A program made the position numbers and the translations under genes. Below are positions 1 to 64,000 of a DNA stretch of 64,000 nucleotides, one piece after another (positions within the stretch are counted from its first letter, which is position 1; the number at the start of each line of letters is the position of its first letter). Below the pieces are notes generated by a model. That model saw only the letters and a program-made list of their open reading frames with translations, had not been told where the DNA came from and ran no database searches. The stretch comes from an uncultured Thermoleophilia bacterium (GTDB lineage: Bacteria > Actinomycetota > Thermoleophilia > UBA2241): NCBI GenBank assembly GCA_963695395.1, contig CAVOGK010000031.1, positions 31,637-95,636 on the forward strand, in the 5' to 3' direction.

Positions 1-204
1 GGGCCGGCGCGACACCTTCCGCGACCGGGATCTCACGGGGTCACCCTCCATGAACGGTGCGGCAGCGTCCGTCACACGCCAGTTACAGGCATATGCTCAT
101 AATACTCCTGTTCGTCCCGGGTGCAACGCTGGATCTGCGCGTGAGGTCGCTACACCCCAGAAGCGTCTGACGCACCGCCGATCCGGCATGCGCTGGCGGG
201 GCGA

Positions 205-360
205 CGGTCTCGCGGCCACTGGCCGTGTTCATCCCCGCGGGCAGCGTCCGTATGTGGAGGTCGTGGACGTCCTCGACGCTGGGAAGCGCCACCAACTCGT
301 GTCGGGCTGAGCCGTCGGATGCCTGTGCCGAGGATCGGCTCGATGTGTGGCCAGCCCACG
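205..360 (-). pseudogene. Fragment resembling a cation diffusion facilitator (CzcD-like) C-terminus
   Basis: LVALPSVEDVHDLHIRTLPAGMNTAS resembles the CDF 'V.DVHDLH.W' motif; no full ORF. Confidence 0.4.
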
Positions 361-383
361 GCGATGAGGACGCCGCCGGCGAT

Positions 384-902
384 CTATCGCAGCGTCTTCA
401 GATAGGCGAGCAGGTCGCTCCAGTCCTGGTCCGTGAGCTGCCACCGCGGCATCGGCCACTCGAGCCGGCTGCCCTCGGGGTCGAGGCCCTGGACGACGGC
501 GGTGCGCAGGGCGGCGTCCGTGAACGTGGGTCCCCGGCCGCCGTCCGGCTCCAACATGCCCTGTGGGTCCGTCAGGTTGCCGTAGGTGATGTTCGGCGCG
601 GTGAACATCATCGTCGAGCGGCCCCGGCCGTCGCTGCCGTGGCATCTGGCGCAGCCGCCGCCCATCAAGCCGCCGCCCATCATGCCGCCGCCGTTCGCGT
701 TGCCGCTGCGCGGAATGACCGCGCCGCTCGCGTCGCGGCCCGTCCGGAAGATGACCTCGCCGACCGAGAGCTCGGAGGTGCCGGCCGCCGGGCCGGCGCC
801 GCGCATGCGCGCGCCGATGACGAGCACTGCGGCGACCGCGAACAGGGCGACGACGAGCGCGGCGCCCGCGATCCAGAGGCTGCGCTGCGGAGAGCCGGCC
901 AC
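384..902 (-). CDS. Membrane-anchored c-type cytochrome with Gly/Met-rich insert
   Basis: N-terminal TM helix, CARCH heme-binding motif, distal MP motif, ends LLAYLKTL. Confidence 0.8.
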   Translation of the reverse strand: MAGSPQRSLWIAGAALVVALFAVAAVLVIGARMRGAGPAAGTSELSVGEVIFRTGRDASGAVIPRSGNANGGGMMGGGLMGGGCARCHGSDGRGRSTMMFTAPNITYGNLTDPQGMLEPDGGRGPTFTDAALRTAVVQGLDPEGSRLEWPMPRWQLTDQDWSDLLAYLKTLR

Positions 903-906
903 CAGG

Positions 907-1182
907 CTAGAGGTCGCTGAGCTTCTGCAGGTACTCGTCGCGCTCGATCTCGCCGGCGGCGTAGCGCCGCTTGAGGATCTCCTGGGGTGACTCAGGTGAG
1001 CTCATCGTGGCGGGAGGAGCAGCCGCCGCCGCACTTGCGCCGCCCGACTGCTGGCCGAGGTACCTGACGAGAAACACGATCGCTATGACGATGGCGGCCA
1101 CGAAGACGATCATGAACAGGAGCATCAGCCAGCCTTCCCAGCCGGCGCCGTGGCCCCAGTTTCCGTTGTCGTTCCACATCAT
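907..1182 (-). CDS. SHOCT-domain small membrane protein
   Basis: TM helix plus C-terminal ILKRRYAAGEIERDEY. Confidence 0.85.
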   Translation of the reverse strand: MMWNDNGNWGHGAGWEGWLMLLFMIVFVAAIVIAIVFLVRYLGQQSGGASAAAAAPPATMSSPESPQEILKRRYAAGEIERDEYLQKLSDL

Positions 1183-1318
1183 CGCTACTTGTCACCTCGC
1201 GTCGTTGGTTGCCGGGTGGTCGATTCGACGCGCTCCCTCAGCGAATCGGAAGTCCCCGGCCGGAGCGGCAGGCGCTCCGGCCGGGGACGACGTGGTGAGC
1301 GAACGGGGAGCGGAGGAC

Positions 1319-2134
1319 TTACCAGCCGAAGCCGCCCCACATGCCGCCGAGGCCCATCCAGCCGCCGGCGCCGTCGCGCATGCGGCTGCTGGTCACCTTC
1401 AGGTGGTGATGCCGGTAGAAGGACCTCACCTGCGTGCGCTGATGGGCGCGCAGGGTCTTGAGGGCGGTTCGCGCCGCCGCGCTCTTCGGGTGGTCGCCGT
1501 AGCGGTGCTGCCAGGCGGTCGCCTTGGCGATCTGCTTGGCCCGCATCGTGAGCCACTGGCTCAGGGCGCCGGGATGGTTCGCCATCCAGGAGGCGCCGTG
1601 GCCGGTGCCCCACATGTGACGCGCGTCCCAGTCGTGGTGGCCCGTCATGGCGCCGTCGTCCCAGCCGCCCCACATGCCGTCGGAGGGGCAGGTCCAGGTG
1701 GCGCCGTTCCCGTACTGCTCGTAGAAGGCCTTCATGTCGTTCCAGGACGCGGTCCAGAGGTCGTGCAGCGCCTGCTGGGCCTCCGGGCTCCTCAGGTCGG
1801 CCTTGTAGGTGTCGCGCCAGGTCTGCATGGCGGCCAGGTGATCGGCCTTGAGCTGCAGCCAGGCTTCACGGGCCGCCGGGTTGTCGGCGAGCCAGCCGGC
1901 GCCGGAGCCGGTGCCCCACATGCCGGTGCCGCCCCAGTGACCCGTACCATCCCACATGCCGCCGCCGCACCAGCAGTCGTGCCCGGTGGTGTCGCCGGTC
2001 GTGCCGTCACCCATCATGCCGCCCGGAGATGTCGAGGTGCTGGAGCCGCTGGCGCCGGCGATCGGCACCAGGAGAGCGGCGCCGAGCACGACGACCGCGA
2101 GGGCCGTGAGCATTGCCTTGAACTTGCCTGTCAT
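1319..2134 (-). CDS. Secreted Gly/Trp/Met/His-rich protein (paralog of 45317-46108)
   Basis: Signal peptide; repeated GMWG and WGTG.GA.W..N.P units; second copy conserved in the window. Confidence 0.75.
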   Translation of the reverse strand: MTGKFKAMLTALAVVVLGAALLVPIAGASGSSTSTSPGGMMGDGTTGDTTGHDCWCGGGMWDGTGHWGGTGMWGTGSGAGWLADNPAAREAWLQLKADHLAAMQTWRDTYKADLRSPEAQQALHDLWTASWNDMKAFYEQYGNGATWTCPSDGMWGGWDDGAMTGHHDWDARHMWGTGHGASWMANHPGALSQWLTMRAKQIAKATAWQHRYGDHPKSAAARTALKTLRAHQRTQVRSFYRHHHLKVTSSRMRDGAGGWMGLGGMWGGFGW

Positions 2135-2209
2135 GCGCTGACCATCCCTTGTCTCGGTTGCGAGAGGTGCGTGGTCCTCAGGGTTCCGGACCATTTTACT
2201 CCCCAATGG

Positions 2210-2225
2210 TGAAGGACTTGTGAAG
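2210..2225 (-). promoter_or_regulatory. TTCACAAGTCC-type 11-bp-period repeat, putative response-regulator site
   Basis: Same motif at 14772-14815 and 46177-46191, each upstream of a Gly/Met-rich secreted gene. Confidence 0.5.
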
Positions 2226-2271
2226 CGATGTCCCACGGGCCTCCTTCGCAGTCGCTCGGTGCTTCCACTGC

Positions 2272-2301
2272 TAGAGACACCTGAGTGCGGCGTTTCTTAC
2301 A
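2272..2301 (-). promoter_or_regulatory. Putative ECF promoter TGTAAGAAA-N12-GTGTYYYA
   Basis: One of four copies with identical 12-nt spacing upstream of genes flanking the ECF sigma. Confidence 0.65.
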
Positions 2302-2322
2302 GTCGCGCCGCAAGATGCGTCG

Positions 2323-3485
2323 TCAGTCGCCGCCGCCATCGTGGCTGACGGACGTGCCGCCACCGTCGTGGGTCGTCGTCGTGCTGGTCGAATGATCGGT
2401 GGTGGGGCTGGTGCTGGTGGCGCCGTCGTGCGTCGTCGTGGTGGAGCCGTCGCCGGCATCGTGCGTCGCGGCTTGATGACTCCCGCCGCCGGAGTGATCG
2501 CCGGCGTGCTTCTGCGACGACGCAGCGTGGTGGGCGGCCTTGCGCGCGTGCTCGCCCGGCGGCTCTCCATGGCCGGCGCGGTGACCACCATGACCGCTGC
2601 CGGTCGCCGGCGACGACCGGTGCCCGGCTTCTGCCGGAGCCGCTGAGATCGCGGCCGCCGCGGGCCCAGGGCCTCCATGCTGCGACTCATTGACCGCGAC
2701 CACGCCGCCACCGATGACGACGGTCGCGGCGGCGGCCGTGATCGCCGCCTTGGTCGTGACGGCGGCGCCGATCTTGGCCAGCAGCCCGGCGCCGGCGGGG
2801 CCAACGGCCGCGGAGATGTCGGGCTGGGGCAGCGCGTGCACGGGCGAGAGGTGGGCGGAAGCGGCGGCATCGCCTGCAGCGTCGCCGGCACGCTGAGGGG
2901 AACGAGCACGAGGCCGAGCGCGGCGGGCGCGGTCGCATCGGCGCCGGCGAGCTTGGCGAAGACGGTCTTGAACGAGGCCCGCGCCCGGTGCACCAGCACG
3001 TCTGCCGTCGGCCTCGAGACCTCCATGACCTCGGCGATCTCCTCGGGCGGCAGGCCCTGGAGGTCTTTGAGCACGAGGGCGGTGCGGTAGCGCTCGTTCA
3101 TCTCGCCGAGCGACTGCTCGACGAGCGCCACGGTCTGCGCGCGCTCGAACTCGTCGACCCCTGAGGTGGCCTGCTCGAGGCCGGCGTCGCCGCCGCCGTC
3201 GAGCTTGCGCCGCGAGCGCAGCTGGTTGAAGCAGGCGTTCGTGGCCACGCGGTAGAGCCAGGCGCGCAGCCCGAACGACTCCTCGTCCGCCTCAGGCAGC
3301 TGGTCGAACGCCTTGATGAACACTTCCTGGGTCACGTCCTTGGCCTCCTCGCGGTCGCCGAGGACCCGCGCGCAGAGGTTGTAGATGGGTGCGTGGTACT
3401 CGCCGTAGAGGCGCTCGAACGCGTCGCGGCGCCCGGCCCGGAGGCCGCGCACGAGATCGGGGGCTGTGGCGGGAGGTGAGGACAT
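2323..3485 (-). CDS. ECF sigma factor with C-terminal TM and His/Thr-rich extension (frameshift near 2845)
   Basis: Sigma2 motifs DVTQEVF/AWLYRVATN and sigma4 EEIAEVM; tail continues in ORF 2323-2841; paralog at 46289-47510 reads through this junction in frame. Confidence 0.85.
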
Positions 3486-3599
3486 CAGGTCGGAAGCTCC
3501 GAGCCTAACGGTACTCTCATACAGCCGGGGTTCAACCGATCCCCACGGCGCGAGGATCGGCCGCGGACGGCCGACCCTCGCGACTTCCAGGGTGCCTGC

Positions 3600-4085
3600 T
3601 CAGTCACCGCCGTGGCCCCCGCCGTGCCCGCCGTCGTGACCGCTGCCGGAGGCGTGCGTCTGGTTGCTGGGCTCGGAGTGGTGCGAACCCGACTGGCCGC
3701 CGGAGGTGCTCTGACCGCTGTTCTGCACACGGTCGACGTGCAGCGTCTTCGCAGTATGCGTGCGCTGCTCAGACTTGTGCTGCGTCTTCGCCTCATGCGT
3801 GCGCTGCTGAGACCTGTGCTGCGCCTCGGCGTCCTTGCGATGGACGCGGCGCTCGTGGTTCTCCGTGCGCTGCGCCTCGCGGGCGTGGCTGCCCGACTGG
3901 TCGTCGATCAGGTGCGCCAGCTGCTCGGCCGTGAACGTCACCGTGTAGGTGGGCTGCGCCGTCTGCGCCTGACTGCCGGCCGCCTGGCCGTTCTCCTTCG
4001 TCAGGTGCTGCACGCCCGCCATGGCGACGGTCGTCATGGCGAACACGATCGCCGCCGTGGCGACGATGGTCTTGAGTGCCTTCAT
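3600..4085 (-). CDS. Secreted His/Gln-rich protein (paralog of 47624-48090)
   Basis: Signal peptide MKALKTIVAT; C-terminus GHDGGHGGGHGGD; upstream GGAGA. Confidence 0.7.
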   Translation of the reverse strand: MKALKTIVATAAIVFAMTTVAMAGVQHLTKENGQAAGSQAQTAQPTYTVTFTAEQLAHLIDDQSGSHAREAQRTENHERRVHRKDAEAQHRSQQRTHEAKTQHKSEQRTHTAKTLHVDRVQNSGQSTSGGQSGSHHSEPSNQTHASGSGHDGGHGGGHGGD

Positions 4086-4121
4086 GGTCTCTCCCGCGTC
4101 GTTGGTGTGTCCTCTCACCTG

Positions 4122-4151
4122 TTGGAACACGGGAGAGCGGCGTTTCTTACA
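4122..4151 (-). promoter_or_regulatory. Putative ECF promoter, copy 2
   Basis: TGTAAGAAA-N12-GTGTTCCAA. Confidence 0.65.
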
Positions 4152-4368
4152 CCGGCGCTGTCATCTGGTGACGGGCCGTGGCGTCCGACCGCTGGTTGCC
4201 CATGGTGCCTCGCCTCCCTATTCTGCGATGATTCCGACTTCTCGTTGTCCCAGCTGCCGTGGGCCCGGCTCATCGGCGAGACGACGAAGCGCAAGGAGCT
4301 CGTCTTCTTGGAGGCGTGGGGCAGAAGGGCGATCGAGCCTTGACCGATTCCGCAGAGGAGGGCGCTCT

Positions 4369-4959
4369 GTGAAGGTGCGCGACAGCGGCATGCCCGACGA
4401 GGGCCTCTGGGAGCAGCTGTTCGAGGTCGAGCTCATCCTCGACCGCCTCGGCGTCGGCGGGCTCACCGACCTGACCGAGCTGGGCTGCGGCTACGGTACG
4501 TTCACCGTCCCGGTCGCCCGACGGATCACAGGAACACTGCACACCTATGACATGGACGAGACGATGGTGGCGCGGACCCGGGAGCGCGCGGCTGATGCCG
4601 GTCTGGCGAACGTCGTGGTCGAGCGCCGTGACGTCCTGGCGCAGGGCTTCGGTCTGACGCCGGCATCGCAGGACGGCTGCCTGCTCTTCAACATCCTCCA
4701 TCACGACGACCCCGTGGCTATCCTGACCGCAGCGGGCAAGATCCTGCGGCCGGGCGGTCGGTTGTTCGTCATCCACTGGCGGCATGATCCGAGGACGCCG
4801 CGGGGCCCCGACCTGAGCATCAGACCGCGGCCCGAACAGGTCATGGCCTGGGCTGATCAGGCAGGCTTCATCTGCGCGCGCAATGAGACGCGCGACCTTC
4901 CGCCGTGGCACTACGGCCTGGTGTTCACGAACGCAGGCGACGCAGAAAGAGGATCGTGA
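4369..4959 (+). CDS. Class I SAM-dependent methyltransferase
   Basis: ELGCGYG motif I and LRPGG motif; GTG start after GAGGAG. Confidence 0.85.
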   Translation: MKVRDSGMPDEGLWEQLFEVELILDRLGVGGLTDLTELGCGYGTFTVPVARRITGTLHTYDMDETMVARTRERAADAGLANVVVERRDVLAQGFGLTPASQDGCLLFNILHHDDPVAILTAAGKILRPGGRLFVIHWRHDPRTPRGPDLSIRPRPEQVMAWADQAGFICARNETRDLPPWHYGLVFTNAGDAERGS

Positions 4960-5753
4960 ACCGTCTCCGCTTTGGCACCTTCCTCGCTCCGAACATCATG
5001 CCGGTCTATCAAGTCGTCACCGAGGAAGTCGGGCGCCGCCTCGGGATCGAGACCGAACTGGTCATCGAGACCGACTACGCGGCCTGCGCCGAGGACAACA
5101 ACGAGGTCTGCTTCGTGTGCAGCCTCCCCTACGTGGACTTCGAGCGCCGGGGCACCGCACCGGCGGTCCCGATCGCCGCACCGGTCCTCACGGGCGACCG
5201 CTACGCCGGCAGGCCCATCTACTTCTCCGACGTCATCGTCCACCGGGACAGCCCCTTTCAGTCGTTCCTCGACCTGCGCGGCCACTCCTGGGCCTACAAC
5301 GAGCCACTCTCGCACTCGGGGTACGGGATCACGCGCTACCACCTGGTGGAGATCGGTGAGACGCGCGGCTTCTTCAGCGAGGTCATCGAGGCCGGCTTTC
5401 ACGAGGAGTCGGTCCGCATGGTCGCGGCGCGCGAGGTCGACGCATCGGCCATCGATTCTCAGGTGCTGGCCGTGATGATGCGCGACGATCCGCCACTGGC
5501 GCGGTCACTGCGCATCATCGCCGCCCTCGGCCCATCGACGATCCAGCCGGTGGCCGCGTCGAAGCGGGTCCCGCTCGAGCTGCGCCACGAGATCGAGCAC
5601 GTCCTGACGACGCTGCACGAGGACCCGGGCGTCCGTGAGCGCCTGGCCCTCGGTCTGGTCGAGCGCTTCGTGCCGGCAGGCCCCTCCTCCTACGACGACA
5701 TCCGCAGGATGCTGGAAGCCTGTGAGGCGGCGGGGTTCATGGAGATCCGCTGA
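4956..5753 (+). CDS. PhnD/SsuA-type substrate-binding protein
   Basis: YFSDVIV, AYNEPLSHSGY, GFHEES..VDASAIDS motifs. Confidence 0.8.
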   Translation: MNRLRFGTFLAPNIMPVYQVVTEEVGRRLGIETELVIETDYAACAEDNNEVCFVCSLPYVDFERRGTAPAVPIAAPVLTGDRYAGRPIYFSDVIVHRDSPFQSFLDLRGHSWAYNEPLSHSGYGITRYHLVEIGETRGFFSEVIEAGFHEESVRMVAAREVDASAIDSQVLAVMMRDDPPLARSLRIIAALGPSTIQPVAASKRVPLELRHEIEHVLTTLHEDPGVRERLALGLVERFVPAGPSSYDDIRRMLEACEAAGFMEIR

Positions 5754-5783
5754 CGCCCGCGGGGGCGGCGGCCGCGCCATCTA

Positions 5784-7142
5784 TCATCGCTTCCGTGGCC
5801 GTCGCCACCTCGGCGTCGGCGCAGTCGGGAAGTCAGTCCTCGGTGGAGGAGGGCGTCTCCGCGGGAACCGCAGCTCGACGATGCGCGCCTCATCGACGGC
5901 CGTGACGGTGACCGCGCGGCCCTCGATGGTGACGATCGCTCCGGCTTCGGGCACGCGCCCGAGCAGCTCGACCACGTGTCCGCCGATGGTGGCCTCACCG
6001 GTGTTCTCGAGTTCGATGCCGAGCTCGTCCTCTACGTCACCCAGGGGCGCTGTTCCGGCGACCACGAGCGCGTCGCCGTCGCGGCGGATCTCGATGTCGT
6101 GCTCGCCGTCTTCCTCCTCCTCGAACTCGCCGACGATCTCCTCAAGGATGTCTTCGAGGGTGATGAGGCCGACGGTCGTGCCGAACTCGTCGACGACCAG
6201 CGCGAGGTGCTGGCGCTTCTGTCGGAGCTCACGGAGCACCTGATCGACGAGGGTCGATTCGGAGACCCTCGCAAGTGGCCGCGAGAGCTCCCTGAGGTCG
6301 GTCTCGACGCCCCCGAGAGCGAGGCGCAGCAGCTCCTTGAAGTTGATGACGCCGACCGGGTCGTCGAGTCCTTCCTCCGCCTTGCACAGCGGGAGCCTTG
6401 TGTGCAGGCTGCCGCTCGCGCGCTGCACCGCTTCGCTGATGGTCTCGCCGACGATGAGATAGTCGATCTCGCCGCGCGGCACCATGACCTGGCGGGCGCG
6501 CAGGTCGCCGAACACGAGCACGTTCTCGGCGAACTCGCGCTCGTAGCTCTCGATAAGCCCCTCGCGCACGCTCTGCGCGAGGAGCATCCGCAACTCGTCC
6601 TCGGTGTGAGGCGCGTGGCCTACCTCTCGAGCGGGCGGGATGCCGAACGGCCTCAGCACCAGGTTGCCGAGGTAGTTGAAGGCGTCGACCAGTGGTTTGG
6701 TGACGAGGTAGAAGGCTCGCATCGGAGGCGCGACGAACAGGATGGTCGGGGTCGTGCGAGCGATGGCCAGTGACTTGGGCGCGAGTTCCCCGAGGACCAC
6801 GTGCAGCAGGGTCACGAGGCCGAACGCGAAGATGAAGCTGATGCCGGCGGCCACGTTCGGGGCGAGGGCGCCCAGGACCGGCTCCAGCAGGTGCTCGAAG
6901 GCCGGCTCCGCCAGCGCGCCGAGGCCGATGCTCGCGATGGTGATGCCGAGCTGGCAGGCGGCGAGGTAGGCGTCGATGTGCTCCACGGCGTGGCGCGCAG
7001 CCTTGGCGCCCGGCTTGCCCTGCTTCTCGAGCTCGATCACCTGGCTGTGGCGCACGCGCGCGATCGCGAACTCGGTCGCGACGAAGAAGCCGTTGAGGCC
7101 CACGAGGATCAGTGCGCCGACGATGCGGAGCGCCTCACTCAC
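5784..7142 (-). CDS. Hemolysin-family CNNM/CBS/CorC protein
   Basis: NGFFVATEFA, GELAPKS, VVDEFG..GLITLEDILEEIVG. Confidence 0.92.
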   Translation of the reverse strand: MSEALRIVGALILVGLNGFFVATEFAIARVRHSQVIELEKQGKPGAKAARHAVEHIDAYLAACQLGITIASIGLGALAEPAFEHLLEPVLGALAPNVAAGISFIFAFGLVTLLHVVLGELAPKSLAIARTTPTILFVAPPMRAFYLVTKPLVDAFNYLGNLVLRPFGIPPAREVGHAPHTEDELRMLLAQSVREGLIESYEREFAENVLVFGDLRARQVMVPRGEIDYLIVGETISEAVQRASGSLHTRLPLCKAEEGLDDPVGVINFKELLRLALGGVETDLRELSRPLARVSESTLVDQVLRELRQKRQHLALVVDEFGTTVGLITLEDILEEIVGEFEEEEDGEHDIEIRRDGDALVVAGTAPLGDVEDELGIELENTGEATIGGHVVELLGRVPEAGAIVTIEGRAVTVTAVDEARIVELRFPRRRPPPPRTDFPTAPTPRWRRPRKR

Positions 7143-7414
7143 GCGAGCTCACTGGGCGCACGCCCACGGCAGGAGTGTTCCGGCCCGGCGCGCCTGCAGC
7201 AAGCATCTCGCGCCGGACCGCCGCGTTTGCCGGATCCGGGGTCGTCGTCCACGGTAGAGAGCATACCCGAGGACGCGCCTCTCTCCCACGCGAGTCCTGT
7301 CGAGGCCGGCCGGGCGCATCCGGAGGAGTTCAGTGCGAACTGCCGGCGACTCGCCATGCAGATGCTCCGGGCTCCGGTGATACGCCCGTCCGAGCCGAGA
7401 CGCTGCAGTCCTGC

Positions 7415-7550
7415 GTGCGCTCACCACCACCGTTCGGATGACGGCTGTGGCCGGGCTCGACGAGGTCACGCGGGCCGCGCTCGAGCGCGCCGAGGAGACG
7501 GTCCTCGAGGACACTCGGCCGGTGCTTGGCAACGTCGTCTCACTCACCAG
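7415..7550 (+). pseudogene. Integrase C-terminal remnant
   Basis: AVAGLDEVTRAALERAEETVLED..NVVSL matches the tail of the integrase at 50894-52198. Confidence 0.85.
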
Positions 7551-7589
7551 GCCACCGTCGCTGCTGCTACCTGTGGGCATCGGCAGTCG

Positions 7590-8258
7590 TCAGGCCGCGC
7601 CCGAACCGCCCTCCGGCAGGAGAAGCTCGGCAAGGCTCGTCGCGAGCCAGTCGCGGTGGCGCTGCCTTGTCCAGCCCCGAACGCGGACGAGGAGCTGGTG
7701 CAGCTCGGGACTCGTCAGCGCCCAGACCGTGTCGACGGCTTCGTCCTTCTCGAGCCGGAGCGGCCCGTTGAGAGCAAGGGCCTCGACGAGCATGCGGAGG
7801 TTCTTCAGCCGGTCGGCGTGCAGCGTGGCGAGGAGGTCCGCCAGCTCGGGGTCGGATCGCGCGACGCCCGCGACGATCGTGACGAGCGGCGCCGCGCGTT
7901 CGAGGCGGAGCGAGATGTCGGCGGCGAACAGCCGCAGCTGCTCGTGCTGGTCGGTGGCGGCGGCGATCGCTCGCGGACCCGCCTGCTCGGGCACGGGTGC
8001 CTGGTCGTCGCCGCGGACCGCGCCGCGGACGAGCTCGCCGAGCACGGCGCGCTTGGTCCCGAACCGTGCGTAGACGGTCTCGGGCGACACGTGGGCCGTC
8101 TCGGCGATCGCCGCGATGCTCGTGCCTTCGTACCCGCGCTCCTCGAACAGGCTGGCGGCGGCATCGAGCACGAGGGCACGGGTCTGCTCCGCCTGAGCGC
8201 GGCGGAGCTCGGAACGATAGGCGCGAGGCCGATGTTCGTTTCCCGACACAAGGGGCAT
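7590..8258 (-). CDS. TetR family regulator
   Basis: HTH TSIAAIAETAHVSPETVYARFGTK. Confidence 0.9.
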   Translation of the reverse strand: MPLVSGNEHRPRAYRSELRRAQAEQTRALVLDAAASLFEERGYEGTSIAAIAETAHVSPETVYARFGTKRAVLGELVRGAVRGDDQAPVPEQAGPRAIAAATDQHEQLRLFAADISLRLERAAPLVTIVAGVARSDPELADLLATLHADRLKNLRMLVEALALNGPLRLEKDEAVDTVWALTSPELHQLLVRVRGWTRQRHRDWLATSLAELLLPEGGSGAA

Positions 8259-8275
8259 AGTAACACAGTATCAAC

Positions 8276-8290
8276 TACAGTAAAACTGTA
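8276..8290. promoter_or_regulatory. Probable TetR operator
   Basis: Palindrome TACAGT-AAA-ACTGTA between divergent genes. Confidence 0.6.
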
Positions 8291-8307
8291 TTGAAATGGA
8301 GGACACC

Positions 8308-8793
8308 ATGCCGTCCAGTCCAGAGACAATCGCCCGCCGCCTCATCGAGGAAGGCTTCAACCGGGGCGACCTCAGCGTCGCCGACGAACTCACCTCCCCC
8401 AGCATGGTCGAGCATCAGAACTTCGGACCCGACCACGCTCCCGGGGCCGAGGGCGTCAAAGCGGTGATCCGCTCACTGCGGGGCGCGTTCTCCGACTTCC
8501 ATCTCACCATCGACGACCTCGCCGTCAGCGGCGACACGGTCTGGCTGCGCATGACCGGCACCGGGACGAACGACGGTCGCTTCATGGGCCATGCGCCGAC
8601 CGGTCGCCGGATCCGTATCGATGTCATCGACGTCGTTCGCATCGAGGACGGACTCCTGGCCGAGCACTGGGGTGTCCCTGATCGACTCGGTGCGCTCTTC
8701 CAGCTCGGGCTGGCTCAGCCGCCAGGCGCGGCCACCTCGCCGGCCTCCGCCGCTGACCGCCTCGCTGCCGACACCCCGTCGCGCGTGGGGTGA
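8308..8793 (+). CDS. SnoaL-like ester cyclase
   Basis: AFSDFHLTIDD, GT.DG.FMG.APTGR, EHWG; GGAGGA RBS. Confidence 0.88.
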   Translation: MPSSPETIARRLIEEGFNRGDLSVADELTSPSMVEHQNFGPDHAPGAEGVKAVIRSLRGAFSDFHLTIDDLAVSGDTVWLRMTGTGTNDGRFMGHAPTGRRIRIDVIDVVRIEDGLLAEHWGVPDRLGALFQLGLAQPPGAATSPASAADRLAADTPSRVG

Positions 8794-8928
8794 ACAGGAG
8801 CACGCGAGGCGGACGAGGGCCGCGGGTGCGTCAACCACCCGACCGATGCGCCGCCTCAGGCATCGCTGCTGCCCGTCTCCGGCCGCCGTCCTCGCAGACG
8901 GCGGCCGGAGACCATCGCTCAGCCCGTC

Positions 8929-9900
8929 TCATATGGTGATGACGACCTTGCCTTCAGCGTGCCCCTCCCCGAAGTAGGAGATGGCCTCGCGAACCCGGCT
9001 CAGAGGGTACGTCCTGCCGACGACCGGCGTCAGCGTCCCGGATTCCATGAGCTCCTTCAGGACCAGCAGGTCGCTCTGCCCCGGGTGCTCATGACACACG
9101 CGGATCCGCTGCGGCACGAACAACGACAGCAGAGGCGCCTTGATGAGGAGGACCCCCGTGCTGGCGAACCAGCGCTTGTAGAACTGGCCGCCGTTGGGCA
9201 CGAGCGTTCCGCTGCGGCTCACCGCTCGCAGGAGCTCGGACAATGAGTGACGCAAGACGTTGTCGAGCACGAGGTCGTACCGCTTCTCGCCTTCGATGAA
9301 GTCCTCCAGCGCGTAGTCGATGACGTGGTCGGCGCCGATCGACCGGACCAGGTCCTGCTTCGACGAGCTGCACACGCCGGTCACCTCGGCGCCGAACGAC
9401 TTGGCGATCTGCACCGCGAACGTGCCGACCCCTCCTCCTGCGCCGACGATCAGGACCTTCTGCCCCGGCAGGATGCCGCCCGCGTCGCGCAGCGCGTGGA
9501 GGGCGGTGAGGCCGGACATCGGAACGCCTGCCGCCTGCTCGAACGTCATGTCGGCCGGCTTGGCGACGAGATGCTTCTCAGGAGCGACCGCGTACTCGGC
9601 GAACGTGCCGGCGCCTCGGCCGAAGACCTCATCTCCCACCCGGAGCCGGGTCACGTTCTTGCCGACGGCATCAACGATCCCGGCCATGTCCGTGCCGCGA
9701 ACACCCAGCTTCGGTCGGCGCAGCCCGAAGGCCAGCCGGACGATGTAGGGCACGCCGTGAACGCCGGCCCAGTCGGGGGGGTTCACCGCGGCAGCGTGGA
9801 CGCGCACGAGCACCTCGTCGTCCTTGACGACCGGCTTGTCGATGTCCTTGAGCTCCAGGACCTCCGGTGAGCCGTACGTGTTCTGCACCGCCGCCTTCAA
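8929..9900 (-). CDS. NAD(P)-dependent MDR-family alcohol dehydrogenase/quinone oxidoreductase
   Basis: KAAVQNTYGSPEVL, GAGGGVG, GKVVIT; TTG start overlapping the upstream stop. Confidence 0.9.
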   Translation of the reverse strand: MKAAVQNTYGSPEVLELKDIDKPVVKDDEVLVRVHAAAVNPPDWAGVHGVPYIVRLAFGLRRPKLGVRGTDMAGIVDAVGKNVTRLRVGDEVFGRGAGTFAEYAVAPEKHLVAKPADMTFEQAAGVPMSGLTALHALRDAGGILPGQKVLIVGAGGGVGTFAVQIAKSFGAEVTGVCSSSKQDLVRSIGADHVIDYALEDFIEGEKRYDLVLDNVLRHSLSELLRAVSRSGTLVPNGGQFYKRWFASTGVLLIKAPLLSLFVPQRIRVCHEHPGQSDLLVLKELMESGTLTPVVGRTYPLSRVREAISYFGEGHAEGKVVITI

Positions 9901-10307
9901 GGCGTCCCTCCCGCCGGTCGTGGCGCTGCGGTCTCTGAGATGCGCTGCGTCCAGACGGACCAGACGATCAGTGCCATGCATGCGATCTCCACGGCCGCGA
10001 AGAACACGTAGTGAAGAGTCAGCGACCCGCCGCCTACCACCCACGCGGTGGTGATCACCGCTGCCACGGTGTTCGCCCATAGATTTGCCTTGGGCTTCAG
10101 GATGCGAGACGCGAAGATCATCGCGATCGGGATCTCTATGAGTATCGCGAACACCAGCAGAAGCCCCGGAGTGATGTGTACGCCCGTTTGCCCGGACCAC
10201 ACGTCCTGCAGCGCTCCAGGCTTGATGAACGTCAGGATGTCCGCGAAGACCATGTTGAACATGACCACGACCCAGAGCGTCGAGAGTCTCGTCCCAATGT
10301 CGTTCAT
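9897..10307 (-). CDS. DUF6326-like membrane protein
   Basis: LSTLWVVVMFNMVFADI and EIPIAMIF; four hydrophobic segments. Confidence 0.7.
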   Translation of the reverse strand: MNDIGTRLSTLWVVVMFNMVFADILTFIKPGALQDVWSGQTGVHITPGLLLVFAILIEIPIAMIFASRILKPKANLWANTVAAVITTAWVVGGGSLTLHYVFFAAVEIACMALIVWSVWTQRISETAAPRPAGGTP

Positions 10308-10364
10308 CACATCATCCTCCTGATCGCGCGATTCACCCGCGCCATTGAGCACGGGGTTCTCACT

Positions 10365-10414
10365 ACTAACGCTGTTAGTCTCCGCTGTTCCCAGTCTGCA
10401 CTAACGGTGTTAGT
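10365..10414. promoter_or_regulatory. Paired TetR operators
   Basis: ACTAAC-GCT-GTTAGT (10365-10379) and ACTAAC-GGT-GTTAGT (10400-10414). Confidence 0.75.
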
Positions 10415-10469
10415 ATGTCAAGGAACGCGAGAGTCCGGGCGCGCGGCGCGGACAGTCGAAGCAGGAGCC

Positions 10470-11135
10470 ATGGTCGCTCACGCAACAGGCAGAAACGAAG
10501 CGCGAGACACGCTCAACCGGGAACGCGTAGTGCGCGCGGCGGTCGATCTCGCGGACGAGAGCGGGATCGAGTCGGTCACCATGCGTGAACTGGGCCGAAG
10601 GCTCGGCGTCGAGGCCGCGTCCCTCTACAACCATGTCGCCGGAAAGGAAGACCTCCTCGACGGCATGGCGGACCTCGTCGTGGCCGAGATCGACCTCCCG
10701 TCCCATGGGGTTGACTGGAAGGAGTCGATGCGGCGCCGGGCAGTCTCCGCGAGGGAAGTCTTCTCGCGTCATCGATGGGCCGCCGGCCTCATCGACTCAC
10801 GTGGACAGAGCGGGCCCGGTGGACTGTCCTATGTGGATCGAGTCCTGGGCGCCCTGCTTCAAGCCGGGTTCTCTCCACGAATCGCCGCGAACGCCTTTCT
10901 CGCCCTCGACAGCTACATCTACGGCTTCGAGCGACAGCGGTCCAGTCTCTCGTCGGGCGATGATGTGGACACCACCGAGGCGGCTCAAGAGGTCCTCGCT
11001 GCGATCCCGCAGGGCGCGTATCCTTCCCTCGCCTGCGTTGCGCTGGACTACGCTGCGAATCCCTATGATGACGGCGCAGCCTTCGATTTCGGACTCGATC
11101 TGATTCTCGATGCGCTTCAGCGCTTGCTGGAATAG
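10470..11135 (+). CDS. TetR family regulator with TetR C-terminal domain
   Basis: TMRELGRRLGVEAASLYNHV; FDFGLDLILD. Confidence 0.92.
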   Translation: MVAHATGRNEARDTLNRERVVRAAVDLADESGIESVTMRELGRRLGVEAASLYNHVAGKEDLLDGMADLVVAEIDLPSHGVDWKESMRRRAVSAREVFSRHRWAAGLIDSRGQSGPGGLSYVDRVLGALLQAGFSPRIAANAFLALDSYIYGFERQRSSLSSGDDVDTTEAAQEVLAAIPQGAYPSLACVALDYAANPYDDGAAFDFGLDLILDALQRLLE

Positions 11136-11180
11136 AGACGCGCTGCGCCGACGTCGAGGCCGATGCGTCGTGGGTCTCAC

Positions 11181-11939
11181 TCAGATAGCCGGCTCCTTCG
11201 GCGCCGGCGAGCTCAGCCCCTTGGCGATGAGCCATACCGCCAGGACGATCTCCGCCGCCGCCAGGGGGGCCATCAAGACGCCGAAGCCGTGGCCGAACAT
11301 GTCCAGCAGCGGTGCAGCCAGATAGCAGACCGCTCCGGCAAGACCCCAGATCGACAGCCATCGCGGGATGAGTCTCGACTGGTAGAAGAGGTAGTAGAAC
11401 ATCAGGGCGCCGAGGCTGAAGACGATGGAGGTGAAGTGCGCGGTGATCGAGCTCTGTGTCGTCAGGAGCAGCGCACTGAGGGTCTGGAAGTGCGGGGCGC
11501 CTGGAGACGCCGCCTCCGCATGCTCCCGGCTGAGCTCGAGGAGCAGCAGCCACGTGCCCGCGGTCGCCATGTAGCCGACCGTCTCGAGCGCGCCCCTGAA
11601 GACGACGGATCCAAGTGCCAGGACTTCGTTGTACTTCTTGAAGACCGGGAACATCACGACCGGGACCATCGCCAGCGCGAGGCCCATGACCAGCACGAGG
11701 AGCGCTCCCAGGACGAGCTGGTTCTGGCTTGCGGCGATCTGGGCGAGGGCGTCCGGACCTTCCAGGAGACCTCGCGTCACGACAAGGCTCAGCACGCCTG
11801 CGATGTCTCCGATGATGAACAGCACACCCACGAGGATCGCGGTCTTCCTGTGCCGCAGGTCGGCGCCGGCTGCCGGCGCGTGTTCGCCCGACGTCCTCCT
11901 CAGCCGGCGAGGCTCCTCTCCGGTGTTGACTGGTCCCAT
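11181..11939 (-). CDS. DUF4386 membrane protein
   Basis: FYQSRLIPRWLSIWG; AEIVLAVWLIAKG. Confidence 0.8.
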   Translation of the reverse strand: MGPVNTGEEPRRLRRTSGEHAPAAGADLRHRKTAILVGVLFIIGDIAGVLSLVVTRGLLEGPDALAQIAASQNQLVLGALLVLVMGLALAMVPVVMFPVFKKYNEVLALGSVVFRGALETVGYMATAGTWLLLLELSREHAEAASPGAPHFQTLSALLLTTQSSITAHFTSIVFSLGALMFYYLFYQSRLIPRWLSIWGLAGAVCYLAAPLLDMFGHGFGVLMAPLAAAEIVLAVWLIAKGLSSPAPKEPAI

Positions 11940-12211
11940 GGTCCCCTCCCACGTGTTGGCCCGCAGGGCGCCCCCGGGCGCTCGTCAGGCATGGTCGTCG
12001 TCATGGGAGAAGGCTATGTGGCTGCGCCGCCGCGGGCGTCGCCCTCGCGGGGTCAATCAGGCGGTGCGGCGGGGGCATCTTTCGCGGCCGTCGCACACCG
12101 CAAGGGGCGTGGCGGCCTACCCCTGAAGTGGACGGTAGCGTGCGCGCCGACGCTCGAAGACCCTTCGGCCAACGCCGGCGCCGGAGGGAGAGGGCGAGCG
12201 TAGAAGGTCGG

Positions 12212-12982
12212 TCACCCGTTCTGCGGCACGGGTGTCTTCGTCGAGCTGAGCGGGGTCGAGTTCGCGGCAACAGCAGCCGAGGTGGTCTCGCTGATGCTGG
12301 CCGCGTCAGCCGCTCGTGAAGGTGCGCGCAGCATGACGATGCCCAGCCACGCGAACCACACGATCTGCAGCAACCCAAATCCGTACGCCAGGTCGTTGAG
12401 TGCCGGCACGACTGAGAGGACACCCGCAACGCCGATCGCCACTCCGAGCCAGTTCAGGGTCTTGGGCAGCCCCCTGGTGCGCAGTGCAGCCACGCTCACC
12501 AGCAGGACCCACAGACCGCCGAGAAGCTCACCGCCGGATCCCCCGAGGCCTTGGGCCACCGGCTCGATCGCCTGCCAGGCCGCAACGGCCTGAACCGGGC
12601 TTGCGCCATGGAGTCCGACGACCGCCGCGACGCCGGCGTTGAAGATCATCCCGCTGGCGACGAGCACGACGGCCCAGATGAGTCCGACGACGGTCGCCGC
12701 CTGAGCCAAGATCGGGGCCTTGTCCCTCAGGCGCGCGTAGAGCGCCAGCGCCAGCACGGCCAGGACGATGCCGAAGATGACGTAGGTGATCAGATACATG
12801 ACCCGCATGCTGTCGTGGTTGCGCACCAGCAGGGCCACCTTCTCGACGGGGTCGACGACACTCGGGTACTTCACGAACACGAGGAAGTAGGGCATCGCCA
12901 CCACGTAGGCTGCAGCCAGGTAGAGTGCCGCGAGGCCCGCGATCTTGTGCTGCCGCACAGTTCCACCGACGGACGAATTCAT
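12212..12982 (-). CDS. DUF4386-like membrane protein
   Basis: Multi-TM; GGELLGGLWVLLVS, LQIVWFAWLG. Confidence 0.7.
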   Translation of the reverse strand: MNSSVGGTVRQHKIAGLAALYLAAAYVVAMPYFLVFVKYPSVVDPVEKVALLVRNHDSMRVMYLITYVIFGIVLAVLALALYARLRDKAPILAQAATVVGLIWAVVLVASGMIFNAGVAAVVGLHGASPVQAVAAWQAIEPVAQGLGGSGGELLGGLWVLLVSVAALRTRGLPKTLNWLGVAIGVAGVLSVVPALNDLAYGFGLLQIVWFAWLGIVMLRAPSRAADAASISETTSAAVAANSTPLSSTKTPVPQNG

Positions 12983-13041
12983 TCGAGTCTCCTCTCTCGT
13001 CAAGGCATGTCGCGCTTCTCGCCCAGACACGTATGCTGTAG

Positions 13042-13076
13042 ACTTACCGTGTAAGTATGATACTTACGTCGTAAGT
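13042..13076. promoter_or_regulatory. Paired TetR operators
   Basis: ACTTAC-CGT-GTAAGT (13042-13056) and ACTTAC-GTC-GTAAGT (13062-13076). Confidence 0.75.
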
Positions 13077-13096
13077 CTGTCAAGTCGATGTGGAGG

Positions 13097-13784
13097 ATGC
13101 CTGTGCCGACACGAGCCACGCCGAGTCCCGAGTCCCGAGTACCGCTCAGCAGGGAGCGGGTGCTGGGTGCGGCCGTCCTGCTTGCCGACGCGGACGGCCT
13201 CGAGTCACTCACGATGCGCGAGCTCGGACTGAGGCTCGGCGTCGAAGCGATGTCGCTCTACAACCACGTGGCCAACAAGGACGACATCCTCGACGGCATG
13301 GTCGATCTCGTCGTGAGCGAGATCGACCTTCCTTCGGACACGGTCGACTGGAAGGAGGCTATGCGCCGGAGGGCGATCTCGGCCCAGTCGGTCTTCTCTC
13401 GTCACCCGTGGGCGAGCAGTCTGATCGATTCACGCGAGAGCAGCGGACCTGCGCGGCTGCGCTACTTCGACTGGGTGTTGGGGACGCTCCGGCGAGCCGG
13501 GTTCACGCTCGAGATGACCGTTCGCGCGTTCTCGGTTGCTCGACAGCTACATCTACGGCTTCGGTCGACAGCAGCTCAACATGTCGGCCGGCGGCGACGT
13601 CACACCTGAGCAGACGACGGAGGCCTTCCTTCGCGCGATTCCCGCCGACGAGTACCCCTACCTCAGGGAGATGGTCGTCGACCATGCGATGACCTCCGGC
13701 TACGATGAAGGCGCTGATTTCGAGTTCGGGCTCGACCTCATCCTTGATGGACTCCAGAGGCTTCTGGATCGAGCCACGAGCTAG
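13097..13784 (+). CDS. TetR family regulator (frameshift near 13535)
   Basis: Paralog of 10470-11135 split over ORFs 13088-13609 and 13536-13784. Confidence 0.85.
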
Positions 13785-14029
13785 ATCCGTCGGTCGCGCG
13801 TATTCAGCTGACCGCTTGCCTCACGAGCGTGGTGATCTTCGCCTCTTCGGCGGCGGACCGCTCTGGAGCGCGCCGAGGAGTCCGGTGACTCACCGCATCC
13901 AGACTCCCGTGGCGGAACTGCTGTCCGACGAGGATACGGATTGTCCCTCGTGACGCCCGCACGAAGTGCCGACGTCACCCCTGTGGGTCATGGTGATGAA
14001 TGTCGTCCGCGTCAAGAGGAGGTCTGCCC

Positions 14030-14434
14030 ATGAGGAAGAGAATCGCTGCGCTGTGTCTCGTTGCAGTGCTGGCTGCGTTGGTGATCGTGCCCGTTGCCAT
14101 CAGCAGGGGGCATGCGAAGGGCAAGAACAAGTTCCAGCTCAATGGCGTCGTCGTGAGCGCCGACACCCCGGGAAGCATGGTCGTCAAGGTGAAGTCCGGC
14201 ACCAGGACGGTGAAGAGGTTCCGCGGCGAAGCACTGACCCTGGTTGTCTCGCCGGGAGCCAAGATGATCGATGCCACCGTCGATCCGCACGCTCCGGCCA
14301 CGCTCGACATGTTTATTGCCGGCGCGAAGGTGCATGTCGGCGGCACCATCGACCGCACCGATAAGGACAACCCCGTGTTCACCGCGACCAAGCTCATCCT
14401 GCAGAAGCTGCCGGCCCCGGTCGTCACTCCGTAG
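14030..14434 (+). CDS. Secreted hypothetical protein
   Basis: GAGGAGG RBS, signal peptide, beta-rich body, downstream terminator. Confidence 0.7.
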   Translation: MRKRIAALCLVAVLAALVIVPVAISRGHAKGKNKFQLNGVVVSADTPGSMVVKVKSGTRTVKRFRGEALTLVVSPGAKMIDATVDPHAPATLDMFIAGAKVHVGGTIDRTDKDNPVFTATKLILQKLPAPVVTP

Positions 14435-14470
14435 CGCGGCGCTCTCTTCGAGCTCACGCAAGCAGCCTTC

Positions 14471-14504
14471 AGGGGCGGGCGCTCACGCAGCGCTCGCCCC
14501 TTTC
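14471..14504 (+). terminator. Intrinsic terminator
   Basis: AGGGGCGGGCGCT / AGCGCTCGCCCCT hairpin followed by TTC. Confidence 0.65.
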
Positions 14505-14677
14505 GCTTGCTGTAGAGCGGGCGGGCGGGCGGACGCCGCCTGCTCCCCGCCCGCCGCCTGGCCTGCGTCGACCCTCCGCGGCTAGCCACCTCGACGCTGA
14601 CCCACCGAGCCTGGCGATCCTTCCGGACGTCGCAGGCGACCTCTCGCTCGAGAAGGAGGCGGAAGACCATCTCTCAC

Positions 14678-14717
14678 GCTTCCAGCAGCTCCTCCAACTG
14701 GTCGGCAACTTGCGGGA
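14678..14717 (+). repeat. Degenerate orphan att arm
   Basis: GCTTCCAGCAG..CCAACT..GCAACTTGCGGGA resembles 44197-44236. Confidence 0.5.
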
Positions 14718-14771
14718 GACGGGAGCCCACGACCTTCTGGGGGCGAGCCATCAGTGGCTCCTCGGCCGGCC

Positions 14772-14815
14772 TTCACAAGTCCAGCACAACCGATTCACAA
14801 GTCCTTCAGAGTCCT
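14772..14815 (+). promoter_or_regulatory. Four 11-bp-period repeats (TTCACAAGTCC consensus)
   Basis: TTCACAAGTCC/AGCACAACCGA/TTCACAAGTCC/TTCAGAGTCCT. Confidence 0.6.
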
Positions 14816-14885
14816 CGGGTACGCTTGAATCCAGGTGGTCGCCGAGTGAGTGGGCGGCCGAGACAAGATCGACGAGAGGAACGTG

Positions 14886-15338
14886 ATGAGAGGCAAAGTC
14901 CTTTGGATCACCGGGGCGGCCATCGTCCTCGTGCTCAGCGTGGCGTCCGTCGCCTTCGGGGCGACGCAGAACGGCTCGACGACCGCGCCGGCGCCGCAGG
15001 CGCGCGGCGCCGCGTGCGGCGCCCTGCTGGACGATCCGGCCGCGGCGGCTGAGCTGCAGGCGCTGCGCACCGAGCATCGGGCGGACATGCAGGCCTGGTT
15101 CGACAAGTACGGCGCCGATAGGAGCACGTCCGAGGCTCAGGACGCTCTGACGGAGCTGCGCACGGAGCACCAGAACGACATGCAGGCTTTGCTGACCAAG
15201 TACGGCATCGACGCCAGCCTGTGTACGGGCGGCGGCATGATGCGCGGACAGGGCGGCGGCATGATGGGCGGCGGCTACGGCGGCGGCTACGGCGGCGGCA
15301 TGGGCGGCAACGGCTGCGGCGTGGTGCAGACCAACTAG
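14886..15338 (+). CDS. Secreted helical protein with Gly/Met-rich tail
   Basis: Signal peptide, LRTEH..DMQA repeated twice, GGGMM tail; helical unit resembles the protein at 1319-2134. Confidence 0.75.
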   Translation: MRGKVLWITGAAIVLVLSVASVAFGATQNGSTTAPAPQARGAACGALLDDPAAAAELQALRTEHRADMQAWFDKYGADRSTSEAQDALTELRTEHQNDMQALLTKYGIDASLCTGGGMMRGQGGGMMGGGYGGGYGGGMGGNGCGVVQTN

Positions 15339-15459
15339 TCGGAGGCATTCAAGACAGCATGTGCACGATCGCGAGGCGGGCCGCCACGCGGCGGCCCGCC
15401 TCGCGCACGACAGCAGCGCCGCAAAGGCGCAGGCTTGGGCTGGCTGATGATCACGGAGC

Positions 15460-15737
15460 TCCTAGCGTTCGGTCGGCGCCTGGTGCCGAAGAGGGATGCC
15501 ACCCAGATGGCGCGGGCCTCGAGGATCGCGCGCGCGACCTGATCCTCCGTCGGCGTCGGCGGGGACAGCATGCCGTGCTCCTGGCCGACCGCCTCGAGGC
15601 TGCCGGCGGGGAAGAGACCGCAGGCGGCGTGCCTGCGGGGTGGGCGGCCTGCCGGCAGCCGCTCGAGCAGCAGAGGCGTGGCCGGCCCCTGCTATCTGTT
15701 GGAGGGGTGACCCGCACTCGAGGCAGATGGTCTCCAT
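15460..15737 (-). pseudogene. Degenerate copy of the backbone Zn-finger gene
   Basis: METICLECGSP, RPRLCCSSGCRQAAH and TEDQVARAILEARAI in different frames; compare 34463-34816. Confidence 0.8.
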
Positions 15738-16232
15738 GCCACAAGGGGAGCGACCCCGTCACCTGTTACGTTGCGCAGAGGTCGCCGCGTTTCGTTGCAG
15801 CAGTTGGCCTCGTACCGACACTCCAGTTTGGGCTTGCGCGCGCCGGGGACCTTGCGCGATGACATCGGGATCGTCCCTCTGGCACGAGCATGGGAAGTGG
15901 ACCGACGAATGGGCTCCGGTCATCGTGGCGCGCTCAAGACTCGTGCAGTCGGACATCTCGCTCTCGATGACGGAGTGCAGGTATCCCCACTGGAACGGTG
16001 GCTGGAAGGTCACGGCGGCGCCGGTGAAGGATGGCCGACCCGGAGTGGGGCTGACGGGAACGTGGACCATCGAGAACGCCGACGAGTGGAAGACGCTCGA
16101 ACTCGGCATTTGGGATCCGCCGAGTCCGTCCGGCTCCAGGATTGTCTTGGAGGATAGGACAGCGCGGACACAAGACGTCGACAGCGCGGAGACTCCCGGG
16201 TGACGTTGCGGCTGGGCTCTGCGTCTGGGGCC

Positions 16233-16288
16233 GCAGATCCACGCCGACCGGCACGGTAGTGTCGGGCCATGGACCCCGACCGCCTCAC
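16233..16288 (+). pseudogene. Integrase promoter and 5' remnant
   Basis: GCAGAT..GTAGTGTCGGGCCATGGACCCCGACCGCCTCAC matches 22984-23040 and 50858-50915. Confidence 0.8.
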
Positions 16289-16439
16289 TCCGGGAAGCGG
16301 ACCCTCTGCCTGCGCTGGGCGTCGAGCACGGGCGACTGGCTCAAGGCGGAGTCCGGGCTGGGACACGGGCACGCGATGGCCGTCTGGACCTTGTTCAAGG
16401 ACAACGGCTGGACGCACGCGCCGGCGAAGTAGAGCGCAC

Positions 16440-16489
16440 AAGGACGGGCCCGGCGGAGGCGCATGCGCCTCCGCCGGGCCCGTCCTTTT
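16440..16489. terminator. Hairpin terminator, probably bidirectional
   Basis: Long perfect inverted repeat AAGGACGGGCCCGGCGGAGGCGCA/TGCGCC..GTCCTT plus TT. Confidence 0.75.
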
Positions 16490-16500
16490 CGTGCGACCGG

Positions 16501-17196
16501 TCAGACCTGCGCGTCCGGCTCGCTGGCGGCCGGAGCGGCCAGTTCGGCCTGCGCGTCCGGCGCAGGGAGCGCCTGCGGCGCGGTCGGCGCGGTCGGCGCC
16601 GGCGGGTGCTCGATCAGGTCCCCGCGCCCGCCGGAGACGAAGTAGGCGGCGGCGATCAGGGCGATGGTGAAGGGCGTCGTGATGATCCCGATCCAGCCGT
16701 TGCCGACGGCGCCGACGGCGAAGACGATCACGATCAGCACCAGGTGCTCCCAGAAGCCGTTGTCGACGACCTGGTGGTAGCTGGCGGACATCGCGTCGGT
16801 CAGGCCCATCCTGCGGTCGACCATGAACGGGAACACGTACAGCCAGACGGTCGCGAGCAGCAGGCCGCCGACGATGGTCAGGGAGGCGAGCCCGATCAGG
16901 ACGACCAGCACGATCGCCGCCCAGAGGAAGCCCCAGAAGCGGTCCATGCAGGAGAACACGTCGCCGATCCGGGCCGGGCGCCCGTCGCGGATGCGGCCGA
17001 CCACCATGCTGTAGAGCCCCGCGGCGAGCGGACCGGCCAGGATGCCGATCGTGACGACGGAGAGGATGCAGGCGATGAGTGCGCCGACGACGAGCGCGAC
17101 GATGTCGGCGGTGAAGGCGTTCCAGGCGCCCTTGAAGGTGAGCCCGACGTCGAGACGGGGTCTTGCGAATGCGGGTGTGGTGGCGGACACGGTCAT
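16501..17196 (-). CDS. Integral membrane protein
   Basis: Multi-TM; GILAGPL.AG, IGDVFS, FPFMVDR pattern. Confidence 0.75.
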   Translation of the reverse strand: MTVSATTPAFARPRLDVGLTFKGAWNAFTADIVALVVGALIACILSVVTIGILAGPLAAGLYSMVVGRIRDGRPARIGDVFSCMDRFWGFLWAAIVLVVLIGLASLTIVGGLLLATVWLYVFPFMVDRRMGLTDAMSASYHQVVDNGFWEHLVLIVIVFAVGAVGNGWIGIITTPFTIALIAAAYFVSGGRGDLIEHPPAPTAPTAPQALPAPDAQAELAAPAASEPDAQV

Positions 17197-17374
17197 GATG
17201 GGTTCCTTTCCCCTTGTTGCGTTGCCTGAGGAGAGCCTACGGCCGCGCCGGCCGCCGGTCGTCACCCGGCGGGCTGAACCTGGGTCAACTATGGGAGGAA
17301 CCTCGACGCCGGCGGCCTGCCCCTGCGGGGGGACGCCGCCGGCGCCGGAGGGAGAGGGCGCCTCGATTCAGGCT

Positions 17375-17480
17375 CCGCCTCGAGCCGGGACGCGGCGAGT
17401 TGCTGGTGCGCAATGGCAAGGGTGGCCGCGATCGCGTCACCGCCTCGCGCCCGAGCACATGGCGGTAGAGGATGAGCAAG
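17375..17480. pseudogene. Scrambled integron-integrase (IntI)-like scrap
   Basis: Plus strand RGELLVRNGKGGRDRVT; minus strand LILYRHVLGRE; both resemble IntI segments. Confidence 0.5.
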
Positions 17481-17527
17481 ACTCAGAGAGTCGAGTCCCG
17501 TACTGTGGTGTAGGTCCTGCGCAGTCA

Positions 17528-17578
17528 GCCCGGGGGCGGGCGGGGTCGGCGCTCGCCGGACGGTCGCTTCGGGCCCCC
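17528..17578. repeat. 51-bp G-rich backbone motif, copy 1
   Basis: Aligns without gaps to 34920-34970 and 35840-35890. Confidence 0.75.
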
Positions 17579-17711
17579 TACCGGGCGAACGTCAGTTGGT
17601 ACTCATCGGCCGAGGTGTCGGCGGCAGCTGTTGCACCACAGACTCGAACTCAGACGGCCTCGGCACGAGGCCAAGATCGGCCGGCTACGAGCCCGGCTGA
17701 TGGAGCGCGTC

Positions 17712-18599
17712 CTACTCGTGAGATCGCCTGCCCACCGGGCAGCTCAGCTCGCACATCCTGCAGTACTTGACGCCATAGTGAGGTTCTCCCTCTCCCTTCG
17801 GCATTGCCATGATGACCTCTTCGAAGGCGTTCATCGTCGAAGCCAGCGCCTCGCCCTCTTCTTCGCTCGCAGCAATCGCCTTGGCGGCCTCCTCTACGTC
17901 CCGCGACATCTTGGTGTTGCAGGTCACGCGGTCATAGGTCCCGTTGATGCCCGGCAGAATCGACTGTCCCAGCTCAGAAGATGAGTAGGCGCCGTGGTCG
18001 AAAGCCTTCACGGGGCAGGCCTTGCGGCAAGGCTGGGGGCAGCCGTCGCAGGGGTCATAGTCGACTGGGCCGGTGGCTTTCGCGGTGCGGTCCATGAGCA
18101 GCGCCCGCCAACGGATGCGGGGGCCGTACTCCGGCGTGATCACCATGTTGTTCTTGCCGATGCATCCGAGGCCGGCCATGACGGCGGAGTCCTTCAAGAA
18201 GATCCCGGTGCTCTCGATGAAGTAGGGCGGCCGGTAGCTCTTGACCGAGAACGTCTCCTCGAGCCATGCCGAGAGCTCCGCGGTGATGCGAATGAGGATG
18301 CGGTTGCCGGGCGTACCCTTGCCGTCGTACCAGTCGAGCTCCGGCCGGTCGACAGGGTGCTCGACGCCGATCACCACGGCGGAGACCGCGTCGGCAGGCC
18401 ACTCGACCTCGTGCTGCAGTGCCGCTTCGGGCGCATCCTGCCAGCGCACTTTGGGGTCCATGCCGATTTTGGGATAGATGCGATGTGAAGGCGACTCCTT
18501 CAGGGGCTCGACGGCGGCGACCCCGGCGACGGAGGCGCCGAGCGCCTTGGCCTTCTCAACAATCCTGTCCGTCAGCGCCGACGGGGACGGCGTGCTCAT
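17712..18599 (-). CDS. Epoxyqueuosine-reductase-like (QueG/RdhA fold) 4Fe-4S protein
   Basis: AVMAGLGCIGKNNMVITPEYGPR; CDGC..PC..ACP and CRMCELSCP. Confidence 0.8.
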   Translation of the reverse strand: MSTPSPSALTDRIVEKAKALGASVAGVAAVEPLKESPSHRIYPKIGMDPKVRWQDAPEAALQHEVEWPADAVSAVVIGVEHPVDRPELDWYDGKGTPGNRILIRITAELSAWLEETFSVKSYRPPYFIESTGIFLKDSAVMAGLGCIGKNNMVITPEYGPRIRWRALLMDRTAKATGPVDYDPCDGCPQPCRKACPVKAFDHGAYSSSELGQSILPGINGTYDRVTCNTKMSRDVEEAAKAIAASEEEGEALASTMNAFEEVIMAMPKGEGEPHYGVKYCRMCELSCPVGRRSHE

Positions 18600-18742
18600 G
18601 TTCGCTCCTCTCACAGGCAAGACAACGGCACAGGGTAACGCCTCCATTCCATGCCGGTCAGTCCTGCCTTGGGATCAGAGGCCGAGCGACCCGGTCCGCA
18701 TCACCGGCCTTGACGTCGACCTGCAATCAGCCCGCCTCCTGA

Positions 18743-19468
18743 CTAGAGGTCGAGTACGTCAATGATCTCTCGGATATCGGCTACCGATCTCTGACCGACT
18801 TCCCGAAAGACCGATGAAGCGCCCTCACCGGCTGTGTCGATGCCTACGAAGTGCGCACCAACGTTCTGGGCGAACAGCATGTCGTTCTTGCCATCTCCGA
18901 CGATGAGCAGCTCGTTCGGCAGAATGCCGCACTGACTGCAGAATCTGTCCGCCAGAGACGTGTCCGGCTTCGGCCTCGAGTCTTCACCCGTACCGAGGTA
19001 GTCGAAGTACTCCAGGATCCCCGTCTTCTTCAGTCCTGCGACAGTTGCAGTGAGCGTATCTACGGTGGCGACGCCCAGTCTGTAGTCCTTCTTCCTCAGA
19101 TACCTGAGTGTCTCCAGCACGTTCGGCAGAGCAACATACGGAACGTCATCGCCGAGAGAGAGCCGCTCGATCAGCTCCAGCAGGTCGTTCGCGTCGAAGG
19201 GCTGCTGCCACCCACGTTCTTCAGCGTAGCTCCGGCAGGTGTCGAACAGAGCCTGCGCTATCTGCTGGTTGGTCGAGAACTGAATCAGGCTGTCAGGTGT
19301 GAGTCGATCGGGGAGATGTCCCAAGGCGTCGCTCAGCTGCTCCAGCAGCGGGTCAGGGACCTGGTAGTCGTCCTTCAGACAGGCAAGAAGAGTGCCGTAG
19401 ATGGAGTGCTGTGTCGAGTGGAACTCGAGCAGCGTCCCGTCCTTGTCGAAGAGGATGCCCTTGATCAT
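18743..19468 (-). CDS. HAD-family hydrolase
   Basis: ILFDKDGTL, KPD, VGDGKND. Confidence 0.9.
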   Translation of the reverse strand: MIKGILFDKDGTLLEFHSTQHSIYGTLLACLKDDYQVPDPLLEQLSDALGHLPDRLTPDSLIQFSTNQQIAQALFDTCRSYAEERGWQQPFDANDLLELIERLSLGDDVPYVALPNVLETLRYLRKKDYRLGVATVDTLTATVAGLKKTGILEYFDYLGTGEDSRPKPDTSLADRFCSQCGILPNELLIVGDGKNDMLFAQNVGAHFVGIDTAGEGASSVFREVGQRSVADIREIIDVLDL

Positions 19469-20805
19469 GACGGTGATCTCCCAGAGCGCTTCGCGACCTC
19501 GATCATCTTCTTGACGTTCTCTCGCTTGGCCTCGTCCAGGAAGGCCGAGAAGTCCATCATGAAGCCGCCGCCCTTGCCGCAGACCTCGGCGAGTCTCAGG
19601 CAGTAGGCTTCGACTTCGTCGACGGACGCCGTGGCCAGCAGCGCGCTGGACACATTGCCCTCGATGCACTGCGAACCCGCCAACACTTCTTTCGCAAGGA
19701 AGGCGTCGGTGCCGCTCTCGAGGTGGACCAGGCAAGTCCCCGCAGGGATCTCTTTGAAGTGGTGGAGGCGCGAGTCGTACTTGCCCTGCGTGAAGACCCA
19801 CACGAGCAGACCCTCTTCCACCAGGCCGAGGATGAGTTTCTTCAGAGTCGGCCAGTAGAACTCCTCGTACTGCGCCTCGGACATGAGGCCGTCGGCGCCC
19901 TTGTAGAGGTAGACGGTGACGATCGGGTGTCCAAGGGCCTTGGCTCCGTCGATGCCGTACTGCAGTTGCCAGGGAAGCAGGCGCTCCATGAGAGCGGTCA
20001 TCTTCTCCGGCCTGCTATACATGTCGACGATCGAGCCGCGCCAGCCGCGGTAGTAGTTGCTGATGATGTCGAACGGCGCGTGGGCCATGGCACCCAGGAG
20101 GTGCGGGAGGGCCAGCCGGCCGCCCAGCTCCTGGTCGATGCGCCCCAGGTACTCGGACCACTCCTGCACGGCCTCTCCGGACGCCTGAAGCGCCCTCATG
20201 GCGTCCACCACGCCGGGGTTCTCGGCTGCGGCCAGGACCAGGTCGGACAGGCCTTGGTGGAACACGACCATGTTGCGGAGCGGCGGCAGCTGCGCCAGCG
20301 GCTCGAGCCTCGGAGAGAGTCGGGGCAGGTATTTACGCAGTATCCAGTCGGACGGGTCGTCCAGGTACTCGTCGTACTCCTCGGCTTTCATGTACTCGGC
20401 TTCCACGAACTGGAACGACTTGTCGTCGGGCAGGTGGACGCCGGGCAGGCGTACGCGGTTCCAGTCCAGTGCCTCGAACATGCCCGCCGGAAAGATGAAC
20501 TCGGGACCGACGTAGGCATCGAAGTCCGTGTCTTCGTACTGACGCACGTAGGCATCGAACGCCTTGTCGAACTCGGTCATCGCCTCCCTGAACGTCACCG
20601 GGCCGTAGTCGAGGGCGAACTTCTGGGTGGCAGCGGGAACGACCGGGATCTTGCCGGTGTCCTTGAGCCGGATGGTGTCGATGATGAGCTGGGCTCTGGC
20701 CTGGTATGTCTTCCTGGCCTCTTCGTTCGCGAAGTGCAGGTGCGCGCCGCTCACCCAGCGGGCGATGAGGCGATCTCCGAGTTTTTCCTCTGCTTCGTGC
20801 TGCAT
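19465..20805 (-). CDS. UroD/MtaA-CmuA-family protein (putative corrinoid methyltransferase)
   Basis: APFDII, YEEFYWPTLK, CIEGNV, GGGFM; adjacent to a corrinoid protein. Confidence 0.8.
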   Translation of the reverse strand: MQHEAEEKLGDRLIARWVSGAHLHFANEEARKTYQARAQLIIDTIRLKDTGKIPVVPAATQKFALDYGPVTFREAMTEFDKAFDAYVRQYEDTDFDAYVGPEFIFPAGMFEALDWNRVRLPGVHLPDDKSFQFVEAEYMKAEEYDEYLDDPSDWILRKYLPRLSPRLEPLAQLPPLRNMVVFHQGLSDLVLAAAENPGVVDAMRALQASGEAVQEWSEYLGRIDQELGGRLALPHLLGAMAHAPFDIISNYYRGWRGSIVDMYSRPEKMTALMERLLPWQLQYGIDGAKALGHPIVTVYLYKGADGLMSEAQYEEFYWPTLKKLILGLVEEGLLVWVFTQGKYDSRLHHFKEIPAGTCLVHLESGTDAFLAKEVLAGSQCIEGNVSSALLATASVDEVEAYCLRLAEVCGKGGGFMMDFSAFLDEAKRENVKKMIEVAKRSGRSPS

Positions 20806-21440
20806 CAGGCGCCTCCGTCGGTCCACTCGGCGGCGAGCTTCATCGCGTGACCCACGTCTGAGCCCCAGCCATCGGCGCCCGTGTACGCGCGCACGTTCTC
20901 GTCGACCGGAGCGCCGCCGATCATGATCTTGACCTTGTCGCGGAGACCGGCGGCCGCGATGCCGTCGACGGTACTCTTCATGGCGTCGAAGGCCAAGGTG
21001 AGCAGCCCGCTCAGCCCCACGATGTCGGCGTCGTGCTCCTCGATGGCGGCCACGAAGTCCTCGACCGGCACATCGATGCCCAGATCGTGCACGGAGTAGC
21101 CTTCCATGCCCAGCATGAGCGCCACGATGTCTTTTCCGATGTCGTGGATGTCGCCGTGGACCGTGCCGATGACGACCGTGCCCTTTGAGCTCTCCGTGTC
21201 GGGCCCGCCTCCCTCCGGCATCACTTCTTGCGAGATACTCCTCATGATCTCGCCGCCCATGATGAGCTCGGGGATGAACGCCTCACCTTCGGCGAAGCGG
21301 CGGCCGATCACCTGCATCGCCGCGCTGCCCTCCGCGATGATGGTCAGCGGGTCCGTTCCGTCGGCCAACATGCGCTTGGCGAGCGTCACAGCCTCGTCCA
21401 TGCGCAAGCTCACGATCGCGTCCGTCAACCCTTGAGGCAT
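20805..21440 (-). CDS. Corrinoid (B12-binding) protein
   Basis: GDIHDIGK, SGLLT and IGGA motifs. Confidence 0.92.
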   Translation of the reverse strand: MPQGLTDAIVSLRMDEAVTLAKRMLADGTDPLTIIAEGSAAMQVIGRRFAEGEAFIPELIMGGEIMRSISQEVMPEGGGPDTESSKGTVVIGTVHGDIHDIGKDIVALMLGMEGYSVHDLGIDVPVEDFVAAIEEHDADIVGLSGLLTLAFDAMKSTVDGIAAAGLRDKVKIMIGGAPVDENVRAYTGADGWGSDVGHAMKLAAEWTDGGA

Positions 21441-21490
21441 GCGTCCCCCTCGATTCGCCGGTGGTGAGGATGGACTCTAGCAGACAAGCA

Positions 21491-21514
21491 TCAGACCTGT
21501 CTAGACAGGTCTGA
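21491..21514. promoter_or_regulatory. GntR/HutC-type operator
   Basis: Perfect 24-bp palindrome TCAGACCTGTCTAGACAGGTCTGA between divergent genes. Confidence 0.8.
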
Positions 21515-21571
21515 AATCGTGCTACAATCCAGCCTCGACACGTCGACGTCGAGCCCCCAGCTGGAGAGCGT

Positions 21572-22333
21572 GTGAGCAAGCTCAGGCCCATCGATCGTTC
21601 ATCGCTCGAGGCCCCCTATTCACAAGTGGCGCGTGGCATGCGCGAGCGCATCATGAACGGGGAGTATCGAGCCGGCGACCGCCTCCCGTCCGAGGCGGAG
21701 CTTTGTGCGCTGTACGGCGTCAGCCGCATGACGGTGCGCCGGGCGGTGACTCTCCTGGCGCAGGACGGCGTCGTGTTCACGGAGAACGGACGCGGGACCT
21801 TCGTCAGGGCGCCGGAACTTGGGGCCGCGACGTTCGACCTCGGCAGCCTGCGGCGCCTCGTTGACGACGCGGCCACGACAGTGAAGATCAGCGAGGCACG
21901 GATCGTGCCGCCCTCCCCACGGGTGCGCCGCAAACTCGCGGTCGACGCTGAGTCTCCGGTGGTCGCCATCAAGCGCGTCCTCAGCAGCGCCGGCAGACCG
22001 GTCTTCTACCACAGTGAGTATCTCGTCTTTGACCCGCGGCGCCCGCTTGTCGAAGCCGAATACGGCGTGACTGCGCTGCGCGACCTCCTTGCGAACGCCG
22101 GGAAGTCGGGCTTCAAGTACGGCCGCCTCGAACTGCATGCCTCCACGCTCACGGACACCGAGGCCTCCTACCTCGGCGAAGAGCCGGGCATGTCGGCGTG
22201 GGTGATCGAACATCTCTTTTTCGACTTCGAGAACCGACCGGTGAGCTGGGGCCGGTTCATCGGCAGGTCTGACCGCCTCGATTTCTCGACGACGGTCGGC
22301 GTACCGGACGTCGGGAAGGGGGTGAGCGAGTGA
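21572..22333 (+). CDS. GntR regulator with UTRA domain
   Basis: RLPSEAELC.YGVSRMTVRRA. Confidence 0.92.
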   Translation: MSKLRPIDRSSLEAPYSQVARGMRERIMNGEYRAGDRLPSEAELCALYGVSRMTVRRAVTLLAQDGVVFTENGRGTFVRAPELGAATFDLGSLRRLVDDAATTVKISEARIVPPSPRVRRKLAVDAESPVVAIKRVLSSAGRPVFYHSEYLVFDPRRPLVEAEYGVTALRDLLANAGKSGFKYGRLELHASTLTDTEASYLGEEPGMSAWVIEHLFFDFENRPVSWGRFIGRSDRLDFSTTVGVPDVGKGVSE

Positions 22334-22976
22334 CTTCCTCGTCCGCGGACGACCTGGCAGGACTGATCGTGGGGATGGACCAGCGAGGCAGCCTCAACGC
22401 CATACGCGAGCGGCTCGCCGCCGGCGAAGACCCACGCAGACTGATGGAGGAGTGCCGCGCGGGGATGGAACAGGTCGGCAGGATGTACGAGAGTGGCGAG
22501 TACTTCGTCTCCGCACTCATCATGGCCGGGGAGATCTTCCGCCAAGCCGCGGACATGCTGGTTCCTCTGATGACGGCCACGGAGTGGCCACAGGACTCGC
22601 GCAAGGTCGTCATCGCGACGGTCAGGGGCGATATCCACGACATCGGCAAGAACATCGCGGTGACGCTGCTCGAGGCCCGAGGCTTCACGGTCGTTGACCT
22701 CGGCGTCGACGTCGATCCCGAGCTGGTCGCGGACGCAGTCGCGGCGGAGCGCCCTGACGTGCTCGGGCTCTCGTGCCTCCTGACGACGGGATTTGGGATC
22801 TTGCGCGAGACGATCGAACTCGTGCGCGAGCGTACCGCTGACCGGGAGCAGCGCCTACCGGTGGTGATCGGTGGAACGGCCATCGACCAGCACACAGCGG
22901 AGCAAGCGGGCGCGGACGGCTGGTGCACCGACGCAGCGCCGACGGGATCGCCGTGGTGCACTCCTTGCTGGGTTGA
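22330..22976 (+). CDS. Second corrinoid protein (probable frameshift near 22935)
   Basis: GDIHDIGKN, SCLLT; a natural-looking end ADGIAVVHSLLG* lies in a shifted frame. Confidence 0.85.
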
Positions 22977-23018
22977 CGCTGGCAGCAGATCGCCCGCCCC
23001 GCGCGATAATGTCGGGCC

Positions 23019-24071
23019 ATGGACCCCGACCGCCTCACCGGCTTCGTCTCACCCCGTGAAGAAGGAACGGCTTCCCCGTGCGCGGACGCTGGCAGCTGGT
23101 GGGTGAACCTGCCGCCCGAGCCTGCGTTCGACAGTGACGGGCAGCCCGTGCTGGACTCGAAGGGCCGCCAGAAGCAGCGCCCCGGAAGACCACCGAGGTG
23201 GTCGCGGCGAAGCTGCGCGGGAGCAAGAAGGCGAGGCCGCTGGCCGAGACCACCGTCGCCCACCACCACGCGATGCTCAAGACCGCCTACAACTGGGCGC
23301 TCGAGGAGGAGCTCCTGCTGGTCAACCCGGCGCTTCGCGTCAGGAACCCTCCGGCGCTGCACCCGAAGACGCGCCCGGTGTGGAGCATGGGGGAGATCGC
23401 GCGCGCGGTCATCTAAGCCCGCGGATCTGCAGGTCCACGCCGCCGGCGTGCTCGCCGGCTTCTCGGGCCTCAGGGTCGGCGAGATCTCCGGACTCCTCTG
23501 GAGCGACCTCGACCTCGAGCGCGGCTTCGTCACCGTCTGCCGCACGATCGAGGAAGACGAGGACGGCACGCCTGCTCGAGTACCCGCCGAAGAACGGCAG
23601 GGCGCGGACCGTGCCGCTGCCCGCCGCCGCCTGCGACGAGCTCCGCGTCTGGCTCTCAGCCCAGAAGGAGTACCGCCTGGCCCAGGGCCCGGCCTGGAAC
23701 GAGGCCGGCCGCGTGGTCCCCAGGAAGGACGGCTCCCAGATGGCCCCCTCGACCCTGAAGAGCCAGTGGTGGAACTGGGTGGCGAGGCAGAGGATCGACC
23801 CGCACTGCCGATCCACGGCCTGCGCGACTCGTTCGGCACCTGGGTCTACGAGACCTACGGGGTGAAGCAGGCGCAGGAGTGGCTCGGGCACTCCGATCCG
23901 GCGACCACGCTCAGGCACTACGTGCGCCTCACCACGGCTGCGCGGGCGAAGGCCGTGGCCGGGCTCGACGAGCTGACGCGGGCCGCGCTCGAGCGGGCTG
24001 AGGAGAGGGTCCTCGAAGATGCCAAGCCGCGCCCCGATAACGTGGTGGCGCTCGCAAGCCACCGCCGATAG
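23019..24071 (+). pseudogene. Tyrosine integrase pseudogene (internal deletion, frameshifts)
   Basis: Very similar to 50894-52198; jumps from KTTEVV to AAKLRGSKK; retains SGLRVGE, HGLRD, LGHS..Y. Confidence 0.92.
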
Positions 24072-24130
24072 CCCTCCCGCTGGCGCTCGATCACCCGCTG
24101 TGGCTGTCGCTTCCGGCCGCCCCGCCGCAC

Positions 24131-24167
24131 GTTTCCCGCAGATTCAGCAACTTCCTGGCAACTTGCC
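24131..24167 (+). repeat. Orphan att arm after the integrase pseudogene
   Basis: GTTTCCCGCAGATTCAGCAACTTCCTGGCAACTTGCC, compare 40024-40060. Confidence 0.7.
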
Positions 24168-24349
24168 CCGAAGTCCCGTGCGCCGCCAAAGAGCCGATGG
24201 CAGTCTTCGAGCCGAGGTACGCTTTCCCGCCGAGGGACATGGTCCGGTCGCTCGCAGATCGGCGCCCTTGCGGCTCGCGTGCACGAAGTCGAACGATCTG
24301 GGCCGAAAGCCTCCTCGGGAAGCTCGCTGGGCGGACTGGCGGAGGGTCC

Positions 24350-25560
24350 TATGAGGCGGTCTCGGTCGCCGGCTTCGCGCGCCCGAGCAGCGACTGCGCG
24401 AACGCCGGGAACAGCACCCCAGAGAGCAGGCCGGCGAGGACCATCGACGACGCGACGGACGAGGACACCAGCCCGGCCCCGACCCGAGCTCGGCGCGACC
24501 ACGACGAAGGACACGTTGGTCGCCTGCATCAGTCCGCTGCGCCGACGATGCCCGGCGCCCTGATCGAGCCTCGATAGAGCAGCGCCGGCGCCGCCCGGGC
24601 GATGGTCAGGACCGCGAAGAACCCGAGGGCCGCGAGCAGGCCGGACGGCGTCAGTGCGGCCCGGATGTCGAGGCGCATGCCGCTGACGATGAAGAAGATC
24701 GGCACGAAGAAGCCGAAGCCGATGGCGTCGAGGCGGGTCCCGAACAGGGATTCCCGCTCGGTCCCCCTCATCAGCGCCCCGAAGAGGATGCCAGCGATGA
24801 ACGTGCCGAGGATCGCCTCGAAGCCGAAGATGGCGGCGATGGAGGCGGCTTCCAGGACCACCACGACGATGAAGCGTGTGGTGATCTGCGATGTCGTCAG
24901 GTCCAGACGCGCGGCCACGCGCCTCCCCGGTGTCCACGCGGCGGCGCGGCGCAGGCCCCAGCCGACGGCGACGATGACGAGCACGAACACGACGAGGACG
25001 AGCAGGCCGACCGCCACGAAGAGCAACTCCTGGACCACGGACTCCGCCGGGACGGCGAACAGCACGCCGAGCAGGGCGATGCTGGCGAACTCGGCGACGG
25101 CCCCGCCGGCGACGACCAGCGTCCCCACGTCCGAGTGCAGGTTGTGCGTGTCGCGAAGCACCGGCACGACGATGCCCACCGACGTCGAACAGAGGGCGAC
25201 CGCGACGAGCAGCGGGGTGAACTCGATGCCGGCGGCATGCAGGGCGAACGCGCCGGCGACGGCGAGGACGAAGGAGACGCCGAAGCCGACCATGCCGAGC
25301 CGGAGCGGCCTGCCGCGCAGCGCGCCGAGATCGAGTTCGACACCGGCCAGGAACAGCAGGAACGCGACCCCGAGCAGGGCGAGGAAGCGCGCGACGTCGT
25401 CGACGCGCAGCCAGTCCAGCACCTGCGGCCCGACGAGGATGCCGGCGACGATCTCCAGCACGATCGCCGGGACGCGGAGCCGCGGGAAGAAGCCGAGCAC
25501 GAACGGCACGGCGAAGGCGAGCACCGCGATGCCGAACAGGTTGAAGAGGTATTCTTCCGA
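24350..25560 (-). pseudogene. Cation:proton antiporter (CPA2-like), frameshifted 3' end
   Basis: LEIVAGILVGP, FLAGVELD, GFGFFVPIFF; tail QATNVSFVVV in another frame; start uncertain. Confidence 0.75.
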
Positions 25561-25689
25561 GTCCCCTCCCGGGGGGTGTCGAGCGCGTTGGTCGTCAGCC
25601 TATCGCGCACTGGTCGTCGACGAGCCCACGCGGGGCGCCCTTGAGCTCCAACGAGCAGGCCGCAGACGGCCCCGGTAGCGACCGACGAT

Positions 25690-26016
25690 TCAGTCGGTAC
25701 GAACGACGACGGCCGTGCCCGACACGGTGACAAGCAGCATGGACCCGTTGGCGCCGACGCCCTCGATGTCCAGGGAGACGCCGACGATCGCTGTGGCGCC
25801 GAGGTCCTCGGCGGCCTTCTGCATCTCCGACATCGCCTCGTTCTGGGCCTTGCCGATCTCGTCCTCGTAGACATCGGCGCGACCGCCGACGATGTTGCGG
25901 CCGAGCGCCTTGAAATCCTTGCCCACGTGGACGCCGTGGATCGCCGTACCGCTGACGATGCCCTTGTACTCGGCGATGGGCCGGCCCTCCACGGTGGAGG
26001 TGGTCGTGACGATCAT
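25690..26016 (-). CDS. YbjQ/UPF0145 heavy-metal-binding family protein
   Basis: MIVTTT..EG, RNIVGGR, GA.AIVGV, MLLVTVSGTAV. Confidence 0.9.
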   Translation of the reverse strand: MIVTTTSTVEGRPIAEYKGIVSGTAIHGVHVGKDFKALGRNIVGGRADVYEDEIGKAQNEAMSEMQKAAEDLGATAIVGVSLDIEGVGANGSMLLVTVSGTAVVVRTD

Positions 26017-26041
26017 GGTGGTCTCCTTCTCCCTGGGTGCG

Positions 26042-26876
26042 CTACGCCTCGACGGTGGCCGCCTGCGCGGTCGCCTTCGGCTTGAGGATCTTCTTCGCCC
26101 CCACGATCACGAGGATGACCGCGACAAGCACGAGCAGCGACTGCAGAAGGCCGGCTCCGGCTGTGGCGATGTCCATCTTGGCGCGCCGCCACGGCCCCGG
26201 CCTTGCCGGCCACGTGGCTGAAGCGAGCCGAAGTCCCAGAGCGCGTGCAGGACCATGACGACGACGATCGTGCCGTGATGCGCCGGATGGCGTAGAAGAT
26301 GCTCGCCGAGGACGAAGGCGAAGAAGAACTGGCGGATGGTGGGCACTGCACCCTGACCGAGGATGAGGTTCACGCCGTGGAGGAGGCCGAAGAGGAGCGA
26401 GGTGAAGGAGCCAGACCTTGACCTCGCCGTAGCCGTGGAGCCGACGAGCGCGAGGCCGCGGTAGGTCATTCTCGCTGAGCTGATGCCGCTGGTGCCGAGG
26501 GCCAGCCAGATCATCATCGCGCTGCCGATGTCGCCGAGGTTGCCGTAGTCGATGCCGAGCAGGGTGGCGATGAACATGATGTATGGGCACGGCCGAGGAG
26601 CCAGCGCGGGCGGGCGCGCGGCTTCGGTACGTGCAGCGTCGGGACGCCACCAGACGTAGCAGCGTCGTGACGACGATGAGGACGAGCGAGCCGAAGGACG
26701 GCGACGGGGACGATGATGTCCTTGACCATGGTGTCGGTCGTGGTCGATGCGTCGGTAGTCGATGCCATTGATCAGCTCAGAACGAGGAAGAGGATGCCGT
26801 AGCCGATGCCGACGGCCCAGGCGACGGCGGGTCGCTGGACTTCGATGTGGGTCGATCCTTTCGACTCGAAACATAT
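26042..26876 (-). pseudogene. CPBP (CAAX protease) family gene, heavily frameshifted
   Basis: TSLLFGLLHGVN and MVLHALWDF motifs scattered over frames. Confidence 0.65.
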
Positions 26877-26987
26877 GCGCCCTGGTGCGGCGAGACACGC
26901 AATTGCGCCGTCAAGACCGCGGAAACGTCGGATCGTCATACCCGGCGGCGCCCTGCTGTAGAAATGTGCTGAGTGTGGTCGCCGTAC

Positions 26988-27115
26988 TCTCCCGCAGATT
27001 CAGCAACCTACTAGCAACGTGGCATTCTGCCGGGCCCAGGAACACAAAGACTGCAAGGCGGACAATGCCCTCGTAGCTCAGTGGATAGAGCAGGCCTCCT
27101 GGTACCGCAGCCTGG
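26988..27115 (+). repeat. att junction 7: arm, tRNA 5' fragment (27067-27092) and CCGCAGCCTGG
   Basis: First 26 nt identical to the tRNA at 54584, then diverged. Confidence 0.85.
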
Positions 27116-27329
27116 TGTCTATGGGGCACTGAGGCCACTGACGTCGGCTACATGCCGCTGGCGCCCGAGCTGGTCGTACTGAAGCGGTGACACGATCTCT
27201 GATCACACCATCCCGATATCGCGACTCGACGTGACCGTCGTTGACCCTGCAGGAGACCCTGGTGAAAGCGGGCGTCGATCCTGGCCCAGCGACGCGGCAG
27301 AGCTGGCAGTTCTGCTGCTGCGCCACCTG

Positions 27330-27945
27330 GACTTCGTAGCCGCTTCTCGGGCTTGGCGGGTAGCAGGTTCTGGGCCTGCTGGTTGATCTTCGACCTCACG
27401 CGCGGATCTCCAACGTGCAGCGGACGATCGAGGAGGACGAGGACGGCACGCTCCGAGATCCGCTGAAAGAACGGCAAGGCCCGCGCCTGGCCCTTGCCCG
27501 CTGCTGCTGGCGACGAGCTGCGCGTTCCGCCACGGCGCAGAAGGAGATCCGCCTGGGCTAGGGAGGGCCCGGCCTGGGAACGAGGCCGGCCGCGCTGGTC
27601 CCGAAGAAGGATCTGCAACTGATATGGGCCCCTCGACCTTGAGGAGCCAGTGGCGGCAACCGGGCGGCGCCAGAAGACTCGACCTGGATCTGCCGATCCA
27701 TGGCCTGAGCCATCTTCGGCATCTGGTCTACGAGGCCTACGGTCAACAGGCGCAGGTGGCCCGGCGATCCGACCCGGCGACCATGCTGCGCCACGACGTG
27801 CGCCTGACCACCGCCGCGCCGGCCGAAGGCAGTGGCCGGCCTCGACCAGGCTCACGCGGCGGCGCTCGGGGCCGCTGAAGACAAGGTCCTGGAAGGACGC
27901 CCAGCCGCTTGAGGACAACGTCGTCGCGCTCTCCAGCCGACGCCA
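27330..27945 (+). pseudogene. Degenerate integrase C-terminal half
   Basis: TIEEDEDGT, KNGKAR, STLRSQW, LPIHGL, DPATMLRH, DNVVALSSRR across frames. Confidence 0.85.
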
Positions 27946-27973
27946 CGGGCACGTATCATCGCCGCGACCTTTC

Positions 27974-28454
27974 TCAACAACGGCGAGCTTGCCGCGCCAG
28001 GAGCGCTTGAGCACGCGCCTCGACGAGGTCCTTGAAGCGCCCGAGGTCGGTCGCCACCACCTGGTTCACCGCAGAGAGCACTTCGCTCGGCGTCTCGAGC
28101 ACCCGTCCGGCTCCCAGGTCATCGTGAACGTGACGCGGCACGACGACTCGCCGAGCGGCTCGAACGACGCGGAGCCCGAATCCGGCTTCTGACCGGGCGT
28201 CCCGCCGAGGGTCTCCCAGGAGACGCGGCTGTCGCGGGTCTGCTCGGTGATCCGCGCGTCCCACTCGCGGGTCTCGCCCTCGACCGTAGCGAACTCGTCT
28301 CTGACCTTCGCGACCCAGTGCAGGCGGCCGTCGCCGGTCTGCCGGACAGACGCGACGCCCTCCATCCACTGGGGGAAGCTGTCGAACCGGGTCCACTGCC
28401 ATAGGCAGTGGTGACGTCGACGTTCACGTCGATCGACTGTTCTACGGTAGGCAT
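27974..28454 (-). pseudogene. SRPBCC/polyketide-cyclase family gene, frameshifted
   Basis: MPTVEQSIDV, QWTRFDSFPQWMEGV, DLGRFKDLVE in three frames. Confidence 0.75.
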
Positions 28455-28611
28455 GGAGTACGCCTCCTGATCGTCTCAAGGGTTGCCTTCGGCCGAGGCC
28501 AGGGGTGCTGGATGGTACCCAGTCGCCCCCGGCCTCGGCCGGCTCTTGGTGCTCGCGCCGCTCAGGCCGCGGACGAAGCGCGCGTCCGCGTGGCCCGCGG
28601 CGCGACGCTCG

Positions 28612-29349
28612 TCACGCCGCCGGTCGCAGCTCGCTCTTGGGAGCGGTCGCGGCGGTCGCGGGCTCCACGGACTCGTCGGTCTCGAAGCCGAGCTGCTGCA
28701 GACCGACCGCCCTGAACCCCCTGACGACGAGGTAGACGCCCAGCGAGAACTCCCACAGGGCGATCGGGAGTGCCAGGAGCCCCGACATCGCGGAGCCGTA
28801 CTCGTTGGCGCCGAACAACGTGGCCATGGTGGAGGCGATGAGCAGGGGCGCTCCGATGAATCCGATCACGGGCAGGATCCGCGGCACGAGGCGCGACTGG
28901 TAGAGAAGTGAGCCCAGCAGCAGGGCGTTTACGGCCGGAAGGAGGCTTTGGCTGAGGGTGAAGGTCCAGTCATGCAGGCCGACCAGCGTCTGGCCGGTGG
29001 CGAGCGCACCCGCGCCGGCTCCGGCCTGTCGCAAGGTCACGACTGCCAGGAGGGTGAAGACGCCGGCGAAGATGGCGCCGGCTTCCAGGGTGCGGACGGC
29101 GACGAAGCCCAGCGCGACCCCTTCGTTCTGCCGCTTGACCACCGGGTAGAGCGCGACGGCGGTGCCGATGCAGGCGAGGGCCACGATGATCTCCAGGACG
29201 CTGCCGACGAACACACTGGTGTCCGGCCCGGGGCCGACGACGTAGTTCGCTCCGCGCACTGCATTGTAGAGAAACAGGGTCGGGATCGAGACGAAGGTGA
29301 GCAGGTAGAACGCGCCTGCCACCAGCGCTGTCTTTCTAGTCGAAGTCAT
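28612..29349 (-). CDS. DUF4386 membrane protein
   Basis: RKTALVAG, LYQSRLVPR, WEFSLGVYLVVRGF. Confidence 0.85.
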   Translation of the reverse strand: MTSTRKTALVAGAFYLLTFVSIPTLFLYNAVRGANYVVGPGPDTSVFVGSVLEIIVALACIGTAVALYPVVKRQNEGVALGFVAVRTLEAGAIFAGVFTLLAVVTLRQAGAGAGALATGQTLVGLHDWTFTLSQSLLPAVNALLLGSLLYQSRLVPRILPVIGFIGAPLLIASTMATLFGANEYGSAMSGLLALPIALWEFSLGVYLVVRGFRAVGLQQLGFETDESVEPATAATAPKSELRPAA

Positions 29350-29504
29350 GTTGATCGACTCCCAGGGTCGGCTCCTTGCAGAGCCGACGTTCGCGATTAT
29401 TATAATGCTATTTTGTTAGGATACATAGTGGAGGAAAACCCCTACTTGGTCGGGGATGGCCGAGTGTTCCCGGTGCGTCGCAAGTCGAACCCAAGGGGCC
29501 GACC

Positions 29505-29590
29505 ACGAGAGCCGGTCGAGCGTGTCGAGGAGACGATCGTCGAGGACCGCCCCTCGCGTCGCGACCGTTCTCTCACCAGCCTTGCGAGCG
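29505..29590 (+). pseudogene. Highly degenerate integrase tail remnant
   Basis: ERVEETIVED..SLAS versus ERAEETVLED..SL at 7415-7550. Confidence 0.4.
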
Positions 29591-29691
29591 ACTTCTCGCG
29601 CGTGTGAGGAGGCGTAGGCCCTCGAGGGTCACCGATGCGCGTGGCGGGCGGGTGCGGCTGCAAGGGAGTCGGCTAGAGAGGCGGTCTCGGA

Positions 29692-30426
29692 TCAGGCCGG
29701 CAAGCTGGCTCCGGAGTCGACGACCTCAACGCCCTTGACGAGGAGCCAGAGCCCCAGGCCGACTTCCGCGACGAAGCCCAGGACGAAGGCTGGGTAGCTG
29801 ATCGCGGGGTGGGCCGGCAGCAGCAGGGCCTGAAGGAACCAGATCAGGACACCGATTCCGTCGAGCATCAGAAGGACGCCCAGGAACCTGGGAAGGAATC
29901 CGGACTTGTAGACCAGGTAGCCGAGCGGGAACAACCACGTGCCGAAGAACAGCTGCGCCGTGACGAAGCCCGTCTTGTAGACGCCGATGGACAAGTACGC
30001 CAGCCCCTCCAGCTGCGCCGCCGAGAAGGCCTGCAGGTGGTTGGCCGCATCTCCCTGCAACAGCGCGGATAGGAGCGGGAACATGCTTGCGCACTGTATG
30101 GCCACGCCGACCGCGTTGAGCAGTAGGAAGAGCAACGCCAGGTGCTGGTTGACCGGTCGCAGAAGAACGTAGAGACCCCAGGCAGCCATGAGGAAGAGGA
30201 AGGCCGATATCAACGCGACAACAAGAGCGAGCCGGAACGACCAGGCATTCGTGACGATCGACTCGTAGACCTGGTCGACTCCGCCCATCCCGATGTGCCC
30301 AAGCACGCCGGCAAGCACGGACGCCAGGACGAACGCGAGGTAGAAGCCGCCCGCGATCCTGGCCACCTTGTCCGGCGCCAGGTGATCCGTGAGGTTGCGA
30401 GACATCCCGGTCCCTCCTCCAGTCAT
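29692..30426 (-). CDS. DUF4386 membrane protein
   Basis: ARIAG, LFFGTWLFPLGYLVYKSGFLPR, AEVGLGLWLLVKG. Confidence 0.85.
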   Translation of the reverse strand: MTGGGTGMSRNLTDHLAPDKVARIAGGFYLAFVLASVLAGVLGHIGMGGVDQVYESIVTNAWSFRLALVVALISAFLFLMAAWGLYVLLRPVNQHLALLFLLLNAVGVAIQCASMFPLLSALLQGDAANHLQAFSAAQLEGLAYLSIGVYKTGFVTAQLFFGTWLFPLGYLVYKSGFLPRFLGVLLMLDGIGVLIWFLQALLLPAHPAISYPAFVLGFVAEVGLGLWLLVKGVEVVDSGASLPA

Positions 30427-30504
30427 ACGACCGCGCTCACTCTGTCACACGCCCATTCGAGCCTGCCGTACAGATCGCCAATGACTACTCCAGAGCGAGA
30501 ATCC

Positions 30505-30879
30505 TCAGCCGTTGAACACCGCGCCGATGAGGAAGTAGCGCCACGCATCGCTCGTCGTCGTGAGGAATTTCGCGGGGACTTCAATCGGCATCGTGACGAT
30601 GACCAGAGCGATGAAGCTCAGCACGACAGATTTCAGAATCGGACTCTTCGCCGGGATCCTGTCAAAGAAACGCAGCAGGAAGTAGCCGACGCAGAAACCG
30701 AGAATCAAGCCGCCAAGAAGAGCTTGAAGAAGCATTGGAACGTAGGAAATCGAGAGAGCAGCTCTGTACTCCGCCGCAATGGGAGTCAGGGAGATTGCGA
30801 AGTTGGCCAGCCAGAATCCCAGTCCTCCCCCGATAGCCAGTATCAACGCCTTTCTCCAGATTCCTTGAGGCTGGGCCAT
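30505..30879 (-). CDS. Hypothetical membrane protein, lower GC than its surroundings
   Basis: Several hydrophobic helices; follows the attC-like site; may be 3'-truncated. Confidence 0.6.
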   Translation of the reverse strand: MAQPQGIWRKALILAIGGGLGFWLANFAISLTPIAAEYRAALSISYVPMLLQALLGGLILGFCVGYFLLRFFDRIPAKSPILKSVVLSFIALVIVTMPIEVPAKFLTTTSDAWRYFLIGAVFNG

Positions 30880-31007
30880 CCTCTTCTTCCCCTTCTGTGC
30901 GAAGCGCCCCATGAGGAAGGCGCGGATGCGGTCGCTGTGATGGAGGGCTCTAGCAGGCCGGCGGGCCAATTCCAGTCATTCTCACCGAACACCGCGAAAC
31001 CCCGTCC

Positions 31008-31085
31008 ACCCAACGTTGTGGCCAGCCGGCGCGCGAAAGGAGGCGAAGCCGACTGAAGCGTGTCCGGTTGAGCCGCGTGTGAGGC
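31008..31085 (-). other. Integron attC-like site (78 bp)
   Basis: Minus strand GCCTCAC-ACGCGGCTCAACCGG..CCGGCTGGCCACAAC-GTTGGGT just after the cupin stop; one mismatch to RYYYAAC. Confidence 0.65.
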
Positions 31086-31113
31086 CCGACCGTGTTGGAT
31101 GTCGGGCCTGAGC

Positions 31114-31458
31114 TTACTCTTGCCCGACTATGTCGACCGAGATCTCCACCGCCGGAATCGTTCCTCTGTTCTCAAGCCAGTGCGTGGTGTTCCTGTCCTC
31201 GGGCCAGCCCACTCCCGGCCCATAGTCCGTAGCGACTCCGTTTCGATGGTCGGTGATCGTTCCTTGCAGGATGTAGACGGTGCCTGGTCTGCCCTTGTGG
31301 TCGTGAATCGGGCCGAAGACGCCTCCAGGCTCGAAGGTCACCATACGCATGCGAAGTTGGCGCCCTGCCATGCCCTCGATCTCAGGGCCCAGGTCAACCG
31401 CTGCAAGCGACTTCACCGTGACACCTTTCGACTCAGGTGCCGCCTGTTCGGTGCTCAT
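31114..31458 (-). CDS. Cupin domain protein
   Basis: TFEPGG..IHDH..PG..YILQG, HWLENRG. Confidence 0.88.
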   Translation of the reverse strand: MSTEQAAPESKGVTVKSLAAVDLGPEIEGMAGRQLRMRMVTFEPGGVFGPIHDHKGRPGTVYILQGTITDHRNGVATDYGPGVGWPEDRNTTHWLENRGTIPAVEISVDIVGQE

Positions 31459-31704
31459 CGCGCTCTCCTCTCTGTACTTCCAGGGCCTCACGCACCGCCA
31501 GTATTCCCGCAGGTCTGGCAAGGCCGCACGCGATAGGCAGGGGCGACCGCCGTGGACGCGCGGTCGGGACTCAGCTGGCAGCGACTCGAGCGAATCGAGC
31601 CGCCACCTCGCGGCACTCGCTGGCGAGAAGGGGACGGGTCGGCGTGACGAAGACCAGAGAGCGGCGTTGTACGCGAGCCGCTCCGCCCCCCGTGCCGTCG
31701 ATCG

Positions 31705-31835
31705 ATTGATCGCGACGACCAGCGCCGTCTCGTGCGCTCGGCGGTAGGCCGTCTGAGCATCGCGTGGTGGCGGCCGACGGTCGTCGGGCCGAGCGGTATG
31801 GGCGTCTCCGACCCGATGCAGGGATCTGTCGACAG
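31705..31835 (-). pseudogene. Inverted internal integrase fragment
   Basis: PLGPTTVGRHHAML versus PLAETTVAHHHAML. Confidence 0.6.
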
Positions 31836-32079
31836 CCTGGGTCTGCGGCGGCGGGCACAAACTGAGACGAGAGTTCTGCCCGGGCCCGCCGCCGCGGGTC
31901 TGTCAGTTGGGCGGACTTGGGCTGCAAATGGCTGCTGATCGGCCTGCGAGACGATTCGCGAAACACCCAAGGGAACGAGGCCTTCGCACGCACGTTTGTC
32001 GAAAGCCCCTTCGCGGCCGGCCGCGTCTCGCCGCCAAGGGCCTGCGACTGCAGCCGCGGGCATCCCTCGAATCATGTGA

Positions 32080-32234
32080 CCCGTGCGCCGCACAACGGCC
32101 GCGCGCGGGCGAAGGCGGTCGCCGGGCTCGACGAGGTGACGCGGGCGGCGCTCGAGAGGGCCGAGGAGAAGCTCCTCGAGGACTCGCGGACTGTGCGAGA
32201 CAACGTGGTGTCGCTGGCTGGCCGCAGGCGGTAG
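32080..32234 (+). pseudogene. Integrase C-terminal remnant
   Basis: RAKAVAGLDEVTRAALERAEEKLLED..DNVVSLAGRRR*. Confidence 0.9.
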
Positions 32235-32424
32235 TCCTGCGCCGCGCCTGTGAGGCTCGCCCGGCGTCAAGCCAGCCTCCTGAACGAGTGTTCTGTCTTG
32301 ATGGTCTTCCTTGACAGAAAGTGAACGAAGGTGTTCTTGTCTGAGCTGATATGCGCGGTGTGTCTCGTCGTAGCTGAATGGTCGCGCAGGCTGCCGCGTC
32401 AGCCTTCCAGAGGAGGGGGACTCC

Positions 32425-34087
32425 ATGGAACAAAGGGCCCGGGCTCGATTCTCTGCCTTCGTCGGCGCCGCCATTCTTGCGGTGATAGTGGTGGGCGCCT
32501 TTGCACCCGCCGCTTCCGCAAAGACGAGTAGCGTCGTCATGGACGCGGCGGCCCTGCGCAAGGTACTGAACGCGCAGCCGCTTCCCAAGCTGGAGCGACT
32601 ACCCGTCACAGCGACGTCTCATCCGTTCAATGGCGCGTTGTGGCAGAACAAGCCGATCAAGCTCGCCAGGTACGGCTACGTGGAGCGCGAGTACCTGGTG
32701 AGCGGCAACTCAAATGTCTACGACTGGGTGGCGGGCACGAACTACCACACGCGCATCTTGCGTGAGGGCCCGTACACGACGCGGATCATGGTCCGCCGGC
32801 CCGCCCACATGTCGACCTGGAGCGGCCGCGTCGTCATCGAGCTCATCAACTCGTCGGCTGGCTACGACTGGACGGCGATCTGGTCCGCGCTCTGGCAGCA
32901 GACACTGCGCAAGCACGATGTGTATGTCGGCGTCAGCGCCAAGCCGGCTGTGATCCCCGGCATGCAACTGCTCGACCCGGAGCGCTACGCCGACCTCGCC
33001 ATGGACAACCCGCTGCCGCCTGAGGAACAGGCGGGCGGAACGGTGCCCGGTGATCCGGACTACAACGCCGACTACTCGAGGCTCTACGAGAACGGTCTCG
33101 TCTGGGACATCGTTACGCAGACAGGGCGTCTGCTGAAGAGCCGGAGCGCTAGGAACCCGTTGGGTCGGCCGGCCAAGGTCGTCATCCTGAGTGGCGAATC
33201 CCAGCAGGGCAACGTCCTCGTCACTTACTACAAGTGGTTCACGCCGGCCGCCTACCAGAAGAACCGCAAGCCGATCTTCGACGGTTATCTGGCGGAGTGC
33301 CTCGTCAACACGGATCCCCAGTCGCAGTTCCCGTCGCGGCTGTCGACGCCCATCAACCAGACGGCGCCGATCACCAATCCGTTGCCTGCTGACGATCCGC
33401 AGCTGGGCTGGGTCCCCGCGCGCCCGATCCCGTGGCTCAGCATCAACTCGCAGTGGGACTATGCGGCCGCCCGCGGTTTCGCGCAGCCGAAGAACTACAA
33501 CACCAAGACGCACAAGGCGCGGTTCTGGGACCTGGCCGGCTGCAACCACGGCTGGGAGTGGCAGTACCTGTACGGCGACGCCTGTGCCGCCGATCTCATC
33601 AAGATGGGCTTCTGGGACCCCGCGTCCTACGCTTGGCACACGACGCCCAACAACCCCGAGGTGCCGCTCTACATGGCCGAGAAGGCTGGCTTTGAGGCGC
33701 TGCGTCAGGTGGGTCAATGGCGGCGCCGCGCCGCCGATCCCGCAGCACATCCTGAGCAAGCCGAACGACCCGTCGATCGGGTACGGAGCCCTGAGAGACG
33801 CGCCCATCTACGACGGCCTCGGCAACGCCATGGGCGGTCTGCGACTGCCGATGGTCGCAGTGCCGGTGGCCAGCTTCGGCGCGGGGCAGTACTACCTCAC
33901 GGGTCCCGACGGCAGCGAGATCGTGCCGTTCGAGGCGAGCATCCTCGCCCAGCTCTACAACTCCAAGGCGGACTACCTCGCCAAGTACAAGGCGTCGGCC
34001 ATGCGGCTCGTCAAGCAGCGTTACCTGTTGAGGTCGGACGCTCTCAGGCTGATCGACCAGGCGAAGGGGATCACGAGCATCCCGTGA
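32425..34087 (+). CDS. Secreted alpha/beta-hydrolase-domain protein (frameshift near 33705)
   Basis: GYVEREYLVSG, YTTRIMVRRP, GESQ, GNAMGGLRLP; GAGGAGG RBS; TTGACA at 32311. Confidence 0.8.
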
Positions 34088-34113
34088 TTGTCTCTCGCTA
34101 GTAGCGGTCGATC

Positions 34114-34150
34114 GAAGGCCCGCGCCCCAGGAATCTGGGCGCGGGCCTTC
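34114..34150 (+). terminator. Intrinsic terminator
   Basis: GAAGGCCCGCGCCC / GGGCGCGGGCCTTC hairpin after the hydrolase. Confidence 0.65.
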
Positions 34151-34203
34151 TCTTCGCGTCGATTCGGCCACCCCGCCGCCGTTCTCTCGCCGTCTTCCTG
34201 CGC

Positions 34204-34405
34204 GTTTCCCGCAGATTTGGCAGCTTGTTGGCAACTCGTGGTATTCCTGTCCGGACGCTGCGGGACAAAGTACCTGCAAATCGGCACAATGCGCTCGTAG
34301 CTTAGTGGATGGAGCACAGGCTTCCTGAATCCGCAGCCTGGGGTGCCAATCGGGGTACTCTGAGGGTGATTCGGGGTCGTTTGGCGACAGTCCACCGGCG
34401 CCCCG
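34204..34405 (+). repeat. att junction 6 (tRNA 5' half at 34291-34329)
   Basis: 5 mismatches in 39 nt to the tRNA 5' half; followed by TCCGCAGCCTGGGGTGCCAATCGGGGTA. Confidence 0.92.
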
Positions 34406-34462
34406 TTCCGCAGGCCTTCGCCCTCACGGCCTCTCGTCGCAGCCGACCACCATGGGCGACGC

Positions 34463-34816
34463 TCATTCCTCGAGCTCGCGGAAATAGCGGGCGAGCGCCT
34501 CGGCCAGGGCCCTGCCGACGCCTTCGCAGCTCCAGCGCGGTTGGGGGCAGGCCTCGCGGCCGAGGCGCAGGAAGGCGCCGGCGATGGCGCGGGCCTCGAG
34601 GATCGCGCACGCGACCTGGTCCTCCGTCGACGCCGGCGGGGGGAGGGTGCCGTGCTCGTGGCCGATCGTCTCAAGGTGTTCGGCGGGGATGAGGTCGTCG
34701 ACGGAGTGCCTGCGACGGTGCGCGGCCTGCCGGCAGCCGTTCGAGCAGTAGAGGCGCGGCCGGCTTCCAGCTGTCTGTTGGACGGGTGACCCGCACTCGA
34801 GGCAGATGCTCTCCAT
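34463..34816 (-). CDS. Small CxxC..CxxxC Zn-finger protein (element backbone gene)
   Basis: CLECG..RPRLYCSNGCRQAAHRRR plus helical C-terminus; remnants at 15460 and 38461. Confidence 0.75.
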   Translation of the reverse strand: MESICLECGSPVQQTAGSRPRLYCSNGCRQAAHRRRHSVDDLIPAEHLETIGHEHGTLPPPASTEDQVACAILEARAIAGAFLRLGREACPQPRWSCEGVGRALAEALARYFRELEE

Positions 34817-34919
34817 GCTCCCAGGGAGGGCGTCGTCACCCGTTTCGTAACGCAGAGGACGTCGAGTTCGGCTACAGCAGTTGGGCTCGAACGAACACCC
34901 CAGTTTCGGGCCTGCACGC

Positions 34920-34970
34920 GCCCGGGGGCGGGCAGGGTGGACGCGTCGTCGATTGTCGCTTCGCGCCCCC
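34920..34970. repeat. 51-bp G-rich backbone motif, copy 2
   Basis: About 100 bp upstream of the Zn-finger start. Confidence 0.75.
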
Positions 34971-35065
34971 ACCCCTGTCTGAGCTTGCGCAGCATCGCAG
35001 GCGGCCGCGACTCACCCGTTTCGTGACGCGAGGCAACCCGGCGCCTCGTAGAAATCCGGCTAGCA

Positions 35066-35683
35066 TCAGTGCAGCGACCAGGTGGCGTGCGACGCGCTGA
35101 TCGGCATGATCACCTTGGTCGGCTCGAAGCCTTTCTCGACCAGCATGGAGAGCCAGCCGACCGAACTCTTGCCCACGCGGGAGGGGTCCGGCCCACCGGC
35201 CTTCCCCAGGCCCGCCGGGCTGTCCTTGGTGTACACGCCGTCGCTCAACTGGAGGAACTGACAGGCGATGGGTGAGCGTGCCGTGGTCTTGTCGAGGCTC
35301 GTCAGCCGCACCTTGATGCCGTACTTCCACTCGTAGGGGCCGATGAAGTCACCGAACTCGTTGGGGGCGTTGTCGCCCTCCGGATTCGAAAGCCGTTTGA
35401 CGGCGAGGACCGCGACCCGCTCGCTGTGCGTTTTGCCGCTTGTTTGGTCGTACCAGTCGACCTGGACGGTGTCGCCCAGTCGGCCGTTCCAAGAAGGCCC
35501 ACCCCGGTCTGAGATGGTGGCTGCGGCAATGGGCAGGTCGCGTGACTTGGCGCTCGGAGCCGCGGACGGCTGCTGGACCCCATCGCCTCCACTCGCGCTT
35601 CGGGTCGACGCCGGGTTCCCGCAGCCAGCGAGCAGACCGGCTGCCGCGAGAACGAGCGCGCCGACGGCGATGATGTTCCTCAC
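35066..35683 (-). CDS. Hypothetical lipoprotein
   Basis: Lipobox LLAGC; GGAGG RBS. Confidence 0.7.
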   Translation of the reverse strand: MRNIIAVGALVLAAAGLLAGCGNPASTRSASGGDGVQQPSAAPSAKSRDLPIAAATISDRGGPSWNGRLGDTVQVDWYDQTSGKTHSERVAVLAVKRLSNPEGDNAPNEFGDFIGPYEWKYGIKVRLTSLDKTTARSPIACQFLQLSDGVYTKDSPAGLGKAGGPDPSRVGKSSVGWLSMLVEKGFEPTKVIMPISASHATWSLH

Positions 35684-35839
35684 GTTGCGGCCTCCGTGAC
35701 GACGCCGCAGATACTATCCCACGGCAGTCGGCCGAGCGGCTTGCCCGGGAGCAAGCGGCACTCGTCCTGTGACCACAGGCTCGCCGAATCGTGACACCAG
35801 GACGAGACTGGCAGCGACTCCATTTTCGGGATGTCGCGC

Positions 35840-35890
35840 GCCCGGGGGCGGGTGGGGTGGGCGCCTGCCGGTATTCCGCTTCGACCCCCC
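35840..35890. repeat. 51-bp G-rich backbone motif, copy 3
   Basis: Ungapped match to copies 1 and 2; similarity to copy 2 extends ~25 bp further left. Confidence 0.75.
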
Positions 35891-36076
35891 CAACCGGGCC
35901 CCGGCGGTGCACAACTGACCTGAATTCACACCTGCACTGAAGAAACCACCGCTCTCCCTGCGTCTTGTAGATGACCTGATCGATTCGAAGGGGGCATGCG
36001 GTGTTCTCGACCCGGTTCTCGCCCACGGAGGCTGTAGCATCTGGCGCGCAGCCTCGCGAGTCGCTCAGGAGCCTGC

Positions 36077-36664
36077 GTGGGCGCTCGAGCTACTGGGGGG
36101 CACTTGATCGACCGAGGCGGGGGAGTCACGGCGAGTCTGCAGCTGGCCGCCGCGCGCCGCGGCGACCTCGACGCCTTCGTCGCCATCCTGAAGGGTCACG
36201 ACCGCCAGCTGCGCGCCATCGCCTGGCGCCTCCTCGGTGAGCGCAGCCTCATGGACGATGCCCTCCAGGAAGTCGCGATCAAGACCGCCCGTGCGCTCCC
36301 CGAGCTGCGCGACGACGCGGCCCTGGCGGCCTGGCTGCGGCGCACGACCTATCGCACCTGCCTCGACCTGCTGCGCCGCGAGGTGAGACTGGACGTGCGC
36401 GCGCCGGAGGACATGCCGGAGGGCCGCGCCGCAGCCGGCGACCCGGCCGACGAGCTCGCCGACCGCGACCTCGTGGCGCGCCTCCTCGCGACCCTCTCGC
36501 CGGAGCAGCGCGCGGCGGTCGTGCTGGTCGACCAGGAAGGCCTCGACTACGCGGCGACGGCCGAGCTGCTCGGCGTCCCCGCGGGCACCGTCGCCTCGCG
36601 GCTCGCGACCGCCCGCGCGAAGCTGAGGCGGGAAATGGCGCCGGCGCTGGGGCGGGAGGGATGA
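36077..36664 (+). CDS. ECF sigma factor
   Basis: DDALQEV, AWLRR, AELLGVPAGTVASRL; start uncertain. Confidence 0.85.
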   Translation: MGARATGGHLIDRGGGVTASLQLAAARRGDLDAFVAILKGHDRQLRAIAWRLLGERSLMDDALQEVAIKTARALPELRDDAALAAWLRRTTYRTCLDLLRREVRLDVRAPEDMPEGRAAAGDPADELADRDLVARLLATLSPEQRAAVVLVDQEGLDYAATAELLGVPAGTVASRLATARAKLRREMAPALGREG

Positions 36665-38212
36665 CCATGGATGAGATGCGCGACCGCGAGATCGGCCGGC
36701 TCCTCTCCGGCGGCTCAGTGGCCGAGCACGAGGACGGCTACTGGGACGCTCTTCGCGCCGCGGTGGCGCCCGAGCTCGAGGGGCTCGGCCGACGGCGCCC
36801 GCGCAGGCGCCGCCTCCTGCGCATGGGACTTGCCGCGGCAGCGGTCGCGGCGGCGGCCGTCGTCGCCTTCGCCGTCCTGCCCGCCCTGCGCGGCACGGAC
36901 ACGGCGACGGCCGCCGACATGCTGGCGTCGATGAGCCGTGCCTCCAGTCCTGTCCAGACCGTCCGGCTGCGCGTCGTAGCAAGGCCTCGGAGCACCCTCG
37001 CCGGCCTCGGCTTCGCCGGCCTCTTCCTCCCAGGCGTCGATCGCCGCCCGGGTGGCCGGGCTCGAGCACAGGACGATCACCGACCTCATCCTCAGCACCA
37101 ACGGCGACTTCCGCGCGAGCCAGGCCACGGAGGGCCCCGGGGACCCGGACAGCTACCCCGGCGAGACGATTGCCCGGCCCGGACAGTACGGCTACGACGC
37201 GAGCCGCCACGAGCTGCGCATCGACTCGCGCAACACGGGCGACGGCGTTCAGGTGCTGCGGCCGTCTTGGCCGATAAGTGCCTACCACCCCGAGGTCTCC
37301 TACCTGAGCTACCAGGAACTCGCCAACTCCGTGCGCGCCGCACTGGCCGAGGCCGACCCGAACACCTCGGTCAGCGAGACCACCTACCTGGGCCGTCCGG
37401 CCTGGACAGCAAGCGTCAGTATCTACGCACCGGGCGTCGAGCGGCGGGTGACCGTCGACCGGGCCACCGGGCTCCTGCTGGCGATCGACCTCGTCGATGG
37501 GCACCCTCCCGACGAGCAGCTTGTCCGCGTCCTGCGCGTGACCCGCCTCGAGGTCGATCCCGACCTGCCGGCCGGTTGGGAGGTCGTGCCGCTCCTCGAG
37601 AAGGCGAGGGCGTTCACGCGCTGGAACTACTTCGAGGACGATGGCACGCGCTTCGGCAGCCCGGAGTCGGTCGCGAAGCTCGCCGCCCCGACGCCGCCGC
37701 TGATCCCGCAGTGGGTGCCGCGGGGCTATCGCCGAGCCGCCGTCGCTGCCGCCGTCTTCGAGGACCCGAGGTCAAGGCGCGGTCCGCTCTACAAACACGT
37801 GCTGACCGTCCCGCCGCAGGGCTCGACCCCGGGTACCGACGTCCTCAAGCTCGTCGGACTGCAGCGCTACAAGAAGCAGGTCCTCGTCCAGTTCCGCCGC
37901 GGCTTCGCCACGTTCACGATCACGGTCAGCCCGCGGCTACCTGGTGAGGGGCTGGTCGAGGAGCGCAGCGCCGACGATCCATACGGGCGCGACGCGACCT
38001 TGACGGGCGGCTACATGAAGGCGGCGACAGCACGCACCTGGATCTCGTCGAACTACATCTACCGGACGTGGGACGGCATCGCCTTGACCGAGTTGACGCA
38101 GGGACCCACGCTGCTGGCCTTCGACCACGACTGGAAGCTCGTGATAAGCGGAGGCCTCACCCGGCAGGAGCTCGTCGACGTCGCTAACTCACTCAAGAGC
38201 TATGGTGACTGA
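36661..38212 (+). CDS. Membrane-anchored putative anti-sigma factor (frameshifted near 37000)
   Basis: ATGA overlap with the sigma, short cytoplasmic part, TM helix; large extracellular domain in ORF 37052-38212. Confidence 0.6.
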
Positions 38213-38460
38213 CATGCGCGTTACTCAACTGCTGCGGTGGTTCTCATCCTCGAACGTTCGTCTTGCTTCACGCCAGCGCAACATTCGTTGGGCAGGATGA
38301 TGGTGGCTCCTTTCGCTGGCAAGCGAAGACACCCCCAAGACGAGGGTTTGCCCCAAAGCCCTTGCACGAGGCCCCGCCCCCCCGGGGCCTCGTCCCTTTG
38401 AGGGCAGGTCCTGCGGGACTTCGCCGGACGGCCTCGCGTCTCAGCCGAACACGGCGACGC

Positions 38461-38655
38461 TCACTCCTCGAGCTCGCGGAAGTAGCAGGTGAGGGCCCGG
38501 GCGAGAGCCGCTCCGACGCCCTCGCAGCGCCAGCGCAGCTGGGGCAGGCTTCGCGGGCCGCGCTTGAGGCGGCCCAGGCGCAGAGCCGGGAAGGTGCGGC
38601 GCCGGCGCTCCTCAACGTCATCGAGCTGGCCAGCAGGCGTCACCAGGCTGCCTGA
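38461..38655. pseudogene. Zn-finger 3' end (minus) fused directly to an integrase tail (plus)
   Basis: REACPQLRWRCEGVGAALARALTCYFRELEE* pieces abut RAALEAAQ..NVIELASRRH. Confidence 0.75.
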
Positions 38656-38671
38656 CTGCCACACCGCCCGG

Positions 38672-39673
38672 TCAGCCGGCAGCCGCCTCGTACAGCTCGC
38701 TGACGGCGCGGCGCGTCTCGCTGACGAGCAGGTTCCGCATGGCTTCGTCTTCGACCTGCGGCTGCCACAGCAGACGCCGACCCAGCGTGAGCAGCGTCGT
38801 CTGGGCGGCGCGCGGCTCTCCCTTGCGGCTCTGCTCCTCGGCCTGGTCGAGTAGTCTCGTCAGCTCGCCCTCGCCGCCGATGGCCGCTTCGCCCTTCGCC
38901 TCGAGCAACGCACGCAGGAGCGCCGCCGGCGCCAGTTCGGCGGCGCCGGGCAGGACTTGCTCCACCGCGTTCCTGTGCTCTTCCCGGCGGCGGCGCACGG
39001 CCTCGGCCAGCGACCGACCGAGCCGCTCCGCCTCGGGGAGCACCCGCGGCTGCTCCTCGACCGGCGGCGGCAGGACCTCAGGCGTGATCACGAACTCGTC
39101 GGGGCGGGGCAGGCGCTCTCTGTGCGGATACCAGAAGAGCTCGTACTCGCCGCGGACCAGGGGCACGATCCCGCCAACCGTGCAGGCCTCGCCAAGGCCG
39201 CAGGACCAGCAGGGGTCGATGCCGGCCGGTGTCACCTTGCCGAGAGGGACCATCCCCTCGGTCTCGAACCAGCCGAGCACATCATCGGCGACCGGCACGG
39301 GATCGACCGTGCCCGTCACGACCGCCACGCCCAGCGTGCCGGCGAGCAGCAGCATCGAGTGCCGCAGCGAGAACGCGCGCTCGATGACGGTCTTGGTGCG
39401 CGCGTCGAGCATGTTGAATGGCGCCCAGCCCCCGAGGACCAGGGCGTCGGCCCGCAGCAGCTTGACGGCGAGCTGCAGCCAGTCGTCGTCGAAGGCGGTG
39501 CAGATGTTGGTCTCGGCGCAGGCGAGGCACGCCGAGCAGGGCTCGATGCGGATGTCCCAGAGGCGCACCAGCTCGGAGTCGAGTCCCGACGCCTGCAGGA
39601 CCCGCTGGATGACGCGGTCGGTACTCCCCCCACTCATGGGGCTGCCACTCACGCCGATCACCTGCGCCGTCAC
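38672..39673 (-). CDS. Flavodoxin-fold iron-sulfur flavoprotein
   Basis: GVSGSP, CSACLAC..C, ADALVLG. Confidence 0.8.
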   Translation of the reverse strand: MTAQVIGVSGSPMSGGSTDRVIQRVLQASGLDSELVRLWDIRIEPCSACLACAETNICTAFDDDWLQLAVKLLRADALVLGGWAPFNMLDARTKTVIERAFSLRHSMLLLAGTLGVAVVTGTVDPVPVADDVLGWFETEGMVPLGKVTPAGIDPCWSCGLGEACTVGGIVPLVRGEYELFWYPHRERLPRPDEFVITPEVLPPPVEEQPRVLPEAERLGRSLAEAVRRRREEHRNAVEQVLPGAAELAPAALLRALLEAKGEAAIGGEGELTRLLDQAEEQSRKGEPRAAQTTLLTLGRRLLWQPQVEDEAMRNLLVSETRRAVSELYEAAAG

Positions 39674-39812
39674 CTAGGCACGACCTCCCCTTCGACACGT
39701 GGGCATCGTGGCACAGGAGTCGTCGGCTGTCTACGATGGTGGGGCTGCGGGGATGGGTGAGAATGGCGTCGATGTCTGGTTCCTGCTGGCCGGGCCAACG
39801 AGTCGACCGAAC

Positions 39813-40060
39813 GTTTCCTGCAGATTCTTCGCAACTCTGGCATTCTGGTCCAGCTGCCGCAGAGGAAAAACCCCTGTAAATCGGCACAATGTTCTCGTAG
39901 CTCAGTGGATAGAGCACAGGTTTCCTAAATCCGCAGCCTGGGGTGCCAATCGGGGTACTTCGAGGGTGAATCGGGGTCGTTTGACGACCCTCCGCCGGCG
40001 CCCCGAGCCTGTTCGAGTCTGCAGTTCCCTGCAGATCGAGCAACTTCCCAGCAACTTGCC
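39813..40060 (+). repeat. att junction 5, complete attP-like (tRNA 5' half at 39891-39929)
   Basis: 2 mismatches in 39 nt; GCAGA/GCAACT repeats on both sides. Confidence 0.95.
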
Positions 40061-40124
40061 GGAATCGGCCCGCGGCGCCCTCCGCCGCCGGCCCTGGAGT
40101 CGTCAGCCCGCCGATTCCCTCTTC

Positions 40125-40183
40125 GCCCAACGACATTGGCGATCAGCGGCCGGCGAAGCGCCCGCTGCACCGCCGGGTTGGGC
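40125..40183 (-). other. Integron attC-like site (59 bp)
   Basis: GCCCAAC..GGCGGTGCAGCGG..CCGCTGATCGCC..GTTGGGC: canonical R boxes and a bulged L stem, downstream of the hydrolase stop. Confidence 0.75.
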
Positions 40184-40239
40184 GGCGCCTCACGTTCAGC
40201 CCTCGGCCTTCCGAATCCTGGGAGTTCACGTGGATCAGC

Positions 40240-40914
40240 CTACAGCGCCAGCACCGCCGCGAGCTCGCGCGGGTGGAGCGGGAAGACCGCATGGTCGGAC
40301 GCGAGCTCGACGGGCTCCACGCCCAGGCGCGCCGCCATCTCACGCTGTGTCGCCGGCGGGAGGATGTTGTCCTCCGTGCAAAGGATGTAGGTGCAGGGCA
40401 CGTCGGGGAGCGACCGGCCAGGCCAGGGCTGCTCCATCGCTGCCCAGCCCTGGGGTCGCTGCGTGGCCTCGAGGAAGGCGAGGTACGCCTCCCGCTCGTC
40501 CGGTGGCACGATCGACGCGAGCAGCTCCAGGTCGAACGACCGGCAGCCGTTGCCGTCCTCATGAGAGACCGACAGGATCGTCTCACGGACCTCGGCGCCG
40601 GCGAGGTCTACTATCGAGCGCCCCGGCTCGGGAACGAAGGCCGTCGCGTATACCAGGCGGTCGACGCGGGTCCGGCCGGGCACGAGCGAGATCGTCGCGC
40701 CTCCCGCCGAGTGGCCGACGACGACCACCGGCCCCTTGATCCCGGCCATCGCCTCGACCACCGTGCGGGCGTAGTCGTCGAGCGTGGCCGCTGGGTCCGT
40801 GCACGGCAGATCGACGGCGATCGCGCGGTGACCGAGCGCCTCGAGCTCGGGAATCACCGGCGCCAGCTCGGCGGCACTGCCGAACGCGCCGTGGACCAGA
40901 ACGAACGTCGTCAT
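40240..40914 (-). CDS. Alpha/beta hydrolase (esterase)
   Basis: FVLVHGA, GHSAGG, D..L, SDH. Confidence 0.9.
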   Translation of the reverse strand: MTTFVLVHGAFGSAAELAPVIPELEALGHRAIAVDLPCTDPAATLDDYARTVVEAMAGIKGPVVVVGHSAGGATISLVPGRTRVDRLVYATAFVPEPGRSIVDLAGAEVRETILSVSHEDGNGCRSFDLELLASIVPPDEREAYLAFLEATQRPQGWAAMEQPWPGRSLPDVPCTYILCTEDNILPPATQREMAARLGVEPVELASDHAVFPLHPRELAAVLAL

Positions 40915-41046
40915 TTCGAATGCCTCCTCAAGTAGCGTCTGGTGAGCACATCGGGCAGCGCCATGTGCTGCAGATTCCCTCGCTCGCTGGAGAACAAGCC
41001 AGGACCAGCGCATTCAGCGGCCCTCGTATGATCATCTCGAAGATGT

Positions 41047-41217
41047 CCCGAGCCCGCGTTCGACAAAGACGGGCAGCCGGTCCTCGACGCCAAGGGCCGG
41101 CAGAAGCAGCGCTACCCGAAGACCACCAAGGTGGTCGCGGCCAAGGGCAAGAAGGCCGCCGAGGATGCGCAGCCCGCCCACGACAACGTCGTCGCGCTCG
41201 CCAGCCGCCGCCGTTAG
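41047..41217 (+). pseudogene. Internally deleted integrase (N-terminal piece joined in frame to the tail)
   Basis: PEPAFDKDGQPVLDAKGRQKQRYPKTTKVVAAKGKKAAE-DAQPAHDNVVALASRRR*. Confidence 0.9.
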
Positions 41218-41257
41218 CCGCCCTCAGCTGCCTGCTCGGACTCTGCTCTCGCCGCAC

Positions 41258-41385
41258 GTTCTGCAGACTGGGCGATTCCAGTATCTCTCGGGGCTGCGGC
41301 AGAGGAAGGACACCTGCAGATGGCCGCAACCGTCTCGCAGTTCAGTGGACACAGCACGAGTCTTCCGCATGCGCAGCCTGGGGTG
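41258..41385 (+). repeat. att junction 4, strongly degenerate (41331-41369)
   Basis: About 25/39 ungapped identity to the tRNA 5' half, with GCAGAGGAA..CCTGCA upstream and GCAGCCTGGGGTG downstream. Confidence 0.7.
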
Positions 41386-41527
41386 AGCTCGGGTCCATCT
41401 GAGGGCATGACGGGTCGATCTCGCTGGAGGAGGTCGCCGGCCGGGATGTGCCGACGCACCGCTTGACAACAGGGCGATCCCCCCGTAGCGTGTGAGCGCT
41501 CACTCACATCATCCGAGGAAGGCTGGA

Positions 41528-42487
41528 ATGACCGTGATCCGCACCGAGAAGCTCACGCGCCGCTTCGGCGACATCGTGGCGGTCCGGGAGCTCGACCTCG
41601 AGGTCGATGGCGCAGGCGTGGTCGGTCTCGTCGGCCCCAACGGCTCCGGCAAGTCCACGCTCATCCGCCTCCTGCTCGGCCTCATCAGGCCCACGAGCGG
41701 GACCGCCACGGTCTTCGGATCGCCCATCTCGCGTCCGCTCGCCTACGCGGCGCGCGTCGGCGCGCTGATCGAGAGCCCGGCGTTCGTGCCGACGCTCTCC
41801 GCGCGCACCAACCTGCGCTCGCTGGCGCGGCTGCGCGGGATCCCCAACGGTCGTGTGGAGGAGGTGCTCGACGTCGTCGGCCTGCTGGACCGCAGCAGGG
41901 AGCCTGCGAAGCGCTTCTCCCTCGGCATGAAGCAGCGGCTGGGGATCGCCGCCGCGCTCCTGCCCGATCCCGAGCTCCTTGTGCTCGACGAGCCCACCAA
42001 CGGTCTCGACCCGGCCGGGATCGTCGAGATCCGGGCGCTTCTGCGGCGGCTGGCTGACGAGGGTCGCACGGTCGTCGTCTCCTCGCACCTGCTCAGTGAG
42101 ATCGAGGCGGCCTGCGACGCACTGGCAGTCGTCCGCAATGGCGAACTGCTGTTCTCGGGCCCACTGAGCGACCTGGTCTCGCAGGCGGGGGAGTGCATCG
42201 AGACTGCGCCGGAGCACCCCGGCGACGTCGGCCGACTCGCCGAGCTGCTCACCTCGAACGGCTGGCAGGCCACGGTCCACGAGGAGAATGTTCGCGTGAC
42301 TGCCCCGGCCTCGCAGTCCGCCGCGGTCAACCGCGCCGCGGCTGGGGCCGGCATCACGTTGCGCGCCCTGCGGCCGCGCGCGGCAAGCCTCGAAGATGTC
42401 TTCCTGCGCATGACAGGGGAGGGCTCGGACGACGGCGCCGAGCCGGCAGAAGTGCAGACCGCCAAGCGCGCGGAGGCGCGGTCGTGA
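41528..42487 (+). CDS. ABC transporter ATP-binding protein
   Basis: GPNGSGKST, FSLGMKQRL, LDEPTNGLD, SSH. Confidence 0.95.
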   Translation: MTVIRTEKLTRRFGDIVAVRELDLEVDGAGVVGLVGPNGSGKSTLIRLLLGLIRPTSGTATVFGSPISRPLAYAARVGALIESPAFVPTLSARTNLRSLARLRGIPNGRVEEVLDVVGLLDRSREPAKRFSLGMKQRLGIAAALLPDPELLVLDEPTNGLDPAGIVEIRALLRRLADEGRTVVVSSHLLSEIEAACDALAVVRNGELLFSGPLSDLVSQAGECIETAPEHPGDVGRLAELLTSNGWQATVHEENVRVTAPASQSAAVNRAAAGAGITLRALRPRAASLEDVFLRMTGEGSDDGAEPAEVQTAKRAEARS

Positions 42488-43272
42488 TCCGCGTCATCCG
42501 CAGCGAGCTGACGCGCCTCGGCAGCCCGCCGCTGCTCCTTGGGGGCATCGGCCTCATGACGTTCTTCGGCCTTCTGGCGACGGTCATCGTCTTCGTCACG
42601 GCCGGCAGCGGCTCGGCGACGCTTCCCGGCACCGAGGGCATCACGGTGTCGATGCTCGAGGCCCCCGACGGCATGTTCGCCGGCATGCAGACCTTCGCCG
42701 GCATGCTCGGCATCGTGGCGCTCGTCGTGTGGGCGATGTCCGCGACCACCGACGTCTCGAGCGGGCTGATCCGCCTGCTGGTCCAGGCGGAGCCGCGGCG
42801 CCTGCGCCTGCTCGGGGGCAAGATCGTCGCCCTCGTCGCGTTCACGTGCGCGGGCACGCTGGTCGCGACGGTCATGGTCATGCCCGTGGTCCAAGGCCTC
42901 GCGGAGTCATCGGGGGTCTCCACCGCAGCGTGGCAGTCCGACATGGTCAGCACCATCGTCGTGGGCTACCTCCAGTTGACGCTGAGCGTCCTGCTCTGGG
43001 GCGTGGTCGGCCTGTGCGTCGGGATCCTCACGCGCAGCAGCGGCATCTCCATCGCCATCGGCATCGGCTACCTGATGGTCTTCGAGGGGGTGCTCAGCAT
43101 GCTCCTGGGCAGCGGACAGAAGTGGCTGCCCGGCACCGCGTTCACGGCGATCGCCAAGGGCGGGAGCGCAGACATGACGTTCGCGACGGCGCTACTGCTC
43201 GGCGCCGCCTACGCTCTCGTCGCCATCGCCGTGGCCGCGGTCGTCTTCCGGCAGCGCGACATCACGGCGTGA
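42484..43272 (+). CDS. ABC-2 type permease
   Basis: IRSELTRL start, six TM segments, FRQRDIT end. Confidence 0.88.
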   Translation: MIRVIRSELTRLGSPPLLLGGIGLMTFFGLLATVIVFVTAGSGSATLPGTEGITVSMLEAPDGMFAGMQTFAGMLGIVALVVWAMSATTDVSSGLIRLLVQAEPRRLRLLGGKIVALVAFTCAGTLVATVMVMPVVQGLAESSGVSTAAWQSDMVSTIVVGYLQLTLSVLLWGVVGLCVGILTRSSGISIAIGIGYLMVFEGVLSMLLGSGQKWLPGTAFTAIAKGGSADMTFATALLLGAAYALVAIAVAAVVFRQRDITA

Positions 43273-43300
43273 TCCGGACGGCGGAGGACGAGGAGGTCCG

Positions 43301-43948
43301 ATGACTGCAGCAAGGTCGGGCAAGGGCGACACCCATCGAGTGCTGATGGACGCCGCTCTGGAGGTCTTCCTGCGGCGCGGCTTCGCGCGCGCGACGACGC
43401 GCGAGATCGCCGCCGCTGCCGGCGTCGCCGAGGGCACGATCTACCGGCACTTCGCCGACAAGCACGCGCTCTTCCGCGAGGTGTTCTTCTCCGTCATGGG
43501 CGGCATGGGGGAGGAGCTGCGGCGGCTCCCCGAGCGCGCCGGCAGCGCCACCGTGCGCGCCAACCTGGCGTACCTGCTCGGGCTGCTCGGCACGCTGCAG
43601 GAGCGCTCGGCGCCGCTGCTGGCATCGATGTCGGCCGATCCGGAGCTGGCAGGCAGCTTCGCCGCGCACGTCGCCGACAACGCGCTCGAGGGGTTTGAGC
43701 TTTCGGCGCCGGTATCGGCGGTCGCGGACTACATTCGCGCCGAGCAGCAGCTGGGAAGGATCAGGACGGACGTGGATGCCGAAGAGGCCGCCGCTGTCGT
43801 GGCCGCGTTGCCGTTCGCCCGGGGCGCCGAGCGCGCCCTTGACCCACGGACTCCGGCCCGAGATGGTTCCGCCGAGCCGCGAGGCTTCCCGGTCCCGGCT
43901 GCGGCGGCGCTCGACATCCTCGCGCAGGGCCTCGCTCCGTCTCCGTAA
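43301..43948 (+). CDS. TetR family regulator
   Basis: TTREIAAAAGVAEGTIYRHF.DK. Confidence 0.92.
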   Translation: MTAARSGKGDTHRVLMDAALEVFLRRGFARATTREIAAAAGVAEGTIYRHFADKHALFREVFFSVMGGMGEELRRLPERAGSATVRANLAYLLGLLGTLQERSAPLLASMSADPELAGSFAAHVADNALEGFELSAPVSAVADYIRAEQQLGRIRTDVDAEEAAAVVAALPFARGAERALDPRTPARDGSAEPRGFPVPAAAALDILAQGLAPSP

Positions 43949-43976
43949 GCTGCCCATCCGGCCGCGCCGCCATCAC

Positions 43977-44236
43977 GTTTCCTGCAGCTTTAGCAACTTT
44001 TTCGCAACTCTGGTATTCTGGTCCGGCTGTCGCAGAGGAAAAACCCCTGCAAATCGGCACTTTGCCCTCGTAGCTCAGTGGATAGAGCACAGGTTTCCTA
44101 AATCCGCAGCCTAGGGTGCCAATCGGGGTACTTCGAGGGTGAATCGGGGTCGTTTGGCGACAGTCCGCTGACGCCCGGAGCCGGTTCGAGCCTGCAGTTT
44201 CCTGCAGAATTAGCAACTTTTTAGCAACTTGCGGGA
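43977..44236 (+). repeat. att junction 3, complete attP-like (tRNA 5' half at 44064-44102)
   Basis: 39/39 identity; GTTTCCTGCAG..GCAACT..GCAACT at both ends. Confidence 0.95.
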
Positions 44237-44294
44237 CGCGGATGCACGCCGTTGATCGGCGAGGGCGATCACCCTCCTGATGCTAGCAGGGCCT

Positions 44295-45056
44295 CTACAG
44301 GCTCTGGAGCGCCTCGGCCGCGTGCTTGCCTGCATCGGAGGCCGGGTCGATGCTCACAGCCTTCTGGAACGCGACTTTCGCCTCCGCAAGGTAGTCAGCC
44401 GACTTCGCCTTGTCCTTCGCCTCGCGGGCCTCGGTCTGCAGGAAGATGCCCTTGTTGAGATGCGCGGCCTGGAACTCGGGGTTCTGTTTGATGACGACCT
44501 CGATCTGCTTGAGGCCCTCTTCGTGATGCCTCATGTAGAAGAGCGAGACCGCGAGGTCGGTGCCCACACTCGGATCGCCAGGCTGCTTCTTCCAGGCGGC
44601 CCGGTACACCTGGGAGGCGGCCTTGAAGTACGCCTCTCCGCCAGCTGAGTCATCCTTGTTGAAGGCGTCGATGCCCTGGTCGTAGAGGCCGTTGGCCCGG
44701 TCGACGAGCTCGGAGTAGCTGCCGGACGTATCGGCCGCGACCGGCGCCGCCGCCGGCGCCGGGTCGCCGCTCGAGCCTCCGCCGGCGGCGAAGACGATCG
44801 CCACGACGACGACTGCGATCGCGGCGAAGCCCAACCAGACCCACAGAGGCGAACGTGAGCGGCCGAATGGGGCCGACTCCGCATTTCGCTCAGCGGCCGG
44901 CCTCGCGGACTGCGGCCGCTGCGCCGTGGCCGGCGATCCCCCGGCAGGCTTCCTCGCCGGGCGACGAAGCGCCGCGCGGGCCTTCGTCAGGTCGTTCCCG
45001 CACTCGGGACAGAACTTCGCGTCATCGGCCTCGCGGCCGCACTCAGGACAGTACAT
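44295..45056 (-). CDS. Zinc-ribbon, TM and TPR protein
   Basis: CPECG..KFCPECG, TM helix, TPR-like C-terminus. Confidence 0.8.
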   Translation of the reverse strand: MYCPECGREADDAKFCPECGNDLTKARAALRRPARKPAGGSPATAQRPQSARPAAERNAESAPFGRSRSPLWVWLGFAAIAVVVVAIVFAAGGGSSGDPAPAAAPVAADTSGSYSELVDRANGLYDQGIDAFNKDDSAGGEAYFKAASQVYRAAWKKQPGDPSVGTDLAVSLFYMRHHEEGLKQIEVVIKQNPEFQAAHLNKGIFLQTEAREAKDKAKSADYLAEAKVAFQKAVSIDPASDAGKHAAEALQSL

Positions 45057-45316
45057 CGATGATCGGTCTCCTTGGGCTGGGATCTGGTCATCGGTGGCGC
45101 GGCGATCTGTCTCACTCACCGCCACTCGAGTAGAGAAAGTCGACAGATGCTGTTGACTTTGTCCATGATACTGAGCGGGCCAAGGCCGTCAAACCAGAGC
45201 GCGCCAACGATATCGACGGCGTCGGTCGTTGCCGCGGCGCCCTCTTCGGCGCGAACGACCGAGGGCCGGCGGACAGCCGGCCCTCGGGGTCGTCACGTTC
45301 TTGCAGGCGGAAGGGC

Positions 45317-46108
45317 TTACCAGCCGAAGCCGCCCCACATGCCGCCGAGTCCCATCCAGCCGCCGGCGCCGTCGCGCATGCGCGCTTTGGTCACGGACAG
45401 GTGGTGCTTCGCGTAGAAGGTCTTGACCTGGGCACGGTGATGCGCGCGCATGGTCTTCAGAGCCCTCTGCGCCGCGTCGCTCTTGAGGCGCTTGTGGTAG
45501 CGCTCGGCCCAGCGGTCGACGTGCGCCGTCTGGTGGCTGCGCATGTCGAGCCAGCGGCCGAAGGCGCGGGGATGGTTCGCCATCCAGGCGGCGCCGTGGC
45601 CGCTGCCCCACATGTGGGAGGCGTCCCACTCGTGGTCGCCCATCATGCCGCCCTTGTCCCAGCCGCCCCACATGCCGTCGGAGGGGCAGGTCCAGGCAGC
45701 GCCGTTCCCATGCTGCTCGTAGAAGGCCTTCCTGTCGTTCCAATGCGCGGTCCACAGAGCGTGCAGGGCCTGCTGCGCCGCGGGGCCCTTGAGGTCGGCC
45801 TTGTAGGTCTCATGCCAGGTCTGCATCGCCTGCTGCTGGTCGACGCGCAGCTGCGTCCAGGTGGCCAGGGCGTCGGGGTTGTTCTTCAGCCACGAAGCAC
45901 CGCTGCCGGTGCCCCACATGCCGGTGCCGCCCCAGCGGCCGTCGCCGTTCCAGAGGCCGCCGCCGCACCAGTCGCCGCTGTGATCGCCCTCGTGGTCGCC
46001 GTCGCCCATCATGCCGCTGGGGCTGGCGCCGGCGATCGGCACGAGGAGCAGCGCCGCGAGCGCGACGACCGCGAGGGCGGTGAGAAGCGCCTTGAAGCTC
46101 AGTTTCAT
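45317..46108 (-). CDS. Secreted Gly/Trp/Met/His-rich protein (paralog of 1319-2134)
   Basis: Identical C-terminus RMRDGAGGWMGLGGMWGGFGW. Confidence 0.75.
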   Translation of the reverse strand: MKLSFKALLTALAVVALAALLLVPIAGASPSGMMGDGDHEGDHSGDWCGGGLWNGDGRWGGTGMWGTGSGASWLKNNPDALATWTQLRVDQQQAMQTWHETYKADLKGPAAQQALHALWTAHWNDRKAFYEQHGNGAAWTCPSDGMWGGWDKGGMMGDHEWDASHMWGSGHGAAWMANHPRAFGRWLDMRSHQTAHVDRWAERYHKRLKSDAAQRALKTMRAHHRAQVKTFYAKHHLSVTKARMRDGAGGWMGLGGMWGGFGW

Positions 46109-46237
46109 CAGGTGACCATCCTTTGACTCATCGAGGGGTGATGTCGGGGCGCTGAAGATGAGAGCGCTCCGGATGCTGGAGGACTTGTGAGCCGCGCCGT
46201 CCGGACCTCCTTCGCGGTCGCTTGCTGCTTCCGCTAT

Positions 46238-46267
46238 CTGGAACACGCGAGGCCCGCCTTTCTTACA
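46238..46267 (-). promoter_or_regulatory. Putative ECF promoter, copy 3
   Basis: TGTAAGAAA-N12-GTGTTCCAG. Confidence 0.65.
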
Positions 46268-46288
46268 GTCGCGCGGCGAAACGGGCGA

Positions 46289-47510
46289 TCAATCGCCGGA
46301 GCCGTCGTGGCCGCCGGACGTGTCGCCACCGTCGTGGGTGGTCGTCGTGCTGGTCGAATGAGTGCGTGGTGGAGTCCGTGGTGCTGGTGCCGCTGTCGTG
46401 CGTCGTCGTCGCAGCGTCGCCGGCGGCGTCGTGCGTCGTGGTCGAGCCGCCGCCGGCATCACCCGCGTCGTGGGTGGACGTCGTCGTGGAGTCATGCGTC
46501 GCAGCGTCATGACCGCCGCCGGAGTCGTGACCAGCCGAGCCCGCGTGGCGGGCGGCCCCGCCGTGCTCGCCCCGCGGCGTGCCATGGCCCGCCTGATGCC
46601 GGTCGTGCATCGCGGTGTAGGGTGACGCAGGTCGGGCGCTGGCGCCGATGGGAGCCACGGTCGCCGCGGCCGCTGCGGCCGCCGCAGGCCCTCGGTCGCT
46701 CCTGCCCCCCTCCTTGACCGCGACCGCGCCGCCGCCGATGACGACGGCCGCGGCGGCGGCCGTGATCGCCGCCTTGGTCGTGACGGCGGCGCCGATCTTG
46801 GCCAGCAGCCCGGCGCCGGCGGGGCCGGCGGCCGAGGCGATGTCGGGTGAAGGCAGCGCGTGCACGGGCGCGAGGCCCGCAGGCAGCGGCGGCATCGCCA
46901 GCAGCGCGGCCGGCACGCTGAGGGGCATGAGCACGAGGCCGAGCGCGGCCGGGGCGGCGGCGTCCGCGCCGGCGAGCTTGGCGAACACCGTCTTGAACGA
47001 GGCGCGGGCGCGGTGCACGAGCACGTCGGCGTTCGGCCGCGAGACCTCCATGACCTCGGCGATCTCCTCGGGCGGCAGGCCCTGGAGGTCCTTGAGCACG
47101 AGGGCGGTGCGGTAGCGCTCGTTCATCTCGCCGAGCGACTGCTCGACCAGCGCCACGGTCCGGGCGCGCTCGAACTCGTCGACGCCGGAGGCGGCCTGCT
47201 CGAGGCCGGCGTCGCCGCCGCCGTCGAGCTTGCGCCGCGAGCGCAGGTGGTTGAAGCAGGCGTTGGTGGCGACGCGGTAGAGCCAGGCGCGCAGGCCGAA
47301 CGACTCCTCGTCCGCCTGCGGCAGCTGGTCGAACGCCTTGATGAACACTTCCTGGGTCACGTCCTTGGCCTCCTCGCGGTCGCCGAGCACCCGAGCGCAG
47401 AGGTTGTAGATGGGTGCGTGGTACTCGCCGTAGAGGCGCTCGAAGGCGTCGCGGCGCCCGGCCCGGAGGCCGCGCACGAGATCGGGGGCTGTGGCGGGAG
47501 GTGAAGGCAT
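46289..47510 (-). CDS. ECF sigma factor with TM and His/Thr-rich extension (frameshift near 46355)
   Basis: Sigma core nearly identical to 2323-3485; repeated TTHD units. Confidence 0.85.
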
Positions 47511-47623
47511 CAGGGAAGGAGTTCCGAGCTCAACGGTACTCTCATCCTGCCGGCCTTCAACCGTTCCCGCCGCACGAGGGCCGGCCGCTGCCGGCCGACC
47601 CTCGCGACTTGCGTCGTGATCGT

Positions 47624-48090
47624 TCAGTCACCGCCGTGGCCGCCGCCGTGGCCGCTGTCGTGACCGCCGCTCGAGACGTGCGTCTGCTGGCTGGTCTCGT
47701 GCGTCTGCTGGCTGGTCTCGTTCTCGTGGACGCCCGGGTTGCTGGCGGAGCCGCTGTGATCGCTCTGCTTGCTCTGAGCGCTCTTCCGGACGCGCTCGGC
47801 GTGCCGGGCCTCGGCCTTATGGGCGCGCTGCTGCGCCTGGGCGTGCTTGCGCTCGACGCGGCGCGCGTGGGTCTTCGCGCTTCTGCGCCTCGCGGACGTG
47901 GCTGCCCGACTGGTGGTCGATGAGCTGGGCCAGCTGCTTGTCCGTGAGCGTGACCGCGTGCTTGGCGGGCGTCTTGTCGACTGCGCTGTGCGTCCTGCGC
48001 CTTGGTGAGCTGCTGCACGCCCGCCATGGCGACGCTCGTCATGGCGAACACGATCACCGCCGTGGCGACGATGGTCTTGAGTGCCTTCAT
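47624..48090 (-). CDS. Secreted His/Gln-rich protein, frameshifted (paralog of 3600-4085)
   Basis: MKALKTIVAT start and GHGGGHGGD end in different frames. Confidence 0.65.
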
Positions 48091-48124
48091 GGTCTCTCCC
48101 TTGGGTTCGTTGTCCTTGCACCTG

Positions 48125-48154
48125 CTAGAACACGGGGAGGCGGCGTTTCTTACA
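48125..48154 (-). promoter_or_regulatory. Putative ECF promoter, copy 4
   Basis: TGTAAGAAA-N12-GTGTTCTAG. Confidence 0.65.
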
Positions 48155-49063
48155 CCGGGCTTTTCGCGACCTTGGTTCGGCCGAGGGGTGCAAGGGTCAG
48201 CCGCGGGTCCGCCTGAAACGAAACGGCCAAGCTGCCAGTCGGTATCCCCGCTGGCCTTCGCTGGCGACCACCTGCCATGCATAGCGACGCCGGAGCTTCT
48301 CGACGGCTAGGTGCACGTCGATGCTTGCGGCGCGCGCGAGCCGTGAACATGGCCGCCTCCTTCCCGCTCATCGATCCCAAGAGAAATAGCTACCCCGGCC
48401 CTGTTGGGAATCGGTGAAGACGCGCCCATCTCTCAGGCGGCGGCGCCTTCCAGGCGTCCGCCCGCGGCTTCGCGCTCTCCGAGCAGGAACAGCTCCGCGC
48501 TGCCGCAGCACGGACAGGCGACGATGCCCGAGTGGGAACGATGGACCCCAATCGGGACCAGGAACTCCTCCGTGCACACCGTGCATGCCAGGTCGACTTG
48601 CTTGCTCATCTCTTCTCCTCATCATCTGTGACGATGAGCTTCTACCGGATGCGTGCGAGAACACGGCGAGACCAGTGTGAGGGTGCCATGAGCGTGCCGG
48701 CGGGAAGTGTCGACGCCGCGGACGAGATTCACGGGCTGCTGACGTCCGGCTGACCCTCTCCTAACAGAGCGGCGCCAGACTGTCGCCATGATGACGCGGC
48801 GCATGATGATCCGGCGTCACCTCCGCAGCGCCCGGGCCTCCGCGCTGACGGAGGAGGAACGCCGGCTCGAGCTTCGCGAGGCCGAAGCGAGGATCGCACA
48901 CGGCCCCGGCAAGTCGGCCGAGTCCGAGGCTTCCCCCTCCTCGGATGACGCGGGCGCCTCCGGGGCCTCCGAAGCGTGGCCCGAGGGGACCGGCGTCAGT
49001 GACCCCCGCTGATGCCGGCCCGCCTCGGTCGCGGCCGGGGGCGGGGCCGACTGCGGGCGTCCG

Positions 49064-49609
49064 TCAGTCCTGGGCCGACGGCTCGCCCTCGTCCTGCGAG
49101 TCGAGTCCGTTATGCGGCGCGTGGTTCTGGGCCAGGGCGACGAGCTCGCGGGCCTGCAGCAGCCAGACGAGCTCGGCGCTCCGTGACTTCCTCGCCGACA
49201 GGTGCACCCGCGCGAGACCGCCCTTGCTGAGGACGACGTGGGCCCCGGTGAGCTTGTGGATGACCGTCGTGAACTCGGGGTTGTGACCGACGAGCATGAC
49301 GGCGTCGGCTTGAGAGTGCTCGCGAAGGAGGCGGCGAAGATCCTTCATGCCGAAGCCCCTGCCGAGGCTGTTCGCAGTGCTGAGCTTGCCCTCGAGGCCG
49401 AGCGCCGGCGCCACGATCTCGGCGGTGCGCTGGGCGCGTTCCAGGGGGCTCGTGATGAGGACGTCGGGCGAGACCTTCAGGCGAGCGAGGGTCCAAGCTG
49501 AATGCGCCAGTGAGGAGATGCCGGCCTGGGTAAGGGGCCTGCTCGCATCCTCGCCGTCCCACTCAGATCGCGGGACGCTCTGGCCGTGTCTCAGGAAGTA
49601 GAGTTCCAT
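49064..49609 (-). CDS. sixA: SixA-like phosphohistidine phosphatase
   Basis: LYFLRHG, RPLT, TSPL.RA..TA, LVGHNP. Confidence 0.85.
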   Translation of the reverse strand: MELYFLRHGQSVPRSEWDGEDASRPLTQAGISSLAHSAWTLARLKVSPDVLITSPLERAQRTAEIVAPALGLEGKLSTANSLGRGFGMKDLRRLLREHSQADAVMLVGHNPEFTTVIHKLTGAHVVLSKGGLARVHLSARKSRSAELVWLLQARELVALAQNHAPHNGLDSQDEGEPSAQD

Positions 49610-49813
49610 TCAGTCAGCCCTCTCAGTCCTTTTCGCGAAAGGGCGTCGTCCTTCCCATCTGCGACGCCAAGGAATGCTATCGCATCACTGCGGCTCGGGT
49701 GAACGTCGGGCCCGGTGCGTGCTCGCGGCGGACTGCTGCCGGATACGCCGGACAGGTCGACAATGCGCCCGCACGCTGGCTGAATGGGCGAAGAGCGTGA
49801 CGGACGGCTGCCG

Positions 49814-49950
49814 GTTTCCTGCAGAATTTCGCAACTCTTTCGCAACTCTGGTATTCTGGTCCGGCTGTGGCAGAGGTAAAACCCCTGCAAATCGGCACAA
49901 TGCCCTCGTAGCTCAGTGGATAGAGCACAGGTTTCCTAAATCCGCAGCCT
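49814..49950 (+). repeat. att junction 2 (tRNA 5' half at 49902-49940)
   Basis: 39/39 identity, followed by TCCGCAGCCT; rest of the right arm missing. Confidence 0.95.
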
Positions 49951-50034
49951 GCTACGCCCCGAGCAAGACCCGCCGGGCTGCGATCCGAGCTTGCTGCGAT
50001 TGACGTCGGGCGCGCCAGTGACACTAACGATGCG

Positions 50035-50388
50035 CTACCGTGGCGACCGGATTCGCACAAGTCCGGCGGAGAGAACGGTGAACGCCCCGGGCATCTCGAC
50101 ACCGTGCTCGCCGATCACCTGCGCAACGGCATCCGCCTTGCCTGTCGAGGGTAGCCCCGGCAAGCGCACAAGAAGGATGCCGAACGCGACTCGACGCAAG
50201 CGGAACACGAGTTCGCCGAAATCCTTGTCGGCGGTCATGAGGATGCGCTCATCGGCGTTGGCGAGCTCAAGCACGGCCTCGTCGGTGATGCCCGGAGAGA
50301 GTTCGGCAACGTAGACGACGTCGTGGCCGACGGACCGCAGCCGGGTGACGATGGCTGAGTCGACGCCTTCGTCGGCGAGTAGCTTCAC
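50035..50388 (-). CDS. DUF5615 PIN-like toxin
   Basis: MKLLADEGV, GHDV, DEAVL, T.DKDFGEL. Confidence 0.88.
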   Translation of the reverse strand: MKLLADEGVDSAIVTRLRSVGHDVVYVAELSPGITDEAVLELANADERILMTADKDFGELVFRLRRVAFGILLVRLPGLPSTGKADAVAQVIGEHGVEMPGAFTVLSAGLVRIRSPR

Positions 50389-50621
50389 GCCACCGACTTG
50401 GAGACCGGATAGGCGACGTCAGCGCGGAGGACCTCGGCCCCGAAGCGCACGGCGGAGAGCACGCCCTCGCGCGTGAGCCGAGGATGGGCCTCCAGGAGTT
50501 GCTCGATCGTCCGGCCGGCGCCGAGCTCATCGAGGATGGACTCGACCGTGATGCGTGTGCCCTCGACGACGGGCTTGCCCATCATGACGTCGGGGTCAGA
50601 TTTGATTCCTTGCGTAGCCAT
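50385..50621 (-). CDS. DUF433 antitoxin
   Basis: DPDVMMGKPVVEGTRITVE; overlaps the toxin start. Confidence 0.9.
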   Translation of the reverse strand: MATQGIKSDPDVMMGKPVVEGTRITVESILDELGAGRTIEQLLEAHPRLTREGVLSAVRFGAEVLRADVAYPVSKSVA

Positions 50622-50893
50622 TGCGAGAACCTCCTTGCCTGGCTGCAACGATACCACCGGATGCCCGACTCGTACCGAAAGGGTCTATCCGCTGATCGAC
50701 CGCGATTCCCACGAGGTCGTCTCTGAGGGCGCGAGTGCCACGTCTTTCGATACGTTCATGTTCAGCCTTCAGGGCAGAACAGAGCTGGTGGGCGACTGAT
50801 CACGAAGGGCCGTGGGGGGAACGGTCACTTCGGAGGCCGCGGGTCGAGGCGTTCGCTGCAGATTCCCTCCGACCGGCGCGATAGTGTCACTCC

Positions 50894-52198
50894 ATGAACC
50901 CCGAGCGCCTCACCGGCTTCGTCTACCCCGTGAAGAAGAACGGCGTCCCCGTGCGCGGCCGCTGGCAGCTGTGGGTGAACCTGCCGTCCGAGCCTGCGTT
51001 CGACCGGGACGGGCAGCCGGTCCTTGACTCCAAGGGCCACCAGAAGCAGCGCTACCCGAAGACCACCAAGGTGGTCGAGGCCAAGGGCAAGAAGGCCGCC
51101 GAGCGCCTGCTAGAGACATGGATCGCGGAGCTCGAGGCGCACCGCACCATCGACCCCGACCGCCTGAAGCTCGCGGAGCTCCTCGACCGCTGGCTCGAGG
51201 CGACGCGGGGCGAGATGCGCGTCGCCAGCTACAACTCCTACAGGCGCATCCGCCGGATCCACGTCGACCCGGCCCTCGGCCAGGTGCTCGCCGGCAAGCT
51301 CACCCGCGCGCAGCTCTCGACCTACTACGCGGCGAAGATGCGCGGGAGCAAGAAGAGGAAGCCGCTGGCCGAGACCACCGTCGCCCACCACCACGCGATG
51401 CTCAAGACCGCCTACAACTGGGCGCTCGAGGAGGAGCTGCTGCTCGTGAACCCGGCGCTGCGCGTCAAGAACCCGCCGGCGCTGCGCCCCAAGACGCGCC
51501 CCGTGTGGAGCATGGAGGAGATCGCGAGCACGGTGATCAGGGCGAGCGGCCTGCAGGTCCACGCCGCCGGCGTGCTCGCCGGCTTCTCCGGCCTGCGCGT
51601 CGGGGAGATCGCCGGCCTGCTCTGGTCCGACCTCGACCTCGCGCGCGGCTTCGTCACCGTCTGCCGCACCATCGAAGAGGACGACGACGGCACGCTGCTC
51701 GAGTACCCGCCGAAGAACGGCAAGGCGCGGACCGTGCCGCTGCCCGCCGCCGCCTGCGACGAGCTGCGCGTCTGGCTCGCGGCGCAGAAGGAGTACCGCC
51801 TGGCCCAGGGCCCGGCGCTGGAACGAGGCCGGCCGCGTGGTGCCGAAGAAGGACGGCACGCCAGATGGCGCCCTCGACCTTGAAGAGCCAGTGGTGGAAC
51901 TGGGTGGCGCGGCAGAAGATCGACCCGCACCTGCCGATCCACGGCCTGCGCGACTCGTTCGGCACCTGGGTCTACGAGACCTACGGGGTCAAGCAGGCGC
52001 AGGAGTGGCTCGGCCACTCCGACCCGGCGACCACGCTGCGCCACTACGTGCGCCTGACCACCGCCGCGCGGGCGAAGGCCGTGGCGGGGCTCGACGAGGT
52101 GACGCGGGCGGCGCTGGAGCGGGCCCAAGAGACAGGTGCTCGAGGACGCGCAGTCCGTGCTCGACAACGTCGTCTCGCTCGAAAGCAGGCGTCAGTAG
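50894..52198 (+). CDS. int: Tyrosine recombinase/integrase (a few frameshifts in the 3' third)
   Basis: Catalytic R (SGLRVGE), K (PKNGK), HxxR (HGLR), H/Y (LGHSD..RHY); arm-binding-type N-terminus. Confidence 0.92.
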
Positions 52199-52271
52199 TC
52201 TCTCCAGCTGACTCCTCCACTGCCGCCTGATGCTGCATTCCTGCCGCTTCCGTGAGCATCAGGCAGGCGAT

Positions 52272-53054
52272 CTAACCCGCAATCAAGACTCGGACGCCTT
52301 GCCTCGCAAGGCCTTCGGCGAAAGCTTTCGGGAGCCGGGTTGTGATGAGGGCGTCGACTTCGGGCCAGCCAACCACCCGCGCGCGAGCGTTGAATCCAAG
52401 CTTGCCCGGTGAGGCGAGCACGATCGTCTGAGAGGAGCTCTCGCTCATCGCTCGAGCGGACGCTGCGTCCTCAAGCGAGAAGTCCCGGACGCCGCCATCG
52501 AGAGTGGCTCCATCCGCGGCGACGAAGGCCAGGTCGGCGTGAAGGGTGCGGATCGTGTCAACGGACAGGGGTCCAGTCGTGCCGAAGGACGTCGCACGCA
52601 GCTGACCCCCGATGACGATGACTTCGATGCCCGCACTGCCGGCCAATAGCTGAGCGATGTTCAGTGCTCCCGTCACGATGGTCAGATGCCGGTGAACGAG
52701 GCATTGCGCGAGCGCGAAGGAGGTGGTCCCGTCCGTGAGGAACACGGTCATGCCGTCCTTGATGAGGGTCGCCGCCCGCTGGGCGATGAGGCGCTTCTCC
52801 CGCCGATCGCGGCTCTGCCGTATCTCGAACTCCTCCTCCAGGGTCGAGTGGCGCTGGACCGCCCGCGCTCCCCCTCTCGTTCGGGCAAGCAGGCCGAGGC
52901 GCTCGAGCAGGGCAAGATCACGCCGCGCGGTCGCCTCGCTGGCTCCGGTGGCGTCCATGATGTCGGACACGGACGCCACCGCCTGACGCCTCAGCAGTTC
53001 CTCGATCCGGCGCCGACGCTCCTCCGCAACGACGCGCCCCTCCTTGCGTTCCAT
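52272..53054 (-). CDS. DeoR/GlpR family regulator
   Basis: ERRRRI, SEATARRDL, RTRGGA, DGTT. Confidence 0.92.
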   Translation of the reverse strand: MERKEGRVVAEERRRRIEELLRRQAVASVSDIMDATGASEATARRDLALLERLGLLARTRGGARAVQRHSTLEEEFEIRQSRDRREKRLIAQRAATLIKDGMTVFLTDGTTSFALAQCLVHRHLTIVTGALNIAQLLAGSAGIEVIVIGGQLRATSFGTTGPLSVDTIRTLHADLAFVAADGATLDGGVRDFSLEDAASARAMSESSSQTIVLASPGKLGFNARARVVGWPEVDALITTRLPKAFAEGLARQGVRVLIAG

Positions 53055-53192
53055 GATCGCTTCCCTTCTCAGGTGCTGACGGAAGACTCAGCAAAACACT
53101 CATGTTCAGTCAATCACGTCATTGACCTGACTGGAAACGACTCGAATACTTCAGTAGCGAAGGGAAGCGCTATCGACCGGAGGAGGAAACGG

Positions 53193-53663
53193 ATGTCGAC
53201 CGAGTCCAGCGTGCTGAAGGCCACCGGCAGTTGCCTGTGCGGAGGCGTCAAGTATGAGGTGAACGGTCCCCTTCGGGACATCCTCTACTGCCACTGCGAG
53301 AACTGCCGCCGCACGCACGGCAACTTCTCCGCGTACACATCGGCTCGGCGTGAGGACCTCGGCATCACCGAGAGCCGCACGCTCAAGTGGTACCACACCG
53401 ACAAGGACGTGACGCTTGGCGTGCAACGCGGCTTCTGTTCGGAGTGCGGCTCGAGCGTCTTCTGGGATCCTCAGGGCTACGAGTACGTCTACATCTCGGC
53501 GGGGAGCGTCGACCCGCCCACGGGCATCAAGGGCGCTGGCCACATCTGGCTCAGCGAGGCGAGCGACTACTACGAGATCACTGACGATCTGCCCAGGGCC
53601 GAGGGTTCGTCCAAGGGCCTCTTCCTGGGCACGCCGCACGATGATCCGTTGAAGTCGTCCTGA
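53193..53663 (+). CDS. GFA/CENP-V family protein
   Basis: GSCLCGGV, CHCENCRR, RGFCSECGS; GGAGG RBS. Confidence 0.92.
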   Translation: MSTESSVLKATGSCLCGGVKYEVNGPLRDILYCHCENCRRTHGNFSAYTSARREDLGITESRTLKWYHTDKDVTLGVQRGFCSECGSSVFWDPQGYEYVYISAGSVDPPTGIKGAGHIWLSEASDYYEITDDLPRAEGSSKGLFLGTPHDDPLKSS

Positions 53664-53708
53664 CGGAGGCGCGCGACGTAGCACTCCGGCGGCCGGCAGC
53701 CTGAATCC

Positions 53709-54593
53709 ATGCCTCTCGCCGACGGACAGAGGCTGCCGGCCGACATCGGACTGCCGAGCCAGGTCTACGCTGAGAAGCAACTACGCGAGGCGCTGATGCT
53801 GCTTGCGCGCTGGAGCAGTCTGGTTGAGGTCGACGCGGTCGGCCTCCACACGCTGCTCTCGCCCGATAACCGTCGCGCAGCGCGTGAGAGTGGCCTTGCG
53901 TTCACCGTCCATGGTCCCTACGGGCCCGCGTTTGACCCGGCCAGCCCCGAGGAGTCGGAGAGGCATCGCACGATTGAAGCCCATCGCCGTCATGCTGAGG
54001 CAGCTGCTGCGATCGGCGCTCAATGCTACGTCGTGCATCCTGACCGAGGATCACAGGGCATTCCATGTGTCGCGGGGCGGCGAGCGCTTGAGCGAAGCCT
54101 GCGTGACCTGGAGGAAGTCCAGGCGTCGAGTGGCGTGCAGGTCGCGGTCGAGAACATGGCGACGGGCGCTGCATGGAGGTTCACCGCACCTGGAGACCTC
54201 GACCTCGGCGAGATCGGGTTGGTGCTCGACACGGGTCATGCTGCCATCTGCGGCACTCTGGACCCGTTCCTGACGAATCCTCGAGCGAGGCTCGTGCACG
54301 TTCATCTGCATAGCAACGCCGGCCCAACCGAGGAGCGAGATCCTCATCGCTGCCTCGGTGACGGGATCGTCGACGCCCTCACCGTGCTTACCGTTGCCAG
54401 AAGAGCGGAGGCTACGGTAGTCCTTGAACATGGCGAGGTTGGGACGGCGCTGGCCAGCATCGCCTATCTGTGGAAGCACGGGCTTGCTGGCGAGGCGTTT
54501 CCTGCAGATTTCGCAACTTTTTCGCAACTCTGGTATTCTGGTCCGGCTGTCGCAGAGGAAAAACCCCTGCAAATCGGCACAATGCCCTCGTAG
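53709..54593 (+). CDS. Sugar-phosphate isomerase/AP-endonuclease-2 TIM-barrel protein
   Basis: TVHGP, VVHP, VENM, LDTGHA, HVHLHSN, DPH; ORF runs through the att arm. Confidence 0.75.
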   Translation: MPLADGQRLPADIGLPSQVYAEKQLREALMLLARWSSLVEVDAVGLHTLLSPDNRRAARESGLAFTVHGPYGPAFDPASPEESERHRTIEAHRRHAEAAAAIGAQCYVVHPDRGSQGIPCVAGRRALERSLRDLEEVQASSGVQVAVENMATGAAWRFTAPGDLDLGEIGLVLDTGHAAICGTLDPFLTNPRARLVHVHLHSNAGPTEERDPHRCLGDGIVDALTVLTVARRAEATVVLEHGEVGTALASIAYLWKHGLAGEAFPADFATFSQLWYSGPAVAEEKPLQIGTMPS

Positions 54594-54622
54594 CTCAGTG
54601 GATAGAGCACAGGTTTCCTAAA
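54497..54622 (+). repeat. att junction 1: arm plus 5' half of the intact tRNA
   Basis: Near-identical to 43977-44102 and 49814-49940. Confidence 0.95.
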
Positions 54623-54659
54623 CCTGGTGTCGCTGGTTCGATTCCAGCCGGGGGCACCA
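54584..54659 (+). tRNA. tRNA-Arg(CCT)
   Basis: Full cloverleaf: GCCCTCG/CGGGGGC acceptor, CAGGT-TTCCTAA-ACCTG anticodon arm, GCTGG-TTCGATT-CCAGC T arm, encoded CCA. Confidence 0.97.
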
Positions 54660-55195
54660 CTCTGACGCTGCACGGTGGGCTTTCGTGTTGGGGCGTTTGG
54701 CAGCATGCCTTCCGAATCGGCAAGACTGCCGATACTCTGCCGACGAGACGGAGGCGCTCGGCCGGCCAAAGGGAACCACCAACCGGCACGGAGTGGCTCG
54801 GAGCCGCGGCGGGAGGATGGCTGGATATACTCGTCGATGCTGGATGTGGCGCAGGGCATGCGAACAGAAGCGTCTGCCATTATTCGATGCCCGTGGTGGC
54901 AGTCGACGAGGGACCCCCAGTGGCGATGGCTTGCGGTGAGCTCGCGTGGTGATCACGGCGCTCGCCGAAGAACGACGGCAGCGTTTGGATGTGGGGCGAC
55001 AACGAATACGGCCAACGGACGAGCTCCCGGATCGGCCTTCGGTCATGGAGTAGTTGCGTGTCAGGAACCAGACCAAGGACGCACGTCAAGCACCCTCACC
55101 GCATCTCGAGACTGGAAAGGCCATGACGGACGCGGCTGCGATCAGCAACAGCACCATCCGCCGGGTCTCGCCGCCCGATTGACCGGCGCCACTCG

Positions 55196-55954
55196 ATGTC
55201 CGTCACCGACTTCCTGATCATCCTGCTCGCCGGCATCGGTGCCGGGACCATCAACACGGTCGTCGGCTCCGGCTCGCTCATCACGTTCCCAACGCTGGTG
55301 GCGCTCGGCTACCCGCCCCTGCTGGCCAACGTGTCCAACAACGTCGGACTCGTGCCCGGTGGAGTGTCGGGCGCCTACGGCTACCGGCGCGAGCTGGTGG
55401 GCCAGCGCTCGCGCCTGCGGCGGCTGGTGCCCGCGTCGATCCTCGGTGCGGTCACCGGGGCGACGCTGCTGCTGGTGCTGCCGAGCAGCTTGTTCGACAA
55501 GGTCGTCATCGTCCTCATCTGCATCTCGCTCGTGCTCGTCGTGGTGCAGCCGACGCTGTCGCGGCGGCTCGCCGCTCGGCGGACCGCGCGTCCCGGCAGC
55601 CACCACGACGCGACGCTGGGCGTGCAGGTGCTGGTGGCGCTGGCCGGCGTGTACGGCGGCTACTTCGGCGCCGCGCAGGGCATCATCCTCATCTCGATCC
55701 TCGGGATCATGATCGACGACCACCTGCAGCGCCTCAACGCCTGCAAGAACGTGCTGGCTGCCTCGGTCAACGCGGTGGCTGCGATGGTCTTCATCCTCGT
55801 CACCGACATCGACTGGAAGGTGGTCGCAGCGATTGCCGTCGGCTCCGTCATCGGCGGCCAGATCGGGGCGCGGTACGGCCGCCGCCTCAATCCCTCGGCT
55901 CTGCGCGGCGTCATCGTGGTCGTCGGGATCGTCGCGGTGGTCCGCCTGCTCTGA
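55196..55954 (+). CDS. Sulfite exporter TauE/SafE family protein
   Basis: AGTINTVVGSGSLITFP, YGGYFGAAQG, NACKN. Confidence 0.92.
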   Translation: MSVTDFLIILLAGIGAGTINTVVGSGSLITFPTLVALGYPPLLANVSNNVGLVPGGVSGAYGYRRELVGQRSRLRRLVPASILGAVTGATLLLVLPSSLFDKVVIVLICISLVLVVVQPTLSRRLAARRTARPGSHHDATLGVQVLVALAGVYGGYFGAAQGIILISILGIMIDDHLQRLNACKNVLAASVNAVAAMVFILVTDIDWKVVAAIAVGSVIGGQIGARYGRRLNPSALRGVIVVVGIVAVVRLL

Positions 55955-56121
55955 CGCGGTGGTGGGGCTACTCTGTTGCGCTTGGGCATCATCCTCATGG
56001 TGACTGGGATCATCGCCCTCGCACACCAACGGCGACCACCGCGGCTGACACGTCGCCACTCCCGGCGAACGAGATGAACTCCCTCCGTTCGTCTCCCCGG
56101 CTCCCGGGGGTGACCCAGCGA

Positions 56122-56946
56122 CTAGCTCCGCATCCACATGTTCCACACGAGACGCATCTGGAGATCCGGGCCGAGCAATCGTCTTGCGAGTGCCAACGGT
56201 CTTGCGCCACATATGGGGTATCGGAATCGGTGCGAATCGTCGTTCAGCGCCCTCCAGATGAGATCGGCTGCCTTCTCGCACGGTTCCCTTCGGCCCGTCC
56301 TTTGCTCCAACCTCACCATGCGGGCCTGCAATCGGCCGTACGGCGAGGACGGATCGATCGAGGCGAGATCGGCTCCACCCTTGTCCCAGATCGGCGTGTC
56401 GACGAACCCCGGCTGCACGAGCTTCACCCGCACACCGAAGGGTCTCAGCTCATACCACAGCGTTTCCGACAGCGCCTCCAGAGCGTACTTCGTCCCGCCG
56501 TACACTCCGTAGAACGGAAACAGCATGATCCCCGACAGGGAGCTGATGTTCATGATCACACCCGAGCCTCGTTCCCGAAAGGCGGGGACGAGTGCTGTGG
56601 TGAGCTGCATCGGGCCCAGCACGTTGACGTGGAAGAGAGACTCCACCTCGACCTGGTCGTAGTCTTCGACGGCCCCGAACTCAAGAGCACCGGCATTGTT
56701 CACCAAGACATCGGGCGCCGTCTGGTCGGTGAGCACGTCGATGAACCCACAGATGCTCTCCGCACGACTCAAGTCGAGCTCAGCGATATCCACGCCGCTC
56801 GGCCAATCGAGGGATCGGGCTCTTTCCACGTCACGCGCCGTCCCGGTGACCCGCCAGCCCTCCTGCCCCATGCGCACGGCTAGTGCCCGCCCGATGCCTG
56901 AACTGGCTCCGGTCACCACAGCGGTGCGCGAGCCGGCGCTTCTCAT
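56122..56946 (-). CDS. Short-chain dehydrogenase/reductase
   Basis: TGASSGIG, NNAG, YGGTK. Confidence 0.92.
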   Translation of the reverse strand: MRSAGSRTAVVTGASSGIGRALAVRMGQEGWRVTGTARDVERARSLDWPSGVDIAELDLSRAESICGFIDVLTDQTAPDVLVNNAGALEFGAVEDYDQVEVESLFHVNVLGPMQLTTALVPAFRERGSGVIMNISSLSGIMLFPFYGVYGGTKYALEALSETLWYELRPFGVRVKLVQPGFVDTPIWDKGGADLASIDPSSPYGRLQARMVRLEQRTGRREPCEKAADLIWRALNDDSHRFRYPICGARPLALARRLLGPDLQMRLVWNMWMRS

Positions 56947-56977
56947 GGCAGTCTCCTCTCGAACCACCCGTTGTCTC

Positions 56978-58747
56978 TTAGCGCTCCTTGAGCATGGACC
57001 ACAGGGTCTTCAGCGCGTCAAGGCTCAGCGATTGCATGAGAGGCGGGTTCCCCAGGGACCGATCCATAGCCATCATCCTCGCCTTGGCCGGCGGCATCTC
57101 GTTCGCGTCGATGGGCACGGTGACGATCGCCGGCCGATCAGCGGCAAAGGCTGCCGTGATCGCACGGGCCACTTCACCCGGCTTCTCGGCCCTTACGCCG
57201 AAAGCGCCGAAGGAATCGGCCAGTTTCACGAAATCCGGTGTCCTGAACTCCGAGGCCACGTAGCGACCCGTGTAGGTCATCTTCTGGATGTCGTGCACCA
57301 TGGCCAGAGTGTCGTTCTGAAGGATGAGCCATACCACCGGGATGTTGTGGCTGACCGCGGTCATGACCTCCATGCCATGCATCTGGAAGTCACCGTCGCC
57401 ACACACGACGATCGTCGGTCGGTCGGGGGCGGCAAGCTTGCCTCCTATGCAGGCAGCGACTCCCGAGCCCATGGCGGCCAGACCGCTGAGTGACATGGTC
57501 GTGTCAGGCCGCCGAACGAGAAGACATCTCTCCACCCAAGTGATCGTGTTGCCGATGTCGGTGAACACGAGAGCATCGTCGGGCAGGGCTTCCCCGAGCT
57601 CGGCCATGACCCGCTGCGGCTTCAGGGGCACATCCGTGGAGGTCATGGCGGGCTCGGAGAAGTACTCGGTGCGGGTCTTGAGAGCGGCGAAGTCGTCCGC
57701 GGGCCGGCGCTCTTCGGTCTTGAGACTCCGCACCAGTTCCGCCAGAGCTTCGAGAACGATGCCCGCGTCACCCAGCAGCGCCACATCCGCGGGGTAGTTC
57801 TTGCCGATCTCGTCCGGGTCGACATCGATGTGAATCAGCGCCCGGGATGGTTTCAGCGCCGGGTCCCACACATGAGTGCTGAACTCGTGCAGGCTGGATC
57901 CGACGACGAGGAGCACATCCAGCCCCGAGCGCAGGTAGCTGTTGGCCGCACGGGTCCCGTAGAGCCCGATGCAGCCCAGAGCGAGGGGATGATCTTCCGG
58001 GATGGCGCCCTTGCCGGGAAGTGTCGTAGCCACCGGACAGGCAAGGGTTTCAGCGAGTCGCAGGACATCAGCCGGGGTACGTCCTGTTCTTCCCCCCGCG
58101 CCTATCAGCATTCCCGGCTTTTTGGAAGCAAGAAGCAGCTCCGCCGCCCGCCGAAGATCTGCGTCCAACGGTCGCGTCGCGAGACGGGGACGATACCGGT
58201 CGGGAGCGATGATCTCGTCTTCCACGTGACCTCGCTGGGCGTCGGCCGGAAGGTCCAGATGGACCGGTCCCGGGCGGCCGCTCATGGCGATGCGGAGAGC
58301 CCGGCGAAGAGCTTCCGGCAGCTTGCTTGCGTGGGTGACCATGGTCGAATACTTGGTGACCGCTGAGAGAAGCCCCGTTTGAGAGAAGGTGCGGCCTTCG
58401 CCTGCGGCTTCCTGAAGCGCGCCTCTGCCGATGGAGGAGGTCCCGACCTGGGCGGTAAGGACGAGCATGGGCAGCGAGCCCATATAGGCGGCGGCGACGC
58501 CCGAGACGATGTTGGTCGCTCCCGGACCCACCGTGCCGCAGCAAACGCCGAGACCGCCTCCGGCAAGCGTGTGGCCGGCCGCCATGTAGGCTGCCCCTCC
58601 TTCGTGTTTGGCCAAGATGGACGTGATGCTCGATTGCCGCAGGGCATCGTAGAAGGTGAGCAGATGGCCCCCAGGCAGGCCAAAGACGTACTTGACTCCC
58701 TCGTTCTCCAAGTAGCGGACGAGAATCTGAGCGCCGGTGCCCTTCAT
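56978..58747 (-). CDS. Thiamine-pyrophosphate enzyme (acetolactate-synthase-like)
   Basis: VFGLPG, KHEGGA, GPGATN, GDGDF..N. Confidence 0.92.
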   Translation of the reverse strand: MKGTGAQILVRYLENEGVKYVFGLPGGHLLTFYDALRQSSITSILAKHEGGAAYMAAGHTLAGGGLGVCCGTVGPGATNIVSGVAAAYMGSLPMLVLTAQVGTSSIGRGALQEAAGEGRTFSQTGLLSAVTKYSTMVTHASKLPEALRRALRIAMSGRPGPVHLDLPADAQRGHVEDEIIAPDRYRPRLATRPLDADLRRAAELLLASKKPGMLIGAGGRTGRTPADVLRLAETLACPVATTLPGKGAIPEDHPLALGCIGLYGTRAANSYLRSGLDVLLVVGSSLHEFSTHVWDPALKPSRALIHIDVDPDEIGKNYPADVALLGDAGIVLEALAELVRSLKTEERRPADDFAALKTRTEYFSEPAMTSTDVPLKPQRVMAELGEALPDDALVFTDIGNTITWVERCLLVRRPDTTMSLSGLAAMGSGVAACIGGKLAAPDRPTIVVCGDGDFQMHGMEVMTAVSHNIPVVWLILQNDTLAMVHDIQKMTYTGRYVASEFRTPDFVKLADSFGAFGVRAEKPGEVARAITAAFAADRPAIVTVPIDANEMPPAKARMMAMDRSLGNPPLMQSLSLDALKTLWSMLKER

Positions 58748-59028
58748 CTTCCTGCTCCCCCTGAGATCGTGGGACCCATATCCTCCGTTCGGCCAACTGG
58801 CATGATCCATGCGTCGGCCCATTGCTACGATAACGCCGCTGCCGGTCAACTCGTCGTTGCGCTTCGATGAGGGCGTCTTGCCCAGAGCGAGGCCGGGTCA
58901 GTGAACCGGTTCTGACGGCCAGTCAACGGCCTGCGCAGTTTCGCGCTCCTACGGTCGGCAAAGATGAACATGGGGGGAGCTTCATCGTGCGTCCCCGCGC
59001 TGTGGGGACTCTTCGCGAGGAGGTGCCC

Positions 59029-59460
59029 ATGATCAGAGCGACCGAATGGATCCTGGGAGGCGTCGGCGCCCTCGCGGTGTTCCTGGGCTTGTTCGTTCTG
59101 CTCGCGGGAGAGGACCAGTACCTGGGCTTCGGCGGTTCCGCTTGGCGAGTCGGCGACATCTCGGCCGCGTGGAGCTACGGGTTGTTGATCGGCGGCGTCG
59201 CGCTGCTGGCCGTCGCCGTAGCACTGGAGGCGCGGGATCTCCGTCACGCGCGGTCGAACAAGCGGCAGAGTGAGCTCGCCGGGTTGTTGACGCATGTCGC
59301 CATCTTCACGGCAGTCAACGCGCTCCTCTGGATCGAGGACATCGCGACGGGAGGCGGGCTGGACTACGCCTACTGGGTCACCATCCCCTGGGGCATCGGC
59401 CTCCTTGCCCACGCTGTCGCCTACACGGTGGGCGCTCGCCCGGTGCTTCGGCACCACTGA
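59029..59460 (+). CDS. 2TM-domain membrane protein
   Basis: H..IF.AVN.LLW..WGIGLLAH; GAGGAGG RBS. Confidence 0.75.
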   Translation: MIRATEWILGGVGALAVFLGLFVLLAGEDQYLGFGGSAWRVGDISAAWSYGLLIGGVALLAVAVALEARDLRHARSNKRQSELAGLLTHVAIFTAVNALLWIEDIATGGGLDYAYWVTIPWGIGLLAHAVAYTVGARPVLRHH

Positions 59461-59843
59461 CGGGCCGGACCGCATGTGGCGCGTCCGGCGAGAATGGGCG
59501 GCCGCGCCGACAAGCGCGCGGCGGAGCCTCGGCGAGGTGAAGCACCGGCACGTCTTCTACGCAGCGCGGGCCGGAGCCTGACGAGTCGCCGTGCGAGGCG
59601 CCTCTTTCCGCCCGGCCGTCCTCACCGGACGCCCGCGGTGATACTGTCTCAGCGAGCAGAGGGCGGGGATCACTCCCCGTGGCGTTCTGCAGACTCGCGA
59701 CCCCATCTGCCGAGTCGAGAGTCGTCTCGACACGAGGCGACGCTCGAACTCAGGATGGGCTTGGGCGCGCCGCGACGGCCCGCCCGCCTGCGCGGCCGGT
59801 CAGAGGACCCGGTCGCGCGGGCATCTGGATGAAGGAGGACCCA

Positions 59844-60173
59844 TTGGAGCTTCGAGAGAAGATCGATCCCGGCGTCTGCGGTTTCGACACGTTCGTCACG
59901 GCGACGAGCGACGACGGCAGGAACGTGACGTTCGCCTTCGCGACCGGCTGCGAGACCATCGTGGAGTTTGGGAGGCGGCTCGCGGAGATCTCGCCGGTCG
60001 ACGCGATCCAGACGCTGAGTCCGGAGGAGAACCCTGTGCTTGCGTTGTCGGGAGAGCTGTTGCGAGCGACGGGATGCTGCGAGGCCTGCGTCGTGCCGGT
60101 AGGTACGGTCAAGGCCATGTACGTCGTGACGAACCTTGCTTTGGCCAGAGACGTCTCGCTGAAGCTCACCTGA
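59844..60173 (+). CDS. Small Cys-containing hypothetical protein (DUF6951-like)
   Basis: IDPGVCGF..C..CVVP; TTG start after AAGGAGGA. Confidence 0.65.
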   Translation: MELREKIDPGVCGFDTFVTATSDDGRNVTFAFATGCETIVEFGRRLAEISPVDAIQTLSPEENPVLALSGELLRATGCCEACVVPVGTVKAMYVVTNLALARDVSLKLT

Positions 60174-60203
60174 GGAGACCGCCGCGGGCTGGTCTCACTC
60201 AGG

Positions 60204-60717
60204 GTGACGCGGTGGAACGCAGTGCTCGCTGATGTCCTTGCGCCAGGCCTGTCGGTCGTCTTCTGCGGCACTGCCGCCAGTGCGCGGTCCGCGGCCGTCA
60301 TGCAGTACTACGCGGGGCGGGGCAACAAGTTCTGGCGGATCCTCGACCAGACAGGACTGACCCCGCGGCTTCTCTCGCCGTCGGAGTACCGGCTGCTTCC
60401 CGAGTTTGGGATCGGGCTCACCGACATCGCCAAGGGGCAGTCCGGAGCCGACAAGGACATCGTGTTCGACGACCACGGAGTCGGTCCGCCTGCGCGCGAA
60501 GGTGGTGCACTTTCAGCCGCGCTTCCTCTGCTTCAACGGCAAGCGCGCGGCGCAGGAGTATCTCGGCCGCAAGGACGTCGGTTACGGCCGTCGTGCGGAG
60601 CGCATCGGCGCGACGGCGCTCCACGTGCTGCCGTCGACCGCCGGGCTGGCGAGTGGGTTCTGGGACGAGCAGCGCTGGCACGAGTTCGCGCGGATGGTCA
60701 GGGCGCCGCATCGGTGA
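60204..60717 (+). CDS. mug: Mismatch-specific uracil/thymine DNA glycosylase (frameshift near 60478)
   Basis: VFCGTA, YYAGRGNKFW, GLTD, FNGK, LPST. Confidence 0.8.
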
Positions 60718-60809
60718 GGTGCGACTCGTCGTGTTCGAGTGTTTCTCCGCGGGAATAGCTCGATGGAGTCCTTTGGCTCGAGCAGGATCCTGAACGGGGA
60801 GACGAGACG

Positions 60810-61721
60810 ATGGAACACGCAGCATGGCCCGCGCTTCCTCCTGGGGAGTGGGCAGCGACGAAGACGACGCTGCAGCTCTGCGCGCAGATGATCGGAAAGG
60901 CGCGGCTGGCGCTGGCGCCCCCACGGCCCGAATGGCTTCACGCTGCCCTGCTCCTCGACGGTCGAGGGTTCACGACGGGGGCGGTCCCGCTCGACGATCG
61001 TCTCGTCTCGATGGGCATCGACGTGTATGAGGTCTCGCTGTGGATCGAGGTGAGCGATGGCAGTCGCGTGGTGGTCCCTCTTGGGCCCGACCGGTGCATC
61101 GCCGACATCTGGGCGGACTTCGCCGGGGCTCTCGCCGGCCTCGGCATCGATGTCGACATCTGGGAGAAGCCCCAGGAACTCGCCGATACCACGCCGTTCT
61201 CGGAGAACACCCGTGACGGCACGATCGTCGCCGAGCAGGCGCAGCGGTTCTACCAGGTGCTGGCGAGTGTCAACGGCGCATTCGAGGAGTTTCGCTCGCC
61301 CTTCTTCGGACGCAGCGGCGTCCAGCTGTGGTGGGGGGGCTTCGACTTCTCGGTGCTTCTGTTCAACGGACTCCACATGCCGGCGCCCGACGATCGCGGC
61401 TACATCATGCGCTACGATCTCGACGCCGAGCACCTGAGTGCGGGCTTCTGGCCGGGTGACGAAAACGCGCCTGCGAACTTCTACGCATACCTGACCCCGA
61501 GGCCTGAAGGCTGCGAGAGCGCCTCGATCGAGCCCGACGTCGCGGTCTGGATCGAGGCCATGGGAATGTGGTCCCTGCCGTATGATGCCGTGCGGACGGC
61601 GGATGAACCGCGCCAGGCGATCCTCAGCTTCCTCAACAGCGTCTATCGCGTGGCCATCGAGAAGGGCGGCTGGGATGGTGAGGCGTACGAGTACGTTCGA
61701 CCGGAGCCATCCGCGCGCTGA
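60810..61721 (+). CDS. DUF5996-like protein
   Basis: TL..QMIGK.RL, F.G..S.V..WWGGFD, SAGFWPG, FYAY. Confidence 0.75.
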   Translation: MEHAAWPALPPGEWAATKTTLQLCAQMIGKARLALAPPRPEWLHAALLLDGRGFTTGAVPLDDRLVSMGIDVYEVSLWIEVSDGSRVVVPLGPDRCIADIWADFAGALAGLGIDVDIWEKPQELADTTPFSENTRDGTIVAEQAQRFYQVLASVNGAFEEFRSPFFGRSGVQLWWGGFDFSVLLFNGLHMPAPDDRGYIMRYDLDAEHLSAGFWPGDENAPANFYAYLTPRPEGCESASIEPDVAVWIEAMGMWSLPYDAVRTADEPRQAILSFLNSVYRVAIEKGGWDGEAYEYVRPEPSAR

Positions 61722-61761
61722 CCGCTCGAGTCGACCGTCGCAGCGCAGCGGAGACGTCGCG

Positions 61762-62178
61762 ATGACGCGCGCCCAGCAGCGGTTCGCGTCGTGGACGGCC
61801 GACGTCCTCGTCTACATCGTGGTGCTCAATCTCTTCGTCGAGTTCGTGGACTCGATCGTGATCGACTCCTTCTGGATCTCGATCCTCACCGCCGTGCTGC
61901 TGAAGCTGCTGCTGGACGCCGTCATCGGCGTTGAGCACCGCGTGTCGGCCTTCTTCAAGGCCAGGGAGGGCGGCGTCAACAGAGCGCTCGGCCTCGTCTC
62001 GGTGTTCGCGATACTGTTCTTCAGCAAGTTCGTGATCCTCGAAGCGGTCAACTTCGTGTTCGGCGATCACGTCGAGCTCGGCCACTTCGTCGAGATCGTC
62101 GCGCTCATCGTCGCCATGATGCTCGCTCGGGCCTTGTTGCAGCGCGTCTACGTCCGGCTCGGCCGAACCGCCCGCTGA
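61762..62178 (+). CDS. Hypothetical membrane protein
   Basis: Four hydrophobic helices; GGAG RBS. Confidence 0.7.
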   Translation: MTRAQQRFASWTADVLVYIVVLNLFVEFVDSIVIDSFWISILTAVLLKLLLDAVIGVEHRVSAFFKAREGGVNRALGLVSVFAILFFSKFVILEAVNFVFGDHVELGHFVEIVALIVAMMLARALLQRVYVRLGRTAR

Positions 62179-62224
62179 CCGGCGCCGAGGCCGGTCCTCC
62201 CGAAGCGATCAAGCCCGCGCCGCG

Positions 62225-63389
62225 TCAGGCTCCCGCGACCGCCCGCCCTCTTGCGTTCTTGTGGAAGATGCAGCCCAGCCCGCGGTCGACGATGAGGTCC
62301 AGGCACTTGTTGCACGAGATGCACGTCGCGGGCGTCAGGTCGCCGCCTCGCCAGCGCGCCGCGAGGTGCGGTTCGCGGATGAAGGGGCGGCAGAGCGAGA
62401 CGGCGTCGATCCGCTCGAGCGCCTCGGCGATCCTCTGAGGGTCACGCCAGCCCTCGACGGAGATCACCGGGCAGCGGACCTTGTCCTTGACGGCCAGCGC
62501 GTAGTCGAAGAACCTGCCCTCGGGAATCGGCGCCGGCATGATGTGATCCCAGCCGCCGCGCCTGGCGCCCTCGGGCGTGCCGGCGCTGACCTCGATGGCG
62601 TCGATGCCCAGCCGGTCGAGCGCGCCGGCGACGGCGGCGGCTTCCCGGGGCTGGACGCCGCCGGCGTAGCCGTCGTGGGCGCTCATCTTGACGAACACCG
62701 GGAAGCTGGGGCCGACGGCGCCGCGCACGGCCTCGTAGACCTCGTACAGGAGGCGGGCCCGGCGCTGGAGCGAGCCGCCGTAGGCGTCCTCGCGCCGGTT
62801 CCGGGCCGGGCTCAGGAACTGGTCGATCAGGTAGCCGTGAGCGGCGTGGACCTGCACGGCGTCGAAGCCGGCCCTGAGGGCCCTCGACGCCGCCCGCGCG
62901 TAGTCGTCGACCACACTCGCGATCTGAGCTTTCGTCAGCGCCCGCACCGGGGCTCCGCAGACGGGGTCCACCGCCTCGTCTGACGGCCCGTAGGGCCCCT
63001 CCTTCTCGGTCACCATGACCGGCCGGAGCGTCGACCCGCTGTGCAGGAGCTGCACGGCAAGCAGACCGCCGGCCGCGTGCACCGCGTCGCACATCCGGGC
63101 GAGCGGCGCGATCAGCGCGTCGCGGTCGATGCCGGTGACGTTGGTGGCCCCCCGCCCCTCGCGGGAGACGAAGGCGCTGCCGGCGACGATCAGGCCTGAC
63201 GCCGCCCCGGGCCAGCTCGGCGGTGAGGTCGACGAGCCGCTGCGTGGGGGCGCCGTCGAACGTGGAGAGGCCCTCCTCGGTGGCGCTGCGCACGAGGCGG
63301 TTGGGGATCTCGAGGGATCCAAGTCGCCAAGGGCGGAAGATGCTGCTGATGGCGCCCTGCTTCGGGCGGCTCGTCAACGGGTGCGTCAC
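62225..63389 (-). CDS. NADH:flavin oxidoreductase (OYE family; frameshift near 63200)
   Basis: NRLVRSAT, AGFDAVQVHAAHGYLIDQFLSP, CISCNKC. Confidence 0.88.
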
Positions 63390-63823
63390 CGCGCGTCCTG
63401 TTGCTCGCGTTCGTCCTGGGACTTGCCCGGCGCGGCATACGGCCGGCGCGGGACCAAGCGACGGTACCACAGGCGCGCGCTCGCGGCGTTCGGCCCGGGA
63501 CCGGCCCGGCCGGCGAGCCTGTGCCTCGCCTTGCGGACGGGAGCCCCTGCTCCGCGCGACCCCTTGGTAGACACGTGGATTCGCGCGCCGATCGGGGGTG
63601 GGCTCCGATCAGCGACGGGGGAGAGCCGATGAAGAGCGGTGCCCACGCGGATCCCAGCGAGCGGGCCGTGGGTCGCTCCGGATAGGGGATCTCCCGGCGC
63701 TCCGCCCGGCGTCCGCCGGCGTGCCGGCCGGCGCCGCAGGGAGCGGTGGCCGAGCTGTGGAGGGTCCATGAACGACGCCGCGAAAGCACTGCTGATAGGC
63801 TGAAGTCCTCACTGGAGGATGAT

Positions 63824-64000
63824 GTGAACCGCTGGCAGCACGTACGACGCGTTGTTCTGACCATGACGGCGGCCCTCACGCTGGTGCTCGCGGCGTGGCT
63901 GTGGCCGGCGGGCGTAGCGGGCCCGGCCGTCGCCCTTGAGGGCGAGCCGATCCTCCTCGACGTCGGGGCCAGGCAGCTGATGGGCGGATCCGACTGGTAT
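63824..64000 (+). CDS. Secreted protein, truncated by the window edge
   Basis: GGAGG RBS, GTG start, signal-peptide-like N-terminus, open to the edge. Confidence 0.45.
   Translation, partial: MNRWQHVRRVVLTMTAALTLVLAAWLWPAGVAGPAVALEGEPILLDVGARQLMGGSDWY

Follow-up and report, generated by a model that had tools for sequence, protein, structure and literature searches.

Actinomycete elements of the pSAM2/SLP1 type enter tRNA genes at the 3'-end and contain rep and FtsK-like tra genes. In 2002, Zhao and Williams reportedly described a "reversed target orientation," in which an element recombines with the 5'-distal part of the tRNA gene instead. In the excerpt of a later source used here, such 5'-distal targeting is called "considerably less frequent" than 3' targeting, and several archaeal cases are cited (PMC6563490). 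A literature search returned no report of deep reversed-orientation arrays, nor any case in Thermoleophilia. According to the part of the Islander catalogue used here, a site centred on the anticodon is present in 2083 of 3919 islands and a 5' fragment in 159 of 3919, with 125 tandems of two or more islands and, in 2168 genomes, four tandems of three or more (PMC4383910). The locus presented here comes from a soil actinobacterium of an uncultured Thermoleophilia genus, whose genome consists of 51 contigs, and was analysed in a stretch of 64,000 nucleotides (the window). What it shows is a known accretion process in mirror image and at unusual depth, not a new gene-capture machine. We consider it likely that small integrative islets accreted in tandem to form the array, inserted by a single tyrosine-integrase family that recombines in or at the anticodon loop of tRNA-Arg(CCT). 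Like the tandem islands in the excerpts on Islander and TIGER, it has a tyrosine integrase and an attP centred on the anticodon, and its rebuilt tDNA is accompanied by displaced cognate fragments that point the same way. Unlike those islands, its displaced pieces are 5' fragments, its seven junctions and further relics extend over ~63 kb, and its modules measure 1.4-7.2 kb. Since most of the integrases are decayed, the Islander rule as excerpted, by which each tandem member needs its own integrase gene, would probably leave the array uncalled. The reversed-orientation elements, as far as the excerpted descriptions go, also lie upstream and restore the 5' part of the tRNA gene. Tandem accretion at tRNA genes is already known; the depth of such accretion on the 5' side appears to be new.

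The only tRNA in the window is tRNA-Arg(CCT), at 54584-54659 on the + strand (ARAGORN, with Rfam concurring), and the CCT isoacceptor has a single copy among the 47 tRNAs detected in the genome. A repeat search of the window found a 31-nt unit seven times, with start-to-start spacings of 7224, 5600, 1440, 2733, 5838, and 4682, together with longer repeat families of 93-249 nt. The 23-nt pattern of the tRNA 5' half (up to three mismatches) has six matches, against none expected from 100 shuffles, and a seventh copy, in J4 at 41331, has diverged beyond the three-mismatch cut-off. When a profile of the arm and 5' half was run with nhmmer on all 51 contigs, exactly seven full junctions were recovered (E 1.7e-44 to 1.6e-23), all on the same contig and on the + strand. 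Their alignment reveals a common left arm of ~100 bp followed by tRNA positions 1-39, with a switch point after TTCCTAAA. Past the switch, just after the anticodon loop, J1-J6 run into (T/A)(C/G)CGCAGCCT, an arm of the CCGCAGCC type, and J7 runs into the tRNA 3' half. An earlier note had counted seven junctions with a common arm and tRNA 5' half, and the repeats, alignment, and genome-wide profile all confirm this. It had also seen a right-arm switch in all but the last: J1-J6 do diverge from the tRNA 3' half, but J6 has only the first ~11 nt in common with the right arms of J1-J5. Pairwise identity among the seven junctions is 72-97%. The core-to-core lengths of modules 1 to 6 (7230, 5600, 1439, 2734, 5838, and 4681 nt) agree with the 7.2, 5.6, 1.4, 2.7, 5.8, and 4.7 kb previously estimated. 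Upstream of the intact tRNA there are six cognate 5' fragments, all on the + strand, which is the pairing of intact tDNA and end fragment that Islander uses.

All of these sites lie on the + strand. The outermost recognisable junction, J1 (26968-27252), has the most diverged P arm save that of J4, and its 5' half has a 2-nt deletion. J2 (34194-34480) and J3 (39800-40077) are attP-like, the former with two mismatches in the 23-nt pattern and the latter with a pair of GCAACT repeats in its P' arm at 40040-40056. In J4 (41243-41512), located 29 bp past an integrase stop, the arm, 5' half, and core are all strongly diverged. J5 (43965-44252) is a complete attP-like site in which the P arm (GCAACT pair at 43993-44009), 5' half, core, and P' arm (pair at 44213-44229) follow one another. 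J6 (49801-49951) joins its P arm and tRNA positions 1-39 to a second type of right arm, with only TCCGCAGCCTG common to the others. J7 is an attR-type junction made of the intact tRNA and the arm at 54484-54583. This element-borne P arm takes the place of the native tRNA upstream region, and contains a GCAACT pair (54513-54529) and TGGTATTCT, an extended -10-like box from which a putative role as the tRNA promoter can be proposed; a simple sigma-70 promoter scan found none at the J7 arm. Paired GCAACT repeats were found six times against none expected, always within the arms or at an orphan site, making them candidate integrase arm-binding sites. The orphan arm motif (24126-24163, GCAACT pair at 24147-24163) is situated 58 bp past the stop of a decayed integrase, and is probably a collapsed eighth junction.

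The related genome G026 has an empty site: its tRNA keeps a native upstream region unrelated to the P arm. The distance from the conserved flank to the tRNA is 1.2 kb there versus ~63 kb here, so that the inserted DNA amounts to ~63 kb when measured against G026, compared to the 27.6 kb covered by the earlier note. The insertion starts ~8.7 kb before the window, and its older, distal part (1-26967) contains accessory genes and integrase relics, with no recognisable junctions. In other species of the genus, the inserted DNA at the same locus ranges from ~8 kb to at least 96 kb. In a four-way alignment of attB (G026), attL (loci L075 and L082), the attP-like J5, and attR (J7), the common part is limited to tRNA positions 1-39, and the four sites swap partners immediately after TTCCTAAA. 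Both attL sites have the tRNA 5' half without the P arm, and their upstream region is not element-derived. At the level of sequence, this pattern is that of textbook tyrosine-integrase recombination at the anticodon loop, in line with the crossover suggested earlier, and the exact cleavage positions at the core are deduced from it. The element supplies the tRNA with an upstream region as well as a 5' half; this is the rare "reversed" orientation.

A model of tandem accretion can be proposed on this basis. Unlike that of most tRNA-targeting elements, the attP of this element would carry the tRNA 5' half (positions 1-39) and ~100 bp of its own upstream arm. Integration would put the element upstream of the tRNA and rebuild the gene by joining the 5' half that the element brings to the 3' half in the chromosome, displacing the earlier 5' half outward each time. 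The next element would then enter the rebuilt tRNA, leading to growth at the tRNA end and a distal shift of the older modules. Once displaced, modules would decay: their integrases would become frameshifted, 5'-truncated, or deleted, and their junctions would erode or collapse, while the cargo genes would persist. Some modules would become integrase-less (CIME-like), or perhaps arrive so. A route of integration, decay, and re-integration is described for other elements in the portion of the source used here (PMC5704250). The order of events in this model is inferred, and any activity of the array today would be hypothetical: neither excised circles nor a recombination product or other sign of active recombination was seen.

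The integrase belongs to the tyrosine recombinases, as an intact relative (P0006) scores 81.6 bits against PF00589 (cut-off 27.1) and the N-terminal piece from the window (P0001) scores 33.2 bits. The motifs GLRVGE, HGLRDS, LGH, and LRHYV are kept in the alignment, including in the window's two pieces, and we take this set (Arg, His-x-x-Arg, His/Trp, Tyr) to be the catalytic residues of tyrosine recombinases. For a possible N-terminal SAM-like core-binding domain, the scores stay below the cut-offs, at 22.1 bits with PF14659 (cut-off 22.6) and 17.4 with PF24624 (cut-off 27). Within the genome the family is confined to this locus. No entry of the plasmid and phage collections reaches 30% identity to the integrase. 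At 18 of 36 related loci, the integrase is followed on its own strand by tRNA-Arg(CCT), ~90 bp to 3.9 kb past the integrase stop. Along most of its length, the module 6 gene (50894-52195, + strand) shares 91-93% identity with an intact relative of 433 aa. It is interrupted by three +1 frameshifts (close to 51818, close to 51860, and at 52127-52131), which may be real or may be errors in what we presume to be a long-read assembly. The claim that only the tRNA-proximal module has a near-complete integrase holds within 26988-54659, but it overlooked remnants in modules 1, 2, and 3 and at 23019-24068. All of the remnants lie on the + strand. That of module 3 (41047-41214) joins profile positions 32-70 to 413-433 via an internal deletion, and module 2 has a weak C-terminal remnant (38512-38640, positions 390-432, E 5.7e-5). 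In module 1, a diverged remnant (27379-27943, about positions 244-432) comes right behind the right arm of J1, and a second, C-terminal one (32100-32231, positions 390-433) suggests a lost junction. Further out are a decayed copy of roughly three-quarters length (23019-24068, with about aa 57-140 deleted, a stop, and frameshifts) and a C-terminal remnant in the distal island (7384-7548, positions 372-429). Across the island this makes at least seven integrase copies or remnants, every one directed toward a junction. The nhmmer profile recognised no junction beside the relics upstream of J1, which counts against accretion. Within the array, four of the six modules have remnants of their own, near-complete only in the frameshifted module 6, and modules 4 and 5 have no trace (profile domain E up to 1, same strand). 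The tandem accretion at one tRNA announced by the earlier note stands. Its idea of one integrase loading integrase-less mini-elements in an integron-like manner is not supported as worded, given these four modules, the further remnants at 23019-24068 and 7384-7548, the internal position of two of the three intact integrases in relatives, and cargo that occupies both strands and brings regulators of its own.

Integrons are also polar arrays of small cargo modules between recombination sites, with the newest beside the primary site. They differ in having a single head integrase, whereas several integrase genes travel within the modules here; the sites are ~260-bp attP-like sequences with arm repeats and apparently not attC; and the primary site is a tRNA gene rather than an attI beside intI. 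Instead of promoterless cassettes in one orientation, the cargo occupies both strands with its own regulators, including TetR, DeoR, and ECF sigma proteins, and is unrelated from module to module. Module 4 (41492-43945, + strand) encodes an ABC ATPase, a putative permease without a Pfam hit, and a TetR regulator. Module 5 (44298-49609, - strand) encodes a zinc-ribbon/TPR protein, two proteins without a clear family, an ECF-sigma fusion, and a histidine phosphatase. In module 6, a DUF433 and DUF5615 (PIN-like) gene pair (50038-50657, - strand) lies between J6 and the integrase, and from these families we assume it to be a putative toxin-antitoxin pair; between the integrase stop and the P arm (52275-54590) there are a DeoR regulator (-), a GFA-domain protein (+), and a xylose-isomerase-like TIM barrel (+). 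A Pfam scan of ~70 window ORFs, picked by GC3 so that small genes may have escaped, detected no conjugation, mobilisation, or replication gene. It found no relaxase, coupling protein, or T4SS family either, so a conjugative or mobilisable parent is not indicated by these ORFs. The pSAM2/SLP1-type elements have in common with the locus an actinobacterial host, a tyrosine integrase, and a tRNA target; here, however, integration is on the 5' side, and the scanned window ORFs contain no rep or FtsK-like tra domains. The ICESt1/CIME accretion of streptococci and the IME tandems resemble the locus in that modules 4 and 5, att-flanked and without integration or transfer genes, correspond to the definition of a CIME. 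They differ from the locus, which has no conjugation, mobilisation, or replication gene among the scanned ORFs, targets the 5' side of a tRNA, and is built of much smaller and more numerous modules.

In another explanation, att-bounded cassettes lacking an integrase (an attP and one to five cargo genes) would circularise and be inserted in trans by the integrase of a resident module, forming an integron- or CIME-like platform. We find it rather improbable. Across 12 genomes, 11 of 29 modules are without integrase trace (E 1e-3), four of them spanning only 2.5-3.0 kb, and these 11 have in common only the P' arm and the P arm with the 5' half, with no backbone gene; a trans-mobilised, CIME-like class is therefore possible. 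In G017, G028, and G007, the tRNA-proximal module has no integrase and its arms are well preserved, although by a strict polar model it should be the youngest. The search of relatives found no intact integrase of the family for G017, which means that loss after integration clearly occurs and speaks against supply in trans. So do the integrase traces in the other 18 of the 29 modules, where every stage of 5'-to-3' truncation is represented, and the internal deletion of module 3, where loss is in progress. Uninterrupted full-length integrases were found three times in relatives, twice in internal modules not adjoining the tRNA. As if captured, the module 4 operon has homologues (~75% identity) elsewhere on the chromosome in many genomes of the genus. 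Cargo on both strands with its own regulators is unlike promoterless cassettes, and none of 20 junction-bearing metagenome contigs has a terminal overlap. We similarly doubt a reading in which the genus maintains, upstream of tRNA-Arg(CCT), a long-lived locus dedicated to accretion, where integrase-less cassettes with a 260-bp attP are captured in trans at the anticodon loop, stacked in a polar way, and exchanged as units between species. If the locus worked in this manner, it would be a functional integron analogue on tRNA-half att sites, and expression of the tRNA would depend on element-borne DNA.

The polarity proposed earlier, which tandem accretion at the tRNA end would produce, is upheld by comparison with relatives. 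Along the distal island, gene order runs parallel to that of G006 and of G035 (colinear), and the 25 kb adjoining the tRNA are absent from G006, the closest relative compared. Such colinear distal and lineage-specific proximal parts fit polar growth. Of 22 pairs of adjacent junctions, 14 have the higher profile score on the tRNA side, with rho at least 0.2 in five of six arrays, but the profile was built from the window's own junctions and is biased toward them. The decay gradient is imperfect, J4 being much more diverged than the neighbouring junctions. Relative to G006 there is also an extra internal segment of 10.5 kb (17451-27966), which calls for a deletion on the G006 side or for an insertion at a non-terminal position. 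Two blocks match other species up to a core. Window positions 51769-54622 match an internal G002 module at 96.9% identity and do so exactly as far as the core, and positions 41357-44232 (module 4 and J5) are 97% identical to G075, the match beginning at the J4 core, with no integrase in the G075 copy either. Core-flank identity to G002 and G075 is 84-88% (86-87% for G075). Blocks that end at cores support module mobility between species. The integrase-less module 4 at 97% in a second species counts against accretion, and makes trans-mobilised cassettes possible.

These exchanges could also be due to homologous recombination, the junctions of 130-260 bp acting as portable homology, with RecA exchange, unequal crossing-over, and deletion shaping the array and an integrase responsible for rare founding events only. 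Between species the arms are indeed 93-98% identical and the core flanks 77-93%, the orphan motif at 24126-24163 and an arm-only site in G015 resemble collapses between repeated P and P' motifs, and the 10.5-kb difference from G006 is internal. Nevertheless the G002 block stops exactly at the anticodon-loop core and not inside the arms, the G075 block begins at the J4 core, attL sites with a non-element upstream region exist, and the modules are unrelated in cargo, so duplication does not explain them. This makes homologous recombination a very unlikely source of the array.

Even less credible is an artefact of assembly or binning, by which strain variants would have been fused into a chimera or a repeat joined wrongly. 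The genome is indeed a 51-contig MAG, 79% complete with 4.6% contamination, and its integrase has single-base frameshifts. However, the junctions differ from each other and are consequently not collapsed repeats, and the distal parts are colinear with contigs of two other species. Independent assemblies also show module 4 joined to J5, and the right part of module 6 joined to its junction, without a break. Comparing module number and order with relatives, as the earlier note had advised, reveals that the arrangement recurs across the genus, with arrays of two to six full junctions in 11 other genomes alongside the empty site of G026.

The window holds one tRNA gene, tRNA-Arg(CCT), at 54584-54659 on the + strand, and an Rfam scan of the window found nothing besides it. 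In the 3.1-Mb genome (51 contigs), 47 tRNAs were detected, and no other is a CCT isoacceptor. Upstream of it, an arm of ~100 bp followed by tRNA nucleotides 1-39 is repeated six more times, always on the + strand, with the tRNA-like parts starting at 27067, 34291, 39891, 41331, 44064 and 49902 (junctions J1 to J6, numbered toward the tRNA; J7 is the junction with the intact gene). A 23-nt pattern from the tRNA 5' half has six matches in the window against zero expected, and a whole-genome profile search returns these seven junctions and none elsewhere. With nhmmer --max, also run on the whole genome, there is no junction upstream of J1, only three fragments of the arm motif. The sequence common to all seven junctions ends at TTCCTAAA, that is, the anticodon loop plus one base. 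At J7 the tRNA sequence follows, while J1-J6 have (T/A)(C/G)CGCAGCCT instead. The right (P') arm is conserved over ~150 nt in J2, J3 and J5, is weaker in J1 and J4, and in J6 differs from the others after 11 nt. From core to core, modules 1 to 6 between these junctions measure 7230, 5600, 1439, 2734, 5838 and 4681 nt. The seven junctions and module sizes described in an earlier note are therefore borne out in all measurable respects, by the repeats, the profile search and the core-to-core lengths. J4 is far more diverged than the neighboring junctions. An origin from a different tRNA was considered and rejected, as none of the genome's 47 tRNAs resembles its 5' half more closely, and J4 is read as a probable decayed Arg-type half.

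The four site types expected of site-specific recombination are present together in one alignment. The empty site (attB) is seen in a sister species (G026), with its native upstream region and whole tRNA; attL in two metagenome contigs (L075 and L082), where a 5' half lacking the left (P) arm runs into the right arm; an internal attP-like site in J5 (~260 bp), made of left arm, 5' half and right arm; and attR in J7, where the left arm meets the whole tRNA. The sole block common to these sites is tRNA positions 1-39, and the partner switch comes directly after the anticodon loop. Because the native upstream region of the G026 tRNA is unrelated to the junction arm, the arm is element DNA. The exact cleavage positions and any present-day activity are inferences. 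In the P arm as well as the P' arm, the hexamer GCAACT is found twice, spaced with a period of 11 nt. The window has six exact pairs against zero expected, every one of them on the + strand and either within a P or P' arm or at a single orphan site, and we regard them as putative arm-type binding sites. The orphan motif (24126-24163) is 58 bp past the stop of a decayed integrase copy, and looks like a collapsed junction. In the sister genome G015 (C3, ~472,600-472,745, or 52607-52743 of the concatenated stretch), a right arm found 100 bp after an intact internal integrase, with neither left arm nor tRNA half, is apparently another. A TGGTATTCT box ~58 nt ahead of the tRNA is also conserved in the left arm. 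Since the native upstream region is now ~63 kb away, the element arm would have to supply the tRNA promoter; a simple sigma-70 consensus scan detected no promoter in the arm.

The tRNA-proximal module 6 encodes a tyrosine recombinase (50894-52195, PF00589 match) with the expected catalytic motifs, 91-93% identical across most of its length to an intact 433-aa relative. The gene is broken by three +1 frameshifts. Because the related MAGs are presumably long-read assemblies, these frameshifts may be assembly errors. Some short-read contigs from other samples are one base short at 51818 and 51860/51861, where frameshifts occur, though these contigs may derive from a different gene copy. The family is abundant in metagenomes, with 118 matches; identities of 70-97% are common among them, as are fragments. 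Its relatives are in MAGs annotated as uncultured Thermoleophilia and Actinomycetota, and integrases at 90-97% identity are present in many MAGs. In 18 of 36 related loci, the integrase is followed on the same strand by tRNA-Arg(CCT), at a distance of ~90 bp to 3.9 kb from the integrase stop. A phage or plasmid origin was rejected: the protein is <30% identical to any integrase in the phage and plasmid collections searched, and IMG/VR gave no match to it. Recombinase, attP and attB form a compact new set from an uncultured actinobacterial class. A 67%-identical integrase on a contig labelled beta proteobacterium (L018) reflects either mis-binning or transfer outside Actinomycetota.

In G026, the conserved chromosomal flank begins 1.2 kb upstream of the tRNA. 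Here its counterpart is at contig position ~22,900, placing it ~63 kb from the tRNA and 8.7 kb ahead of the window. The island proposed at 26988-54659 is real, but its size was underestimated. The ~63 kb accumulated upstream of one tRNA represent ~2% of the 3.1-Mb assembly. Measured likewise, or as a lower bound where a contig ends, the inserted DNA amounts to ~8 kb in G004, 37 kb in G006, >42 kb in G035, at least 46 kb in G002 and at least 96 kb in G015, so that sister species range from nothing to at least 96 kb. The junction is matched in 27 of the 36 sampled genomes of the genus, with a maximum of nine places in G015, seven of them on its array contig; beyond the genus, the tRNA half alone matches. 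This locus shows that a small genome can, over a long time, grow mainly at a single tRNA gene. Five related loci (L001, L003, L004, L016 and L031) have the tRNA 3' half once more, 1.2-9.5 kb beyond this tRNA-Arg(CCT) on its downstream side, which suggests that the gene's other flank hosts conventional 3'-type islands. The window contains no such second copy.

Growth of the array appears polarized. The distal island is colinear with G006, the closest relative compared (93% core-flank identity), and with G035 (89%), while the 25 kb adjoining the tRNA (J2 to J7) have no counterpart in G006, where the interval is 5.8 kb. In 14 of 22 adjacent pairs, the junction nearer the tRNA has the higher profile score, and rho is positive in five of six arrays and 0 in the other, although the profile was built from this window and the test is therefore biased its way. 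There are two exceptions to the polarity: the divergence of J4 exceeds that of its neighbors, and an internal segment (17451-27966) is missing from G006.

The modules had been thought integrase-less by nature and loaded by a single integrase. This is not borne out. A profile of 15 relatives (425-455 aa) was searched against the six-frame translation of the contig, and remnants were detected in module 1 (27379-27943 and 32100-32231), module 2 (38512-38640, weak) and module 3 (41047-41214, with profile positions 32-70 fused to 413-433), as well as upstream of 26988, at 23019-24068 and 7384-7548. A piece of integrase 5' leader is also present at 16229-16288. The two remnants within module 1 suggest that a junction has been lost between them; modules 4 and 5 are the only ones in the window without any trace. 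All the remnants are on the + strand, oriented toward the next junction, and the majority are C-terminal stubs, as expected if deletions eat the gene from its 5' side. Island decay can be followed in these arrays as a natural time series, with the integrase going from intact to a C-terminal stub to nothing.

The modules also behave as units. The segment 51769-54622 (integrase 3' end, DeoR, GFA, TIM barrel, P arm and 5' half) matches an internal module of G002 at 96.9% identity, and this match ends exactly at the core. Likewise, 41357-44232 (module 4 plus J5) is 97% identical to G075, with the match starting at the J4 core. Core-flank identity to these two genomes is only 84-88%, and the blocks were therefore exchanged or acquired after the species split. 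Counting junction-to-junction intervals in stretches fetched from 12 genomes, 18 of 29 modules have an integrase trace and 11 have none. An uninterrupted full-length integrase is present in three, one tRNA-proximal (G002) and two internal (G015 and G035), and three tRNA-proximal modules are integrase-less (G017, G028 and G007). Ten modules, eight of them integrase-less, were compared, and they have the arms alone in common. These data would accommodate a CIME-like class mobilized in trans, and rapid deletion of the integrase after integration fits them equally well. The proximal arm is moreover under selection, being part of a working tRNA gene. If mobile in trans, the integrase-less modules would show that integron-like cassette arrays can arise by a second and independent route; as a description of this locus, the integron-like reading seems to us unlikely. 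All matches in the sequencing-run search were Logan contigs from metagenomes of soil and sediment (best share 0.33). Four runs were aligned to 34701-54700 at 90% likeness, and the joints obtained (e.g., 41204 to 54499, or 52109 back to 41150) proved to be cross-mappings of relatives' integrase ends to the arms, uninformative on circles or empty sites. None of the 20 metagenome contigs with the core-plus-arm pattern, which are short, has the terminal overlap of a circular form, and neither the four runs nor these 20 contigs showed an excised circle, an empty-site read or a recombination product.

Known systems provide the elements of a comparison. The Islander account (PMC4383910) gives a 5' tDNA fragment in 159 of 3919 islands, anticodon-centered sites in 2083, and 125 tandems of two or more, with three or more in just four. 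An archaeal-element review considers 5'-distal recombination considerably less frequent, and describes tyrosine-recombinase elements building arrays by site re-use (PMC6563490). The route from integration to decay into a CIME and then re-integration is set out in PMC5704250. In the literature searched, neither this system nor any Thermoleophilia case is described. What is new here is the combination: the integrase family is new, the orientation is the rare 5'-half one, the modules are very small and lack transfer genes, and the arrays are unusually deep and found across the genus. Accretion in this rare orientation means that the mobile element provides the tRNA 5' half and the upstream region.

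The distal 27 kb of the window contain ordinary accessory genes and integrase relics. The genes encode a phosphonate-binding protein, a CNNM transporter, a TetR regulator, a zinc-ADH, DUF4386 paralogues, corrinoid and URO-D-like proteins, and a GntR regulator. Among these, a URO-D-like methyltransferase, two B12-binding corrinoid proteins and the GntR regulator (19468-23103) are directly upstream of the decayed integrase at 23019. The four DUF4386 paralogues form two pairs, at 11184-13030 in the distal island and 28615-30426 in module 1. Between J6 and the integrase, in the youngest module, adjacent and overlapping genes on the - strand (50038-50657) encode a DUF433 protein (90 aa) and a DUF5615/PIN-like protein (117 aa). 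They look like a putative type II toxin-antitoxin pair, which could stabilize the module. A search for excisionase and backbone genes found no Xis-like match among the small ORFs adjoining the arms. Beside the J2 right arm, a 169-aa ORF (34466-34972, - strand) matches no Pfam family and has only weak HNH-like PHROG matches; partial copies are found at 15506-15848, at 38413-38556 and in the arrays of relatives, and it may be an element backbone gene. Homologues (~75% identity) of the module 4 ABC-ATPase/permease/TetR operon (41386-43964) are found elsewhere on the chromosome in many members of the genus, including G004:C13, G028:C4 and G026:C4, and the module seems to carry a captured chromosomal operon. 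Finally, the distal island (1310-4155) and module 5 (45307-48158) share a duplicated 2.9-kb block (78% identity), the module 5 copy containing an ECF-sigma fusion gene, and relatives of this block are also found within the arrays of G006, G015 and G035.

Follow-up and report, generated by a model that had tools for sequence, protein, structure and literature searches.

The integrases of lambda and mycobacteriophage L5 are heterobivalent, and their complex attP sites carry arm-type motifs that flank the core. Among the 3919 islands in Islander, 3760 have a 3′ tDNA fragment and 159 a 5′ tDNA fragment (PMC4383910, Table 1); tandem arrays at one tDNA are included there, and only four arrays comprise three or more islands (PMC4383910). 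The class with a displaced 5′ tDNA fragment is cited to Zhao and Williams 2002 (PMC6563490, section 7). In Klebsiella, islands of the arg2A-VII type integrate upstream of a tRNA-Arg gene, unlike the other islands of the same study (10.1101/2020.11.02.365908). Integration with a 5′ fragment is therefore rare, and already in print.

Here we describe an array at the tRNA-Arg(CCT) gene of an uncultured Thermoleophilia bacterium (GCA_963695395.1, here G000; assembly 79% complete), within a window of 64,000 nt on contig CAVOGK010000031.1 (C31). Our reading, to which we assign a probability of roughly 0.8, is that islands bearing a promoter and a tRNA 5′ half have accreted in tandem before this gene. 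The array adds to the known class, not a new logic, and the known picture of tRNA-targeted integration is unchanged. What stands out is the putative promoter-carrying attP, the long array, probably a fossil, and the use of one tRNA from both sides in relatives. All genomes compared were metagenome bins, in which repeats may be misassembled.

As with the 5′-fragment islands in Islander, a tyrosine-integrase island upstream of the tRNA has displaced a 5′ fragment that keeps the gene's orientation, and element sequence restores the gene. In contrast to those islands as described there, the identity block runs 88 nt past the gene and includes the predicted promoter, and the array has at least seven junction relics, compared with the four Islander arrays of three or more. 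The Klebsiella arg2A-VII islands are assigned a D-loop sublocation in that study, whereas identity ends in the anticodon loop here, and the host phylum is different. In Williams's sublocation scheme, as outlined in a preprint, our locus resembles classical anticodon-loop integration, since attP/attB identity ends in the anticodon loop and the symmetric stem flanks it; however, it is the mirror image, with identity toward the 5′ end, whereas the classical element supplies the 3′ half. In our literature search, the scope of which left out Zhao and Williams 2002 and Williams 2002, an element-borne tRNA promoter was not found stated for bacteria.

Table 1. Features of the window, its left flank and related sites (positions refer to the window unless a contig or locus is named)
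Feature	Position or distance	Strand	Remarks
tRNA-Arg(CCT), intact	54584-54659	+	ARAGORN; sole intact tRNA in the window
attR upstream block (P arm), element-borne	54496-54583	+	junction alignment, motif statistics
attR cluster 1	GTTTCCTGCAG 54497-54507; GCAACT 54513-54518, 54524-54529	+	
attR extended -10 TGGTATTCT	54531-54539	+	followed by a 44-nt stretch up to the tRNA
Internal junction 44k, P arm and tRNA nt 1-39	43976-44102	+	97% identical to the attR copy
44k junction cluster 1, GTTTCCTGCAG	43977-43987	+	
44k junction tRNA 5′ half	44064-44102	+	ends ...TTCCTAAA
44k junction P′ arm	44103-44240	+	phased repeats, then cluster 2
Phased ∼11-nt repeats, about four, TCGGGGT type	roughly 44110-44160	+	in the 44k P′ arm
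44k junction cluster 2	GTTTCCTGCAG 44197-44207; GCAACT 44213-44218, 44224-44229	+	no -10 after it
Internal junction 49.9k	49807-50019 (repeat from 49814)	+	P arm and 5′ half intact; shared P′ arm 11 nt only
Internal junction 39k, with P′ arm	39803-40102	+	cluster 2 at 40024-40057
Older internal junction 34k	34198-34408 (repeat from 34203)	+	81% identical; P′ arm present, cluster 2 absent
Degenerate junction	41252-41443	+	found with profile of related junctions; directly 3′ of the integrase fragment at 41047-41163
Decayed junction	26988-27128	+	found with the same profile; tRNA nt 1-26 intact, anticodon region eroded
Cluster 1 alone	24125-24164	+	found with the same profile; 57 nt past a broken integrase gene; rest of att site lost
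Weak cluster-2 relic	14673-14723	+	related-junction profile, E = 0.0023
Integrase pseudogene	50894-52192 (Pfam Phage_integrase match 50894-52227)	+	90% identical to intact relatives; at least three frames
Integrase pseudogene	23019-24068	+	Pfam Phage_integrase; several frame changes, residues 54-145 missing
Integrase remnant	27329-27943	+	42-70% identical, three frames
Integrase fragment	41047-41163		
Integrase C-terminus remnant	32103-32228	+	
Integrase C-terminus remnant, far left	7420-7545	+	
Left flank, zinc-ribbon gene end then two hairpins	G000:C31:28494-28829		2.8 kb left of window start
Downstream-side features	L044:18636-19340 and L044:19518-19653 (G015); L049:5879-6991 (G007); L042:7529-7665 (G028)		
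G019, nadE to tRNA	1.3 kb		block absent
G026, nadE to tRNA	2.5 kb		block absent
G023, nadE to tRNA	2.8 kb		block absent
G004, nadE to tRNA	9.3 kb		block present
G020, nadE to tRNA	10.4 kb		block present
G007, nadE to tRNA	15 kb		block present
G028, nadE to tRNA	18 kb		block present
G032, nadE to tRNA	26.8 kb		block present
G006, nadE to tRNA	38.7 kb		block present
G017, nadE to tRNA	57 kb		block present
G000, nadE to tRNA	64.8 kb		block present
G035, nadE to nearest copy	at least 10 kb		block present; contig has internal copies only

Tandem 5′ halves and integrase remnants in the window

About 88 nt of upstream sequence together with nt 1-39 of tRNA-Arg(CCT) is repeated in the same orientation from 34203, 39803, 43976 and 49814, and again in the block of the intact gene (54496-54659). 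This 127-nt family has five copies, spaced 5600, 4173, 5838 and 4682 nt apart. A search with the first 30 nt of the tRNA, allowing three mismatches, gave five matches in the window compared with 0.00 expected from 100 shuffles. All five copies of nt 1-39 lie on the + strand, with the intact gene at the right end and the 5′ fragments upstream of it. The initial annotation had described the duplicated part as upstream sequence plus tRNA nt 1-39, not the 3′ half, and its coordinates were confirmed throughout. By the geometry of the array, nt 1-39 of the working gene are assigned to the last integrated element and nt 40-76 to the host.

In the well-preserved junctions of the window, identity to the real gene stops after ...TTCCTAAA, i.e. 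the anticodon loop plus 1 nt. The same end point was found in most of 29 distinct junctions from relatives, with a few decayed copies diverging earlier. The crossover is predicted to fall in the anticodon loop. Beyond the core, a P′ arm is common to the 34k, 39k and 44k junctions, and cluster 2 is present after only two of the four well-preserved internal junctions; in relatives it is kept in about 22 of the 29 (by eye, from the alignment). The ∼85 nt that separate core and cluster 2 are of at least three sequence types, and every type has its own set of about four phased 11-nt repeats. Across the 44k junction and the relatives' 29, these repeats differ in sequence by type but not in phasing, and may be recognised by an excision factor or by the integrase (Int); their layout resembles that of excision-factor or arm sites in lambda-type and L5-type attP. 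Internal junctions that join P arm, core and P′ arm should be attP equivalents, as expected of a tandem array built by one element family.

We considered and rejected a tRNA-like structure formed by the 5′ half and the P′ arm: the Rfam tRNA score (22.5 bits) is below the gathering score of 29, the cloverleaf-like lowest-energy shape has a z-score of -0.63, and CGAGGGT, the apparent partner of the acceptor strand, belongs to the phased repeats and shows no co-variation in other P′ types.

The units between junctions are 4.2-5.8 kb long and hold several genes each, in both orientations, with unrelated cargo that includes ECF sigma factors, an ABC ATPase, a TetR regulator, hydrolases and a DUF433/DUF5615 pair. 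After each window junction, the cargo genes lie on the opposite strand and converge on the junction. The DUF5615/DUF433 pair (minus strand, 50035-50654) directly follows the 49.9k junction and is likely a toxin–antitoxin-type module. Also inside the accreted region is a corrinoid methyltransferase-like set at 19465-23103, comprising a URO-D family protein, two B12-binding proteins and a GntR regulator.

Homologous recombination probably reshapes the array, as direct repeats of 127-250 nt offer enough length for it, and segmental duplication or recombination of the tRNA upstream region might have produced the repeats in place of site-specific integration. However, the gene content between repeats is unrelated, the repeat boundary falls exactly at the anticodon loop in all copies and species examined, and a dedicated integrase always accompanies the repeats. 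We therefore regard this origin as extremely improbable, and favour site-specific integration.

Recombinase genes lie within the islands, as in tyrosine-integrase islands, and their copies are broken. G000 yielded no intact integrase in its 79%-complete assembly, only pseudogenes and fragments, all within the window (Table 1). Because every window copy is broken, the array is probably no longer mobile, i.e. a fossil. The remnant at 7420-7545 indicates that the accreted region extends past the visible junctions. Related contigs from public runs have single-base gaps relative to the window at 51813-51861 and 52127-52133, which are places of frame change in the integrase; the frameshifts are either real pseudogene lesions or assembly errors.

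Intact relatives of this integrase are tyrosine recombinases of 433-437 aa with an invariant R-K-H-R-H-Y set (Pfam Phage_integrase E = 9e-23 for one of them). In a scan that took one genome from each species, 40 integrase loci were found, almost all in uncultured Thermoleophilia bins, and wherever an att copy was seen among them, Int lay upstream in the same orientation. Full-length Int matches lie 90-1900 nt before an intact tRNA at eight loci (L051, L052, L054, L055, L058, L063, L066 and L071). The family is narrow: close members share 74-93% identity, three proteins 42-59%, and generic integrases no more than 33%. In 25 open reading frames of four related elements, no excisionase, transfer or phage genes were recognised by Pfam.

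Most units may never have had their own integrase, being attP-bounded cassettes moved in trans by one Int, in an integron-like or cis-mobilisable manner. The units starting at 34203 and 43976 have no Int-like sequence and the unit from 39803 has only a 39-residue fragment; cargo also differs among units and, in intact relatives, varies between int and the P arm. Against this, Int remnants scattered at 7420, 27329, 32103 and 41047 point to decay and deletion, and the junctions themselves are eroded or truncated. The units are also multi-gene, in both orientations and with regulators and sigma factors, unlike integron cassettes, which have one gene, mostly lack a promoter, end in an attC hairpin site and lie beside intI and attI; what repeats here is an attP-like junction of 250 nt with half a tRNA gene inside it. 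We consider trans-mobilised cassettes unlikely, and prefer islands that each brought an integrase.

Contigs of related organisms in public runs contained no joint attributable to excision. A joint from 39811 to 54496 (14.7 kb; one contig in each of two DNA runs) was examined as a deletion and is better explained as a relative's junction with a full-length cluster 1. Three public RNA runs, available as contigs, contained only 6-8% of the sampled words, and transcript starts and ends are unreadable; RNA-run depth over the tRNA bin was discarded as a transcript signal, as it came from short assembled contigs of other organisms.

Occupied and unoccupied tRNA-Arg(CCT) sites in relatives

In G019 and G026, the genes upstream of the tRNA are the housekeeping genes for NAD synthase (nadE) and aspartokinase. 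The same genes are found on the window contig at C31:14382-21408 (nadE, C31:20665-21408), where the tRNA lies at C31:86220. Adjoining the two housekeeping genes are the end of a small zinc-ribbon gene and two hairpins, an arrangement shared by all 10 genomes of the alignment. Immediately past the second hairpin all 10 sequences diverge, which marks the boundary of the variable region; in G023 the zinc-ribbon gene ends ∼90 nt before the tRNA.

We compared 12 genomes of the same genus with nadE and the tRNA on one contig (Table 1). The upstream block was absent in all three genomes with a short gap (1.3-2.8 kb) and present in all nine with a long gap of 9-65 kb (nominal Fisher P = 0.0045; the 12 genomes are relatives, and the counts overstate independence). 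The upstream sequences of the three short-gap genomes are 44-50% identical to the block, i.e. chance level, and these genomes provide unoccupied target sites. Since short-gap genomes lack the block and long-gap genomes carry it, the block arrives with the inserted DNA, and the same synteny comparison places positions 1-54495 of the window wholly inside the accreted region. It had been proposed that the element supplies the tRNA 5′ half and probably its promoter, and that finding the 90-bp upstream sequence in element-free relatives would speak against this; the block is missing from the unoccupied sites and tracks the long insert, in agreement with the proposal.

The block is 99, 99, 98, 98 and 95% identical to the window copy in G017, G022, G002, G009 and G028, where recA identity is 90-91%, and only 93% (G006) and 79% (G020) identical where recA identity is 94% and 91%. 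recA served as the distance marker because the 79%-complete assembly lacks RpoB. Block identity is uncoupled from species distance, a signature of horizontal transfer. In G028, the block and 5′ half match the window, but the gene has another T arm and identity is 68% over the 90 nt downstream; by this comparison its tRNA gene is a mosaic with a breakpoint at the anticodon loop.

These comparisons bear on whether the block is a native tRNA leader, vertically inherited and merely copied into elements. G032, G004 and G027 have a single block copy by the tRNA, 69-82% identical, and no P′ arm in the genome; G032 and G004 lack a close Int homologue, and the block must originally derive from some tRNA promoter. 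However, G004 is not element-free: an Int C-terminal relic precedes its block by 1.5 kb, and nadE is 9.3 kb away. In G032, 26.8 kb separate nadE from the tRNA. Where nadE lies within 3 kb of the tRNA, in three genomes, the upstream sequence is unrelated and the -10 is the genome's own, and block identity fails to track recA identity. A native leader is thus very unlikely, and the block is best regarded as element-borne.

G032 has a diverged block (69% identity), a best Int match of 27% and no P′ arm anywhere in the genome, so its 26.8-kb insert may be of other origin. The leftmost attL (native promoter, 5′ half and P′ arm) was not found in C31:1-31636 of G000, nor by the zinc-ribbon gene in six array-bearing genomes (G004, G006, G007, G020, G028 and G032), and a single integration event is therefore not traced end to end in the genomes searched. 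Two paralogous two-gene modules at 9933-13780 of the window share 84% DNA identity with modules directly upstream of the G004 tRNA; their opposite order in the two genomes indicates that the accreted region has been rearranged.

The extended -10 and the repeat clusters

A generic sigma-70 scan found no promoter in 54300-54900 or 43800-44400, and it was replaced by statistics on the organism's own tRNA-upstream motifs; by hand count, the hexamers at the block match the generic sigma-70 consensus at 8 of 12 positions. In the 90-nt stretches before the 47 tRNA calls, the motif TGNTANNNT has 15 hits, i.e. 3.5 per kb compared with 0.065 per kb genome-wide. The hexamers of these hits start at -15 to -64, leaders range from near zero to ∼55 nt, and tRNA-Val and tRNA-His are both preceded by TGGTATCCT. 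TGGTATTCT fits this tRNA promoter signature. Elsewhere in G000, ARAGORN calls include candidates for tRNA-Pyl(CTA) at C2:25433-25505 and tRNA-SeC at C10:30565-30662.

The unoccupied sites in G019, G023 and G026 have their own extended -10 (TGCTACGAT, TGCTAGACT and TGGTAAAAT), of the form TGnTAnnnT and ending 8 nt before tRNA +1, whereas the block -10 ends 44 nt before the tRNA. The initial annotation had put TGGTATTCT ∼45 nt before the tRNA start, which agrees with its position in the 44k junction (44011-44019, its end 44 nt from the 5′ half). Beside an intact tRNA the block -10 is intact in 21 of 21 copies, compared with 18 of 29 distinct internal junctions (nominal P = 0.0012). The mutated internal copies include those of the 39k junction, where it reads TGGCATTCT and part of cluster 1 is deleted, and the 34k junction (TATTCC); the two youngest junctions (44k and 49.9k) retain it. 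This conservation fits selection on the gene-driving copy, and an element-borne TGGTATTCT promoter is predicted to drive tRNA-Arg(CCT). At L071:7150-7420 the integrase frame ends 2 nt before the tRNA, the leader-homologous sequence is coding and no TGnTAnnnT motif is present.

With up to one mismatch, GTTTCCTGCAG has nine matches in the window compared with 0.84 expected; one of the nine, on the minus strand at 27247, looks like chance. Genome-wide, all five exact GTTTCCTGCAG matches and six of seven GCAACT-N4-6-GCAACT matches lie inside the array. Cluster 1 is located ∼94-126 nt before the core end and cluster 2 ∼95-127 nt after it, in the same orientation, giving repeated motifs on both arms that are distinct from the core, as in a complex attP. 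The earlier observations of a GCAACT pair one helical turn apart (43993-43998 and 44004-44009, spacing 11 nt) and of the same cluster beyond the core (44197-44229 and 40024-40057) were reproduced.

The resemblance to lambda and L5 extends to an apparent attP of ∼250 bp, in which repeated motifs flank the core and phased repeats lie between the core and one arm, and to a putative extra N-terminal domain of Int ahead of the core-binding and catalytic domains. In contrast to those systems, an excisionase gene was unrecognised among the 25 open reading frames, and the P arm would double as the promoter of the target gene. Int residues 1-92 have no Pfam match, and in a PDB profile search lambda Int and Tn1549 Int align only from about position 66-84. 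A language-model feature search with the N-terminal 92 aa, which yields no alignment, pointed to the arm-binding families PF14657, PF02920 and PF09003 (score 0.94-0.95).

If the elements are as described, the GTTTCCTGCAG/GCAACT clusters might still be promoter-proximal elements (-35 or UP-like), or operators for a regulator of host or element. Read by hand, a TTCGCA hexamer located 18 nt before TATTCT shares sequence with the first GCAACT; block copies retain the cluster even where the genome has no close Int (G027, and partly G004), and Int lacks an arm-binding Pfam domain. However, cluster 2 is more strongly conserved than the sequence around it, although no -10 follows. No such cluster occurs in the 70 nt upstream of other tRNA genes or in the native promoters at unoccupied sites, and its genomic matches are almost all in the array. 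With the diverged Int of L071 (59% identical), the corresponding place is taken by another tandem repeat, two copies of TGTCACA spaced 11 nt apart, and the Int N-terminal domain resembles arm-binding domains in the feature search. A promoter or operator role is possible but doubtful. Based on site specificity, two-arm placement and conservation, we moderately favour the clusters as Int arm sites.

Proposed integration route and its consequences

In our model, a roughly 57-kb stretch of small islands would have accreted between the flank (nadE, zinc-ribbon gene and terminators) and tRNA-Arg(CCT). Each island would have consisted of cargo genes and a tyrosine integrase, without recognisable transfer or phage genes. 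The integrase gene would lie just upstream of an attP of ∼250 bp and be co-oriented with the tRNA. This attP is envisaged as cluster 1, the extended -10, a leader (∼38 nt, from an assumed start ∼7 nt past the hexamer), tRNA nt 1-39, the crossover, four phased ∼11-nt repeats and cluster 2. With the integrase upstream in this layout, integration would displace the host promoter and 5′ half leftward, and the working gene would be rebuilt by joining element promoter, leader and 5′ half to the host 3′ half. Repeated integration at the rebuilt gene would leave attP-like internal junctions.

A more far-reaching version of this model is quite unlikely as a whole. In it, the P arm would be the only tRNA-Arg(CCT) promoter, and Int bound to GCAACT, overlapping the -35/spacer, would tie AGG decoding to recombination state. 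Internal junctions would fire into P′ arms to give 5′-half-led RNAs antisense to convergent cargo, and Int-less units would be cassettes moved in trans, making the locus a tRNA-anchored cassette platform.

Relatives also have 3′-half repeats downstream of the same tRNA, some with ∼90 nt of downstream sequence. They further carry tyrosine integrases of a second family, which share 26-33% identity with the upstream family and use the same tRNA in the classical direction (Table 1). No downstream 3′ repeat is listed for G000. Mirror-image targeting from both sides means that two mobile pieces can together make up a working gene, as a mosaic.

The compact Int and its 250-bp attP are a possible integration tool for Actinomycetota. 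The locus is a gene-gain hot spot of 9-65 kb, which matters when gene content is interpreted in metagenome bins of these soil bacteria. Compared side by side, occupied and unoccupied sites indicate that the element replaces the promoter and leader together with part of the tRNA, and expression of the host tRNA would thereby depend on element DNA.
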